DNA from: Chrysemys picta bellii
Lineage: Eukaryota
NCBI RefSeq assembly: GCF_011386835.1
Contig: NC_088810.1
Coordinates: forward strand, 2,232,001 to 2,296,000
DNA length: 64,000 bases
Direction of reading: 5' to 3'
This document shows, one piece after another, positions 1 through 64,000 of the stretch. Position 1 is the stretch's first letter, and the number at the start of each line of letters is the position of its first letter. The notes under the pieces were generated by a model that made no database searches, was not told the origin of the DNA, and saw only the letters and a list, made by a program, of their open reading frames with translations. The translations under genes and the position numbers were made by a program.

Positions 1-690
1 GATCTGTAATTAGTAACAAGCTCATTCTGGGGACAGAAAGCAGCAATCCGAATGAAGTATGAACTGCGTATTGGAGCATTACAGAGGTAAATGCCATGGT
101 TGGATTGTATAATTCCAACTATTTAGCATATACATAGAAGTTAGAATAAGGGAATGTTTAGAAGACACCGACCAGGGCATACAGGTCAATAGCGTAGACA
201 TCAACAACATAAGACACACTACGGAACCAATTCATATCACTTTGAGGAACTTCAGAACATGCTTACTTTTGGGAGCGATGGCAGCAAGAAATATGGAAAG
301 ACGATTAACGATGGGAAGACAAAAAATATGGTAATATGTAAAGGCCATAATGCACATGGAAGGCAACACCTGTATCTTGACAGTCAAATGGTGAAACAAA
401 TGAATAGTTTCCCCTATTTAAGGAGTCTAATAACATCCGACTGAAGAGGGGAGGAAGAAACCAGGAGAAGGACACAGCTTGCAAAAAATGCATCCAACAA
501 CTTCCCACGACTTCTGTGTCGTCAAAAGTTAAAACGACACATCTACACTAGATTGCTGCAGTGCTACAAGTGGTCAGTCCTGTTGTACCAAAGAGAATAA
601 CGTCTTTCTGTGGACACGTAGCTCGGTGATCGCAGATCAGCTCAATTCAAGGACACAGACAGTCCGGCAAGATGTCAGGCAAACCAGGAA
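1..690 (+). mobile_element. Degenerate RTE-clade LINE fragment (RT region to 3' part)
   Basis: GIQVNSVDINNIRH resembles the motif preceding YADD in RTE reverse transcriptases. Reverse-complement match to 8940-9445 plus 10613-10925. Confidence 0.7.
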
Positions 691-2398
691 GAGATAGAAG
701 GAGAGTCAGCTAGGTTGGAACCGTCAGCAGACGGGCTGGTCTACAAGGCAGAGGGGAAGTTTTATACCTCTGTCCCAATGGTGGAAGAGACCGTACCATG
801 CTGACAGGTGGCTGCATTAGCTTTATCCCTGCCTCCACGTGGTACCTAGCAGAGGGTGAGAAGATTCGTCCCCCTGATCCCACAGCTATCAACGGGTTTG
901 TTACCGTCCTCCAAAGCAAAACATACAAAGGGATAAGGTGCAAACCGTTCAAGGATTTATTGAATCAAGGTAAGTGTAGCGAGGCCGTGTGGTTCCCCGC
1001 CGCCCTGGAGAGGGACGAGTCTCCAGGAATCAGATAGACATCCAAGAATGAAACTTAAGGGATGGCAGAAAACTTGGTTCACGCCAGATGAAGAGAAATC
1101 TTGGGCTCCTTCCTTAGAGAAATTCTAGTTGTGCTCCAGCTTCCACCCACTTGACTCCCCTCCCCTCCCAGAGCCAAGGATAGGACCCAGGAGACCTGGC
1201 TCCTGGCCCCACTATTCTAACCACTAGGTCCCAGTCCCCTCCGGGAGCCAGGAGTAGAATCCAAGATGCCTCGTTTAATCCAACATTCCCCTAGCAGGCC
1301 AGGAATAGAAGCTACGTTACTTTGGGCATCTGGTTCATGGCAGGTCTCTGACCTTTTAAACTCCAACTTTCAATTGAAGCTTTTCTTGCAATTATGTTTT
1401 TCTAAAAAATATCGGGGCTTGTTGAAAAAATTCTCCACCTTTTTTCCCCCAACCAAACCAGAAACCAATTTTGGGGGGAGGGGGATGGAGGGACGTGGAA
1501 AAGAAAATAATTGGGGGAGGAAATGAGAAACGTGGACAACATTTTTGAGGAATATTTTGGTGAAACTTTTTGGGTTAAAAAACCGAAAGGCAAAGAAAAG
1601 GGATCTCCTTCTCAAAAACAACGCCTCGTTCCTCTAAAACAAATAACGAAAGCTGTTTTCCCCCCCTCCCTTCTTGCGACTTTAAGCCAACAGATGCAAT
1701 TCTTGGTCAGAGTTTCCAGGAATTTGCATAAACGAGCATTTGGCAAGTGCTCCGGCTTCTACATTCCTGGTTGGATCTTCCCGAAAATCCGTATGCCCGT
1801 AAAGGAGCCAGAGAAGAGCTAGCGAAGCAGAGTTGGCGTGATTTGGAGGGGGGATTCCTGAGATACAGCCTCTCCACCATTAAAAGTAGTGTGTGGCTTG
1901 GTGCCACTTCAGAGGAAGCCACATGTATATTGAGGAGTGTGTTTGACATGATAAGTGACTTAAGAATGGGGGTGGGGTGGTTTCCTGTCCTGCCGCCAAA
2001 GAGCTCAGAACGGAAGCATAGGACCAGAGGCAGTCTGCAAAAAGCCAGCTGAGAACAAAGAGACTGAGTTCTCTCTCTTGTTTTTGGTTCTTGCATGTAT
2101 TTTTCCTAGATTCTCAGAACGAAGTCATTTAAGACAGCAGCCTTCCAGCTGGAGTATTTGCGGTTTGTCTCTGACTGCTCCAGGTGGACGCCGCGAACAT
2201 ACCAGCCACGAAGGTCTCAGTGATGTGGTTACCCCAGAACGGTGGAAATAGATCTGAGGAGCCACCCACCCTATCAACTGGATGTGGCTTGTGCAATCTC
2301 TCTTCTTATCTCGTTTCAGCACAACTGTGATCAATCCCCCAGCCGAGGATTTGGCTGAATCACAGACCACAGCGCCAATCTACTGCTTCCCCATCACC

Positions 2399-5300
2399 AT
2401 GGAGGTTTCTCTTGTCGTCTGCATCCTCGCTGCTCTCCTGGCTACGGGTGAGTGGGGTCTGTTCCTACAGGGGCTGATTTCCTAACTTCTCCAACGGCCC
2501 AGAGCCGCCTGCCAGGTGAAACTGTTAACGCACGTAACCGAAAAGCAGCCACAGGATAACGGGGGCTGAGCTGGGGGCGTCAGAGTGACAACGTCCATGG
2601 AGGAGAGGGCTGGAAGTTACCAAGTCCCCGTGACAGCGAGTGAAACAATGGTGGAAATGGGAGGAAATATTTATTCTTTAAATCACTCGAACCGTGTTGT
2701 GACTGGGCACGTCTCAGAGCTGCGGAGGACAAGGACATTTTGAACAGGGACAAGGACATTCTTGTCTGTTGTCTGACAGGAAGCAGATCAAAACTTCCGT
2801 AAAAAGAGCTCAAAGTTATTTGAAGGGCATTTATATGTGATCCTCAGCTGGTGTCACGGGAGCGCAGCTGTACTGGAGTGGGTGGGGCCAGGGGCCAGCC
2901 AGTGTCAGGGGGGCCCAGCTGCACTGGAGTCGATGGCAGGTGTGACTTGGCCCTTGCTGCACCGCACCGGAGAGCCACACCAGGTCATACCCGCTGGGGA
3001 TCTCTCTGGGGTTTGTGAGGTGGGAAAAACCGCTGGGGAAATGAAATCTGCAGCAAAATCCAGGGAGACGCAGCCACAGAGCAGTGTGAAATGTCTGTAG
3101 CCAACCGGGACCATCGACAAAGCTGGGGCAGCGCATTGATGAGGGATGAGGGACACCAGGGCGCTGTACTCGGAGCTTCGTCACAGAGTAGGGTGACCAG
3201 ATAGCAAGGGTGAGAAATCAGGACAGGGGGTGGGGGGTAATTGGCACCTATATAAGATAAAGCCCCAAATATCAGGACTGTCCCTATAAAATTGGGACCT
3301 CTGGTCGCCCTACCACATTGCCCAGGGGAAGGTGAGGGAGGGACAAATCCAGGTGGCTCATGTTCTCTCTCCGTCCCCAGGGGCCTGTCTGCGGTGTGAG
3401 GTTTGCGATGGACCAGGAACCAGCTGCTCGGGCGACCTACAGACCTGCGATGTTGGGCAAGACACTTGTGGCATTGCTTGGACAGACTCCACATGGGGTA
3501 GGTGAGAGGGGCCCTAACCAACCTGGGTCAGAGAACAGGCTGGGGAGCTAGGACGCCTGGGTCCTATTCCAGTCCCAACTCTGGGAAGGGCGTGGGGTGG
3601 GTGGGTCTGAGCAGTGGTTAAGGAGCCAGGACACCTGGGTTCTATGTTAGACCCTGTGGGCTAGCTCCCCAACGGGGCCTTTCCCCTCTCCCCTTCTACA
3701 GTCGTGCCTGACCCCCTGGCTCCTGATGGGTCTCTCTCAGTCTCCCACATCCATGAGGCATGTCTATCCCACTGGGCTCTTGAGTGTATGGGGGGCACCC
3801 TTCCACCTCCTCCCGTGGCTGGGCTTTGTGCAGGGCCCAATCTGGTAGGGGCGCTCCGAGGGCATCCCCTGAATCAGGCTCCGCAGGGGAACACCTAGTC
3901 TGTGAATCCCCTTGCGGCTAAGGGGTGAGCGGGACACACGGCGTTGGGATTTCAGCGGCCCTGCATGTACCCTCGGTGGGAACTTTGACAACGAAAGGAC
4001 TTTATGGGCAGGAGATTCGGGGCCGGGGAGCTGGAGGATCTAAATGTTGGATGTAGGTGCTGGACTCGCTTATCTAGCCCTGTGGGACCTTGGGTAAGCT
4101 GCTTCCCCACCCTGAGCCTCAGTTTCCCCATGGGTAGAGGAAGGCTAATGGCACCTGGGTGTCGTTGTGAAGAGGGCGTCGATGGGATGGGAGTGGAAGG
4201 GGAATAAATCTCTGTCTTCTCCTCCTATGCAGTGGGAAGCAAGACTCAGACAGTTATCAAAAAGTGTGTGTCCTCCGACCTGTGTAAAGCCAGCCCCTTC
4301 TCTGCAAATTTTGGTGATGCAATGACAAGGACAAGCTTCAAATGCTGCATGGGAAATGCCTGCAGAACCACCAATATTACAGGTACTTCTCCCCATCTCT
4401 GCATCTCCTCCTCCATCCCACAGCACCTCCCGCTGCCTGGAACCCACCCCAAGTTAGCTTCCTGAGACTGGTCCTCCGACCCTGCAGGGGGCGCCCCATT
4501 GAATAACACTGAGCCTGTGTGCAGGTGGAGTTTAGTGGGCGGGGCTCTAGGCTGCCTCCAGGTGTGAACCCAGCTGGCCCCACCCGGGGCGGGGTCCAGG
4601 GCTCCCTGCGGCAAACCTCTCCTCTGCCCCTGCTGCCTCCAGCGACCCCGGAGCTACAGCTCCCCCTGCAGGGGGCACCCAGGGCTGAGCTGTGCAGCCC
4701 CCAGCTGCTCTCCCTGCCCCGACGCCGCCTGGGGCGCGTCCCCCGAGCTGACTGCGTTTGCTCCACTTCTTCCCAGTGCCCCCGGCTGACCCCAAACCCA
4801 ACGGCCGGCGCTGCCGTGGCTGCTACGCGATGAACGCTGATCATTGCAATGAGCAAACCATAAATTGTACTGGATCCGAGACCCAGTGTATTGATGCCAC
4901 CGCGACCATAACAATTGGTAACTTCTGTTCATTCATTCTGGGGTTATTTTTCCTTTGTTGTTTCTCGCCCACCCCCTGTAGGGTTGCAGTGAGTCACTCT
5001 TTGGCGTCACTAAGTGAAGGGTATTGGCTGCAGATCAGGACGCCTGGGTCCTATTCTCAGCACTGGGCTTAGGTGTGACCTTGGGCCAGTGTCTTCCCCT
5101 CCCTGTGCGTCTGGTTCTCCTCCCATCCGTTTCCTGTGTCGAGTTTAGTCTCTAAGCTACTCGTGATAGGGACTGGCTTAGTCTTGGCGGCCCCTGTTGT
5201 GCCAGGCGCTGCACAGACCTTAGATGGAGATTGGGGTCCCCTCTTGTACCTGATGCTAAAGGACTCCTGGTGAGATACAGTCCTTGCCCCCAAAAGCCTG

Positions 5301-5991
5301 CAATCTAAATAGGCAAAAGAAGGATCGTTCTCCCCATTTAAAAAATGGGGAAACTGGAACAGTTTGTGCCATGACTTGCCTAAATTCTCACAGGGAGGCT
5401 GTGGCAGTCCCATAATGGTGCCTTAAGTCACTACAAAGCCACCCTTCTTAGAGATCCCACCGCTGCCACCAGCACTGAGCTGCTGCTGCTAGATGAGCCG
5501 GCAAGGGCTATAACTGGCCTGACCCAATCCGGGTACTGACGGTGGTCTCTAGATCGGGGCTGTGAGTGATTTGTTCACGGACACACCGTGAGCCTGCGTC
5601 AGAGCGCAGGAGAAAGGGAATCCATGTAGGCCCAGACAGGCTGGGGGGGAGCAGAGCAGATGGGGAGATGTAGGCTGCGTGGCATCCTGGTGGGGCACTG
5701 GGGGTGGGGGGTGTTGTGTCTTAATCCAGCTTGAATAGCCTGACAAAAATTGCCTCCTCCCCCCTCCCCCCCACAGGTGGACATGAAAAGCAGACTGTCA
5801 TGAAGGGCTGCGCTTCCAAGTCCATCTGCATCATGGCACAAGTGGCTTCGCAGATGTTCACAGATATCAGTGTAGATCTAACTGAGGTCGAATGCACAGA
5901 GGCCTCCGGCGCGGCGGGCGTGGCTCCGGGACCAGCTGGACGCCTCCTCCCAGCCCTCTCTGGGCTTCTCCTGCTAAAGCTTCTCTCCTGA
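2399..5991 (+). CDS. Gene 1: two-LU-domain, GPI-anchored PLA2 inhibitor gamma / PINLYP-like protein. Coding exons 2399-2447, 3381-3497, 4233-4382, 4777-4917, 5777-5991
   Basis: Kozak caccATGG; all introns GT-AG and phase 1. Spliced ORF reads MEVSLVVCILAALLATG-ACLRCEVCDGPGTSC...CCMGNACRTTNIT-VPPADPKPNGRRCRGC...-GGHEKQTVMKGCASKSIC...LLPALSGLLLLKLLS*, with 10+8 Cys, a signal peptide and a hydrophobic C-terminus. AATAAA at 6116-6121. Confidence 0.93.
3189..3312. mobile_element. hAT (Blackjack-type) MITE in gene 1 intron 1
   Basis: TIRs TAGGGTGACCAG / CTGGTCGCCCTA. Degenerate 8-bp TSD (tcacagag / ccacattg). Absent at the matching site in the gene 3 and gene 5 introns. Confidence 0.75.
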
Positions 5992-6379
5992 TTCCCCACC
6001 TGGGGCAATGGCCACACCGCACTGAAATCCACGCTGCAACCTGCGTCAGCTGCTCTCCCCTACAGGGGTTCTCAGCTCTCAGATGGACTCACGTCCCCTT
6101 GATAGCGTTGCACTGAATAAAACAAACCTGAGACCAAACTCTTTGGATTTATGTCTCTGTTTATTTCAATGAGGAAAAATTTAATTCTCGTGAGTGGGGA
6201 TGTGAAAAGCCAGGTAAGACGAGAAGCGCGACCACACCGGGTCAGGTCAATGGTGCAGCTAGTCCAGTGTCCTATATCCAACAGGGGCACACCCAGAACT
6301 TCACGGGCAGTGCCCAGAACCTGGTGATATTGGGGAGACCCAGCCCTGTCTTCCCCTCCCGGCTTCTGGCAGTCAGACG

Positions 6380-6700
6380 TTTAGGGACACTCAGAGCATG
6401 GCGTTGTGTCCCTGCCCATCTTGGCTAATTGCCATTTATGGCCTTATTCCAGGAACTTATGTAATTCCCTTTTGAACCCACTTATCCTGTTGCCCATCCC
6501 CATATCCCCTGGCAATGAGTTCCACGGGTTAATCGTGCAATGTGCAGAAGGGTACCGCCCCTTGTATGTATTAAACCTGCCGCCTGTTTGTTTCTTTGGG
6601 TGACTCCTGGGTTTTGGTGCTGTGGGACAGGGGAAATAGCAGTTCTCTACTCACTTTTCTCCACCCCATAGCATGATTTTCTAGCCCTCTGTCGCATCCC
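6380..6700 (-). mobile_element. Old CR1-like fragment downstream of gene 1 (paralogous copy at about 19090-19390)
   Basis: CR1 3'-region-like sequence (ttccacgggttaat...gtgcagaag...aaacctgc) shared at equivalent positions after genes 1 and 2. Confidence 0.55.
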
Positions 6701-6702
6701 CC

Positions 6703-7312
6703 TGTCGTGAGGTGGTGTGGCCCCCCTCTGACCCAGAGGGGGGGAACCACGCTCTGTTCCCAGGTGGGTGGAGCCAGATCCGCCTTGCCCCTCCCACCGG
6801 CAGTGGGTCAGCAGAACAGGAAGTCTGGCTGTCGCGCTGCCGGAAGCACAGTTGGCGTCTTGCGGCTGGATTCCCAGCTGACTCAGTGGCGGCTTCTCCA
6901 CCACTGCTGGGGCCCTGGGTCGGGTCCTGGTGGAGTTGGGTGGGCCCGGGCCCCCCCTGCCTCCCCACCACGGGGTGGCAGCCTCCCCTCTCCATGTCAA
7001 GAGGCCTGGGTGTGTCGGCCACCCGCAGGAGCTAGGACGCCTGACTACGGTGTTTGCTCTGCCCCTGCTTAACGGGCCCAGGGACTATAGACAGTTGGCT
7101 GCTCTGCCCCCGGCCTGAGGACCAGAGCATAGGGACTCCTGGGAGGCCCTGCTCCTGCCTCGGGGCTGGAGTCTGCTCCCTGTTTGGGAGCCCAACCCCG
7201 TTAGACGGGTCGGGATGCTAACTCCTAGTTTGCTAATGGTCCTGCCGGTGTAGTGAGGCGGTGCGGCCTCCCTCCGACTCAGAGGGGGAGGGACGATCAC
7301 CACACGACTACA
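6703..7312. mobile_element. LTR-like or non-autonomous element with TG...CA ends
   Basis: Starts TGTCGTG, ends ACTACA, flanked by CCCCC on both sides. Absent at the homologous position after gene 2. A related element ends at 48482. Confidence 0.55.
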
Positions 7313-7489
7313 CCCCCCTGACCCGTCTCTTTGCCAAGCTGTACGGCCCTGATCTTTTTAGTCTTGCCTCATATGGGAGCTGATCCGTACCCTAAGATTA
7401 GGCTCAGGAAGACCCCAGTGGGGAAAGCAGGTACCACAGCCCGGGGGTTACACAGCCCAGGAGAACGTCAGTTCAACCTCCAACGGGGA

Positions 7490-7890
7490 CTGGGAGCCAG
7501 GACTCCTGGGGTCTCTCCCCGGCTCTGGGAGGGCAGAGGGGGCTCGTGGTTAGAGCAGGGGGGCTGGGAGCCAGGACTCCTGGGGTCTCTCCCCAGCTCT
7601 GGGAGGGCAGTGGGGGCTCGTGGTTAGAGCAGGGGGGCTGGGAGCCAGGACTCCTGGGTTCTCTCCCCAGCTCTGGGAGGGGAGTGGGGTGTATTGGGTT
7701 AGGGGAGAGGGGGTTGGGAGTCAGGACTCCTGGGTTCTCTCCCCAGCTCTGGGAGGGCAGTGGGGGCTCGTGGTTAGAGCAGGGGGGCTGGGAGCCAGGA
7801 CTCCTGGGGTCTCTCCCCAGCTCTGGGAGGGGAGTGGGGTGTATTGGGTTAGGGGAGAGGAGGTTGGGAGTCAGGACTCCTGGGTTCTGT
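7490..7890. repeat. SINE-derived tandem repeat (gggagccaggactcctgggttctctccccagctctgggagg; units about 74-87 bp)
   Basis: Directly visible tandem copies. The same motif family recurs at 12740-13270, 35930-36120, 44230-44760, 56340-56810 and 62380-62570. Confidence 0.8.
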
Positions 7891-8939
7891 ACAGAAAGAT
7901 CTGGGGGTCTGGTAGCTGTCACCCCTCCCCTCCCCGCAGCACGGTGCCCACAGCCCGGCTGCTGCATCCGACCACAGTGAGGCCCAGCCCAGGGTGCGAG
8001 CCAGCTCTCACTTCCATTTCCCCAACAGCACCGCAGGTGGCAGCGTTTTGAAAGTGAAGTGGAGTGGGTGGGGGGCTGCGGCTACACTTCAAAGGGGAAT
8101 CGGGGCTGTTGGGTTCTCTCCCTGGTGCGGGGAGGGGAGTGTGGGCCAATGGCTGTGACGGGGGACCCCGTGGAGCAGCACGGTGCCCACCGACCTCGCC
8201 CAGACGCCGCTCAGGAAGCCCTCACGTCTACTTCCCTGTCTGCACGATCCAGGGCTTTGGGCATCTGCTAACAACTGTTGACCCACGGCGGGAAAACGCC
8301 TATCCTGGGAACAGGGCTGGACAGACGCCAGCGGCTCCGAGAACACCAACGCCGGTGTCTCCAAATGAACCCTGCAGAGCAGCAAGATCAGGGGTTTTGC
8401 TGAGGCAGTTCCCATTTTCCCGCCCGAGTGGCTACTCAAAGTTCAGCCGCGGTTAATGTTGGACCGGATGGAATTGCAAAGCCCCCTGCTCCCGTACTGG
8501 AGAGGTGACTTTCCCTGGCTCCAATGGATGTTCTTGGATGTCTTTGGCCATGACCCGGCAGGTCAGCTCTCTGCCCCACTCTTAGCAGGGAACCCAGGGC
8601 AGAGCAGAGCGTGGCGGGGATGAGCTCCCAGCCCAATGAGGAATGAATCACAAGCTAAGCTGTACGGGGGTGTGAACCTGACCTAGAGTTTTTGGAGTAG
8701 GGCCAGAGGCATTTTTGGTGAGCGTTGTTAGAGGAAGCATTTTTTGGCGGGCGGGGGAGGTAGAACAGACACAGGGCCACTCGGAGGCAGGGATAAAGCC
8801 AACTCAGCAGCCTGCCAGCATGAGACGGTCTCTTCCACCGTTGGGACAGAGGTGTAAAACTTCCCCTCTGCTTTGGAGACCAGTTCATCTGGTGATGGTT
8901 CCGACCTAGCTGAATCTGCTTCCACCTCTTCCTGGTTTG

Positions 8940-11900
8940 CCTGCCGTCCTGCCGGATCGTGGGTGTCCTTGAATGGAGTTGCTCAGGGATCAGTGAGCGA
9001 CGTGTCCCCAGAAAGCTGTTATTCTCTTACCAAGAGTCTCAACTGATTGTGCTGGTGTAGAATTCATCCTCCTCATCACCCCATCGGTCGTAGTTTTGGT
9101 TATCCAGCTAATTTTTATCCTTCTTCTGTAATGCCGAAACTCAAACTCTGGCGTCATCTCTTAGTGTTCTTTCTAAGGACGTCTGGACAGGAGAGCTGAC
9201 CACATGTAGCACTGCAGCGCAGATGTGGCCCTTTTAACTTTAGATGACACAGAAGTCGTGGGAAGTTGTTGGATGCAGTTTTTGCAAGCTGTGTCCTTCT
9301 CCTGGTTTCTTCCTCCCCTCTTCAGTCGGATGTTATTAGACTCCCTAAATAGGGGAAACTATTCATTTGTTTCACCACTTGAGCATCAAGATACAGTGTT
9401 GCCTTCCATGTGCATTTTACGTATTTCCATACTTTTTGTCTTCCTATCATAGAATCATAGAAAATTAGCGTTGGAAGAGACCTCCGGAGATCATCTAGTC
9501 CAACCCCCTCCTCAAAGCAGGACCAACCCCAATTAAATCATCCCAGCCAGGGCTTTGTCAAGCCTGACCTTAAAAACCTCTAAGGAAGGAGATTCCATCA
9601 CCTCCCTAGGTAACCCATTCCAGTGCTTCACCACCCTCCTAGTGAAATAGTGTTTCCTAATATCCAACCTAAACTTCCCCCACTGCAACTTGAGACCATT
9701 GCTCCTTGATCTGTCATCTGCTACCACTGAGAACAGTCTAGATCCAGCATCTTTGGAACCCCCCTTCAGGTAGTTGAAGGCTGCTATCAAATCCCCTCAT
9801 TCTTCTCTTCTGAAGACGAAACAAGCCCCAGCCCCAGCCCCCTAATCATTTTCGTTGCCCTCTGCTGGACTCTCTCCAATTTGTCCACATCCCTTCTGTA
9901 GTGGGGGGACCAAAACTGGACACAGTACTCCAGGTGTGGCCTCACCAGTGCCGAATAGAGGGGAGTAATCACTTCCCTCGATCTGCTGGCAATGCTCCTA
10001 CTAATGCAGCCCAATATGCCATTTGCCTTCTTGGCAACGAGGGCACACTGCTGACTCATATCCAGCTTCTCGTCCACTGTAATCCCCAGGTCCTTTTTTA
10101 CAGAACTGCCACTTAGCCAGTCGGTCCCCAGCCTGTAGCGGTGCATGGGATTCTTTCGTCCTAAGTGCAGAATGCTGCACTTGTCCTTGTTGAACCTCAT
10201 CAGATTTCTTTTGGCCCAATCCTCCAATTTGTCTAGGTCACTCTGGACCCTATCCCTACTCTCCAGCGTATCTACCTCTCCACCCAGCTTAGTGTCATCT
10301 GCGAACTTGCTGAGGGTGCAATCCATCCCATCATCCAGATCATTAATAAAGATGTTGAACAAAACTGGCCCCAGGACCAACCCCTGGGGCACTCTGCTTG
10401 ATACCGGCTGCCAACTAGACATGGAGCCATTGACCACTACCCGTTGAGCCCGACGATCTAGCCAGCTTTCTATCCACCTTATAGTCCATTCATCCAATCC
10501 ATACTTTTTTAATTTGCTGGCAAGAATACTGTGGGAGACCATATCAAAAGCTTTGCTAAAGTCAATTTATATCACGTCCCCGGCTTTCCCCATATCCACA
10601 GAGCCAGTTATCTCCTCGTAGATATCATCGTATCGTTAATCCTCATTCCATATTTCTTGCTGCCATTGCTCTCAAAAAGAAGCAGTGTGATGAATTGGTT
10701 CCTCGGCGTGTCTTACATTGTTGATGTCTGCGCTATTGACCTGCATGCCCTGGTCGGTGTCTTCTAAATGTTCCCTCATTCTAACTTCTACATATGTGAT
10801 AAATAGTTGCAATGATACAATGCAACCATGGGGTTCACCTCTTTGATGCTGCAGTACGCAGTTCACACTTCGTTCGGATTGCTGCTCTCTGTCCCCAGAA
10901 CAAGCCTGTTATTAATTACAGATCTTGGAAGTCAATCCTACATTCTTCAAGAATATGTATCATCTTGTCGTGTTGGAGCTTATGAAATCCCTTCCCATAC
11001 TCTACAAAGTATTTCTTTCCCACGCTACCATAAGATCCTCAGGGCAAAAATTGCCTCTCTCATAGCCACTCCTGGGCGATACCCTGCTGGCTTCTGCTAA
11101 TTCTTGTCTCAAGATGTGTCCATGTGCCAACAACTTTCCACAGATCTGTGAGTGTGTGGCTTCTTGGGTTTATAGTTGGATGTTCTTCACAGTCTCTAGC
11201 ATTATCAACCTTCGGTAAAGGAATACAGATTGACCTCTTGGAGTCCTCCAGAAGTTCTCCTGGTGTGCATATCTGATTGAGAAGTTCTGGCAGGTAAGTT
11301 TCTGAATTGTCTTTCAGGGATTGTAGCATTTCAACCACAATCCATTCCTCCCCAGTTATTTTACCTTGCTTTATACTTTTTAGCACTCTTTCTAGTTTCC
11401 CCATTGTAATAGCCAGTGTTTTTTCTTCTCCAGTTTCAATGTCTCTATCTTCCAGTTTTTCAGGATAATCAAACATTCCTTCGTGTATTCGACCCATCTT
11501 CCTAGGATGCTGTTGGCTTTGTGACTGACTCATTAGTTTTGATAGAGTTTATTCCTTTTCTTAACTTCTCTATTTGTCTCATGGTTCTTTTTGTGGTTCA
11601 ATGAATCTCTTTGTGGTTGTGTCTGATATTCTTTGATTTCAAGGTCTCTTTGTTTTAGCCATTTTTCATTTGCCTCTTCACATGCTTTTGGGATGTCTTT
11701 GTGTATCTTTCGATCTCCCACACTCCTCCTATCATTGCAATCTGTTCTTGCATTTATTGTTGGGTGGTTTAGGATAAATAATTGTTGTAAAACTTCTTTG
11801 CGTGTCATTTTTTATTGCATTCGACCTTTGATTAGAAACCTCGTGTTTAGCAGAAGGCACTGGAGAAGATGCAGTTTTAGGAACCATTTAAAAAGGTCAG

Positions 11901-12200
11901 GAAAAGAGAGGAGGTTTGGCAGACATGGTTTTTGAAGACAGTAGCTCAAATTCAAGAAAACAGATAGATACTGGTGGAAGTGTTTTTACCTTGTAATGGA
12001 AATTTTTTTTCACAATTTACAAATACTGAGCCTACAATGGGCTTAAACTGTCTTTGGCGAAGTGTTTGGTTGAGCATTTTGGTTGGTTGGCTTTTGCACG
12101 CTGTTCAATTTATTTCAGGAAACTTTGCAAGACAAGCGAATGCTATTGTGAAAGGATTGGGATCGTAAATCTTCTATACAGCATTTTGTAATTCTTATTC
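8940..12200 (-). mobile_element. Degenerate RTE-clade LINE interrupted by a CR1 insertion (RTE parts about 8940-9445 and 10613-12200)
   Basis: ORF 11060-11533 (KLERVLKSIKQGKITGEEWIVVEML...SICIPLPKVDNARDCEEHPTI) is RT N-terminal-like. The sequence is continuous across the CR1 when compared with 250-340. Outer boundary approximate. Confidence 0.75.
9446..10612 (-). mobile_element. 5'-truncated CR1 LINE (turtle PsCR1-like), relatively young
   Basis: RT ORF 9787-10542 ([20 protein letters not shown]...FADDTKLGG), C-terminal ORF 9533-9790 and 3' tail atcatagaatcatagaa at 9446. Confidence 0.95.
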
Positions 12201-12419
12201 CAGTCGATCTCTTCTTCTTTGGCTAAGGCAAAGCCGAACGGTTGACTTGAGAGGTGTGTGCCAGATGGTACAATTTGTGCAAAAGGCGTTATTCTAGTCT
12301 ATATAGGTTTTTATACCACGTCTATCACTGTAGTGTCTGAGTGTCTTCCAGAAGTCCTGCCACCCTGTCCCTGGTGTGACCAGTTACCCTATGCTGCCAT
12401 CCCAATCCTTCCAAGGGGA

Positions 12420-12724
12420 GTTGGTTTCACTCATCCCTCTAATTCGATTTTCCATCAGGAAGGGAGGAGGATTTCTCAGCGTGCACAGACGCCCAAAGGG
12501 TGGGCAGGGCCGGCGAGGGGAATAGAATCTTATAGACTCTCCCAGGAGAGGTGTGCAAATCGAAGTTCTCATATTGCATCACAGCACATCCCTGAGCCCT
12601 TCTATAAAAAGAGAGAGAGACAGAGACAGGACAGAGCGAGAGACGGGTACAGCTTTTCCACTCTGCAGAATTAGCCACCGATTTCACCCCAGACACACTT
12701 TACTCCAAGGAGCTTTTGGTAAGT
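12420..12724 (+). promoter_or_regulatory. Putative promoter and non-coding first exon of gene 2
   Basis: GGTTTCACTCATCCC at 12423, CAGGAAGGG at 12456, TATAAAAA at 12603-12610 and donor G|GTAAGT at 12718/12719. The module is conserved upstream of genes 3-5. Matching acceptor tttcag| at 15634. Confidence 0.65.
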
Positions 12725-13281
12725 GATACCCCGCTGGTCTGTTGGGGCTCTAACCACTAGACTCCACTCCCCTGTTGTAGCCAGTGATAGAAGCCAAGAG
12801 TCCTGGCTCCCAGCCTCCCCTCCCCATTCTATCCACTAGCTCCCGCTCCCTTTCCAGAGCTGGGGATAGAACCAAGGAGTCGTGGCTCCCAGCCTCCCCA
12901 CCTCTAACCTCTAGACCCCATTCCCCTCCCAGAGCCAGGGAGAGAACCCAGTAGTCCTGGCTCCTAGCCCCCTGCTCTAACCACTAGAATCACTCCCTTG
13001 CCAGAGCCAGGGATAGAACCCAGGAGTCCTGGCTTGGAGCCCTGCCCTCCTCTAACAAACTAGACCCCACTTCCTCCCGCAGTCAGCCTCCTGGCTCCCA
13101 GCCTCCCCTTCCCGCTCTATCCACAAGCCCCCGCTCCCTTTCCAGAGCTGGGGATAGAACCCAGGACTCCTGGTTCCCAGGCCCCACCCCTGCTCTATCC
13201 ATGAGTCACCACTCCCCTCCCAGAGGCAGGGATAGCACGTGGGAGTCCTGGCTCCCAGCCCCACTCCTCCACCACACACAT

Positions 13282-13909
13282 TGTAATGAAGGCAAGAGCC
13301 GGCTTGCACCTGATGGGTGTGGAGGGGTTGTCTCAAAGGGGTAGCACCAGCGAGTGCAAACAGCTGCCTAAGCCTGAGGGATGGGGTGGGGTGAGAGAGC
13401 CGCCCGCTGCTTCACGGGGTAAATTTACTCCCGGGTCAATTCTTGGACTCCTTCAGCCGGGACCAGGGAGATCTGCTCTGTCCCCCCGTCACAAGGTTCA
13501 GTCCCCGGTAGTGGTGCCTCTTGCTGGCCATCCTGGGGATTAGCTCTGCCAGGCGTCACATTCTCCTCCAGCGTCTCTCTCTCCAGGAATCGCAGCCTCC
13601 TCTTCACGACCCAGCCCTCCAGCCGGGTCACCGTAGGTGTCCCCCCTCTTCCAGGGTATCAAATTCCCTCTTGCCCAATGCACTCGGCATCAGCAGCCGG
13701 GAGGGGGACCCGGGCCCACCCTCTAATCCAGCTCCCGGCTCAGGGACCGTGTAGTCAGCAGCCAAGTTCGGCACTATCCCATTCGTCGCTGCTTTCCCCC
13801 TGAGCCTTCTCCTACCTCCTAACTCTCCCCGCTCCTCTGGGTTTGTGGGTCCTAAACGCCCTCCTGTGGGCAACCTGCCTTTAGCCCCCACCACACCCCT
13901 TCACATACA
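13282..13909. mobile_element. Possible LTR-like insertion
   Basis: TGTAAT...TACA-bounded block interrupting SINE-like flanks. No clean TSD found. Confidence 0.3.
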
Positions 13910-14303
13910 CACCCCGCCCTTGCCAGGGAGCCTGGGGCAGAACAAAGCATGAGGGCGGCTGAGTGTCCTGACACATGGGGGAAACTGAGGCAGCAGCAGA
14001 GCACTGGCAATGCCATGACACCCTCCAAGGGTGGGAAGTGCCCAAGCGCAGTGCACAGAGGTGGGGGGCAGAGGGCAGAGGCAGTTGCCGCCAGGAGGGA
14101 GGGGGAATGTCTCCCCCCAGTCTGCCTGATGGTCTGTGGCAACATGAGTGACCCTAAGGAAGTGGGGGAGGCACCACTGCTGTGTGGTGTGGGGAGCAAA
14201 ACCCCATCTGCTCGGTGGGAGGGGTCCGTAGATTTCCCCTCCCCCTGGGGAACCTGGGGTGATGCAGTGGGGGCCCCAGGCCCTGATGTCTGGAGAGGGT
14301 GGC

Positions 14304-15099
14304 TGTGGCAGGGTGGACTAGGTCTGGAGGTGCCCTGCTGGAGGCCTTGTGGCCCTTGCCTCACCCTGCCCCAGAATAGAGTAGAGAGAAGTCCTCCAGG
14401 CAGCCTAGAGTGGCTGCAGAGGAGCGGCCAATCAGAGGGGCTGATGGAGCAGCCAATCCGGGGCCAGAAGGTCCCTATATAAGACAAGCAGCAGAGCAGA
14501 GAAGTTTAGTTCCTGTCTAGAGCTCAAAGAGAAAGGCCTTGTGCCTGGCTGAGCCGAACCAAACCACAGGACTGCAGGCAGCTCATTGCAGAGAGCTCAC
14601 CAGGCAGAACCAAGCCCAGGGAAGGCTGCCAAACACTGGGTGTCTCGCTGGCTGGATAGAGCAGCAGCAGGGCCATGAAAATGTCAGTGCAGGCAGACTG
14701 AGCCCAGAACCTGGCCAGACCTGAGGAGATTACTGAGAGGGGCCCCGGCTGGGTGGTTGAAGAAGGCAGTGCCGCGGGGGAGAAGCCTTTGAGCTACAGC
14801 CCCATACCAGGGCCGTGATAAGAACTCGGGACTGTATACCCCGGAAGTGGGGACAGCGTGTGCGGCTCGGCCGGAGACTGAGCTGCCGAAAACCAGCCAA
14901 GAGAACCAGTGGCTGCTTGCAAGAGGCAGCTGCCACCCTGATGTAAGACCAAAAAAGACAAGCAGGTCACACCTAACCGAGAGAAAGGGGGCCAGCCATG
15001 AGAGGTGGGTGCCCCCACCCCAGTAAGAACTGTGTTTGCAGGCACTATCAGCCAGAGAAAAGAGGGCACACACGAGAGGCGGGTGCTGACCCCATTACA
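14304..15099 (+). mobile_element. Solo LTR in the 5' UTR intron of gene 2
   Basis: TGTGGC...ATTACA ends, near-TSD tggc/gggc, two CCAAT boxes and TATATAAG at 14476-14483. Confidence 0.65.
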
Positions 15100-15713
15100 G
15101 GGGCACACAAAGGAATTGGGCTCTGGAGGAGGGATACGGGGTCCTTCCACTGTGAAAAGTAGTGCGTGGCTGAGAGCTGCTTTGCAGGGAGTTGGATGTT
15201 GTGTATTGAGGACTGATTGCAATGGAAAGCTATCGCTTTAAGAGTGGGGGCAGGGAGTGGAGATTCCTCGTCCTGCTGCCAGTCTTGGGGGCTCCATGGG
15301 GAAGCATGGGACCAGAAGCAGTCTGGAAGAAACCAGCCTGGAAAAAGGTAGGCTGAGTTGTCTCACTATCCTAGAGAGCAGCCTGCTTTGTCTCTCTCTT
15401 GCATGTGGCTGCTGTGTAGGATTGTTCTGGATCCCCAGAAACAGTCCCCTTAGGCTGCAACCTTCCAGCAGGAGTATTTGAGGTTTGTCTCTGACTGCTC
15501 CGGGTGGGTGCTGCGAACGTACCAGCTGCAAAGCGGGTCAGAGGTGCCGTTACTCCAGAGCTGTGGCAAACGGCTCAGTGATTCCACCCACTCTGTCGAC
15601 CAGCTCATGCATGTGCAGTCTGGTTTCATTTCAGCCGATCAGTGATCAATCCCCTGGCTGGAGACTTGGCTGCATCACAGACCCCAGCGACGATCTGCTG
15701 CTTCCCCATCACC

Positions 15714-18705
15714 ATGGAGGCTTCTCTTGTCGTCTGCATCCTCGCTGCTCTCCTGGCTACGGGTGAGTGGGGTCTGTTCCTACAGGGGCTGATTTCCTAA
15801 CTTCTCCAGCGTACCAACCGCTCAGAGCCACCTGCCGGGTGAAACCGTTAATTTAATGTAACTGATCATCAGCCACAGAATAACGGGGGCTGAGCTGGGA
15901 GCGTCTGGGTCCGAGGAGGAGAGGGCTGGAAGTCACAAAGTCCCCATGACAAGTGAAACAACGGGAGCGAATATTTACTCTTTAAATCACTAAAATGTGT
16001 CCTGACTGGGCAGTTTCAGAGCTGGCCAAGGGCCTTCCTGACAGGGGATTGTCTCTGCTCTGAAAGGCAGATCTGAATTTCAGTTCCAGGAGCTCAAGAC
16101 GATATAAAAGGCATTTCTGCAGGATCCCCACCCGGGGTCAGTCGGCCATAGTGCGTTGGTATCAATGGGGCCAGATCGAAGCTGGGGTCAGTTAAATTCA
16201 AGGGAAGGGACAAATCCTAGCTGTGTCATGTTCTCTCTTCTTCCCCAGGGTCCTGCCTGCAGTGTGAGGTTTGCGAAGGCCAAGGAACCAGCTGCACGGG
16301 CACCATGAAGACCTGCCCAGCTGGGCTGGACTCTTGTGCCATCTCTCTGACAATGGCTACATTGGGTAGGTGAGATGGAGCCTAACCAACCTGGGTCAGC
16401 GAGCAGGCTGGGGAGCCAGGATGCCTGGGTTCTAGTCCCTCCTCTGGGGCGGGGACTTCAGCCCAGATCCCTCCCCTCCTACGGTCGTGCCTGGTTTCCG
16501 GGGTGTGTGGGTGTGTCTGTTTCCCCTCTTGAAGCCGCCCCATATTGTTTAACTATTTCAAACATGCCCTGGAACCTGATCACCCACGTCCACAAAGAGT
16601 GTCCAACCCACTGGGTATCCGGGGGACCACCCCACCCCCATCTCCTCCGCTGGCTGGGCTTTATGCAGGGCCCGATCCGGTGGGAGTGCTCCAAGGGCGT
16701 CTCCTGGATGAGGCCCCGCAGGTGATATCAGCACGGGGGAACGCCTAGTTTGGGAATCCCACCATGGCTCAGGGGCGAGCAGGACGCACGGCGTTGGGAT
16801 TTCAGTGGCCTGGCATGTACCCACTGGTGGAAACTTTGGCAACGAAAGGGCTTTATGGGCCGAAGATTCGGGGCCCCCAGGGTTACGCGGCAGCTGAGTG
16901 GGGAGCTGGGGGATGTAAATGCTGGATTTAGGATTTAGAAAGCTGAAATGGCTTTCTCTAGCCCTGCGGGACCTCGGATTAGTCGCTTCCCCTCTCTGTG
17001 CCTCAGTTTCCTCCTGGCTAGAGGAAGGCTAATAGCACCTGGGTGTCGTTGTGAAGAGGGCGTCGATGGGGTGGGAGTGAAAGGGGAATATATCTCTGTC
17101 TTCTCCTCCTGTGCAGCGGGAGTGAACACCCAGCGCATTCACAAGGGCTGTGTGATGTCCAGCCAATGTAGAACCGGCCCCATCTCTATGAATTTGGGGC
17201 AGGGAATGACAACAAGGATGGGCGTCGCCTGCTGCGTGGGAGACGCCTGCAGAACAACCACCATTACAGGTACCTCTCCCCATCTCCGCCTCTCCTCCCC
17301 ATCCCCTGCACCTCCTGCCCCACGTTACCTTCCTGGGCCTGGGCCTCCTGCCCTGCAGGGGGCTCCCCAGGGAATAACACTGAGCCCCTGGGTGGGTGGA
17401 GTTTAGTGGGCGGGGCTTTAGGCTCCCACCAGGTGTGAACCCAGCTGACCCCACCCGGGGCGGGGTCCAGGGCTCCCTGCTGCAAACCTCTCCCCTGCCT
17501 CTGCTGCCCCCGGTGTCCCCAGAGCTACAGCTCCCCCTGCAGGGGCACCCAGGGCTGAGCTGTGCAGCCCCCAGCTGCTCTCCCTGCCCCGACGCCGCCT
17601 GGGGCGCGTCCCCCGAGCTGACTGCGTTTGCTCCGCTTCTTCCCAGTGCCCCCGACTGACACCAAACCCAACGGCCAGCGCTGCCCAGCCTGCTATGTGA
17701 TGAATGCTGGTCAATGCAATGAACAAATCATAGAGTGTACTGGATCTGAGACCCGATGTCTTGATGCTGCTGGAACCATAACAAGTGGTAACTTCAGTTC
17801 ATTTATTCTGGGGTTATTTTTCCTTTGTCCCCCCGCCCCCGTGCATAGGGCAGAAGCAAAACGCTGTGTCGGTTCCACGAGGTCAGGGGTTCACAAACTG
17901 TGGGTCAGGACTCGAAAGTGGGTCTCGACCTTATTTTAATGCCAGACGCTAACGACTCCTCTGAAGAAACCATCCCTGCTGCCAAAGAGCCTGCAATCTG
18001 AACAGGCAAAAGAAGGATCGTTCTCCCCATTTTAAAGATTGGGGAAACTGAGGCACGGAGCAGTGCCGTGACTTGCCCAATGTCACACAGGAAGGCTGTG
18101 GCAGGGAATTGAACCTAGTTTTGTGGAATCACACCATGGTGCCATCACTCACTACAAAGCCACCCTGCGTAGAGATCCCAGCGCTGCCACCAGCACTGAG
18201 CTGCTGCTTTGTAGATGAGTGGTGGGGCTAGTATAGGCCTGATCCATTATGAATACTGTTGGGGGCTCTAAGTGACATGCCCAAGGGCACACAGTGTGTC
18301 TGCCACAGAGGAGGAGGGGGATGCCATCCAGGCCCAGACAGGCTGGGGGGAGCAGAGCAGACAGGGAGACGGAGGCTGGGGGGGAGCTTGGTGGGGCCCT
18401 GAGGAGGGGGAAGCTGTTGTGTCCAAGTCCAGCTCAAAGAGTGAAGCTGCTTCCTTGCCACAATCAACTGCTTCCCTCCCGCCCCCGCAGGTCGAAACCC
18501 TGTGCAGATGGTCACGAAGGGCTGTGTTTCCCAGTCCATCTGCAACCAGCTACAAGTGAATTCGGGAACCGTTGCAGGGATCAATGCAAGTTTAACCACG
18601 GCCAAATGCACAGAGACCTACGGTCCGGCGGGCGGGGCACCAGGAGCAGCCGGGCTTCTCCTCCCGGCCCTCGCCGGGCTCCTCCTGCTGAATCTTCTCT
18701 CCTGA
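15714..18705 (+). CDS. Gene 2: two-LU-domain PLA2 inhibitor gamma / PINLYP-like protein. Coding exons 15714-15762, 16249-16365, 17117-17269, 17647-17787, 18491-18705
   Basis: Same exon sizes and phases as gene 1 (49/117/153/141/215 nt). Reads MEASLVVCILAALLATG-SCLQCEVCEGQGTSC...CCVGDACR...CPACYVMNAGQC...LLPALAGLLLLNLLS*. AATAAA at 18818-18823. Confidence 0.93.
17990..18130 (+). mobile_element. MIR-like SINE in intron 4, shared by all five paralogs (also about 5310-5420, 23190-23290, 40140-40230, 50630-50710)
   Basis: gggaaactgaggcac...gtgacttgcccaa.gtcacacag core in the same intronic position and orientation in each gene. Confidence 0.65.
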
Positions 18706-19399
18706 ATCCCCACCTGGTGCAACGGTCACATCATCCTGCAGCCTGCGTTAGCCCCTCTCCCCACCAGGGCTTCCCGGCTCCCGGGTGGACTCGCATCCCC
18801 TTTGTATTGTTGCGCTGAATAAAACACGCTGGAGAGCAAACTCTGGATTTGTTATATCTCTGTTTATTTCAATGAGGAAATTTTAATTCTCATGGGTGGG
18901 GTTGGCAAGAAGCCAGGTAAGAACAGAAGCGCGGCCGCACCGGGTCAGGTGAATGGTGCAGGTGGCCCTGTGTCCGACAGGGGCACACCCAGAACTTCAC
19001 GGGCGGTGCACAGAACACTGCAATTTTGGAGAGACCCACCCCTGTCTTCCCCTCACAGCTTGTGGCAGTTGGAGGTTTAGGGACACCCAGAGTAAGGCAT
19101 TGTGTCTCTGACCATTTTGGCCAATAGCCATGGATGGCCCTATCCTCCAGGAACTGATCTAGTTCTTTTCCAAACCCTGCTATACTTTTGCCCATCCCCT
19201 GGCAATGAGTTCCACAGGTTAATTGTGCAGTGTGGGGAAAAGTGCAGCCTCTTGTTTGTATGAAACCTGCTGCCTATTCATTTCATTGGGTGACCCCCAG
19301 TTTTCGTACTGTGCGACAGGGGAAATAGCAGTTCTCTAGTCACTTTTTTTCCATGGCATGGCACGATTTTCTTCCTGTCTGTCACATCTCCCTGACACT

Positions 19400-20500
19400 G
19401 TCCCTCAGTGGGTCAAGGCTGAGAATACCCCATTCAGGACACACCACTGACAACTAGGCCAGACGCACTCCACGCGGCTGCTCATTCTATCATTAGAGTT
19501 TACCGAGCCAGTAACAGAGATGAGCTTGTGTATCACCGCACAAGAAGCCACAAACACAGGCCCCGTGGGCAGTCCAGCCCTTGGCTTGCCACCCAGACAC
19601 TTTTTAGACTTTATGGTGAATTGTTCCTGAAAACCAGTTTCCCCAGAATCAGCGTCCTTCTGCTCCCAAGGGATTAGCCACTTAGCCAGGTCAATATATG
19701 AGTCAGATCTTACCCAGTAAGCATGCAGCTGCCAGTCCTTTTAGTAACTAGAAACTAAAGGTTTAATAATAGAAGAGAGTTATAAGTGGTTAGTGGATCA
19801 TATACCCACAAGCATCAGGGGGTAGCCGGGTTAGTCTGTATCCACAAAAACAATGAGTCCAGTGGTACCTTAAAAACTAACAGGTTTATTTTGGCATAAT
19901 CTTTTGTGGGTTAAAAACCCCACTACTCACGCAAGCTTATGCCCAAATAAATCTGTTAGTTTTTAAGGTGCCACTGGACTCCTCGTGTTTTTTTTTTAAT
20001 ACCCACCAGTGATTTTCACTGTCCATAGATCAGGATCACAGCAGGGTGTGATAAATCGCTACCGCTCAGAGGTCTCTCTGGACTCACCCAAGCCCTTGTT
20101 AAGAGCTTCCGTGTTAGAAAGCCAGCCCGGAGAAATGGTAGGGAAATGGAGGTGTCTCAAGTGCCTTTTTATACCCTGTGCACAGAAATGTACTGGCCCA
20201 AACAAAGGCCACAGCCCCTGTTTGTGGAAACTTACCGGCCCAAGATGGAGTCCAAGGTCACGTGAGCAGACCACACAGCTTCACGTGGTTTGCTGAAGCG
20301 CAGGGGTTGGTCAGTGGCTCCGCGGGGACCAAGGAGTTTCTTCAATGGCCCATTGTTAGAGTGAAGGGTCCTCAACTTCCGCCACAAGGATGAGCCAGGC
20401 ACACCAACGGGATAGTCATGCAGTGCAAATCGCACCGTTTCCAGTGACACCGGCCCGGACGTCCTTTGTACAAGACGGGTTGCAATGGTATAACGGTGGT
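19400..20500. mobile_element. LTR-like insertion downstream of gene 2 (boundaries approximate)
   Basis: Block absent at the homologous site after gene 1; flanks resume at about 20565. Contains a nested Penelope-like element. Confidence 0.4.
19810..19998. mobile_element. Short Penelope-like element with internal inverted repeat
   Basis: Arms 19855-19903 and 19933-19981 are reverse complements (about 5 mismatches). 8-bp direct repeat ATACCCAC at 19802-19809 and 19999-20006. A related short element lies at about 61625-61790. Confidence 0.65.
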
Positions 20501-21329
20501 AGTAGCAGTGACACAAACGGTTGTCTTTCCTATACACAGCATCACCCCCCCCACACTCCTCCCCCGAGTCATCTCTTTGCCAAGCTGAACGGCCCTAATC
20601 TCGAGTCTCGCCTCATATGGAAGCTGCCCCATGCCCTGAGATTAGGCTCAGAAAGACCCCGGTGGGGAAAGCAGGTACCACAGGCTGGGGAGCGTCCGTT
20701 CAGCCTCCGATGGGGGCTGGGAGCCAGGACACCTGGGTTCTATCCCCAGCTCTGGTGCTGCATTACTGCTCTCGAACCAGACCCTCTAGCTCAGGCCTGG
20801 GCTTATGGACCCAGGGGGTGCAGGTTCAGTTCCCCCCATAAATGATGTGCACAGGAAAGAGACAGCAGCGCTGTCTGCTAAAGCACCTGCCTCTCAACCT
20901 TTGCTGGAGGGGAGAGAGTTCAACTATCTGATTGTTATTGTCGGGGCTAGGACCCCATTGTGCCAGGCGCTGTACATTGTGATTGCTATTTATTAAGTGT
21001 ATTACGGCAGCACCCAGGCACCCTAGTCATGGCCCAGGACCCCACTGCGCTAGGCACTGTACATTGTGATTGCTATTTATTAGGTTATTACGGTAGCCCC
21101 CAGGCGCCCCAGTCATGGCTGTGTAGTCTGCTGCGCTAGGCGCTGTACAGCCACAGAAGAAAGAGACAGTCCCTGCCTGGCACAAGCTTCCAGTCAAATA
21201 AAATCTGGGACAACGGATAAATAATTCAGACCCCAGGAAGCTCTGTTGATTTTTACAGAGATGCTGGCCAGAGCCGGCTGGAAAAACGGGTCACTGGGGT
21301 TTTTTTGTGGACCATTTTGCTGTAATCCG

Positions 21330-21630
21330 TTTCGAGGAAAGGAAGGTTTTCCACTTTGGAGGGCGGGATGAGCATTCAAAACCACCTTGCCAGATTGGTC
21401 TCCAGTCAACGAGATGAAACTCAGTCAAGACAAGTGCAAAGTCCGACACTTAGGAAGGCAAAAAACTCAGATGCACCCCTACCCAATGGGGCATCACTGG
21501 CTAGGGGGGTCGTACCGCTGACAAGGAGCCGGGGGTGATCGTGGATCACAAATTGAACAGGAGCCAACCATGTGACACAGTTGCAAAAAAGGCTAACCCC
21601 ATTCTGGGGTGTAGTAATGGGTATGTCGTA
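21330..21630 (+). mobile_element. CR1 fragment downstream of gene 3, followed by a truncated hAT MITE (about 21626-21830)
   Basis: Homologous to CR1 pieces at 38150-38480 and 48620-48930. CAGGGATTCTCAA terminus at about 21626. Confidence 0.75.
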
Positions 21631-22085
21631 TAGGACAGGGATTCTCAATCTTTTTCATTCTGAGCCCCCCACCTCCAACATGCTATAAAAACTCCACGGC
21701 CCAGCTGTGCCACCACAACTGTTTTTCTGCATATAAAAGCCAAGGCTGGCATTAAGGGGTAGCAAGACGGGCAATTGCCACAGCGGGCACCGCGAAGCTA
21801 AATTGCTCAGGCTTCAGCTTCAGCCCCAGGGATTGTAGCTCCTGGCCTGTGCTGCCACATTTCACCACTAGAGGTCACTCTAAGACTAATTGACTTCTTG
21901 ACGGCCCCACCCACTAGAGTTAAAATTTCCTCCCACAAAATCAATTAAAAATTTCCAAAGACTTTGGTCTCCAGTTTGTTTTATTAAGCGGAACAATACA
22001 AAGGGGAAGCGAATCCAGGCGGGAGCCCAGAGCCCCTGGGAGGGAAGAGCGGCTGCAGAGAGGGGCAGACACAGGCAGCAGGACC

Positions 22086-22534
22086 CATAGGTGCCGACTT
22101 CTGCTCCCATCAGAGAGTGCTCGACCTTCCTCTGCCACACCCCGCCCCCTCCCACCCCTGCCCCGCCCCAATTCCAACCACTTCCCCAAAGTCCCTGCCC
22201 CAACTCCGCCCCCTCCCTTTCCCTATTCCGATTCCTTCCCCAAATCCCCTCCCCAGCCCCACCACTTCCCCGCCTCCTCCCCTGAGCGGGTCACATTCCC
22301 GCTTCTCCCCCCTCCCTACTGGAGCTTGATACGCCGCCAAACAGCTGTTTGGCAGCGGCAAGGCGGGAAGTGCTGGGAGGTAGGCGGAGGAGCGGGGATG
22401 CAGCACGCTCAGGGGAGGAGGAGGTGAGGTGGGGCGGGGGGAGGGGAGCTTGGCTGCCAGAGGGTGCAAAGCACCCACTAATTTTTCCCTGTGGGTGCTC
22501 CAGCCCCGGAGCACCCATGGAGTCGGCGCCTATG
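22086..22534. mobile_element. MITE in gene 3 3' UTR
   Basis: TIRs CATAGGTGCCGAC / GTCGGCGCCTATG. Absent from the 3' UTRs of genes 4 and 5. No clear TSD. Confidence 0.75.
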
Positions 22535-24989
22535 AGCAGAGGCATTACTGAGTGCGGTTCGGCCATTGCACTGGGTGGGAAATCAGGAGAGAAGCGTTAG
22601 CAGGAGGAGCCCAGTGAGGGCGGGAAGGAGGAGCCCGGCTGGTCCCAGAGCGGTGGTGGCTGCGCTGGTGGCCGCTGTGCATTTGGCCATGGTTAGATCT
22701 CCACTGAACCCTGCAAAGGTCACAGACCCTGCTTCTATCTGGGTGCAGACAGACGCGGTAGCGCAGCCCTTCATGGCGGTCTTCCTGGCAGTTCCACCTG
22801 CGGGCGAGGGGGAGAAGGAGATGGTCAGTGTGAGGGGCACAGCTCCACTCCTTGAGCCAGACAAGGACACAACCACCTGCCCCCGTCTCAGCTCTGAGCC
22901 CTGCCTAGGCCCCCACCGCCTCCATCTTCCCTTCGGCTCTGCTCCACCCAGCATGTGTGGCCCTGAACGGCCTCCCCCTTCTCCTGTACTGTGACACGGA
23001 CTCACTGTATGCCCTTGGACAAGTCACTTGCAGCCCCGGTCTAGAGCCCACCCATGACACCCGGATTGAATCAGGCCTGTATGAGACCGCTGTTCATCTA
23101 GCAGAGCAGCAGCTCCCTGTTGGTGGCAGAAGTGGGATCTGAAAGAAGGGTGGCTTCGTAGTGCGTTAAGGCACCATGATGGGACTCTGCAAAACAGGGG
23201 TCAGTTCCCCAGCCCTGCCACAGCCTTCCTGTGCGACCTTGGACAAGTCACGGCTGTACTCTGTGCCTCAGTTTCCCCATCTTTAAAATGGGGAGAAAGT
23301 TCCCCACTACACCTATTGAAATTGTAGGCTCTTTGGGGTCTGGACTATATCTCCCTATGAGACATTTAGTGCCCAGCACAACACGGATCCCTGATCTTCG
23401 CTGGGGTTCTGTTCAGTGCCCGGCATGACAGGGGCTCCCAGGACTAAACCAGCCCCTGCCACAAAGAGTTTACAGGCGAAACTATACACAGGCAACAGAT
23501 GGGAGGAGCACCAGAGGCACAGGGAGGGGAAGACACTGGCGCAAGGTCCCACTGGAGGCCAGTGCTGGGAACAGAACCCAGGAGTCCTGATCTGCAGCCG
23601 AAATCTTTCCCTAGCAGCCGCCACCCAGCGTCTCGCTTCTGCCCTATGAGAGGGGGGGGCACAACAAAGGAAAATAACCCCAGAATAAATGAACAGAAGT
23701 GACCTGATTTTAGGGTCCCGGTGATCTCGACACATTGGGTCTCGACTCCAGTACAATTTATGGTCTCTTCACGGCACTGCTCAGAGGACAGAGAGTAGCA
23801 GCCACGGCAGATTCGGCCATTGGGTTTGGTGTCAGCCGGGGGGCACTGGGAAGAAGTGGAGCAAACGCAGTCAGCTCGGGGGACGAGCCCCAGGCGGCGT
23901 CGGGGCAGGGAGAGCAGTTGGGGGCTGCACAGCTCAGCCCTGGGCGCCCCCTGCAGGGGGAGCTGTAGCTCTGGGGACACCGGGGGCAGCAGGGGCAGGG
24001 GAGAGGTTTGCAGCAGGGAGCCCTGGACCCCACCCCGGGTGGGGCCAGGCGGGTTCACACCTGGGGGCAGCCTAAAGCCCCACCCACTAAACTCCACCCA
24101 GCCAGGGGCTCAGTGTTATTCCATGGGGCGCCCCCTGCAGGGTGGGAGGACCAGGCTCCGGAAGCTAATGTGGGGCAGGTTCCTGGCAGCAGGAGGTGCA
24201 GGGGATGGTGGAGAAGAGGTGGAGCTGGGGAGATGTACCTAAAATGGGGGATGGTATGCAGGCATCCCCTTGGCAGCAGGTGAAGCTCGTCCTTCTTGTC
24301 TTTCCCATCCCAAAGTTCATAGGGAAGGGGCTGTCTTTACATTGGCTGGATGTCGCACAGCCCATGATAATGATCTGGGTCTCTCCAGCTGCACAGGAGG
24401 ACAAGTCCGAGATTTAGTCCCCTTCCACTCCCACCCCATCAAGGCCCTCTTCACAACGACACCCATATGCCATTAGCCTTCCTCTCTCTACCCATGGCAC
24501 AGAGAGGGGAAGTGACTCCCCCGACTTCCCACAGGGCTACACTAAATTTTAGCACCTAAATCCAGCATTTAGATCCTCTAGCTCCCCACTCATCTGCTGC
24601 CTAACCCCGGGGGCCCCGAATCTCCTGAGACACCCACCCGGAAGCCAGGGGGCCAGGCACGACCGTAGGAGGGGAGAGATCTGGGCTGAAGACCTCAACC
24701 CGATTCAGGCCGAGTGGGGATTTGAACTTGTCTCCCTCAGGGTCCAGCTGAGTAGGGTGACCAGCTCGCAAGAGTGAAATATCAGGACACATTGGGCGAG
24801 CGGGGCGGGGGGAGGGGAGAGGACGACAATGACAATGACAGACACAGGTGCACAGAGCCATGAGAGGGGGCCCTAGGAAGCTAGAAGACGGGTTGTACGG
24901 CCCCTGCTGCAGTCCGCACCTCAAGCCACAGGGCAAGGACACCTATGGAATTCAATGAGAATTTTGCATGTGAATTGATGTACCTAGTT

Positions 24990-25545
24990 CTGAGATTATA
25001 AAGCCAGAAGGGATCCGGTGATCACCTGGTCTCACCGCCTGTATAGCACAGACATAGAACTTTCCCAAAATAATTCCTAGAGGATAGTTTTTAGAAAAAG
25101 CTTTTAGAAAAACACCTTAGTATATTGTTAATCGTTAATCACTCTCACCATTGAAAAGGTATGCCTTATACCCAGTCTGAATTTGTCTAGCTGCAACTGC
25201 CAACCCTTGGTTCATGCTCTACCTTTCTCTGGTAGACTGAAGTGCCCATTATTAACTATTTGTTCCCCATGTAGATACTTACAGTCTATGACCAAGTCAC
25301 TTCTTAACCTTCTTTTTGTTAAGCTAAATAGATCGAGGTCCTTGAGTCGATCACTATAAGGCATGTTTTATAATCCTTTAATCAGTCTTGTGACTCTTCT
25401 CTGAACACTCTCCAATTTATCAATATCCTGCTTAAATTGTGCACCCCAGAACTGGACACAGGATTCCAGCAGTGGTTGCACCAGTGCCAAATACAGAGAT
25501 AAAATAACCTCTCTACTCCTGCTTGAGATTCCCCTATTCAGGCAT
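24990..25545 (-). mobile_element. CR1 fragment nested in the hAT insertion
   Basis: ORF 25368-25553 (REVILSLYLALVQPLLESCVQFWG...LESVQRRVTRLIKGL) is the CR1 ORF2 C-terminus. Confidence 0.85.
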
Positions 25546-26204
25546 CTGGTCACCCTATTTCTGTAGGCATTTTCCCAGGTTTTTTTGTAAAAATCAAAAC
25601 TGAACTGCCCCAGAAATTCTGGCCTGTGGAATCATCGTGAAACTCGCATGGCTCCAACCCTGCCGATGAACCTTTAGATCCACTGCACAGACTTCTGCCA
25701 CTTGAGCTAATGGAGTAAGTGATGGCAGAGGCAGTAGGTTGTCATCCTATATGTGATAGATTAGCTCTATAGGGGGATGAGACACTTTTTTTGCCACTGG
25801 GTTTCACAGATATCTGCTGACAGAAGAGGAACTGTGAAACTCAGGAATCCTGGGTCTATCCCAGGCTCCTGAATGGAGTGGTCTCTAGTAGTCAAAGACC
25901 CTTCTTCCCCGTCCCCTCCAGTCTATGTCTATCCTATTGCTGTCTAACCCGCCCCAGCTCCTCATCTGATTTCAACTGCCCCCCACTACAGCCCTGGATT
26001 CCTTGTCCCAGTTTCCTGGTCCTGTCTCACTCTCCTCTCTCCCCGCCCCCATCCCTGAGATGGGATGTTCGTTCCAGACTGGCAAAATTATAAGGCTTCC
26101 CAACATTTCAACACTTCCCATTCTAATTTTTCGGTTGCTTAACTATAGGCTAGCTCTGCCTACAACAAAGCCTATTCAGAACCTCTGATTAAGGGGATTA
26201 TAAG

Positions 26205-27502
26205 TGTAAGCAGAGTCCGGATGAGCTCTCCCCTGACATCTGGTGGTGAATTATGGCGAGTGTGGAAAAGAACTCCAGGGGCTGATCTTGTTTGCATAGG
26301 CACACCCATCCGCCTGGCATGAAACCACAGCAACTCAAAGTGGTTACTTTGGCTGGTGTGGGACCCCCAGTTTCTCTGTTATTGGGGCAGGAAGAATAAA
26401 GTTTTGTTACCCTGATTCTGTGAATCAAGGCCAGTGGAACTGTTGTATGACAGAAGGACTGAGTGAGTCCTTCACCATTACCTAAGTAGCACTTGCTTGA
26501 CAAGGGGCATGGGTTACAAAACCCAGTGAATGGAGAGGGGATGGGCCCTTCTCTGAGGGGTTGAAACACCAATTGCACTATTTCTTCTTTCCACTGTTGA
26601 ATGTCAGAGCTAACTTTGATTCCATTAGGAGTCTAGTTACAGACTGCTGATCTGAATTCACTTTGGGCCAATGGTGCACTAGCACTGGGGCTCCCTGAGC
26701 TGAAATTGCTAAGAGCTGAAATCACAAAAGAGCTGAGATCACTGAGGCTGTGTTAACTAGTGGGGGAGCCTGAAGCTATATTGCTAAGCGGCTGGCGGAG
26801 CAGCGAGCAGAGTGGAGCCTTGCGAGCGGAGTGGCTGGAGGAGCAGCGAGCAGAGCAGAGCGGAGCCTTGTGGGAGCGGCCCAAGGGACGGCTGAAGTGG
26901 AGCAGAGCTGAGCGGCTCACAGGTCGGTGAGCAGAGCGGAGCAGCTGCCAGAGCAGTTCGTGGGACGGCGGGAGCAGCTCACGGGGCAGCTGGTGGAGTG
27001 GAGCGGCTCGTGGTGAAGGCTGCGGCGGAACCCCGTCGGCCTCGGATCACGTAAGGTGCCCCTTAACGCCCTGCGTTCCCCCCCCCCGAACTCTGGGGCT
27101 GCACTGACCAGGGACAGAGACTTTGGGGGGTTGTTGGACTTTTGGGACTTTGGTGAACCTTGGGTTGCTGGTTTCAAGAACCAAAGGGAAAGGACACAGC
27201 CCAACTTGCTGGGGTGGGTTTTTTGCTCCTGGTTTGTGTTATGAATCCTGTTTGTGGTGTTTTTCCAATTTAATGCTGATGTCGTTTACCTCATGTTATT
27301 AAACATTTTCTGTTACACTCAGACTCCGTGCTTGCGAGAGGGGAAGTATTGCCTCTTAGGGGCGCCCAGGGGGTGGTATGTAATTGTCCCAGGTCACTGG
27401 GTGGGGGCTCGAGCCGGTTTTGCATTGCGTTATTGAAACGGAACCCCTAGATACAGAACCCGGCCCTTGTTGCTGCCAACTTAGATGGGCAGAAGGGTTA
27501 CA
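26205..27502 (+). mobile_element. Solo LTR (1298 bp)
   Basis: TGTAAG...GGTTACA ends; 4-bp TSD TAAG (26201-26204, 27503-27506); internal gagcagagcggagc repeats. Confidence 0.85.
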
Positions 27503-27932
27503 TAAGTGTAGCAACATCCATCATAGCTAGTCACCAAAGATTGAACCTGAGCCATCCAGACTTAAAAGCATGAGCTTCTACTACTTGAGTTCAAGATATA
27601 ACTCCCTTAGCTGGGAGCTATACGGTTATCCTCTGAAAATCCACCAGAGGAGGGCACAAAACACAGGTTGGACAGTGAATTGCAAAAGTGCCAAATATTA
27701 GTATTAGACCTGCAATACTTTTCACAATGAACATCAGCGGGGGATAAACTGGGAGTTTAAGAATATTTGGAAAACAATTTTAGAATAACATTCAGTGCTG
27801 TGGTTTAAAAGAAAAAACAACTGTTAAAACTCATAACTTAGCAGTATTCAGTGTTTGGAAAAAAACCAACTTTTAGGAGCTCTGGGATACAAGTTAAGAA
27901 TGTTGAAACAGGAAGATGTTCTGCTTAGTTAC

Positions 27933-29961
27933 CACCTGGGCGAGGCGGCGTGCTACGGAATACACCTGGGCGAGGCGGCGTGCTATGGAATACACCTGGG
28001 CGAGGCGGCGTGCTATGGAATACACGTGGGCGAGGCGGCGTGCTATGGAATACACCTGGGCGAGGCGGCGTGCTATGGAATACACCTGGGCGAGGCGGCG
28101 TGCTATGGAATACACCTGGGCGAGGCGGCGTGCTATGGAATACACGTGGGCGAGGCGGCGTGCTACGGAATACACCTGGGCGAGGCGGCGTGCTATGGAA
28201 TACACGCGGGCGAGGCGGCGTGCTATGGAATACACCTGGGCGAGGCGGCGTGCTATGGAATACACGCGGGCGAGGCGGCGTGCTATGGAATACACCTGGG
28301 CGAGGCGGCGTGCTATGGAATACACCTGGGCGAGGCGGCGTGCTATGGAATACACCTGGGCGAGGCGGCGTGCTATGGAATACACGTGGGCGAGGCGGCG
28401 TGCTATGGAATACACCTGGGCGAGGCGGCGTGCTATGGAATACACGCGGGCGAGGCGGCGTGCTACGGAATACACGCGGGCGAGGCGGCGTGCTACGGAA
28501 TACACGCGGGCGAGGCGGCGTGCTACGGAATACACGCGGGCGAGGCGGCGTGCTATGGAATACACGCGGGCGAGGCGGCGTGCTACGGAATACACGCGGG
28601 CGAGGCGGCGTGCTATGGAATACACCTGGGCGAGGCGACGTGCTATGGAATACACCTGGGCGAGGCGGCGGGCGAGGCGGCGTGCTATGGAATACACCTG
28701 GGCGAGGCGACGTGCTATGGAATACACGTGGGCGAGGCGGCGGGCGAGGCGGCGTGCTATGGAATACACGTGGGCAAGGCGGCGTGCTATGGAATACACG
28801 TGGGCGAGGCGGCGTGCTATGGAATACACCTGGGCGAGGCGGCGTGCTACGGAATACACCTGGGCGAGGCGGCGTGCTGTGTAATACACGCGGGCGAGGC
28901 GGCGTGCTGTGTAATACACGCGGGCGAGGCGGCGTGCTACGGAATACACGCGGGCGAGGCGGCGTGCTACGGAATACACGCGGGCGAGGCGGCCTGCTAT
29001 GGAATACACCTGGGCGAGGCGGCGTGCTATGGAATACACCTGGGCGAGGCGGCGTGCTACGGAATACACCTGGGCGAGGCGGCGTGCTGTGTAATACACG
29101 TGGGCGAGGCGGCGTGCTGTGTAATACACGCGGGCGAGGCGGCGTGCTACGGAATACACGCGGGCGAGGCGGCGTGCTACGGAATACACGCGGGCGAGGC
29201 GGCCTGCTATGGAATACACGTGGGCGAGGCGGCGTGCTATGGAATACACCTGGGCGAGGCGGCGTGCTATGGAATACACGTGGGCGAGGCGGCGTGCTAT
29301 GGAATACACTTGGGCGAGGCGACGTGCTATGGAATACACCTGGGCGAGGCGGCGGGCGAGGCGGCGTGCTATGGAATACACCTGGGCGAGGCGACGTGCT
29401 ATGGAATACACGTGGGCGAGGCGGCGGGCGAGGCGGCGTGCTATGGAATACACGTGGGCGGGGCGGCGTGCTATGGAATACACGTGGGCGAGGCGGCGTG
29501 CTATGGAATACACCTGGGCGAGGCGGCGTGCTACGGAATACACCTGGGCGAGGCGGCGTGCTACGGAATACACCTGGGCGAGGCGGCGTGCTACGGAATA
29601 CACCTGGGCGAGGTGGCGTGCTGTGTAATACACGCGGGCGAGGCGGCGTGCTGTGTAATACACGCGGGCGAGGCGGCGTGCTACGGAATACACGCGGGCG
29701 AGGCGGCGTGCTACGGAATACACGCGGGCGAGGCGGCCTGCTATGGAATACACCTGGGCGAGGCGGCGTGCTATGGAATACACCTGGGCGAGGCGGCGTG
29801 CTATGGAATACACCTGGGCGAGGCGGCGTGCTATGGAATACACGTGGGCGAGGCGGCGTGCTATGGAATACACCTGGGCGAGGCGGCGTGCTATGGAATA
29901 CACCTGGGCGAGGCGGCGTGCTATGGAATACACTTGGGCGAGGCGGCGTGCTATGGAATAC
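27933..29961. repeat. 30-bp minisatellite, about 66 units (cacctgggcgaggcggcgtgctatggaata), with four 12-bp internal duplications
   Basis: Directly visible. Length 2029 bp = 66x30 + 4x12 + 1. Confidence 0.98.
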
Positions 29962-30234
29962 TTGCAAGATTTCACTGGAATGTTTTACAATATAGAGCAG
30001 CACAATGCTGATTCCATTGATATCGTTGAGCAATTCAGGCTGATTTTATTTCAGCCCACAGCTTAATAGTTTTCAATACTATAGATCACAATTTTCAGCT
30101 CAGTTGGTCTGAACATGCAGAGGTTTAAAATTGCTATGCTCTAAACTGTATATTAACTCCAATGTTATAAACCTGCATGTCAGAGAACTGTGTGCCACTA
30201 CTACTAGACAGTGGCACAGGGCAATTCAGTGTGA

Positions 30235-30500
30235 ATCACAGAAATGTAGGACTGGAAGGGACAACAACAGGTCATCTAGTCAAACCCCTGCACTGAGGCA
30301 GGACTGAGTAATAACAACACTAGACCATCCTTGACAGGGGTTTGTCTAACCTCTTAAGAAACTCCAATGACTGCTATTCCATAACCTCTCTAGGTAATTT
30401 GTCCAGTGCTTAACTACCTCTACAGTTAGGAAGTTTTTCCTAATGTCGAACCTAAATCTCCCTTGCTACAATTTAAGCCCATTGCTTCTTTTTCCTGCAT
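30235..30500 (-). mobile_element. CR1 3' fragment
   Basis: ggactggaaggga...ggtcatctagtc...taacctaaatctcccttgct is a CR1 3'-end pattern. Confidence 0.7.
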
Positions 30501-30519
30501 GTCCTGAGTGGGATGGGGA

Positions 30520-32100
30520 TGAGTCCAGGCAGTGGGATTGGGGGGAGGGAGGTCGAGGAAGTCGGTGGGTGTGTGGGGATGGACCAGGGGAAGCAGGGTG
30601 GAGGAACTGAGGGGGACAGGACTGCAACTGGGGGAGGCGGGGGGGCCTGAGAGAGATGGGACAGGACTGGGATGGGGGGAGCAGGGTAGGGGCTGAGGGG
30701 AGCATGAATGGGACAGGGTAGAGAGCTGTGTAGAGTGGGGCGGGGCGGGGGAGACAATGGGGCTGGGCTGGGGAGGGTTGGGGGATTTGGGAGAGGGACA
30801 GGGACTGGAAGGGATGAGACAGAGGGGAGCAGGACTGGAATGGAGGGAAGTTGCGGGGGTGGGACAGCAGGGGAAGCGATGGGGTGGGATGACGGGAGAG
30901 GCTGAAGAACAGATTTGGGGTGGGGCAGGGACTGAGGTCAGTGGGTTTGGGGTGGGAGATACAGGTGGAACTGCGGGGGAGGCTAAGGGAACAGGTCAGG
31001 GTGAGGGCTGAGGGCAGTGGGTTGGGTCTACACTGGCACCTCTCAGCATTGCTGTGCTGGGCGGCAGACCTGCGCCAGCGCTACCCTGGCGATGGAAGAG
31101 TCCTCAGTGGAAATGCAGACTTCATGACACAGACCCTCCTCCTCACTTCAAACCTGGCGCTGCTCTGGTCAGTCACTAGGCTCTTGTCACTTTCAAACCC
31201 ATGCAAGGTATCCGGCTCTTTTTCAGTTCTCAGGTTAAGAAAAACCTCTACATTCTGTGAGGGCTTCAGCATTCACATTCCTACTTCACAAACTGTCTGC
31301 CTGACACATTGCTCCCAGGGCATTCATCTTTAGTCATTATCGGCAGGTCCATCAGATTAACGAGCAACATGGGGAGGCAACACAATGGTGTCAAGGATTT
31401 TTAATTTTTCAAACCACTTTGGCCTCAACAGGGATAACAGCAAATCTGGACAGAGCAGATGGGTGTCAGGAGGGGTTTGGGTATTTATTCATTTTTTTTT
31501 TAAGTGAAAATGTTTGGGTCTGAGCAAAGGCTGCAAACTTCCCTTTGGAAACCTCTGCTGATCTTTTGCCCCAGGGGCTAACGACAGCCTGGAATCTGGG
31601 ACAGATTTCCATATCCATGCAGGGTGAGATGATTGGGGGGGGGCAAGGGGAGAGACTGTGGGGGAGGTGTTGGAACAGGGGCAGGGACTGAGGGCAGTGG
31701 ATTGAGGGTGGGGAGCACAAGGGGGACACTGTGGGGGAGGCAGAGGGAACAGGGTCAGGGTGGGGGCTGAGGGCAGTGGATTGAGGGTGGGGGCCACAGG
31801 GGGGACACTGCGGGGGAGGCAGAGGGAACAGGGTGGGGGCTGAGGGCAGTGGATTGAGGGTGAGGGGCACAGGGGGAACACTGCGGGGGCGGCTGAGGGA
31901 AGAGGGTCAGGGTGGGGTCTGAGGGCAGTGGGTCGGGTGAGATGATTGGGGGGAGGGGAGGGACTGTGGGGGAGGCAGAGGGAACAGGGTCAGGGGGGCT
32001 GAGGGCAGTGGATTGAGGTTGGGGGGCACAGGGGGGACTGCGGGGGAGGCTGAGGGAACAGGGTCAGGGTGGGGGCTGAGGGCAGTGCGGCTGAGGGGAG
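30520..32100. repeat. G-rich low-complexity and imperfect tandem repeats (30520-31030; about 75-bp units at 31620-32100)
   Basis: Repeated gagggcagtggattgagggt...gcagagggaacagggt units. Confidence 0.7.
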
Positions 32101-33128
32101 TCCCCCCAGAGGGACCTGCCAGGGGGCCAGTGAGCCCAGCAGTGCCCACCTGGAGCGGCTCCCAGGAAGAATCCAGCAGGCAGGTCCCTCCCAGTCCCTC
32201 TGGCCCCTTCCTAGGGTCGGGTCGGGTCGAGGGGAGGGGGGCGGCGGGGGCTCTCTGCCGGAGTCTACAAGCCCCGCCCCGCTGCAGCATGCAGGGGAGT
32301 GAAACCTCCTCACTGCCTCTCCGTGTGCCAGGGCAGGGGCAGGGCTGTGCTCTCTGCAGGCTCCTGCCGGCCAGGCGGGGGCCCTGTGGGCGCGCCGGGA
32401 GCTCAGCTGCGCGCTGCCCCAGGGCCCAGGGGGAGGAAAGGTGAGTGGCGCTGGTGGCGCCGGCTTGCCGCGGTCCCCCTCATATAGGGTGACCAGACGT
32501 CCCGACCAGTGTAAGGTCGGGACGCGGGACAAGTCCCCTAAAATCGGGACTGTCCCGATAATATCGGGACGTCTGGTCACCCTACAGCTGAGCCCCTAGC
32601 TGCTGGGGTCTCCTAGCAGCCCCTCCTCCACAGCCGTCATTCGCAAGGAAGGGCTGACCCGGGCCACACCCCGGATTCCCAGCGAGGGGTTCCCAGCTGT
32701 AGATCCCAAGCAGAGCTGGGTGCCTCCATTCAGCCCAGACTTAGGGGCTTAACTCCGGGCGAGGGTCGGGGCTTAAGCCACACCCCTTTCCTCAGCATTT
32801 CCTATTGACTGGTTTAGGCAGTTGTCTGCTCTGCGTGCTGGCTCTGGCAGATCCCCTCCTCAGGTACCTCCCTCTCCCCATGCACTGTACAGGGAGCCGG
32901 GCCCCGACCCACTGGCTGGCGAGTCACCTGGGGGTTCGGCATCGCAATGCTGAGCCGAAGGCCCCATTGGTGAGCTAGTCACAGGGTCTGGCATAGAACC
33001 CAGGCGTCCTGGCTCCTTAACCGCTGCTCAGACCTACCCACCCCACGCCCTTCCCAGAGCTGGGACTAGGAGAGGATCCAGATGTCCTGGCTTCCCAGCC
33101 TGTTCACTGGCCCAAGTTGGGTGGGGTC

Positions 33129-34493
33129 TAGGGTTACCATCCATCCGTATTTCCCCAGACATGTCCGGCTTTTTCGTCTTTAAATAGCCGTCCGGGAGGA
33201 ATTGGTAACAAGGTTAAAAGGTCTGGGATTTTTCCTCCTCCCCTCCCTTCCATGCAGAATGCGGCGCGGCTGACTGGGCGGCTGGGCCTGATTGAGCCGC
33301 TCCCATTGGCCTCCAGCAGCCAGAGCCCCTCCCCTGCTCACCTCTGCTGCCTCAGCACTCTGCGGGGGAGGCATGTTTTGCCTCCACGTGGAGGAGCCAG
33401 CATCTGACCGGCATGGGCATGGTAAGGGGAGTCCCGGGGGGGCAGTCAGGGAGCAGGGGGAGGGTTGGATGGGTCCCCGGCCTCCACCTGCTACCCCCCT
33501 CTGCGCGTCCCCCCCACACCTCTCCCATGCCTGCTTGTGCTGCTGGAGTAGCACATTCCTACGCCCTCCCGGCAGCAACTGCTGTCTTCTGCCCCAGGGT
33601 CCTAGTGCCCCCTATCCACTCATGGCAAAGCAGGCTGCCCTTACCCTGCCCATCCACCCTAACCCTGAGCCTCTCCAACGCCCCAAACCCCTCATCCCCA
33701 GCCCCAGACCTCATCCCCCCGCACCCTAATCCTCTGCCCCAGCCCTGAGCCCCCTCCTGCATCATGAACCCCTCATCCTGAGCCCCAACCCTCATCCCCC
33801 CACACCCTAATCCTCTGCCCCAGCCCTGAGCCCCCTCCTGCATCATGAACCCCTCATCCTCATACCCACAGCCCTCACCCCTGCACCCCTCCTATCCCCA
33901 AACTCCCTCCCAAACCCTTTACCCCTTCCCACACCCCCCTCCTGCCCTCAAACTCTCTCCCAAAGCCTGCACCCCCTCCCTTTTCACTGCCTCCCACCCC
34001 CAAACTCCATCCCAGAGCCTGCACCCCTCACCCCCTCCTGCACACCCACCCCCTGCCCCAACCCGGAACCTGAACCCAGCACCCAAACTTCATCCCAGAG
34101 CCTGCACCCTGCATCCCTCCTGCGCCCTAATCCCCAGCCCAGGACCCGCACCCCAGACCTCCTCCCCCCACCCAATCCCCCTCCCAGAGCCTTAGGCAGG
34201 TGGGGGGGCGGAGTTGGGGGAGCGGGTTCTGGGCACCACCAAAATTTCTACAAACCTGCCACCCATGTATAAGGGTCGGGGCAGTCAGGGGACAGGTAGG
34301 GTCCTAGTGGGGCAGTTAGTGTGGGGGGTTCTCAGGAGGCGGCAGTCAGGGGACAAGAAGCGGGGGGGGGTTGGAGGTTCTGAGGGGGGCAGTCAGGGGG
34401 TGGGAGGGAGTGAATGGGGGTGGGGCAGGGCTAGAATGGGGCTTCCCCCCCCCCAGTGTCCTCTTTTTTGATTGTGGAAATATGGTAACCCTA
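33129..34493. mobile_element. hAT MITE (1365 bp) 20 bp from the gene 3 exon 2 donor
   Basis: TIRs TAGGGTTACCAT / ATGGTAACCCTA; perfect 8-bp TSD GTGGGGTC (33121-33128, 34494-34501). Confidence 0.9.
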
Positions 34494-36146
34494 GTGGGGT
34501 CCCTCTCACCTACCCAATGTGGATTCTATCCAAAAAATGCCACAAAAGTCCTGCCCAGCACCGCAGGTCTGTCGGTTGCCCGTGCATCTGATTCCTTCGC
34601 CTCTGCAAACCTCACACTGCAGACAGGCCCCTGGAGCCAGAGAGAGAACATGAGCCACCTGGATTTGTCCCTCCCTCGCCTTCCCCGGGGCTCTGTAGGG
34701 AAGCTCCGATTACAGCGCCCTGGGGTCCCTCATCCACCGTGCTGCCCCAGTTCAGTCCTTGTTCCCCGCTGGCTACAGACATTTCATGCTGCTCAGGGGC
34801 TGCATCTCCCCAGGTTCGCTGCAGATTTTAGTTCCCCAATGGGTTTTTCCCACCTCACAAACCCCAGAGAGATCCCCAGTGGGTGTGAGCTGGTCTCACT
34901 CTCAGCAAGGGCCAATTGACACCTGTCATCAAATCCAGTGCAGCTGCGCCCCCCCCTGACACCGGCTGGGCCCTGCCCCACTGACTCCAGTGCAGCAGTG
35001 CCCCATTGACACCAGCTGGTCCCTGGCCCCATTGACACCGGCTGGGGATCGCATTGACCCGCCCTTCAGATTCCCTTGAGCTCCTGCTACTGAAATTCAG
35101 ATCTGCTGCCTGTCACAAAACAGACAATCCCTGTTCGAAATGCCCTTGGCCTCTGGCCAGCTCTGAAACGTGCCCAGTCATGACTGAGTTTTAGTGATTT
35201 AAACTGTAAATGTTTCCTCCCATTTCCACAATTGTTTCACTCGCTGTCACAGGGACTTTGTGACTTCCAGCCCTCTCCTCCTGGGACGTTGTCACTCTGA
35301 CGCCCCCAGCTCAGCCCCCGTTATTCTGTGGCTGCGTTTCGGTTACGTGCGTTAACAGTTTTACCCGGCAGGCGGCTCTGAGCTGTTTATACATTGGAGA
35401 AGTTAGGAAATCAGCCCCTGAAGGAACAGACCCAACTCACCCGTAGCCAGGAGAGCAGCGAGGATGCAGACGGCAAGAGAAGCCTCCATGGTGTTGGGGA
35501 AGCAGTAGATCGGCACTGGGGTCTGTGGTGCAGCCAAATCTCCAGTTCGGGGGTTTGTCACAGACGGTCTGAAATGAGATAAGAAGGGAACTTGCACATG
35601 TAGGAGTCAGTTGATAGAGTGGGAGGAACCACAGAGCCATTTGCCACAGTTCTGGGGTAGCCGCGCCTCTGACCCCTTCCTGGCTGGTATGTTCATGGTA
35701 CCCACACAGAGAAGTCACAGACAAATATCAAATACTCCTGCTGGAAGGTTGCAGTGTAAAATGCCTTTCTTTCTGCGAATCCAACAAAATTACACACAAG
35801 AACCCAAATCAAGATAGAGGCGAAGCAGGCTGCTTTATACAACAGAAAGAGACAAAGCCAGTGGCTCTCTAAACAGAGGGTGACAAAGCAGGCTGCTCCC
35901 TACGGCAGGAAGAGACAGCTCACCCACCTTGATTCTACTCCTGGCTCTAGGAGGGGACTGGGACCTAGTGGTCAGAGAAGTGGGGCCTGGAGCCAGGACT
36001 TCTCGGTTCTATCGCTGGCTCTGGGAGGGGAGTAGGTTCTCATGGTTGGACCAGGAAGGCTGGGGCCAGGACTCCGGGGTTCTATTCCTGCTCTGGGAGG
36101 GGAGTGGGGTCTAGCGGTTAGAGCACCAACAGACCAGAGGGATGTG

Positions 36147-36440
36147 ACTTACCAAAACTCCTTAGGGGTTCAGGCTGAGTAGCGTTTGCCAGGGGTGGAG
36201 CAGATGGATAGTTCAGTGAAGCAGAAAAGATTTGCCAATGTCTGTCTCTCTCCTCTTATAGAAGGGCTCTGCTACGTGGACTGATGTAATGCACTTTTGT
36301 TTGGTTGAGTCCATAAGTTCCTAGTCCCCTCGCCAGCCCTGCCCCCACCCAACGGTGACCCAATTTGGACACATGAGCACATTGACAAATTCGCCACCCT
36401 TCCTGTTGAGAAAAAATCACAGGGATGAGTGAAACCGCCT
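36147..36440 (-). promoter_or_regulatory. Putative promoter and non-coding first exon of gene 3
   Basis: TATAAG (36260-36255) and GTAAGT donor (36152-36147), homologous to the gene 2 module. Acceptor tttcag| gives exon start 35568. Confidence 0.65.
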
Positions 36441-36719
36441 CCCCTTTAAATCATGGGAGGGCAGGGGGGGGGGCAATATGGGGAAGCAGGTCACACAGTG
36501 GGGGGGGCAGGACTCAGATTCCTGGGTTCTATTTCTGCCTTGCTAAGGGCATGTGGGTTAAGGGCAGGACTTCTGGGTCTCATTCCTGCCCCTGGGAGCA
36601 GTGGGGTGAAGTGGTTAGAGGAGTGTGTGGGGGGGAGTGGCAGCACTCCTGGGTTCTGCAGAGTGGGGAGTACTGTGCTCCCCTTAGAGCAGGGTGGGGT
36701 CCGCAGCAGGGCCCAGGGG

Positions 36720-37130
36720 AGTTGGCAGGTAGAGGGTTAGGTGGGTTCCTGAATCTATATGTGAAGGGGCCGGAAAAGGGTACGAAGCTGCTGTGACATT
36801 TTCCACACGTCAGGGCAGAAGCTGAGTGTAGGGACGTCGGGGCAATACAGGGAGCCCCTGTCCATTGCCGTGAAAAGGCAGCGAGCGAGAAGGTGTCCCC
36901 AGGGGGTTGTGGAGCATCGCTGGGAGAGGGCAGAGTGGTGCTGTGGGGGCGCTTGCCTTAACCTGCTAGTTCCTGTATTACAGACGTTTGTGTTTTGCCA
37001 AACTCGATGCTTTGCAAGGGCAGGACCTATCACCAGGCACCCTTAACCCAGCGTTAACCAAGTCCCCCCTCACCCCATGCCCGCTTATGTTTTATTCTTG
37101 GATTTATTCCTGGTACCTGGACATTACCTG
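36720..37130 (+). mobile_element. Highly degraded L1-like ORF2 C-terminal fragment (paralogous copies about 47340-47740 +, 60470-60880 +, 1020-1090 -)
   Basis: Conserved frame ...HHWER..FAELDALQGQDLSPGSLNPVLTKF..PLSFILG, with substitutions between copies biased to third codon positions. L1 assignment is by resemblance only. Confidence 0.45.
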
Positions 37131-37789
37131 ATATGTAGGGCCCTACCAAATTTGGAAAATGGAACCCCCCCGAGTGAATCAAAGAAACCCAGGGCAGTAA
37201 ATATATTAAGAAGTAGCCTAACGTTCACTTACAAGATCAGTGTCTGACCACTTCTTCATACTGTCCCTACCCAGTTAGGTAAATATACATGGCTAAGCAT
37301 TTGGGTACAATTAAACTTGAAGGTACTTGCAACTGAATCGGATATAAAAAAAAAACCCCAAGAAGACACCCATCGAATGGACCACATGTGGTAAAACTGG
37401 ATTATAGGGAACAAGTTACTGTAACACCAATACGATCTCTAAAACAAACTGACTTGGACCTCACTGGGTTAAAGGTATCCAAGGTCGCACCTCAAGGCGT
37501 CCTAGATGTAGACTCTTCATAAGGGCTGGGCAGTCTGGTTAAAATGATGGTATATGGAAAAATCCATAGGAAGGCCTCCAACGGTATATTGGAAGCTGCT
37601 GTGGGTGGAACTGAATTAGGAGTGGAAACACTGGATGTTACTAACACCCGGGGAGTTGGGGCAGGACGGACAGGGTCTGTATTGTACATGAGTATAGAAA
37701 ATATTTTCAGTTTCAGCAATGAGGAAAACTGAAAATTGACCTTCCCCTTCCCTCTCTTTTTCCATTTTTCAGTCAGGGGGAAGGTTATA

Positions 37790-38720
37790 AGGAACAGCCG
37801 GCGTGGATTTATCAAGAACAAATCATGTCAAACCAACCTGGTTTCCTACTTTGACAGAGCAACTGGCCTAGTGGACGGAGGGAAGCAGCAGACATGAGAA
37901 ATCTTGATTTGAAGGAGGCTTTTGACACCATCCCAGATGACATCCTCACAAGCAAACAGGCAAATGAGGATGAGGTGACATTACTATATTAGGTGGGTGC
38001 ACAACTGATCAAAAACCCTCCTCAAAGAGTATTTATCAACGGTTCACTGTCAGACTTGCAGAGTGTCTCTAGTGGGGTTCCGGGGTCAGTCCTGGGTCTG
38101 GTGCGATCCAATATTTTCATGAATGACTTGGGTAATGGAGCGGAGAGTGTGCTTTGCAGATGACACCCAGCTGGGAGGGGTTGCAAGCACTTTGGAGGGC
38201 AGGATTAGCATTCAAAACGCCCTTGACAAATTGGAGAATTGGTCTGAATTCAACAAGATGGAACTCAATCAAGACAAGTGCAAAGTACGACACTCAGGAA
38301 CACAAAAAGATTAAATGCACACCTACAAAATGGGGCATCACTGGCTAGGGGGTCGTACTGCTGACAAGGATCTGGGGGTGATAGTGGATCACAAATTGAA
38401 CATGAGCCAACAACATGATGCAGTTGCAAAAAAATAAAAAGGCTAATCTCATTCTGGGGTGTAGTAATGGGTGTGTTGTACATGAGACACGGAAGGTCAT
38501 TGTCCTGCTCTGTTCGGCCCTGGGGAGGCCCCAGCTGGAGAACTGGGCCCAGTTCTGGGCACCGCGCTTTAGGAGAGATGGAGACAAACTGGAGAGAGTC
38601 CCGAGGAGAGCAACAGAAATGATTAAAGGCTTAGAAAACCCGACCTGTGAGGAAAGATTAAAAAACTGAGGGGGGGACCTGAGAACTGTCCTCAAATGCA
38701 TTCAGGGCTGTTATTAATCA
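37790..38720 (+). mobile_element. Degenerate CR1 fragment downstream of gene 4
   Basis: SCQTNLVSYFD, FADDTQLGG and LGRPQLENWAQFWAP motifs. Confidence 0.9.
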
Positions 38721-39512
38721 ATTGTATTTGATTTGCTTCCCTACCCATCCCTGAAATGTCCTCACTTCTCTCCATTCACCCCCCCTCTGTTGCTTCGAGG
38801 GACCCTGTGGGGATGATCAAATCCTTCTCTTTATCCCTGAGAAATGCCTCGAATTCTGCAGGGCTGCCAGTGTTCAGAGCCAACAGGTGGGTCCCGCTAT
38901 CACAGGTCAGGATTCAGTGAGACGCTGAAGCGTGGTGCTTACTGTTAAGCACGTGATTTAGCCTCCATGTGCTTACAGTTAAGCATGTGCTTGCGTGTTG
39001 GGTCAGAGCTTTTGAGCCCAGGCTTCTGTTCCCAGCTGGGCCACACAATCTCCCTCGCAGGTTTGGCCAACAGTTTCCAAAGTGGCCTGTCATTTGGGTG
39101 GACCTGCTGTAGGGGACGCTGCCGAGGGCAATAGGGGCAGGACTTGGCTGTGATGACTATAAAGGAAAGTTCTTTACTGTGTCTGCTGGACCCGGACTGA
39201 CCCTTTGGTCCCCCCGAGGATTCTAGCTCCTGGCCTGTGCTGCCTCATTTCACCACTAGAGGCCACTCTCAGACTAATTTGGCTTCTTGATGGCCCCACC
39301 CACTACAATTGAAATCCCTCCCCCCCAATCAATTTAAAATTTCCAAAGACTTTGGTCTCCAGTTTGTTTTATTAAGTGGAACAATCTAAAGGGGAAGCGA
39401 ATCCGGCTGGGAGCCCAGAGCCCCTGGGAGGGGAGAGCAGCTGCAGAGAGGGGCAGACACAGGCAGCCGGGGTGTTATTGAATGTGGCAGGGCCATTGCA
39501 TGGGGTGGGGAA

Positions 39513-42500
39513 TCAGGAGAGAAATTTCAGCAGGAGGAGCCCAGTGAGGGTGGGAAGAAGGAGCCCGGCTGGTCCCAGAGCTGTGCCGGCCGCGCTGGTG
39601 GCTGCTCTGCATGTGTGCTTGGGTAGATCTCCACGGATCCCCAGGAAGGTCCCAGAACCTGCATTTACCTGGGAGCACACGGACTCGGTAACGCAGCCCT
39701 TCATGATGATCTTAATGGTATTTCCACCTGTATGGGGGGGGGAGGAGGAAGGAGGCGATCGGGGTGAGGGGCGCAGCACCATTCCTTGACTGGACTAAGA
39801 AATAACAGCCCCCCCTTCCTCAACTCTGCCCCTGTGACCCCCACTGAGCCCCCCCCCAGCCTCCATCTCCCCATCTCCTCTGCTCTCCCCAGCATGTCTG
39901 GCCCTGGATGGCCTCCCCCGCTCCTTTAATGTGACACAGACTCACAGGGTGTCCATGAACAAGTCACTTGCAGTCCCGACCTAGATCCCGCCAACAACAC
40001 CTGGATTGACTCATGCCTGTTTTATCCCCACAGTTCATCTAACAAAGCAGCAGCTCCCTGTTGGTGGCAGCAGTGGGATCTCTAAGAAGGGTGGCTTCAC
40101 AGTGAGTTAAGGCACCATGATGGGACTTTGCAAAGCTAGGCTCAGTTCCGAGCCCTGCCACAGCCTCCCGGTGTGACCTGGGGCAAGTCACGGCACTGCT
40201 CAGTGCCTCTGTTTCCCCATATGTTAAATGGGGAGAATGATCCCCACTATGCCTACAGAGATTGCAGGCTCTTTGGGGCACAGACTTTATCTCCCTATGA
40301 GTTTTTAGAGCCCAGCACAGCCTGGGTCCCTTTTCTTTCCTGGGGGTCTGCGCAGTCCAGGCATGAGAGGGGCTCCCAATACTATATCAGACCCTACCAT
40401 GAAGAGCTTAGAGATTGAACTATAGACAGGCAATGGATGGAGGAGAACCAGAGGAACAGGGAGGGGGAGACACTGGCGCAAGGTCACACCGGAGGCCAGC
40501 GCTGGGAACAGATCCCAGGTGTCCTGATCTGCAGCCGATACCTTTCCCTAGTGGCCTCCACCCAGCATCTCGCTTCTGCTCTACGCGGGGGGAAAAGAGC
40601 GGAGGAAAAATACCCCCAGAATAAATGAACGGAAGTTACCAGATTTTAGGGGCCCGGCAACGTCCAAACAGTGGGTCTCGGCTCCAGTACACTGTATGGT
40701 CTCTTCACGGCACTGCTCAGAGGACAGAGAGTAGCAGCCACGGCAGCTCCGGCCATTGGGTTTGGTGTCAGCCGGGGGCACTGGGAAGAAGCGGAGCAAA
40801 CGCAGTCAGCTCGGGGGACGAGCCCCAGGCGGCGTCGGGGCAGGGAGAGCAGCTGGGGGCTGCACAGCTCAGCCCTGGGTGCCCCTGCAGGGGGAGCTGT
40901 AGCTCCGGGGGCAGCAGGGGCAGGGGAGAGGTTTGCAGCAGGGTGGGGTCAGCTGGGTTCACACCTGGTAGCAGCCTAGAGCCCCGCCCACTAAACTCCA
41001 CCCACCCAGGGGCTCAATGTTATTCAATGGGGCGCCCCCTGCAGGGTGGGAGGACCAGTCTCAGGAAGTTAACGTGGGGCACGTTCCAGGCAGCAGGAGG
41101 TGCAGGGGATGAGGGAGGAGCTGCAGAGATGTACCTTTAACAGAGTCCGGTGTGCAGTTGTCTGTCTGGCAGCAGGTGATGCTCATCCTTCTGGCCTTTG
41201 CCGTCCCAAAATTCATGGAGATGGCTCCAGCTTCACATTGGCTGGGTGACAAACAGCTCTTGAGAACGTTCTGGGTCTTCCTTCCCGCTGCACAGGAGAA
41301 GAAGTCTGAGATTTATTCCCATTCCACTCTCACCCCATCGACGTCCTCTTCACAACGACGGCCCTGTGCCATTAGCCTTCCTCTACCCATCGGGAAACTG
41401 AGGCACACAGTGAGGAAAGTGACTCACCCCACATCCCGCAGGGCTAGAGAAAGCAATTTCAGGAGCAAAATCCAGCATTTAGATCCTCCAACTGCCTACT
41501 CAGCCGATGCCTAACCCTGGGGGCCCCGAATCTCCTGCCCATAAAGTCCTTTTGTTGCCAAAGTTTCTACCAGTGGGTATGTGCAGGGCCACCCAAACCC
41601 CAACACCATGCATCCCGCTCACCCCTGAGCCACGGCGGGATTCACAGACTAGGCCTTAACCTGACGATATCACCTGCGGGGCCTGATCCTGGGGACACCC
41701 TCAGAGCACAACCAATGGATCGGGCCCTGCACAAAGCCCAGCCAAGGCAGGAGATGGAGGGGGGTTGCCTCCCATATACCCAAGAGCCCAGGGGGTCGGA
41801 TGCTCCCCATGGATGTGGGGGAATCAGGGTCCAGAGAATGTTTAACTATTTCATACAATGTGGGGCAACTTCAAAAAGGGAGACTGAGAGACCCCCTCGG
41901 AGGCCAAGGGGTCGGGCACCACCGTAGGAGGGGAGAGATCTGGGCTGAAGACCCCGGCCAAATTCGGTTCCCACTTGGCTCCCCCATGGCCCAGCTGAGC
42001 GCCCAACCGCTGGGGTCTCCTGGAAGCCCCTCTTCCACTGCCGTCATAGTCAAAGAAGGGCTGACCTGGTCCAGAAGCTGGACTCCCGGTGAGTGGTTCC
42101 CGGCTGTGGACCCCAAGCAGAGCTGGGCACCTCCGTGCCGCCGGGACTCAGGGCCGAACTTAGGGTGAGGGGCGGGGCTTAGGCCACACCCCTCTCCTCA
42201 GCATTTCCTATTGGCTGGCTTTTGTGGATCCCATCCTCAGGCACCTCCCTCTCCCCATGCACACAACGGGGAGCCCGGCCCCATCCCACTGGCTGGCAAG
42301 TCACCTGGAGTTCGGCATCGCAGTGCTAAGCCAAAGGCCCCGTTGGGGAACTAGCCACAGGGTGTGGCATAGAGCCCATGCGTCTTGGCTCCTTAACCGC
42401 TGCTCAGACCCACCCACCCCACGCCCTTCCCAGACCTGGGACTAGGAGAGGACCCAGGCGTCCTGGATCCCCACCATCTTCACTGACCCATGTTGAGTAG

Positions 42501-43098
42501 GGTCCATCTCACCTACCCGCTGTGTCTTCTGTCAGAGTGATGCCACAAGAGTCTTCCCTATTTCGGCAGGTATCTAGATCGCCCGTGCATCTGGTTCCTG
42601 ATCCATCGCAAACCTCACACCGCAGACCGGCCCCTGGAGACGGAGAGAGAACATGAGTCCAGTGCAGATGTGCCCCCTGACACCGGCTGGGGATCACATA
42701 TAAATGCCCTTCAAATAGCCTGTCACACAACAGACAATCCCCATTCGAAATGCCCTTGGCCTCTGGCCAGCTCTGAAACATGCCCAGTCACAACACGATT
42801 CTAGTGATTTAAACTGTAAATATTTCCTCCCATTTCCACAATTGTTTCACTCGCTGTCACAGGGACTTTGTGACTTCCAGCCCTCTCCTCCTGGGACGTT
42901 GTCACTCAGACGCCCCCAGCTCAGCCCCGTTATTCTGCGGCTGCTTTTCGGTTACATTAACTAACAGTTTCATCCGGCAGGCGGCTCTGAGCTGTTGGCA
43001 CGTTGGAGAAGTTAGGAAATCAGCCCCTGTAGGAACAGACCCAACTCACCCGTAGCCAGGAGAGCAGCGAGGATGCAGACGGCAAGAGAAGCCTCCAT
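39513..43098 (-). CDS. Gene 4: two-LU-domain PLA2 inhibitor gamma / PINLYP-like protein. Exons 43098-43050, 42633-42517, 41287-41135, 40780-40640, 39727-39513
   Basis: Intact spliced ORF MEASLAVCILAALLATG-AGLRCEVCDGSGTRC...CCQTDNCT...CRGCYSLSSEQC...LLPTLTGLLLLKFLS*. GT-AG phase-1 introns. AATAAA (- strand) at 39368-39373. Confidence 0.93.
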
Positions 43099-43405
43099 GG
43101 TGATGGGGAAACAGTAGATCGGCGCTGGGGTCTGTGATGCAACCAAATCTCCAGTTGGAGGATTTATCACAGACAGGCTGAAATGAGATCAGAAGGGAAC
43201 TTGCACATGCATAAACCAGTTAACAGTGTGAGTGAAACCACAGAGCCATTTGCCACAATTCTGGGGTAGCTGTGCCTCTCTGACCCCTTAGTGGCTGGTA
43301 TGTTGGTGGCACCCACACAGAGAAGTCACAGACAAATATCAAATACTCCTTCTGGAAAGTTGCAGTGTAAAATGACTTTCTTTCTGAGAAGTAAGGGATA
43401 AGTAA

Positions 43406-43586
43406 GGGGGAGGGATAGCTCAGTGGTTTGAGCATTGGCCTGCTAAACCCAGGGTTGTGAGCTCAATCGTTGAGGGGGCCATTTAGGGATCTGGGGCAAA
43501 AATCTGTCTGGGGATTGGTCCTGCTTTGAGCAGGGGGTTGGACTAGATGACCTCCTGAGGTCCCTTCCAACCCTGATATTCTATGA
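43406..43586 (+). mobile_element. Tortoise-type tRNA-derived SINE with CR1 3' tail, in the gene 4 5' UTR intron
   Basis: ggggagggatagctcagtggtttgagc A-box head and gaggtcccttccaaccctgatattctatga CR1 tail. Absent at the matching site of gene 3 (about 35775). Confidence 0.9.
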
Positions 43587-43870
43587 ATCCAGCAAAATTA
43601 CACACAAGACCCCAAAACAAGAGAGAGACAAAGCAGGCTGCTCTCTTCCGCACCAGGAGACAGCTTGCCCACTTTGATTGTAGTCCTGGATCCAGGAGGG
43701 GACTGGGACCTAGTGGTTAGAGAAGTGGGGCTAGGAGCCAGGACACCTGGGTCCTATCACTGGTCTCGAGGTTGGACCAGGGAGGGATGGGGCCAGGACT
43801 CCTGGGTTCTATTCCTGCTCTGAAGATGGAAGAAGGGTCTGGCAGTTAGAGCACCAACAGACCCAATGTG

Positions 43871-44190
43871 ACTTACCAAATCTCCTTAGGGGTTCAGGCT
43901 GAGTAATGTTTGCCGGGGGTGGAGCAGATGGATAGTTCAGTGAAGCAGAAAAGATTTGACAATGTCTGTCTCTCTCTTCCCCTTATAGAAGGGCTCTGGT
44001 ACATGCGCAGATGTAATACTGAAACTTTAAAATCCCTGCATTCTTCATTTGCTTCGTTCCATAAGTTCCTAGTCCCCTCGCCAGCACTGCCCCCACTCAC
44101 CAGTGACACAATTTCGACACACAAGCATGTTGAGAAATTCGCCAGCCTTCCTGCTGAGAAACAACCACAGGGATTCTTGAAACCACATCT
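43871..44190 (-). promoter_or_regulatory. Putative promoter and non-coding first exon of gene 4
   Basis: TATAAG (43987-43982) and GTAAGT donor (43876-43871). Acceptor tttcag| gives exon start 43177. Confidence 0.65.
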
Positions 44191-44949
44191 CCTTTAAATC
44201 TTGGGGGGCAACATGGGGAAGCAGGTCACGCGCTGGATGGGGAAGCAGGACTCCTGGGTCCTCTTCCTGGCCTACTAAGGGCATGTGGATCAAGGGTAGG
44301 ACTCTTGGGTCTCTTTTCCGCCCCGGAAGAAGTGGGGTGAAGTGGTTAGAGGAGTAGGGGCGGGCAGTGGCAGGACTCCTGGGTTCTGCGGAGTGGGGAG
44401 TAGGGTGTACCACTTAGAGCAGGGTCGGGTTGCGACTGGCAGTCAGGATTCCTGGGTTCCATAGAAATTTTAGTGGGGTCCAGTAGTTAAAACTGGTTGT
44501 CAGGACTCCTGGGTTCTATCCACAGTTCTGGGAAGGGAGTGGGGTCTAGTGGGTTAGAGCTGGCCGGATGCCTGGGTTCTATCCACAGTTCTGGGGTGGG
44601 GGAGAGGGACTGGGAGCCAGGACTCCTGGGTTCTAGCTTAATCTCTGTGAGGGGAGTGGGGGCAAGTAGGATAGAGTGGGGGGGAGGGCTGGGAGCCAGG
44701 ATGCCTGGGTTCTATCCCCAGCTGTGGGGGGTGGGGCCTAGTGAGTTAGAGCAGTGGGGGCTAGGGACTGAGCACTGTCGCTATGCCAACCTACCCCCAG
44801 TGTAGAGGTAGCTAGGCTGATGGAAGCTACCATTGCTTGGGGAGGCGGAGGTCCGACAGCCACAGAACACCCCCCCCCCGCCCCGTAACCTGTGTTTACG
44901 CTCTGCCGTAGCTGTCCTGCTACAGCACCCATCTCATAGACCCTGCAGC

Positions 44950-46320
44950 TCAGAGCTGAGCCGCGAGGGCGGACGGGATTGCCTGGTTGCAAACCCAGGG
45001 GCAAGGAGGGAAGGTGGGAGCAGCAGTGGTGGGTAGGACCCTGGGAGGAAGCAGGGAGAGAGAGCTTCTTGGGCACAGAGCCCACCAGAAAGGCAGGCGA
45101 GGGGATTTCTGAGCATGGAAACGGGCTGCTGCTGTTTGTCCCTGCTACTCTCCAAGAAGCAGGATACTGAGGGGGTGCGCGGTCTTTGCACTGCAGAGAG
45201 ACCTGCCTTGCGTCATCGAGTTCTCCTCCTAAAGGAAACAGCCTTGCAGTGTCCCACATGGTGGCTAAACTGCACGGGGCCACAAAGGGGGAAATAACAG
45301 CCCTGCAACAAAATACATACAGGCCTAGGGCTAGATTCCTGGCTACTTCGGGAACCCGGACACAGAGATTTAGGCACCGCTGGTATTCACAAATGCCCCC
45401 CCTCCCCACCCTTCTGCCAAGCCCTCTGGGCAGCTCAAGTCATTCAGCCTCGACATTTGTGCCATAAAAGTTCCCTTGATACTCAAGTTTCTGCCCCCAG
45501 GCACCCTGATGCCTGCGTCCCAGCAAGAGCCAGGAGCCAGGATCTTGCCTGCCAGGCTCAATCCAGGAGGTGCGCTCAGAACTGGCTCCACACGCCACAG
45601 AGGAGGAGTTGGTGGCAGTAGTGGCATCCCTTAGATCCACTAGTCCAGTGGCCAGGATCCTCCCCTGGGTTCATTCGCCCCTCTGCTGGAGGTGGAAAGG
45701 GGATTTGAACTTGCGCCACCCGCTTCTGAGCTGAGGGTTGGAACCGCAGGGACATACAACCGCCTGACATAGGAGGTCCTGCCATCTCTCCTCTTCAAGC
45801 TGTTCCGCTGTATGTCCACCGAACAGCCAAACACCGATGTGAATCGTAGCAAAGTCAGCCCAAATTGCTTCAGATGTCACGGGGCTCCCCTTTCTGCACA
45901 ACACCGGTCGCTCGTTAGCTGCGAGAGCGGGCGTCCTGCCGAGCCGGGCATCAAAATTCGGTGGCAATCAACTTTTCCATTTTTGCAGGACTAATATTTC
46001 AGTCACCGAAGCAACCACGCCGCCTTGTCACCAGGTTATCTCCGGGTATCAGGAATAGATCCAAGGATGAAACTTAATGGTAGGGGGGCAAAAAACTTGG
46101 TTAACACCGGGTTTTGGTTGCCCGTTGATAGCTCTTGTCCTTCCAGAGTGTCGAGTCCAGCAAAATCCAACCTTCTGGAAACCAGGAAATCCCGAGTTAC
46201 GGTAAATGCCCAGGTAGCCATCACTCTGTCCCCATGGTGATGGCACTCCAGCGGCATTCACTGGAGCTGCACTGAATGGTGGAGAGATGTGTTGGAAGAG
46301 CTCCAAGACCTCCATCTATT
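44950..46320. mobile_element. Degraded L1-like fragments in opposite orientations (about 44950-45780 +, 45820-46320 -); paralogous copy at 57400-59880
   Basis: Plus strand reads LQQNTY..RARFLA and ELAPHATEEELVAVVASLRS (pre-RT-like). Minus strand reads PLSFILG...ILQKWK..PP..DAW..R.A.LAANER...AIWADF (L1 ORF2 end-like). Resemblance only. Confidence 0.45.
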
Positions 46321-46610
46321 TGACAAAGAGGAGGTTAGAGGGTGACTTGATCCCAGTGTATAAACGCTGGGGAACAAATATTTGACAATGGGCTCTCCAG
46401 CCAAGCGGAGGAAGGTCTAACATGATCCAATGGCTGGGAGTTGAAGCCGGACAAATTCAGCCTGGAACGAAGGCGTCATTTTCTAATGGTGAGAGTAATT
46501 AACCATTGGGACAATTTACCATGGGGCGCGGTGGAGTCTCCATCACTGACAATTTGTAAATCCAGATGGGATGTTGTTCTCAGAGGTCGGCTCGAGGAAT
46601 TAATTCGGGG
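46320..46610 (+). mobile_element. CR1 3' fragment (paralogous copy about 59880-60330)
   Basis: KPDKFSLERRRHFLMVRVINHWDNLP is the CR1 ORF2 end. Confidence 0.85.
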
Positions 46611-47080
46611 GTGGGTATGTGCAGGGCCACCCAAACCCCAACACCATGCATCCCGCTCACCCCTGAGCCACGGCGGGATTCACAGACTAGGCCTTAACCT
46701 GACGATATCACCTGCGGGGCCTGATCCTGGGGACACCCTCAGAGCACAACCAATGGATCGGGCCCTGCACAAAGCCCAGCCAAGGCAGGAGATGGAGGGG
46801 GGTTGCCTCCCATATACCCAAGAGCCCAGGGGGTCGGATGCTCCCCATGGATGTGGGGGAATCAGGGTCCAGAGAATGTTTAACTATTTCATACAATGTG
46901 GGGCAACTTCAAAAAGGGAGACTGAGAGACCCCCTCGGAGGCCAAGGGGTCGGGCACCACCGTAGGAGGGGAGAGATCTGGGCTGAAGATCCCGGCCAAA
47001 TTCGGTTCCCACTTGGCTCCCCCATGGCCCAGCTGAGCGCCCAACCGCTGGGGTCTCCTGGCAGCCCCTCTTCCATTGCC
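46611..47080. repeat. 470-bp near-identical direct copy of gene 4 intron 2 segment 41573-42042
   Basis: Constant offset of 5038; ORFs 41670-41858 and 46708-46896 are identical; three substitutions noticed by eye. Confidence 0.95.
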
Positions 47081-48482
47081 TCTTAGTCAGCAGGTCACCA
47101 GTTGTTAGGGTTCCCCATCTCCAGGCCGGTGTCCGGGGATCCCAGCTGCCAGGCGAGGTCACACCTGGTCCTCTGCAACAACAAACCCTTTCCCACCACC
47201 TTGTGAAACATGCAGCACACAGGGAAACTGAGGCGCGCACACACTAGTCATGTAAAACACTACAAAACTCCCCAACTTCGTCACACGTGTCAATACACGA
47301 TTGGGTGGCTCATGTCCACAGCAGGGCCCAGGGGAGTTGGCAGGTAGAGGGTTAGGTGGGTTCCTGAGTTAGTATGTGAAGGGGCCGGAAAAGGGTACGA
47401 AGCAGCTGTGACATTTTCCACACGTCGGGGGAGAAGCTGAGTGTAGGGACGTAGGGGCAGTACAGGGAGCCCCTGTCCATTGCCTGAAAAGGCAGTGAGC
47501 GAGAAGGTGTTCCCGGGGCGTTGTGGAGCATCACTGGGAGAGGGCAGAGTGGTGCTACAGGGGCCTTTGCCTTAACCTGCTATTTCCTGTGTTACAGACG
47601 TTTGTGTTTTCTGAACTCGATGCTCTGCAAGGGCAGGACCTATCACCAGGCAGCCTTAACCCAGTGTTAACCAAGTCCCCCCCACCCCATGCCCGCTTAC
47701 GTTTGATTCTTGGATCTATTCCTGGTACCTGGAGATTCCCCGATATGGTTAGCCGAGCGATTGGGTGATGGGAAGGGTGAATTTTACAAGAGCACAATCA
47801 GCTGAGACCTTTGGGAAGAGAATATCAGCTTTCTGGGGACACGTGGCTCGCTGATCCCAGAGCAACTCGATTGACTCACACAGTCCGGCAGGGCGGCAGG
47901 CAAACCAGGAAGAGGTAGGAGGAGAGCCAGCTGAGAGATTTGGTCTGACTTTTCCCGTGCCCTCTTATCTTGGGGCACTGCCCCACAGCAGTACCCCCCA
48001 CACTCTGGGTCTCCCCTCCCAGAGGAACCCCCAACCCTCGATGCCCACCTTGCCTCAGTGGCTACTGCCAGTCGTCATCTAGCCCCTGCTCCCTGGGGCA
48101 GACTGCACTCTGGAAACCACTCATCACTGGCAAGGGGGTTGGACCGGCTGCCTCTGCCTATCCCTGGGCTACACCTCTGCCGCCCCAATACGTCCTTAGG
48201 CCTTTAACAAGGCCTCAGCCTGGGGAGTTGCCAGGCTGGAGCTCCCCAGATCCTCTTGTCCTTCCCCAGCCCTGCTCTGCCCAAGGTACCCTGTGCTCCC
48301 AGGCAGCCAGGCCCTTCCCACTCCCAGCTGGAGTGAGACTGACCCACTCCTCCCTTAGCCCTTGTATCAAGGCCAGCTCTGGCCTGATTGGGTGTGGCCA
48401 CAGCTGTGGCTGCCTCCCCACAACGCCTACCTCATCTGCCTTCAACCTTTTCCCCTAGGAGCGGGGTAACCGCCCCGCTACA

Positions 48483-49200
48483 CCCTCCTCAAAGAGTAGT
48501 TATCAATGGTTCGCTCTCAGACTTAGAGGGTGTATCGAATGGGGTCCCGGGGCCAGTCCAGGGTCTGGTACTATTCAATATTTTCACAGATGACTTGGGT
48601 AATGGAGCGGAGCGTGTGCTTTGCAGATGACTTCCAGTTGGGAGGGGTTGCAAGCACTTGGGAGGGAAGGAGAAGCATTTAAAACAACCTTGACAAATTG
48701 GAGAATTGGTCTCAATTCAGCAAGATGAAACTCAGTCAAGACAAGTGGAAATTACGACACACAGGAAGGCAAAAAATCTAATGCACAACTGCCAAATGGG
48801 GAATAACTGGCTAGACAATCATACCAGTGAAAAGGATCTGGGGGTGATGGCAGATCACAAGTTGAATATGAGCCAACAGTGTGATACAGTTCCAGAAAAG
48901 GCTGATCTCATTCTGGGGTGTAGTAATGGGTGTGTCGTATCTGAGACACGGAAGGTCATTGTCCTGCTCTGCTCGGCCCTCGGGAGGCCCCAGCTGGAGA
49001 ACTGGGTCCAGTTCTGGGCACCGCGCTTTAGGAGAGATGGGGACAAACTGGAGAGAGTCCAGAGGAGAGCAAGAGAAAAGACCAAAGGTTTAGAAAACCT
49101 GACCTGTGAGGAAAGTTTAAAAACCGGGCACGTTTAGTCTTGAGAGAAGAATGGGGAGGTGGGGCGGGGAGCTGAGAACTGTCCACAAAGACATTCAGGG
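48483..49200 (+). mobile_element. Degenerate CR1 fragment downstream of gene 5, preceded by an LTR-like element (about 47960-48482)
   Basis: Homologous to 38015-38720; LGRPQLENWVQFWAP motif. Confidence 0.85.
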
Positions 49201-50017
49201 CTGTTATAAAGAGGCCGGGGACCAATCGTATTTGATTTGCTTCCCCACCGATCTCGGAAACATCCTCACTTCTTTCCATTCACCCCACTCCATCCCTCCT
49301 TCTGCTGTTTCGAGGGACCATGTGGGGACGATCAAGGCTTCTCCTTATCGCTGACAAATAGCCCGAATTCCACAGGGATGCCAGCGTTCACAGCCCACAC
49401 GTGGTGCCTGCTACCACAGGCCCCGATTCACCAAGGCTCTGAAGCACGGTGCTTACTGTTAAGCACCTGACTTAGCCTCAAATGCTCATGTGCTTACAGT
49501 TAAGCATGTGCTTGCGTTTTGGGTCAGGGCTTTTGAGACCAGGCTTCTGTTCCCAGCTGGGCCACACAATCTCCCTCGCAGGTTTGGCCAACAGTTTCCA
49601 AAGTGGCCTGTAATTCAGGTGGACCTGCTGTAGGGGGCGCTGCTGAGGGCAATAGGGGCAGGACTTGGCTGTGATGACTATAAAGGAAAGTTCTTTACTG
49701 TGTCTGCTGGACCCGGACTGAGCCTGTGGTCCCCCCCGGGGATTGTAGCTCCTGGCCTGTGCTGCCTCATTTCACCACTAGGGGTCACTGACTAATTGGC
49801 TTCTTGACAGCCCCGCCCATGAGAATTGAAATTTCCCCCCACAGATTTCTAAAGACTTTGGTCTCCAGTTTGTTTTATTAAGCGGATCAATATAAAGGGG
49901 AAGCGAATCCAGGCGGGAGCCCAGAGCCCCTGAGAGGGGAGAGCGGCTGCCGAGAGGGGCTAATGCAGGCGGCCGGGGTGTTATGGGTGTGGCGTGGCCA
50001 TTGCACCGAGTGGGGAA

Positions 50018-53000
50018 TCAGGAGAGAAACTTCAGCAGGAGGAGCCCAGCGAGGGCTGGGAAGAGGAGCCTCACTGGTTCCAGAGCTGTGCCGGTCGCGC
50101 TGGAGGCTGGTGAGCATCTGGCCGTGGTTACCTCTTCTTTGATCCCTGCGAAGGCCCCTGAACCCTCATTTATTTGGGCACAGACATACTGAGTACCACA
50201 GCCCTTCATGACGGTCTTCGTGGCAGATCCACCTGCATGTGGGGGAGGAAAGGAGGTGATCAGTGTGAGGGGTGCCGATCCATTCCTTGAACTGGACCAG
50301 GACACAACAACCTGCCCCTCCTCAGCTCTGCCCCTCTGAGCCCCGCCGAGACCCCCACCGCCTCCCCTTTGGCTCTGCTGCCCCCAGCATGTCTCCCCCT
50401 TCTCCTTTACTGTGACACAGACTCACTGTGTGTCCTTGAATAAGTCACTTGCAGCCGTGATCTAGAGCACACTGAGGATACCGAGATTGGATATGGCCTG
50501 TATTAGCGACACCACTCATGCTGCAAAGTAGCAGCTGCCTGTTGGTGGCAGCGGTGGGATCTTTATGAAGGGTGGCTTCATAATGAGTTAAGGCATCATG
50601 ATGGGATCCTGCAAAATTGGGGTCAATTCCTAGCTCTGCCACAGCCTTCCTGTGTGACCTTGGGAAAGTCGTGTCACTACTCTATGCCTCCGTTTCCCAG
50701 TCTCTGAAACTAGGAGAATGATCCCCACTATGCCTACAGAGATTGTGTAATGCCGACAGACGCCGGGTGTTGGCGGGCGGGATCGAACCTGGGACCTCTG
50801 GAGCTTAGTGCATGAGGCAAAAGCCAACAGGCTATAGAGCAAACTCCTTCTCACTAAGTGGTCTCAGTGCCACTACAGTGGACAGGACACCACACCCAGG
50901 AGGTGGGTGGGTTACAGTTGCAGGCTCTTTGGGGCATGGACTATATCTCCCTATAAGTCTTTAGCGCCCAGCAGAGTATGGGTCCCTTATCTTCGCGGGG
51001 AGTCTGTTCAGTGCCCGGCACGACTGGGTCTCCCAATATTAAACCAGTCCCTGCCACGGAGACCTTAGTGACTAAACTGTAGACAGGCAATGGACGGAGG
51101 AGAACCAGAGGCACAGGGCGGGGAAGACACTGGGCCAGGGTCACACCAGAGGCCAGCACTGGGAACAGAACCCAGGTGTCCTGATCTGCAGCCGATACCT
51201 TTATTTAGCGGACGACACGCAGCATCTCGCTTCTGCCCTTGGGGGCGCGGGACAGCAAAGGAAAAATAACCCCAGAACAAATGAACGGAAGTTACCAGAA
51301 TTTTGGGGCCCGGCGATGTCCATACATTGGGTCTCGGCTCCTGTACACTGTATGGTCTCTTCACGGCACTGCTGAGAGGACGGAGCGTAGCAGGCTGGGC
51401 AGCGCAGGCCGTTCAGGGTGGTGTTAGCCGGGGGCACTGGGAAGAAGTGGAGCAAACGCAGTCAGGTCGGGGGACGCGCCCCAGGCGGCGTCGGGGCAGG
51501 GAGAGCAGCTGGGGGCTGCACAGCTCAGCCCTGGGCGTCCCCTGCAGGGGGAGCTGTAGCTCCGGGGTCGCTGGAGGCAGCAGGGGCAGGGGAGAGGTTT
51601 GCAGCAGGGAGCCCTGGACCCCGCCCCGGGTGGGGTCAGCTGGGTTCACACCTGGGGGCAGCCTAAAGCCCCGCCCACTAAACTCCACCCAGCCAGGGAC
51701 TCAGTGTTATTCCATGGGGAGCCCCCTGCAGGGCGGGAGGACCAGTCTCAGGAAGTTAATGTGGGGCAGGTTCCAGGCAGCAGGAGGTGCAGGAGAGGGG
51801 AGATGTACCTTTAACAGGCTCCGGTGTGCAGGCGTCCGTCTGGCAGCAGGCGATGCTCGTCCTTTTCATCATGCTCTTCCCAAAATTCGTTGAGACGAAC
51901 CTGGCGTTACATTGGCTGGGTGTCGCACAGCCCTTGATAATGGTCTGGGTCTTCTCTCCCCCTGCACAGGAGAAGACAGAGATTTTCCCCCCGTCCATTC
52001 CCAGCCCAGTGACGCCCACTTTACAATGATGCCCATGTGCCATTAGCCCGCCTCTACTCATGGGGAAACTGAGGCACGGGGAGGGGAAGTGACTCATTCG
52101 AAGTCCCGCAGGGCTAAAGAAACCGATTTCAGCACCTAAACCCAGCCCTTAGATCGTCCTGCTCCCCACTCAGCTGCCGCAAATCTCCTGCCAGAGTTCC
52201 CACCAGGGGGGTACATGCTGGGCTGCTGAAATCCGAACACCGGGCGTCCAGCTCACCCTTTAGCCGTGGTGGGATTCACAGACTCATTGTTTCCCTGCTG
52301 ATCTCACCTGCAGGGCCTGACACAGGAGATGCCCTTGGAGCACGCCCACTGGATCAGGCTCTGCACAATGCACAGCCGGGGGGGGAGACGGCGGGGGGAG
52401 AGGTTGCTCCCCCCCCCCCCGCATACCCAGGAGCCCTGTTTGTCGGATGCTCCCAGTGGATGTGGGGGATCAGGTTCCAGGGAATGTTTAACTATTTCAT
52501 ACTATGTGGGGTGGCTTCAATAGGGGAGACGTACAGAGACCCGGGGCCAGACATGACCATAGGAGGGGAGAGATCTCGGATGAAGTCCCCAATTCGGGCC
52601 AAGTGGGGATCTGAACTTGCCTCCCCCAGGGCCCAGCTCAGCGCCAGGCCACTGGGGTCTCCTAGCAGCCCCTCCTCCACTGCTGACATTGACAAGGAAG
52701 GGCTGACCCGGATCAGATATCGGACGCCCAGCGAGGGGCTCCGGGCTGTGGACCCCAAGCAGAGCCTGGCGTCTCTGTGCAGGTGGGACTTAGTGGCCAA
52801 ACTTTGGGTAAGGGACAAGGCTTTGGTCACTCCCCTTTCCTCGACATTTCCTATTGGCTGGCTTAGGTGGCTCCCACTCAGTGGCCTCTGGTGCATCCTC
52901 TCCTCAGGTGCCTCCTTCTCCCCATGCACCGTACAGGGAGCCGGGCCCCGGCCCACTGGCTGGCGAGTCGCCTGGGGGGTTGGCATCGCAGTGCTGAGCC

Positions 53001-54700
53001 GAAGGCCCCATTGGGGAGCTAGCCACAGGGTCTGGCATAGAACCCAGGTGTCCTGGCTCCTTTGCTGCTCAGACCCACCCACCCCACTCCTTTCCTGGAG
53101 CTGCGATTAGGATAGAACCCAGGCGTCCTGGCTCCCCAGACTGTTCCCTGACCCACGTTGGGTAGGGTCCCTCTCACCCACCGTGTGTAAATTCTGTTAG
53201 AACGACGCCACAAGAGTTTTGCCCAGCAGTGCAGGTCAGTAGGTTCCCCTTGCAACTGTTTCCTTCTTCTTCACAACGCTCACACTGCAGACAGGCCCCT
53301 GGGGACGGAGAGGGAACATGAGCCACCTGGATTTCTCCCTCCCTCGCCTTCCCCGGGGCTCGGCGGGGAAGCGCCGGGTACAGCGCCCTGGGGTCCCTCA
53401 TCCGGGGCCGGTGCAACCATTTAGACGACCTAGGCGGTTGCCTAGGGCGCTAGGATTTGGGGGGCGCCATTTTCTTCGGCAGCAACCGCAGCGGCCGGAT
53501 CTTCGGCCGCCCCGGTCGCCGCCGGCATTTAGGCGGAGGGAGCTGGGGCAGTGGAGCACGGGGAGGGCCGCCTGCAGCAAGGGGGGGGGGGCGGCACGCA
53601 GGGGAACTCCCCGTCCCAGCTCACCCCTGCCCCGCCTCCTCCCCGAGCACGCCATCGCTGCTTCACTTCTCCCGCCTCCCAGGCCTGATTGGCGCTGCAA
53701 GCCTGGGAGGCGGGAGAAGTGAAGCAGCGACGGCGTGCTCGGGAAGGAGGCGGGGCAGGGGTGAGCTGCCACGGGGGGGGTGCCTCAGGGTGGGGGGTGG
53801 GGAGCTGCCATGGGGGGGGTGTCTCAGGGTGGGGGGTGGGGAGCTGCCGCGGGGGGGGGGGTGTCTCAGGGTAGGGGGTGGGGAGCTGCCGCGGGGGCGC
53901 CAACTCAGGGCGGGGGCTCAAGGATGGGCGCAAGGTGGAAGTTTTGCCGAGGGCGTGAAACATCCTTCCACCGGCCCTGCCCTCATCCACCACGCTGCCC
54001 CAGTTTGGTCCCTGGCCCCCGCTGGCTACAGACACTTCACGCTGCTCGGGGGCTGCGTCTCCCCGGGATCGCTGCAGATTTTAGTTCCCCGGTGGGTTTT
54101 CCCACCTCACAAACCCCAGAGAGATCCCCAGCGGGTGTGAGCTGGTGTCGCTCTCCAGTGCGGTGCAGCAAGGCCGAGTCCCACCTACCATCAAGTCCAG
54201 TGCAGCTGCGCCCCCCTGACATCGACTGGGCCCTGGCCCCCCTGACTCCAGTGCAGCTGCGCCCCCCTGACACCGGATGGGGATCGCATTGACCCGCCCT
54301 TCAGATTCTCTTGAGCTCCTGCTACTGAAATTCAGACCCGCTGCCTGTCACACAACAGACAATCCCGTTCGAAATGCCCTTGGCCTCTGGCCAGCTCTGA
54401 AAGGTGCCCAGTCACGACACAGTTCTTGCAATTTAAATTATAAATATTTCCTCCCATTTCCACAATTGTTTCACTCACTGTCACAGGGACTTTGTGACTT
54501 CCAGCCCTCTCCTCCTCGGACGCCCCAGCTCAGCCCCCGTTATCCTGTGGCTTCTTTTCGGTTACGTTCAGTAACAGTTTCATCCGGCAGGCGGCTCTGA
54601 GCCGTTGGAGAAGTTAGGAAATCAGCCCCTGTAGGAACAGACCCCACTCACCAGTAGCCAGGAGAGCAGCGAGGATGCAGACAACAAGAGAAGCCTCCAT
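50018..54700 (-). CDS. Gene 5: two-LU-domain PLA2 inhibitor gamma / PINLYP-like protein. Exons 54700-54652, 53298-53182, 51961-51809, 51436-51296, 50232-50018
   Basis: Intact spliced ORF MEASLVVCILAALLATG-ACLQCERCEEEGNSC...CCQTDACT...CPACYAPSSQQC...LFPALAGLLLLKFLS*. AATAAA (- strand) at 49874-49879. Confidence 0.93.
50746..50916. mobile_element. 171-bp TG...CA element with tRNA-like box in gene 5 intron 4 (second copy starts at 63958)
   Basis: TGTAAT...GTTACA ends; near-TSD attg/gttg; empty site gagattgcaggc in gene 4 (about 40260); GGTTCGATCCC on the - strand. Confidence 0.75.
53403..53979. mobile_element. hAT MITE in gene 5 intron 1
   Basis: TIRs CGGGGCCGGTG / CACCGGCCCTG; perfect 8-bp TSD CCCTCATC; empty site in gene 3 (about 34728). 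Confidence 0.9.
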
Positions 54701-55276
54701 GGTTATGGGGGAGCAGTAGATCCACCCTGGGGTCTTTGGAGGATTTTTCACAGAAGGGCTGAAATGAGATCAGAAGGGAACTTGCATATGCATGATTGGG
54801 CCGAAAGGATGGGGACAGCCACAGAGCCATTTGCCACAGTTCTGGGGTAGCAACAGCTCTGACCTCTTCGTGGCTGGGTTTTTTGTGGCACGCACAGGGA
54901 GAAGTCATAGAGAAACCTCAAATACTCCTGCTGGAATATTGCCGCATAACATGACTTTATTTCCGAGAATACAGCGAGAACCAAAAACAAGACAGAGACA
55001 AAACAGGCTGCTCCGTTTGACGGCGAGACACAGCCGGCCACTCTATAAACAGAGGGTGTCAAAGAAGGCTGCTCCCTACAGCAATGAGAGATAGCTCGGC
55101 TAACCTGATTCTTTTCCTGACCCCAAGAGGGGACTGGAGCCCCGTGGTTACAGAAGCAGGGCCAGGAGCCAGAACTCCTTGGTTGTCTCCCTGGCTCTGG
55201 GAGGGGAGTGTGATCTTGTGGTTGAACCAAGGAGGGCTGGGGCCAGGACTCCTGGGTTCTATTCCTGCTCTGGGAG

Positions 55277-55950
55277 CAGGGCTGGCTCCAGGCACCAGCC
55301 GAGCAAGCGCGTGCTTGGGGCGGCAGATTCCAAAGGGCGGCATTCCGTCTAATCTTTTTTTTTTGTGCTTCACCGCTTTGGCCGCCCCTGCAGGTTTTTT
55401 CTTTTTGGTTTGCTGCTCCTGCTGCCCTGTAGGGGGCGGAGGAGGGGAGTGCCCTGTAGAAAACCCGGCAGGGCAGCCCGCGTCCTTCCCTGCCTGCCGA
55501 CCGGAGCGGCGCGGAGCCCTCCCGGCAGGCGGCGCAGCGGGAGGGGCCGCGTGGCAAGCGCCCTGCATACGGAAGCCCTGGCTGCCCCCTTCTCTCTCCC
55601 CCCCGCCCCCCGCTAGCTGGGGTGCGCACTCCGCTGCCTGGGGTCCGCAGGGCCGGGAGTCCCCATGCACCCACGCTCCTGACGCTGTGCAGGTATTTTG
55701 TTTTTGTTTTTTTGTTTTTCTTTTCCTTCGCTGCTCCGGCAGGCCGGCCAGTTTGTCCCCCCCCTCCCCCTTCGCCGCTCCAGCCGGCCGGTTTGTTCTC
55801 TCTCTCCCCGCCCTCCCCGGCTGAGGGCAGGTTTGTTTCCCCCCCCTTTGCTGCTCCAGCCAGCCCATTTGTCGCCCCCCCCCTCTTTTGCTGCTCCGGC
55901 CCGCCGGGCGTTTTTTGCTTGGGGCGGCAAAAAAGCCAGAGCCGGCCCTG
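55277..55950. mobile_element. hAT MITE in the gene 5 5' UTR intron
   Basis: TIRs CAGGGCTGGCTC / GAGCCGGCCCTG; perfect 8-bp TSD TCTGGGAG (55269-55276, 55951-55958). Confidence 0.9.
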
Positions 55951-55992
55951 TCTGGGAGGGAAGTGGGGTCAGCAGTATACCAGAGGGATGTT

Positions 55993-56290
55993 ACTTACCA
56001 AAACTCCTCAGGGGTTCAGGCTGAGTAGCGTTTGCTGGGGTGGAGCAGACGGATAGTTCAGTGAAGCAGAAAAGATTTGCCAATATCTGTGTCTCTCCTC
56101 CTTTTATAGAAGGGCTCTGGTACATGCGCTGATGTAATGCACTTTTGTTTGGTTGAGTCCATAAGTTCCTAGTTCCCTCCCCAGCCCTGCCCCCACCCAA
56201 CAGTGACACAATTTGGACACACGAGCACGTTGAGAAACTCGCCACCCTTCCTGCTGAGAAACAACCACAGGGCTGAGTGAAACCGCCTCC
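55993..56290 (-). promoter_or_regulatory. Putative promoter and non-coding first exon of gene 5
   Basis: TATAAAA (56108-56102) and GTAAGT donor (55998-55993). Acceptor tttcag| gives exon start 54758. Confidence 0.65.
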
Positions 56291-58626
56291 CCTTTAAATC
56301 TTGGGTGATGGGGGGCAACTTGGGGAAGTGGGTCACAGACTGGATGGGGTGGCAGGAGTCCTGGTCCTATTCCTGGCTTGCTAAGGGCATGTGGGTTAAG
56401 GGCAGGACTTCTGGGTCTCATTCCCATCCCTGGGAGAAGTGGCGAGCTGTAGGTTAGAGGAGTGGGGGATGGGATTGGCAGGACTCCTGGGTTCTGCAGA
56501 GTGGAGAGTAGGATGTAGTAGTTAGAGCAGCGTGGGGTTGGGACTGGAAATCAGGGTCCCTCAGTCCATAGAAAGGTGAGTGGGATCCAGTAGTTAAAAC
56601 TGGTCATCATGTTCTATCCCTGGCTCTGGGGGGGAAGCTGGGAGCCAGGACTCCTGGGTTCTATCCCTGGCTCTGGGAGGGGAGTGGGGGCTGGGAGCCA
56701 GGACTCCTGGGTTCTATCCCTGGCTCTGGGAGGGGAGTGGGGGCTGGGAGCCAGGACACTTGGGTTCTATCCCCAGCTCTGGGGATGGGGCCTAGTGACT
56801 TAGAGCAGTGGGGGCTAGGGACTGTAGCCCGGTGGGCCAGCTTACCTGTATTATATTCATTGCTTTGTTATCCTGCTTTATTAGATTTAGTAGTAATGCA
56901 AGGAACCTACCGGCTTTTATCCTGTAAGATTGGGCTTTAATAGCTAGTGTGAGGCTTGAGGCCAATAACCTTTGGTATAGGTAAACTTAAGTAACTTATA
57001 AGTTATAGGGAACTGGAAGTGGCATGCCAGAGGTGAAGTTTTGTTTAGAATACTGACATTGGCCACCCACAGAACATCGCTGACACCAGCATCCGGAGAG
57101 TTCCGGACAGAACCTTTGACCGGAAAGCTGCCATGAATGCAAATTGACATTTATGCTAATAGGGTAACAACATACATAAACTAACCTATAGAAAATGGAC
57201 ACCTCAAGGGACGAAAATACAAATAAGGACCTCTATTAAATATGTATTGGTCATGGCGGCATCAGCATAACCTACTATGTAAGTAACATTTCAGGGGCGG
57301 CAGATAGATTGGAGAGATGTAGACCTTGGAAGGGGCCAGAAAGTCCCCCACCCCGTAACCTGTGTTTACGCTCTGCCGTAGCTGTCCTGCTACAGCACCC
57401 ATCTCATAGACCCTGCAGCTCAGAGGGCGGACGGGATTGCCTGGTTGCAAACCCAGGGGCAGGGAGGGAATGTGGGAGCAGCAGCGGTGGGTAGGACCCT
57501 GGGAGGAAGCAGGGAGAGAGAGCTTCTTGGGCACAGAGCCCACCAGAAAGGCAGGCGAGGGGATTTCTGAGCATGGAAACGGGCTGCTGCTGTTTGTCCC
57601 CGCTGCTCTCCAAGAAGCAGGATGCTGAGGGGGTGCGCGGTCTTTGCACGGCAGAGAGACCTGCCTTGCGTCATCGAGTTCTCCTCCTAAAGGAAACAGC
57701 CTTGCAGTGTCCCACATGGTGGCTAAACTGCACGGGGCCACAAAGGGGGAAATAACAGCCCTGCAACAAAATACATACAGGTCTAGGGCTAGATTCCTGG
57801 CTACTGCAGGCCCCGGACACAGAGATTTAGGCACCGCTGGTATTCACAAACGCCCCCCCCCCCCCGGCTTCTGCCAAGCCCTCTGGGCAGCTCAAGTCAT
57901 TCAGCCTCGACATTTGTGCCATAAAAGTTCCCTTGATACTCAAGTTTCTGCCCCCAGGCACCCTGATGCCTGCGTCCCAGCAAGAGCCAGGAGCCAGGAT
58001 CTTGCCTGCCAGGCTCAATCCAGGAGGTGCGCTCAGAACTGGCTCCACACACCACAGAGGAGGAGTTGGTGGCAGGAGTGGTATCCCTTAGATCCACTAG
58101 TCCAGTGGCCAGGATCCTCCCCTGGGTTCATTCACCCCTCTGCCGAAGGTGGAAAGGGGATTTGAACTTGCGCCACCCGTTTCTAAGCTGAAGGCTGGAA
58201 CCGCAGGGACGTACAACAGCCTGACAGGAGGCGGGGGTCCTGCAATCTCTCCTCTTCAAGCTGTTCCATTGTATGTGTTCCACCAAATGGCCAAACACTG
58301 TCGTGAACCGTAGACCTCTAAGAAGTCAGCCTGAATTGCTTGGAATGTCACAGGCCTCCCTCCCTGGGCGATACCAGTCGCTCGTTAGCTGCCAGGGCGG
58401 CTGTCCTGCTGAACCAGGCGTCAATATTTGATGGCGATCCATTTTTCCATTTCTGCAGGATTAATATTCCAGCCACCAAGGCTACACTTTGGAACCAGGC
58501 CACTTTGTCTCCGGGTATCAGGAATAGAGCCAAGAACGAAACTTAAGGGTAGGGGGGGCAAAAAAATTGGTTAATGCTGGGTTCCGGTTGTCCACTGATA
58601 GCTCTTGTCCTTCTTGAGTGTCGAGT

Positions 58627-59707
58627 TGTGACGTTATTGATATAATCTGGGACCATATAGATCATTGTTGCAACCAAGGTCCTGTAGTGGCACGCAAATC
58701 TTGTATAAAAGGGGTCAAATGGGGTGTCTAAGACAAGGTTATGGTTTACTGGTTATGATTATGCTGTCTATATGTGTGTATCAATTTTGTAGTTGAAGTT
58801 ATGAATATTGGCTCTATACTGTCTGTATTTCAAACTTATGCTATGCTGCTGGGTGACATCCCAGACAAACTGGTGTTAGCTCTGCCTAGCCTGCTTGATG
58901 GCCCATTAAGGACCATCAGCTATACAATGGACCCATTGAGAGAAGGCAAATATGCCTTGAGACTCAGCAAAGTATGCAGGAACTTGCCCATGTGACTCCA
59001 GACTCTATTTTGCTGTAATTTTCCACAGTAAGAACAAAGAGGTGTTCTTACACCTGGAAAAGACTATATAAGGCTGATGCCTCATCTCCATCTTGTCTTC
59101 AGTCCTGCTTCATACCTCTGGAGGAACTTTGCTACAAGCTGAAGCTCTGAACAAAGGACTGAGGACCCATCCCAGCGGGGGATGTATTCCAGAGACTTGA
59201 TTTGAACCTGCAGTTTATTCCATCCCTGCTGCAAGCCTGAACCAAGAACTTTGCCATTACTGTATGTAATTGATTCTATTTAACCAATTCTAACTCTCAT
59301 CTCTATCTTTTTCCTTTTATGAATAAACCTTTAGATTTTAGATTCTAAAGGATTGGCAACAGCGTGACTTGCTGGTAAGATCTGATTTGTATATTGACCT
59401 GGGTCTGGGGCTTGGTCCTTTGGGATCGGGAGAACCTTTTTCTTTTACTGGGGTATTGGTTTTCATAACCATTTGTCCCCATAACGAGTGGCACTGGTGG
59501 TAATCCTGGGAAACTGGAGTGTCTAAGGAGATTGCTTGAGAGACTTGCGGTTAGCCAGGGGGTGAGACCGAAGTCCTCCTAGTCTGGCCAGTTTGGTTTG
59601 CCTTAGAGGTGGAAAAAACCCCAGCCTTGAGCTGTAACTGCCCTGTTTGAGCAATTTGTCCTGAGTTGGCACTCTCAGTTGGGTTCCGCCAGAACCGCAT
59701 TGTCACA
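58627..59707 (+). mobile_element. Solo LTR (1081 bp)
   Basis: TGTGAC...GTCACA ends; 5-bp TSD CGAGT; empty site at 46152-46156; TATATAAG at 59065 and AATAAA at 59322. Confidence 0.92.
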
Positions 59708-62700
59708 CGAGTCCAGCAAAATCGAACCTTCTGGAAACCAGGAAATACCAAGTTACAGTAAATGCCCAGGCAGCCATCACTCTGTCCCAATGGCAATCGC
59801 ACTCCAGCGGCATTCACTGGAGCTGTGCTAAATGGTGGAGAGATGTGTTGGAAGAGCTCCAAGACCTCCATCTATTTGACAAAGAGGAGGTTAGAGGGTG
59901 ACTTGATCCCAGTTTATAAGTGCCAACAAAGGGAACAAATATTGGACCCCGGGCTCTTCAGCCAAGCGGAGGAAGATCTAACACCCTCCAATGGCTGGGA
60001 GTTGAAGCCGGACAAATTCAGCCTGGAACGAAGGCGTCATTTTGTAATGGTGAGAGTAATTAACCACTGGGACAATTTACCATGGGGCGCGGTGGATTCT
60101 CCATCTCCAACAATTTTTAAATCCAGATGGGATGTTGTTCAAAGAGGTCGGCTCAAGGAATTAATTCAGGGGGGCCGATGTGATGCGGGGGCTGTGTGTC
60201 TGAGATGATTCCAACGGTCCCTTCTGGCCTTGGACTTTATATTCTAGATGGTGCTGGTCCTGCCATGAGTGCAGGGGACTGGACTTGACCTCTTGAGGTC
60301 CCTTCCAATCCTTGGATTCAATGACTCTGACACTAGGGGCTGTGATTGTGATATGAGGAGATCTGGACTGAGTCTCCCCAACCCTCCCATGCCACAAGGG
60401 TCCCATCCGCGTTGTGTCAATACAGAACTGGGTGGATCGTGTTCGCGGCAGGGCCCGGGAGCTGGCAGGTAGAGAGTTAGGTGGGTTCCCGAGTTCACAT
60501 GTAGAGGGGCCAGAAAAGGATATGAAGCGGCTGTGAATTGTCCATGTCCCGGGGGAGAAGGTCAGTGTCTGGAGTACGTAGGGGCAGTACGGGGTCCCCC
60601 TGTCCATTGCCGTGAAAAGGCAGCGAGCGAGAATGTGTCTCCAGGGTGTTGTGAAGCATCACTGGGAGAGGTTACAGACAGTGATGACAGTGCAGGCATT
60701 TGCCTTAACTCACAATTTCCTGTTTTTCAGATGTTTGTGTTTTGCTGAACTCGATGCTCTGCACAGGCAGGGCCTATCACCAGGCAGCCTTAACCCAGCG
60801 TTAACCAAGTTCCCCTCCACGCCCACTTAAGTTTCATTCTTGGATTTATTCCTGGTACCTGGAGATGACCCGATATGGTTAGCCAAATAACGGGCTGCCA
60901 AGAAGGATGAATTTTATAAAAGCACAATTAGTTGCAACCTTTGGTAAGAGAATGACAGCTTTCTGGGGACATGTCACTCACTGATCCCAGGGCAACTCGA
61001 TCCGGCAGGACGGCAGGCAAACCAGGAAGAGAGAGAAGTAGAGCCAGCTAGGTTGGAACCATCACCCGATGGCTGGTCTCCAAAGCAGAGGGGATGTTTT
61101 ACACCTCTGTCCCAATGGTGGAAGATGGCAGGCCGTGGCCAATGACACCTGCATCAGAGCTGTCACTGGAAGAAGAAGAAACTTTTAAAAGATTCACATG
61201 GAAGAAGAGGGCTGAGAGATTTGGTCTGACTTTTCCTGGAAACTTTGACAACTCACTGAAATCGTTTCTTTTTTTTTTTTTCGTGACATGGCTTTGGACC
61301 CGTTCTCTGTTAGTTTTTGTGCTGCGGCACGGGCGAGTGTCTGTCAGACAGAAACTCTTCCAAACTCATTATTCCGCCCACAGAGATACACACTGTCTTT
61401 TGCCGGACTTTCTAATCACGGGCCACAGGGTCTTCGAAGAGTCCGAAATAGGAAATAAGTCACAAAGGCGAGGGAGGAATCTGGGGCTACTTTGTAGCAG
61501 CACTTGCAGAGCAACAAGGAATTATTTTTTGTTTTCGGTAGCAACACACTGACGGGGATTTAAGGTATGGCACGAACTGCCATCCTGGGCACTTGAAAGA
61601 GTGAAATGACGCCGCGTTGGTCCCAGGATGTTAGAGAGACAAGGTGGGGCAGGGAACGGCTTTCACTGGACCCACTTTCATTGTGGAGAGACACCAGCTT
61701 TCGAGCTATACAGAGCGCGTCTTCAGGTCCGACCTCCAGATAAACTCCCAAGCTTGTCTTTGTCTCTCCCATCCAGTAGCAGAGCTGTGGGCTGGACCCC
61801 CACAGTGGGGCTCTGAACATGAGGACACGCTGCCTTCCTCACCCCACATGCCCGTGGCGTGCGTTCAGCCCGTCTCCTTATGTCTCTGCCTCACACACAG
61901 GCCAGGCCAGGCCAGGCCGACCTTAAATAGTCAGGGCCACCCAGCTCAGTTGCTCAGGGGTGTGACAAATCCACCCTGAGCGCCGTGGTTAAGCCAGCCG
62001 ACGAAACCCACGGAACTAGCTGCAGCTGCTCCGAGAGGTGGAAGTAGGACTGCGACGGGAGAGCCCCGCCTGTCGCTGGAGCAAATCTCTGCCTTGGAGC
62101 TGTAACATTTGAGGAGCAGACCCGGCCCTCATCCTTCCTGCAGCTGCTGCTCCGCTTCACTTTCTAACCGCTGCCAAATGCGGAGAGTGGGTGGAAATGG
62201 AAGTGAAAGCTGCTTTTACCCTCAGTCTGCGGTCAAACTTAGCGGCAGGACTACGGGCCCCGTGCTGCAGGGAAAAGGGGGGGTACTAATGAGGGGTGCT
62301 CTGTTTCAGCCCTCAGACTCCCCTTCTTTTCTGTACAGAACCCAGGAGGATTAATTTCCAGGGGACCCCCCGCCCATCTTCTTTAACCCACTCGCCTCCC
62401 AGAGCAGGGGATAGAACCCAGGTATCCCAGCTCCCCACCCCCTGTTCTAACTCAGCTGACCCCCTCGCCCCTCCCCGAGCTGGGGAAAGAACTCAGGAGC
62501 ACCCCTGACTCCCTTGCTCTACCCACTAGACCCCACTGCCTTCATGGAGCGGGATTAGAACCCAGGAGTCCGACACTTAATCCGCACGCGGCAAACAAGC
62601 CAGGAAAGAACCCAAGTGACTCCATAGCTCCCAGTCCACTGCTAACCCAATAGGCTGCCAGGCCAAGTCTGAAAACTGCGTTTTGCTTCTGTGTGTGATT

Positions 62701-64000
62701 TTGTTTCTCAGCGGGAGAGGGGAAGTGATTGTCAGGGCCCTGATATGTCCAGAAATGGGGGCACCTTTAGCTGTAGGTTGCTGCTGCTCAGGGCAGGTAG
62801 AAAACGATGGTCTGCAAAAGACAAAAAGAGGGATTGTTTACGTTCTGTGTGTCTGAATTTCATGACAGTTCGAGATTTTTACATACCACCCAGTCTCCAG
62901 TGCAATTGTTGAATCAAAGATTATTAACCAAAGATGAGTCCAGCACTAGGCAGAATACAGAACGCAGACATACCTCCGGAGCTGGGGAAGAAAAGGTAGC
63001 TCGGTCCCTTCCTCTGTACGTGGTGGAAAGCTGCCAGCGTTCATCCCCAAATGAACTTTCCAACTCTCTTTACTTTGCTAGGGTGTCACCCAAAGACACT
63101 CCTTTCTGGAAGGAAAAATCCTTTCCCATGAGTCATGGGAAATGTCGCCACATGTTCTGTGATGGGATGTCCTTTATGGTCCTCATTTTACCTGACGGGC
63201 CAATATGGAGGAATTGCTAACAGTTCTTAATGAATGAAATGGGTCTGTATTTGCAGAACCCACATGCAGTAACAAGCATCCCTTATCAATCACCCACCTT
63301 TGTGTAGAACATACTTCTGCAGACACTTTTCCTTAGGCCGAGGAGGTCTCTTCCCACGTAGTGAAGTCAGGGTAAAAAGCAGGATTAAAAGATCTCATAC
63401 CTATCTATTGAGTTCATTTTGCCTTCATCCATTAGAATCATTAGATTTGAAGCAAAGGGGAAGTGCATGGCTCGGGGGGGATTTTATACTGCCCCCCTCC
63501 CCTGGCCTATACCTACCTACCACACACACAAGGATGCGGGGCCTGCATCCAAGGAGTGGAAGTTGTCCCATGGGGGGGTAGAAATAGGTGATGGAGTCTG
63601 GTAGCATCTTTAAAGCAGGCCTTTTATTGACAAGGGACACACCAAGTCCCGCTTCTCTGAACACAGGAGCAAGCACAAACAAAAGGAAAGCATCTTTGCT
63701 CACGCTCTTTAGCCAGCCTCATACCCTTGCTATAGGCGTTTGAGGGACCACACCTGCAGGCAGGCTTCGCTGCGTTGCCTTCTGCGTAGCTCTGAGTGGT
63801 CTGCTTCCCCCAACTAAACCGCTTCCTCGGCAACGCTCAGCAAAAACCCTCCTCCAAAAACTCCAGGTTGGGTGCACAGCCCCGTTCCTCTTAGCCCAGA
63901 GTTTGTGAATCACGTGTCCTGACAGCTGAGTTAATCGAAAAGAGGCAGGGCTGCGGATGTAACGCCAACAGACTCCCCTCATCAGCGGGCAGGATCGAAC

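Follow-up and report, generated by a model that had tools for sequence, protein, structure and literature searches.

The gamma-type PLA2 inhibitors of snake serum (PLI-gamma, Pfam PF02988), such as Notechis ater NAI and Laticauda PLI-gamma A, are single chains in which two three-finger domains follow each other; they end a few residues past the last cysteine without a hydrophobic tail, and are secreted. Mammalian PINLYP, likewise tailless, displays a two-LU layout with 10+8 cysteines and combines the Pfam families PLA2_inh and UPAR_LY6. The multi-LU proteins of the PLAUR cluster (uPAR, CD177, C4.4A/LYPD3, TEX101) bear a GPI signal at the C-terminus, and a pair of exons codes for each of their LU domains (PMC6600238). 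Amphibian SPF and other tetrapod 2D-TFPs, as well as PMF, share a pattern of 10 cysteines followed by a second domain without CCXXXXCN and evolve rapidly, PMF pairing hypervariable coding sequence with strongly conserved noncoding parts; SPF and PMF are secreted amphibian pheromone or sperm proteins, and PMC8904931 reports no tail or anchor for them. Finally, the genes for venom PLA2s, three-finger toxins and serum inhibitors of snakes undergo accelerated evolution (PMC7150969): replacement changes at least equal silent changes, mature-coding exons are less conserved than introns, flanks and signal peptide, and a tandem array contains an inverted sub-block. Here we describe a turtle locus that shares features with all of these systems, although its host is nonvenomous and slowly evolving and its products are probably membrane-anchored rather than secreted, unlike those of the venom genes.

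The window, 64,000 nt of Chrysemys picta bellii NC_088810.1, contains five paralogous genes, G1 and G2 on the plus strand and G3, G4, and G5 on the minus strand (table 1), a tandem array with an inverted sub-block like that of the snake genes. A sequence-only reading had proposed a five-member array of LU paralogs, and all five signal-peptide exons were located where it put them, starting at 2399 and 15714 (+) and at 35489, 43098, and 54700 (−). All five share one layout, in which phase-1 introns with GT-AG splice sites separate five coding exons: exon 1 encodes the signal peptide, exons 2 and 3 LU1 (10 Cys), and exons 4 and 5 LU2 (8 Cys) plus a C-terminal segment, an exon pair per domain as in the PLAUR cluster. 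Every splice site is kept, as are the poly(A) signals of four of the five genes. Only four of the five copies are intact as assembled. In G3 (35489..22583, −) an additional C where exon 4 begins breaks the reading frame; intron 2, 0.7–1.2 kb in the other four genes, here reaches 10.1 kb and holds a 7.8-kb transposon, and a ~460-bp insertion in the 3'UTR displaces the conserved AATAAA. Either G3 was disabled recently, or the assembly is wrong at the C-run. The window holds only part of the array, with further family members outside it, and these genes already bear the RefSeq annotation PLA2 inhibitor gamma B-like in many turtles.

Table 1. Coordinates of the features of the five paralogs (positions within the window)
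Feature	Position	Strand	Remarks
G1 exon 1	2399..2447	+	Start codon, signal peptide; ends phase 1
G1 exon 2	3381..3497	+	LU1 first half; Pfam PLA2_inh profile positions 2-30
G1 exon 3	4233..4382	+	LU1 second half; PLA2_inh 26.2 bits vs cut-off 22
G1 intron 3	4383..4776	+	Unusually conserved
G1 exon 4	4777..4917	+	Linker, LU2 first half; UPAR_LY6 profile positions 1-37
G1 exon 5	5777..5991	+	LU2 second half, GPI-signal-like tail, stop codon
G1 AATAAA	6116..6121	+	124 nt past stop codon
G2 exon 1	15714..15762	+
G2 exon 2	16249..16365	+
G2 exon 3	17117..17269	+
G2 intron 3	17270..17646	+
G2 exon 4	17647..17787	+
G2 exon 5	18491..18705	+
G2 AATAAA	18818..18823	+	112 nt past stop codon
G3 exon 1	35441..35489	-
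G3 exon 2	34514..34630	-
G3 intron 2	24389..34513	-	10.1 kb
G3 intron 2 insertion	24753..32584		hAT-like composite; 8-bp target-site duplication, 12-bp terminal inverted repeats
G3 exon 3	24239..24388	-
G3 intron 3	23846..24238	-
G3 exon 4	23704..23845	-	142 nt rather than 141
G3 C-run	23838..23843	-	Six C vs five in paralogs; frame-shifting 1-bp insertion
G3 exon 5	22583..22797	-	Open in original frame only
G3 AATAAA	21980..21985	-	Conserved; 597 nt past stop
G4 exon 1	43050..43098	-
G4 exon 2	42517..42633	-
G4 exon 3	41135..41287	-
G4 intron 3	40781..41134	-
G4 exon 4	40640..40780	-
G4 exon 5	39513..39727	-
G4 AATAAA	39368..39373	-	139 nt past stop codon
G5 exon 1	54652..54700	-
G5 exon 2	53182..53298	-
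G5 exon 3	51809..51961	-
G5 intron 3	51437..51808	-
G5 exon 4	51296..51436	-
G5 exon 5	50018..50232	-	94% identity to Malaclemys P0001
G5 AATAAA	49874..49879	-	138 nt past stop codon

The predicted proteins have the 10+8 cysteine, two-LU layout that had been ascribed to them, common to snake PLI-gamma relatives and PINLYP. A domain search run exon by exon found PLA2_inh on exons 2 and 3 and UPAR_LY6 on exon 4, and the full-length Malaclemys ortholog P0001 scores 44 and 49 bits, respectively. In the AF2 model of P0001 two three-finger domains are followed by a disordered stretch (198-212) and a C-terminal helix; its best structural matches by Foldseek are PLAUR-cluster proteins, namely uPAR (E 2e-6), CD177, C4.4A, and TEX101, and CD177 is also the top PDB sequence match (E 1e-6). 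All 18 scaffold cysteines are unchanged across the five genes, as claimed, and invariant in 20 turtle homologs; a 19th, at position 19 and absent from G4, is the last signal-peptide residue in the alignment with Laticauda PLI-gamma A. As in snake PLI-gamma, the 10 LU1 cysteines align and the signal peptide is similar, yet elapid NAI has only 6 cysteines in LU2 against 8 in the window genes. The arrangement also departs from that of the PLAUR cluster: here LU1 retains all 10 cysteines, and the last pair is absent from LU2, which has no terminal CC...C motif.

Each protein ends in a 31-residue segment of small residues, a Pro/Gly spacer and a 15–16-residue hydrophobic end, with no cytoplasmic tail. 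This anatomy suggests a GPI-attachment signal; if so, the mature protein of ~180 residues would be displayed on the outside of the cell membrane, from which it could be shed. The tail had been taken to set these paralogs apart: its GPI-signal-type anatomy is indeed present, but over 50 turtle homologs have conserved the same tail, and relatives from alligator, bird, lizard, snake, tuatara, and salamander carry homologous ones. Given this distribution, the hydrophobic tail is ancestral, and the secreted snake PLI-gamma and PINLYP are derived forms. In phylogenetic analysis, the window genes group with turtle sequences only (support 0.975) and belong neither to the squamate PLI-gamma clade (0.97), which contains NAI, nor to the PINLYP clade. 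The latter includes a separate PINLYP-like protein from Pelodiscus, so that orthology between PINLYP and the window genes is excluded. The family is a member of the tetrapod PLI-gamma/PINLYP/SPF-like "2D-TFP" superfamily. The paralogs are old, for across turtle families every one of them forms a separate orthogroup (support 0.87–1.0). Mature-part ortholog identity falls to 66–73% against Chelydra and sea turtles, and it is only from such protein divergence that we infer selection along orthologous lines.

Paralog differences average 28% in mature-coding exons, 19% in introns, 7% in intron 3, and 4% in exon 1. The near invariance noted for the signal-peptide exons is confirmed (K2P 0.038, vs 0.28–0.39 for exons 2-5), and the tally given for G1 against G4 in exon 2 is exactly right: of 38 codons 17 differ, with 15 replacement and 2 silent changes. 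Mature-coding exons also exceed alignable introns in all 10 gene pairs (mean 0.278 vs 0.191; Fisher p 9e-3 to 4e-8), rather than diverging at the intronic rate. The close alignment noted for introns is strong only in intron 3 and at the beginning of intron 1, and intron 4 diverges about as much as synonymous sites (K2P of introns 1-4: 0.19, 0.26, 0.077, 0.32). This pattern leaves room for a nonadaptive account, in which gene conversion slowed introns and exon 1 while exons were never accelerated, making the contrast uninformative on selection. Introns 2 and 4 roughly match exon dS (~0.25–0.45), with intron 3 and exon 1 far below it; CpGs are retained in intron 3; and the emydid G5 signal peptide matches the paralogs, whereas that of the tortoise and geoemydid G5 orthologs differs. 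Near-identity of exon 1 and intron 3 may reflect conversion limited to segments that do not bind ligand, constraint on a noncoding element, or both. We regard the conversion account as a serious if minority possibility; yet it explains the intron comparison only, dN/dS and site models resting on exon data alone, and conversion that spares exactly the finger-coding exons would itself imply selection for diversity.

In those exon data, pairwise dN/dS (NG86) is 0.86–1.37 for the mature part and ~0.3–0.9 for the tail, the signal peptide being nearly unchanged; maximum-likelihood estimation under M0 puts omega at 1.27 in the mature part and at 0.60 in signal and tail combined. Site models reject neutrality (2dlnL 34.8 for M1a/M2a, 36.1 for M7/M8, and 34.8 for M8a/M8) and M2a places about half of the sites at omega ~2.5, although these tests assume one tree per alignment and can be inflated by conversion among paralogs, of which exon 1 shows signs. 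With its own best topology each, LU1 gives 25.9 and LU2 10.3, and the four intact genes alone give 33.6, against a maximum of 7.8 in 20 null data sets simulated under M1a; the codon-model code, written for this analysis, was checked by this null simulation and by agreement with NG86. Posteriors above 0.95, which are overconfident, being naive empirical Bayes estimates on five sequences, mark 45 sites, none of them among the 17 signal-peptide or the 12 linker positions and one among the 16 of the hydrophobic tail; the selected sites are located in the fingers. The accelerated evolution initially suggested for the mature part is thus upheld, dN/dS being about 1 or more rather than well below it.

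What the fingers might bind can be weighed only roughly: a pathogen or other immune ligand is a tentative candidate, a gamete or chemosignal partner and something else altogether are each somewhat unlikely, and PLA2 or another toxin is unlikely. No sequencing run recorded as RNA contains the stretch, and two presumed-RNA runs share 7–8% of its words. If their role is reproductive, these proteins would be 2D-TFPs of the gamete surface or chemosignals, comparable to salamander sperm SPF and mammalian TEX101, LYPD4, and SPACA4, diversifying through sexual selection or sperm-egg conflict. Ten cysteines followed by a second domain without CCXXXXCN is the pattern of tetrapod 2D-TFPs and sperm SPF, and PMF genes combine hypervariable coding sequence with ~98% conserved UTRs (PMC8904931), resembling the conserved exon 1 and introns seen here. 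TEX101 is among the structural matches and an Ambystoma homolog bears the same tail; nonetheless, GPI is not mentioned for SPF pheromones in PMC8904931, and we consider this role rather doubtful.

The original interpretation, a PLA2-inhibitor-gamma-like family, stands as regards LU domains, tail anatomy, and fast evolution, but not as regards kinship, the genes forming their own turtle clade apart from squamate PLI-gamma, nor in treating as special a tail that is ancestral. A reading as membrane-bound inhibitors of venom, pathogen, or endogenous secreted PLA2s at the cell surface, with fingers coevolving like those of snake serum PLI-gamma, draws on the cysteine scaffold shared with the characterized Notechis NAI and Laticauda PLI-gamma A and on an LU1 above the Pfam PLA2_inh cut-off; PINLYP is reported to act on phospholipid metabolism (abstract of PMC12080810), and the molecular evolution of snake serum PLA2 inhibitors has been studied (So et al. 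2008, as cited in PMC7150969). However, a Pfam name is no proof of activity: PLA2 inhibition is an activity of the snake proteins and at most a putative one here, the nearest solved relatives bind proteases or other proteins (uPAR-uPA, CD177-PR3), and no PLA2 gene lies within the window, which makes inhibition an improbable function. Mere relaxation, a drifting array losing function without adaptation, is highly implausible: mean pairwise omega near 1 and the frameshift and transposon insertions of G3 fit it, but it is contradicted by the invariant cysteines, four frames open despite ~30% divergence, retained splice and poly(A) signals, a far better fit of M2a than of nearly neutral M1a, and the persistence of each paralog as an orthogroup across turtle families.

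Overall, we favor, with a probability of roughly 0.7, a lipid-anchored two-LU surface family whose fingers are under recurrent diversifying selection by a fast-changing partner. The fingers of both domains have diversified while the cysteine scaffold, interdomain linker, signal peptide, and tail have stayed the same, and they would form a ligand-binding surface that follows this partner. That the outward parts of these proteins outpace even their introns points to an evolutionary arms race with such a partner.

The window carries five paralogous genes, G1 to G5, whose models were built from a signal-exon motif search, self-alignment, exon-wise blastn, and splice-site inspection. The signal-peptide exon motif occurs in five copies, two on the forward and three on the reverse strand, and the architecture is identical in all five models: coding exons of 49, 117, 150–153, 141, and 215 nt, with introns that are all phase 1 and all GT-AG. 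The open genes (G1, G2, G4, and G5) have predicted products of 223–224 residues. Local tblastn with the paralog proteins turned up no additional LU exons in the window, the only Pfam match among ten long intergenic ORFs was a LINE reverse-transcriptase fragment, and Rfam, scanned outside positions 23251–23299, gave zero family matches; the window thus consists of the LU gene family and repeats only. The genes fall into two phylogenetic sub-groups, G1 with G2 on the forward strand and G3 with G4 and G5 on the reverse strand, lying tail to tail, so that one inversion separates the two. Tandem-repeat arrays with a 74–75-bp unit recur between the genes in both orientations, and the LINE pieces near G1, G4, and G5 may have been part of the original duplicated unit. 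Three marks of decay set G3 apart. As assembled, its exon 4 measures 142 nt, since where the paralogs have five C it has six, and the frame is shifted; once the two affected codons are masked, the rest is open and every Cys is kept. Its intron 2 reaches 10.1 kb because of a 7.8-kb hAT-like composite insertion, inside which a 30-bp minisatellite (~68 copies, 89% matches) accounts for a GC-skew spike of 0.31 at 28–32 kb. Finally, a ~460-bp insertion in the 3'UTR, starting ~45 nt past the stop codon, places the conserved AATAAA at +597 instead of about +138.

Features of the window; the first coordinate of each gene is that of its signal-peptide exon motif
Feature	Position	Strand	Remark
G1	2399-5991	+	open
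G2	15714-18705	+	open
G3	35489-22583	-	three decay marks
G4	43098-39513	-	open
G5	54700-50018	-	open
G1 codon 27	3407-3409	+	Gly; Glu in P0038
G1 end of intron 3	4680-4776	+	~95 nt 5' of exon 4
Spacer between sub-groups	18706-22582		
74-75-bp repeat arrays	7485-7888, 12748-13269, 35940-36464, 44298-44776, 55109-55276, 56630-56819, 62150-62571		
LINE reverse-transcriptase fragment	9790-10542	-	downstream of G1; RVT_1, E 2e-17
Pieces weakly similar (~66%) to LINE fragment	38153-38625, 48687-49072		downstream of G4 and G5
G3 3'UTR	21986-22540		contains ~460-bp insertion
G3 exon 4 C-run	23838-23843	-	six C, five in paralogs
hAT-like composite insertion	24753-32584		G3 intron 2; perfect 8-bp target-site duplication (CAGCTGAG), 12-bp terminal inverted repeats
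30-bp minisatellite	27933-29961		inside hAT-like insertion

Searches were run exon by exon, with the database orthologs P0001–P0004 as proxies for full-length queries. Against a Pfam PLA2_inh cut-off of 22 bits, exon 2 scores 19.6 (profile positions 2–30) and exon 3 scores 26.2 (positions 42–83), while exon 4 matches UPAR_LY6; in P0001, the Malaclemys ortholog of G5, both families are above cut-off, PLA2_inh with 44.2 bits. A word search with G5 exon 5 retrieves 224-residue turtle proteins (Malaclemys, 94% identical), and G1 shares 99.6% identity with P0038, a RefSeq protein from Chrysemys picta bellii, which assigns the window to painted turtle or a very near relative. The sole residue difference between G1 and P0038 lies at codon 27, in finger I, a position hypervariable between paralogs, and may be a polymorphism. 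Database searches yielded 78–98 turtle homologs from all major lineages, including Pleurodira and Trionychia, already annotated under the names "PLA2 inhibitor gamma subunit B-like," "NAI-like," "PINLYP-like," and "CD177 antigen-like." The Chrysemys members P0026, P0063, and P0094 are located outside the window, so the family in this species exceeds five genes. Multi-repeat relatives of the two-LU unit also occur, namely P0079 (Pelodiscus, 397 aa) and P0101–P0111 (up to 2604 aa, 15 matched stretches), for which there are two explanations: CD177-like multi-LU proteins, or gene models reading through tandem arrays. In the AlphaFold model of P0001 (mean pLDDT 73), two three-finger domains are present, residues 198–212 are disordered, and the chain ends in a helix.

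The sequence-only reading had described almost invariant signal-peptide exons beside mature exons that change rapidly while keeping all cysteines, and had proposed accelerated evolution of the kind seen in toxin genes. Its tally for G1 against G4 in exon 2 holds exactly, with differences at 17 of the 38 codons, 15 of them replacement and 2 silent. The 18 scaffold Cys are invariant across G1–G5; a 19th Cys, at position 19, is missing in G4, and is probably the last signal-peptide residue, to judge from Laticauda PLI-gamma A, which starts directly after it. Between paralogs, K2P divergence is 0.038 in exon 1, 0.28–0.39 in exons 2–5, and 0.19, 0.26, 0.077, and 0.32 in introns 1–4, respectively. 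The mature exons outpace the alignable introns in 10 of 10 gene pairs (mean 0.278 vs. 0.191; Fisher p 9e-3 to 4e-8). Pairwise NG86 omega in the mature region is 0.86–1.37 and drops in the tail; hardly any change falls in the signal exon. Codon site models were fitted to the five paralogs with a GY94/F3x4 likelihood program of our own writing. Under M0, omega is 1.12 for the whole coding sequence, rising to 1.27 in the mature part and falling to 0.60 in signal plus tail. The site models, which assume a single tree, an assumption violated by gene conversion between paralogs, give 2ΔlnL of 34.8 for M2a over M1a, 36.1 for M8 over M7, and 34.8 for M8 over M8a, with ~47% of sites at omega near 2.5. 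When each domain was given its own best topology, 2ΔlnL was 25.9 in LU1 (exons 2 and 3; omega class 4.0) and 10.3 in LU2 (exons 4 and 5); the four intact genes alone gave 33.6, and twenty data sets simulated under the fitted M1a reached a maximum of 7.8. Sites with posterior above 0.95, values that are overconfident with five sequences only, are spread over the fingers of both domains; the signal peptide and linker contain no such site, the hydrophobic tail a single one. A pure relaxed-constraint reading, in which the array simply drifts, is rejected. The observed pattern is real and statistically solid, and both dN/dS and the exon–intron contrast support the accelerated-evolution reading. Orthologs are 86–95% identical over the mature part within Emydidae, and identity drops to 66–73% against Chelydra and sea turtles, probably a fast pace by turtle standards.

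The uniformity of exon 1 and intron 3 admits two explanations, conversion between paralogs and constraint. Synonymous differences in exon 1 are zero among G1–G4, and intron 3, alignable over almost its entire length, has diverged about a quarter as much as exon synonymous sites. Conservation of the signal peptide across about 60 turtle proteins speaks for constraint; on the other side, the emydid G5 signal peptide equals that of the paralogs, unlike that of tortoise and geoemydid G5 orthologs, which points to conversion at exon 1. Intron 3 is either homogenised or constrained. Its final ~95 nt, immediately 5' of exon 4 in G1 and at the homologous intron ends of G2–G5, are GC-rich and unmatched in Rfam; they are ~97% identical with CpGs retained, perhaps marking a hot spot for conversion, perhaps a conserved element.

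All five genes encode a 31-residue tail ending in a 15–16-residue hydrophobic stretch. The comparison with GPI signals made in the sequence-only reading holds as far as sequence anatomy goes: small omega-site residues, a polar spacer, a hydrophobic end, and no cytoplasmic tail; in the P0001 model the spacer is disordered and a terminal helix comes after it. The window proteins are probably membrane-anchored. The tail is not, however, peculiar to this array, being present, among twenty named cluster representatives, in relatives from alligators, birds, lizards, snakes, tuatara, and Ambystoma, and absent from Notechis NAI (a true snake PLI-gamma), lizard PLI-gamma-like proteins, mammalian PINLYP, and a Pelodiscus PINLYP-like protein. 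Across the tail-bearing groups the Pro/Gly spacer and Leu-rich end align as homologous. The tail is an ancestral feature that PLI-gamma and PINLYP have lost. As for expression, a sequencing-run search with a stretch of the window returned DNA runs under four organism labels but no run recorded as RNA; 7–8% of the words of the stretch occur in two small runs whose RNA origin is a guess.

Family relations place the array within a broader branch. A word-index protein search with a 20-sequence profile returned turtles only, whereas an exhaustive representative search reached other taxa (1157 cluster representatives at E ≤ 1e-3, twenty of these named). In a FastTree of 126 proteins, the basis for all clades and supports given here, the turtle family is monophyletic (0.975), with a tail-bearing alligator, bird, and lizard group as its sister, and is separate from both a squamate secreted PLI-gamma clade (0.97) and a PINLYP clade (0.87). 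G1, G2, G4, and G5 each have an orthogroup of their own, with Chelydra, Gopherus, Mauremys, and Emys members (support 0.87–1.0); the paralogs are therefore older than the split of the cryptodiran families. On this tree the window genes are not orthologs of mammalian PINLYP, which clusters with the Pelodiscus protein P0178 and tailless gecko proteins (0.87), outside the turtle family. Nor do they fall inside the PLI-gamma clade, the turtle and squamate clades being separate. The window genes share with snake PLI-gamma two tandem LU domains, the first matching PLA2_inh with all its Cys aligned to those of Notechis NAI and Laticauda PLI-gamma A, but differ in having 8 Cys in LU2 against 6 in NAI, and in carrying a hydrophobic tail that the soluble, secreted plasma proteins lack. 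In fold they resemble uPAR, CD177, C4.4A, and TEX101 (Foldseek E 2e-6, 1e-5, 8e-5, and 7e-3, respectively), and CD177 is also the top PDB sequence match (phmmer, E 1e-6). In these mammalian multi-LU GPI proteins, however, it is the first LU domain that lacks one disulfide (PMC6600238, PMC6337849), whereas in the window genes LU1 has 10 Cys and the 8-Cys domain, without the terminal CC...C pair, is LU2. The aligned relatives all have a common scaffold, with 10 Cys in LU1 and 8 in LU2 (6 in NAI). Tetrapod 2D-TFPs and sperm SPF have a canonical 10C-TFP as first domain and a second domain without CCXXXXCN (Wilburn et al., PMC8904931), and the Cys columns of the window genes fit this arrangement. 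The genes are a turtle clade in a widespread tail-bearing branch of the PLI-gamma/PINLYP/SPF superfamily, a branch already annotated but unstudied. PLA2 inhibition is only one among several possible functions.

A tentative reading, to which we give roughly one chance in four, is that turtles, and probably other sauropsids, would possess germline-encoded hypervariable GPI-anchored two-LU receptors recognising pathogens or gametes. Selection would separate their ligand-binding fingers, whereas targeting signals and non-coding segments would stay alike through conversion or a conserved intronic element. If true, receptors on the cell surface of a slowly evolving, non-venomous lineage would be under an evolutionary regime like that of toxins. 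The finding alone resolves no long-standing question. It does show that sauropsid genes labelled "PLA2 inhibitor gamma B-like," "NAI-like," and "PINLYP-like" include a tail-bearing clade of their own, separate from PLI-gamma and PINLYP alike, and the combination of old paralogs with slow background rates offers a clean system for telling gene conversion from selection. Snake toxins, their serum inhibitors, and salamander pheromones are textbook cases of exons outpacing their introns at dN/dS above 1. The same signature is now found in an old turtle LU family, conserved in number and probably membrane-anchored, and marks an uncharacterised gene set as engaged in some molecular conflict.

Follow-up and report, generated by a model that had tools for sequence, protein, structure and literature searches.

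How a 7.8-kb block of DNA with a hAT transposon at each edge came to lie within a single target site duplication (TSD) is the question raised by a locus on contig NC_088810.1 of the painted turtle, Chrysemys picta bellii. The locus was analyzed within a stretch of 64,000 nucleotides, which is referred to here as the window. Transposons of the hAT superfamily are characterized by an 8-bp TSD and by short terminal inverted repeats (TIRs) at the boundaries of the insertion. Both are found on the block, which carries the 12 bases TAGGGTGACCAG at 24753 and CTGGTCACCCTA at 32584. The target site duplication and the corresponding empty sites are as follows:

24745-24752, unstranded: left TSD copy CAGCTGAG, 8 bp, occurring once in the paralogs
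32585-32592, unstranded: right TSD copy CAGCTGAG, 8 bp
41992-41999, unstranded: empty target site CAGCTGAG in paralog U4
47030-47037, unstranded: empty target site CAGCTGAG in a partial paralog
52634-52641, unstranded: empty target site CAGCTCAG in paralog U5

The insertion occupies positions 24753-32584, and CAGCTGAG is located directly outside both outer termini. The right limit agrees with that given in the first-pass annotation, whereas the true start lies one base before the annotated 24754. The perfect TSD described there was recovered (8/8 identity between the left and right copies), as was the empty site in paralogs: three paralogous copies of the flanks within the window contain the 8-mer once each and are uninterrupted by any insertion. 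In U5, the alignment of the left flank ends at 52641 and that of the right flank starts at 52634, and the overlap is the 8-bp CAGCTCAG. These empty sites are paralogous (approximately 81% identity), neither allelic nor orthologous. A simple hAT insertion nearby (33129-34493), with the TSD GTGGGGTC and an empty site at 53162-53169, shows the same signature and served as an internal control. The flanks of the whole block are CAGCTGAG/CAGCTGAG, those of element A are CAGCTGAG/TTTCTGTA and those of element B are CCCTCATA/CAGCTGAG; neither element is individually flanked by a TSD, and the whole block has one. The long open reading frames (ORFs) of the paralogous flanking units gave no Pfam match, and a 216-aa ORF across the U5 empty site is unlike a real protein.

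Two elements with termini of one family are present at the edges of the block:

24753-25557, plus strand: old non-autonomous hAT of 805 bp (element A) with both termini, exact 12-mer at each end
24753-24789, plus strand: outer left terminus of A with the subterminal motif ATCAGGACA, of the 3-prime type of the family, here as reverse complement
24975-25545, minus strand: fragment of interspersed repeat X nested in A, with matches to copies in the window
25546-25557, minus strand: inner right terminus of A, CTGGTCACCCTA, exact 12-mer
32485-32584, plus strand: element B, a complete 100-bp MER81-like hAT MITE with 21-bp TIRs and an Rfam match

The exact 12-mer TAGGGTGACCAG was identified in the 64-kb window at 24753 (plus), 25546-25557 (minus), 32485 (plus) and 32573-32584 (minus), and additionally at 3189 (plus); by chance, approximately 0.008 exact matches would be expected per 64 kb on both strands. 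The inner TIRs reported previously at 25546-25557 and 32485-32496 are therefore real occurrences of the 12-mer, and, along the block, a left and a right end precede the cargo and another left and right end follow it. The terminus family has three further occurrences within 64 kb, including a MITE of 124 bp at 3189-3312. The first 37 bp of A (24753-24789) show 86% identity to the left end of this MITE and align with the 3' end of a 436-bp copy (L006), and the outer 50 bp at the right end of B match the opposite end of the 124-bp MITE. The outer ends of the block appear to be properly matched, being of the 3' type of the family on one side and of its 5' type on the other. The 21-nt terminus of B was found on seven contigs of AT-rich source in a metagenome scan, which was used solely to define the two end types.

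Element A had been described as two-ended. The exact 12-mer is present at both of its ends, but the inner right end is clear for 12-13 bases only, beyond which any match is weak at most and shows differences of the CpG-decay type; because the inner terminus is this short, the recognition of A as a complete element is a short-match call. A LINE-like repeat abuts this terminus. The CpG observed/expected (o/e) ratio of A is 0.23-0.48, with 0.23 in the LINE part. The repeat X fragment in A matches 46301-46519, 59857-60064, 38508-38639, 48993-49101 and 9865-9960 at 69-73%, and stops by 25557 without continuation beyond. Repeat X probably represents the 3' portion of a non-LTR retrotransposon, and one copy (9452-10100) overlaps an antisense ORF carrying RVT_1.

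Element B has perfect 21-bp TIRs, nine CpGs and a CpG o/e of 1.07, compared with approximately 0.3 in the flanks, and it appears to be a young copy because its CpGs are intact. A is an older relative. B matches the Rfam mir-584 family (RF01016) over its full length (model positions 1-97, 34.2 bits, E = 1.6e-5), and nothing besides this match was detected in an Rfam scan of 23500-35000. The human mir-584 gene is tabulated as MER81 hAT-Blackjack (PMC9409130, table 3). B appears to share with the MER81 MITEs and the mir-584 hairpin (RF01016; PMC9409130) the inverted termini of approximately 21 bases (TAGGGTGACCAG.CGTCCCG.) and the hairpin length. Its score of 34 bits is far below the gathering score of 80, so B is regarded as a transposon relative and not as a mir-584 gene. 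The hAT-Blackjack/MER81 assignment made in the first-pass annotation is supported indirectly, through the match of B to the MER81-derived mir-584.

The DNA between the two elements contains the following features:

25558-32484, unstranded: cargo, 6927 bp of non-coding DNA, starting with tttctgta and ending with ccctcata, no Pfam match
27933-29961, unstranded: minisatellite of 68 CpG-rich 30-bp units, higher-order period of 684 bp
30233-30490, plus strand: second old X-type repeat fragment, within the cargo, 70% match to 9452-9707
31638-32087, unstranded: G-rich minisatellite with a 79-bp unit, one unit lying apart at 30918-31027
32088-32484, unstranded: unique stretch of 73% GC at the right cargo edge, ending GGAAAG/GTGAGT..., CpG o/e 0.44

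The inner flanks are as originally described, tttctgta at 25558-25565 and ccctcata at 32477-32484. A circular permutation of X between A and the cargo was considered and rejected; both fragments begin at the same X end and are therefore independent copies. No transposase remnant was detected among 20 stop-free pieces of the block (at least 60 aa, lying outside the 30-bp minisatellite) at a Pfam threshold of E<=0.1; the transposase, BED finger and hAT dimerisation domains were absent from these pieces. A single Pfam match, to LEP503, is at chance level. There are no long ORFs in the block outside the repeats, and a minus-strand ORF (31993-32580) spans the junction of the cargo and B; a protein-word search with this ORF returned no match, itself included. 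Neither a second copy of the cargo nor a donor locus is present within the 64-kb window, and the excision footprint TTTCTG..CTCATA was not found in the window. A 29-mer from the cargo had no match in a metagenome collection.

These features make it probable that A, the cargo and B were integrated as one unit by a single hAT transposase reaction that paired the ends of two elements. The anatomy on which composite movement had been proposed stands: two elements, each with two ends, whose termini belong to one family (the inner end of A being short), one outer TSD, mismatched inner flanks and paralogous sites free of the block. In such an alternative transposition, in which the ends are taken from two separate elements, the transposase would have paired the outer end of the old, damaged A with the far end of the young MER81-like MITE B, at a distance of approximately 7 kb in the donor. 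All DNA enclosed by the paired ends would have been moved with them, and the 8-bp target duplication would have been made at integration. The inner end of A, with 12-13 intact bases, decayed CpGs and an abutting LINE fragment, was presumably no longer a good substrate, and the next competent and correctly inverted end would therefore have been the right end of B. The order in the donor may have been A-cargo-B (macrotransposition), or the ends used may have faced each other (reversed-ends composite insertion). The present copy may be the original product of such an event, or it may descend from a composite family that already existed.

If such a family had been amplified, the block would have been placed here by routine transposition of one copy of a long non-autonomous hAT family built as MITE-DNA-MITE, and the composite origin would be earlier. 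This is rather unlikely: no unique segment of the cargo is repeated in 64 kb despite the three further occurrences of the terminus family, and with its long minisatellites and remnants of old repeats the cargo resembles ordinary genomic DNA, although both observations are weak either way. The two outer ends combined resemble one ordinary 124-bp MITE, and a single MITE with an interior later replaced is therefore conceivable. An ordinary MITE could have inserted, generating the TSD, and been excised, after which aberrant gap repair switched to ectopic A-type and B-type templates; synthesis would have continued beyond these copies into the DNA next to them, with the two newly made strands finally joined to each other in situ. 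The matches of the outermost 37 bp on one side and 50 bp on the other to the two ends of one 124-bp MITE family are in keeping with such a chimera, and homology to MITE copies would account for inner termini lying exactly at the cargo edges. It needs, however, several kb of ectopic synthesis, two templates and a final join, whereas a single transposition suffices under the composite model. Moreover, B is a complete canonical MER81-like unit and not a visible hybrid, and the cargo shows no recognisable junction, so this origin is judged improbable.

The alternative offered in the first-pass annotation, a single old autonomous hAT-Blackjack element with a decayed interior filled by nested insertions, fits the pairing of a 5'-type with a 3'-type outer end, and a block of this size could be an autonomous hAT enlarged by insertions. 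It is opposed by the lack of any transposase, BED finger or hAT dimerisation match in the stop-free pieces of at least 60 aa, by inner termini that face the cargo as ends face flanking DNA, which nested insertion cannot yield, by the lack of a TSD of B's own and by the intact CpGs of B against the decay of the rest. This alternative is accordingly very improbable. An assembly artefact is just as hard to credit. MITEs are multi-copy and the 2-kb minisatellite of the cargo is hard to assemble, so that sequences might have been joined wrongly at one of the repeated MITEs, with foreign DNA placed between the halves of one MITE. The left end of A and B have only the 12-base terminus in common, however, which is too little for a mis-join, and the error would have to have occurred twice, each time exactly, and have led back to the same 8-mer.

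The favored reading, a single transposition using the ends of two elements, has counterparts in plants. Macrotransposons have been described in maize for Ac/Ds (Huang and Dooner 2008, as cited in 10.1101/082677 and PMC4270019) and by Wang et al. 2022 (as cited in PMC10175614). At the maize Wc locus, a matching 8-bp TSD at both outer junctions was the confirming evidence for a Tam3L macrotransposon (10.1101/082677). The turtle block shares with the Ac/Ds and Tam3L macrotransposons the hAT superfamily, two elements in the same orientation, the use of the outer ends, the transport of host DNA and one 8-bp TSD. It differs in its vertebrate host and in the very small size, non-autonomous nature and unequal age of the MITEs that bound it, and it is known from its sequence. 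Composite insertions bordered by Ac termini have also been described in maize (PMC4270019), and arise through reversed-ends transposition and re-replication (PMC4270019; PMC3744419). They have in common with the turtle block a transposon at each edge, donor DNA inside, competent termini and an 8-bp TSD; the model for them predicts two donor segments joined internally, often with a linked tandem duplication. The logic is shared with bacterial composite transposons (two IS copies plus cargo), in which the outer ends of two elements are likewise used by the transposase and the DNA between them is moved, but those involve other transposase families; of the two turtle elements, neither is a copy of the other and neither has coding capacity. 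Two-element hAT transposition is thus documented in maize, and no description from a vertebrate was found in the literature.

Cut-and-paste transposons of vertebrates are usually credited with small insertions and exapted fragments, and not with the movement of unrelated host DNA on the kb scale. The value of the turtle locus hinges on finding the donor. If the reading is correct, a clean two-element product in a reptile would mean that the maize-type mechanism operates in amniotes too. Two MITEs of the same family, one TSD and mismatched inner flanks would provide a genome-wide signature for further cases. It is tentatively suggested that a Blackjack-type hAT transposase repeatedly moved multi-kb host DNA in the turtle lineage, each time using ends from adjacent MITEs as a pair; at this locus, a GC-rich segment and two minisatellites would thereby have been brought into a GC-rich region that is itself duplicated. 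If this is so, macrotransposition would repeatedly and naturally give rise to dispersed segmental duplications and to the shuffling of sequence in a vertebrate.

An inserted block bounded by hAT termini was delimited by direct reading of its two junctions, the left reading ...tccCAGCTGAG followed by TAGGGTGACCAG... and the right reading ...CTGGTCACCCTA followed by CAGCTGAGccc.... The first-pass annotation had started the block one base late; the rest of its observation stood as stated. The exact 12-mer TAGGGTGACCAG is present at five places in the window, namely 3189(+), 24753(+), 25546-25557(-), 32485(+) and 32573-32584(-), against a chance expectation of about 0.008 matches. The inner flanks, tttctgta on the A side and ccctcata on the B side, match neither each other nor the target site duplication (TSD). 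The 12-mer positions and these flanks bear out the four termini and mismatched inner flanks first described for the block.

Features of the inserted block (window coordinates)
24753-32584: inserted block, 7,832 bp, from junction reading
24745-24752 and 32585-32592: duplicated 8-mer (TSD), outside both outer termini
24753-25557: element A, an old non-autonomous hAT element
24975-25545: interspersed-repeat fragment in A; the repeat has five further copies in the window
25558-32484: cargo between A and B
27933-29961: CpG-rich 30-bp minisatellite in the cargo, 68 units, 684-bp higher-order period
32485-32584: element B, with perfect 21-base inverted ends

The surroundings of the insertion are represented in the window by about five diverged copies of roughly 81% identity. 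Near 52.6 kb, one copy aligns with the left flank as far as 52641 and with the right flank starting at 52634, so that the flanks share precisely eight bases, CAGCTCAG. Those at 41992 and 47030 each contain CAGCTGAG once, with continuous flanks. The empty sites previously reported in paralogs were thus confirmed, and they indicate that the block was added to the ancestral unit by insertion, its boundaries falling at transposon termini. Two ordinary hAT insertions within the same repeat units served as internal controls.

Repeat units and control insertions
2000-5000, 15400-17700, 23750-36500, 40690-44200 and 51345-56300: copies of the GC-rich unit, both orientations
3189-3312: MITE (tiny non-autonomous element) of the block's terminus family, 124 bp, in a reverse-oriented paralogous unit
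33129-34493: simple non-autonomous hAT insertion, 1,365 bp, terminal inverted repeat TAGGGTTACCAT, perfect TSD GTGGGGTC

The 1,365-bp insertion, which lies 545 bp beyond the right end of the composite and has a C-rich, repetitive interior, has a paralogous empty site at 53162-53169. The 124-bp MITE is missing from the units at 34.7 kb (about 34691) and 53.3 kb (about 53360), and its decayed TSD (CAATGTGG / CTCTGTGA, minus strand) marks it as older than the composite. The GC-rich unit is a few kb long, with roughly 78-90% identity among its approximately five copies, and their long ORFs gave no Pfam domain.

Two end types of the terminus family were defined from the 124-bp MITE together with a relative of 436 bp in a metagenome contig (L006:1-436, a whole family copy). 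The end labelled here as 5'-type reads TAGGGTGACCAGACGTCCCGA..., and the 3'-type end, in reverse complement, reads TAGGGTGACCAGAT.GCAAG.GTGA.AAATCAGGACA. The outer left end of A is 3'-type (86% identity over 37 bp with the MITE at 3189) and the right end of B is 5'-type (84% identity over 50 bp with the same MITE); the TSD-carrying ends therefore form a proper pair. The exact 21-nt terminus TAGGGTGACCAGACGTCCCGA also ends non-autonomous hAT copies in seven metagenome contigs (L001-L007; MDSQ01.../MDSP01...), which are AT-rich (36-40% GC) and derive from a eukaryote. Judged by these termini, the family is either widespread outside amniotes or horizontally transferred.

Element A is older and damaged. 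At one of its other copies, the repeat inside A lies across an antisense ORF encoding a reverse-transcriptase domain, which makes the fragment a probable LINE 3' part.

Reverse-transcriptase ORF
9790-10542, minus strand: ORF of the LINE-like repeat, RVT_1, E=1.9e-17

Fragments of the LINE-like repeat that carries this ORF occur in both A and the cargo. The fragment in A reaches the inner terminus directly and does not resume beyond it. That terminus is certain over 12-13 bases only; further in, the match is weak at best, with differences of the CpG-decay kind. Element B has all nine of its CpGs intact (observed/expected 1.07 versus about 0.3 in the flanks), which suggests that it is young. Its hairpin fold is near-perfect, and its alignment to Rfam mir-584 covers the full model at 34 bits, under the gathering score (E=1.6e-5, 281 bases searched). 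Human mir-584 is listed as a derivative of MER81, a hAT-Blackjack element (PMC9409130, table 3). We read B as a MER81-like MITE that is complete, rather than as a microRNA gene; its full-model match illustrates how that microRNA family arose from MER81-type MITEs.

The cargo contains no long ORF outside minisatellites. All six frames of the 30-bp minisatellite (273 CpGs, observed/expected 1.36) are open for about 700 codons, which makes its long ORFs spurious. A G-rich 79-bp minisatellite, a second old LINE-like fragment and, adjoining B, a unique stretch of 73% GC are also present. No excision footprint was found within the window, and a cargo 29-mer had no match in the metagenome scan. A protein-word search with an ORF that spans the boundary between cargo and B gave no hit, in a collection that evidently lacks non-genic turtle ORFs.

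Because the TSD is perfect and directly abuts two proper hAT termini, and because the empty site is clean, a transposase most likely integrated the segment bounded by the left end of A and the right end of B. In the donor, A's own inner end would have become a poor substrate, and the closest competent end with the required inverted orientation would have been the distal end of B, itself a recent insertion. The near end of B would share its orientation with A's outer end, so those two could not pair. The block was most likely formed by alternative transposition, as in maize hAT elements, either by macrotransposition, with both elements in direct orientation, or by composite insertion via reversed-ends transposition with re-replication. 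These two forms would give identical topology and differ only in the donor arrangement of the cargo.

The alternative offered by the first-pass annotation was a single old autonomous element holding nested insertions. A Pfam search of 20 stop-free pieces, drawn from parts of the element other than the 30-bp minisatellite, yielded no genuine match and no transposase, BED finger or hAT dimerisation domain; since, in addition, the inner termini face the cargo, which is how DNA flanked by two elements would appear and differs from the arrangement of a sequence nested within one, that reading is unsupported. In-situ template-switch repair, in which a single MITE inserted and its interior was later replaced during gap repair copying ectopic MITEs and their flanks, may account for the resemblance of both outer ends together to one ordinary 124-bp MITE, but it requires several improbable steps. 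The unique parts of the cargo have no second copy within the window. The block may instead be a copy from an amplified MITE-DNA-MITE family, a less likely reading. An assembly error is unlikely because the left end of A and B have just 12 bases in common.

Alternative transposition remains the preferred origin of the block; its logic is shared by bacterial composite transposons. The mechanism is well known in maize; at the Wc locus, a natural case of macrotransposition, equal 8-bp TSDs at the two outer junctions served as confirmation (10.1101/082677). Reversed-ends transposition with re-replication yields products that have transposon termini at their edges and enclose flanking DNA (PMC4270019). 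In a limited search, the open-access papers that spoke of macrotransposition or a macrotransposon concerned plants or cited the maize work, and vertebrate hAT macrotransposition was not found. The chief value of the block would be as a clean case, easy to verify through a donor search.
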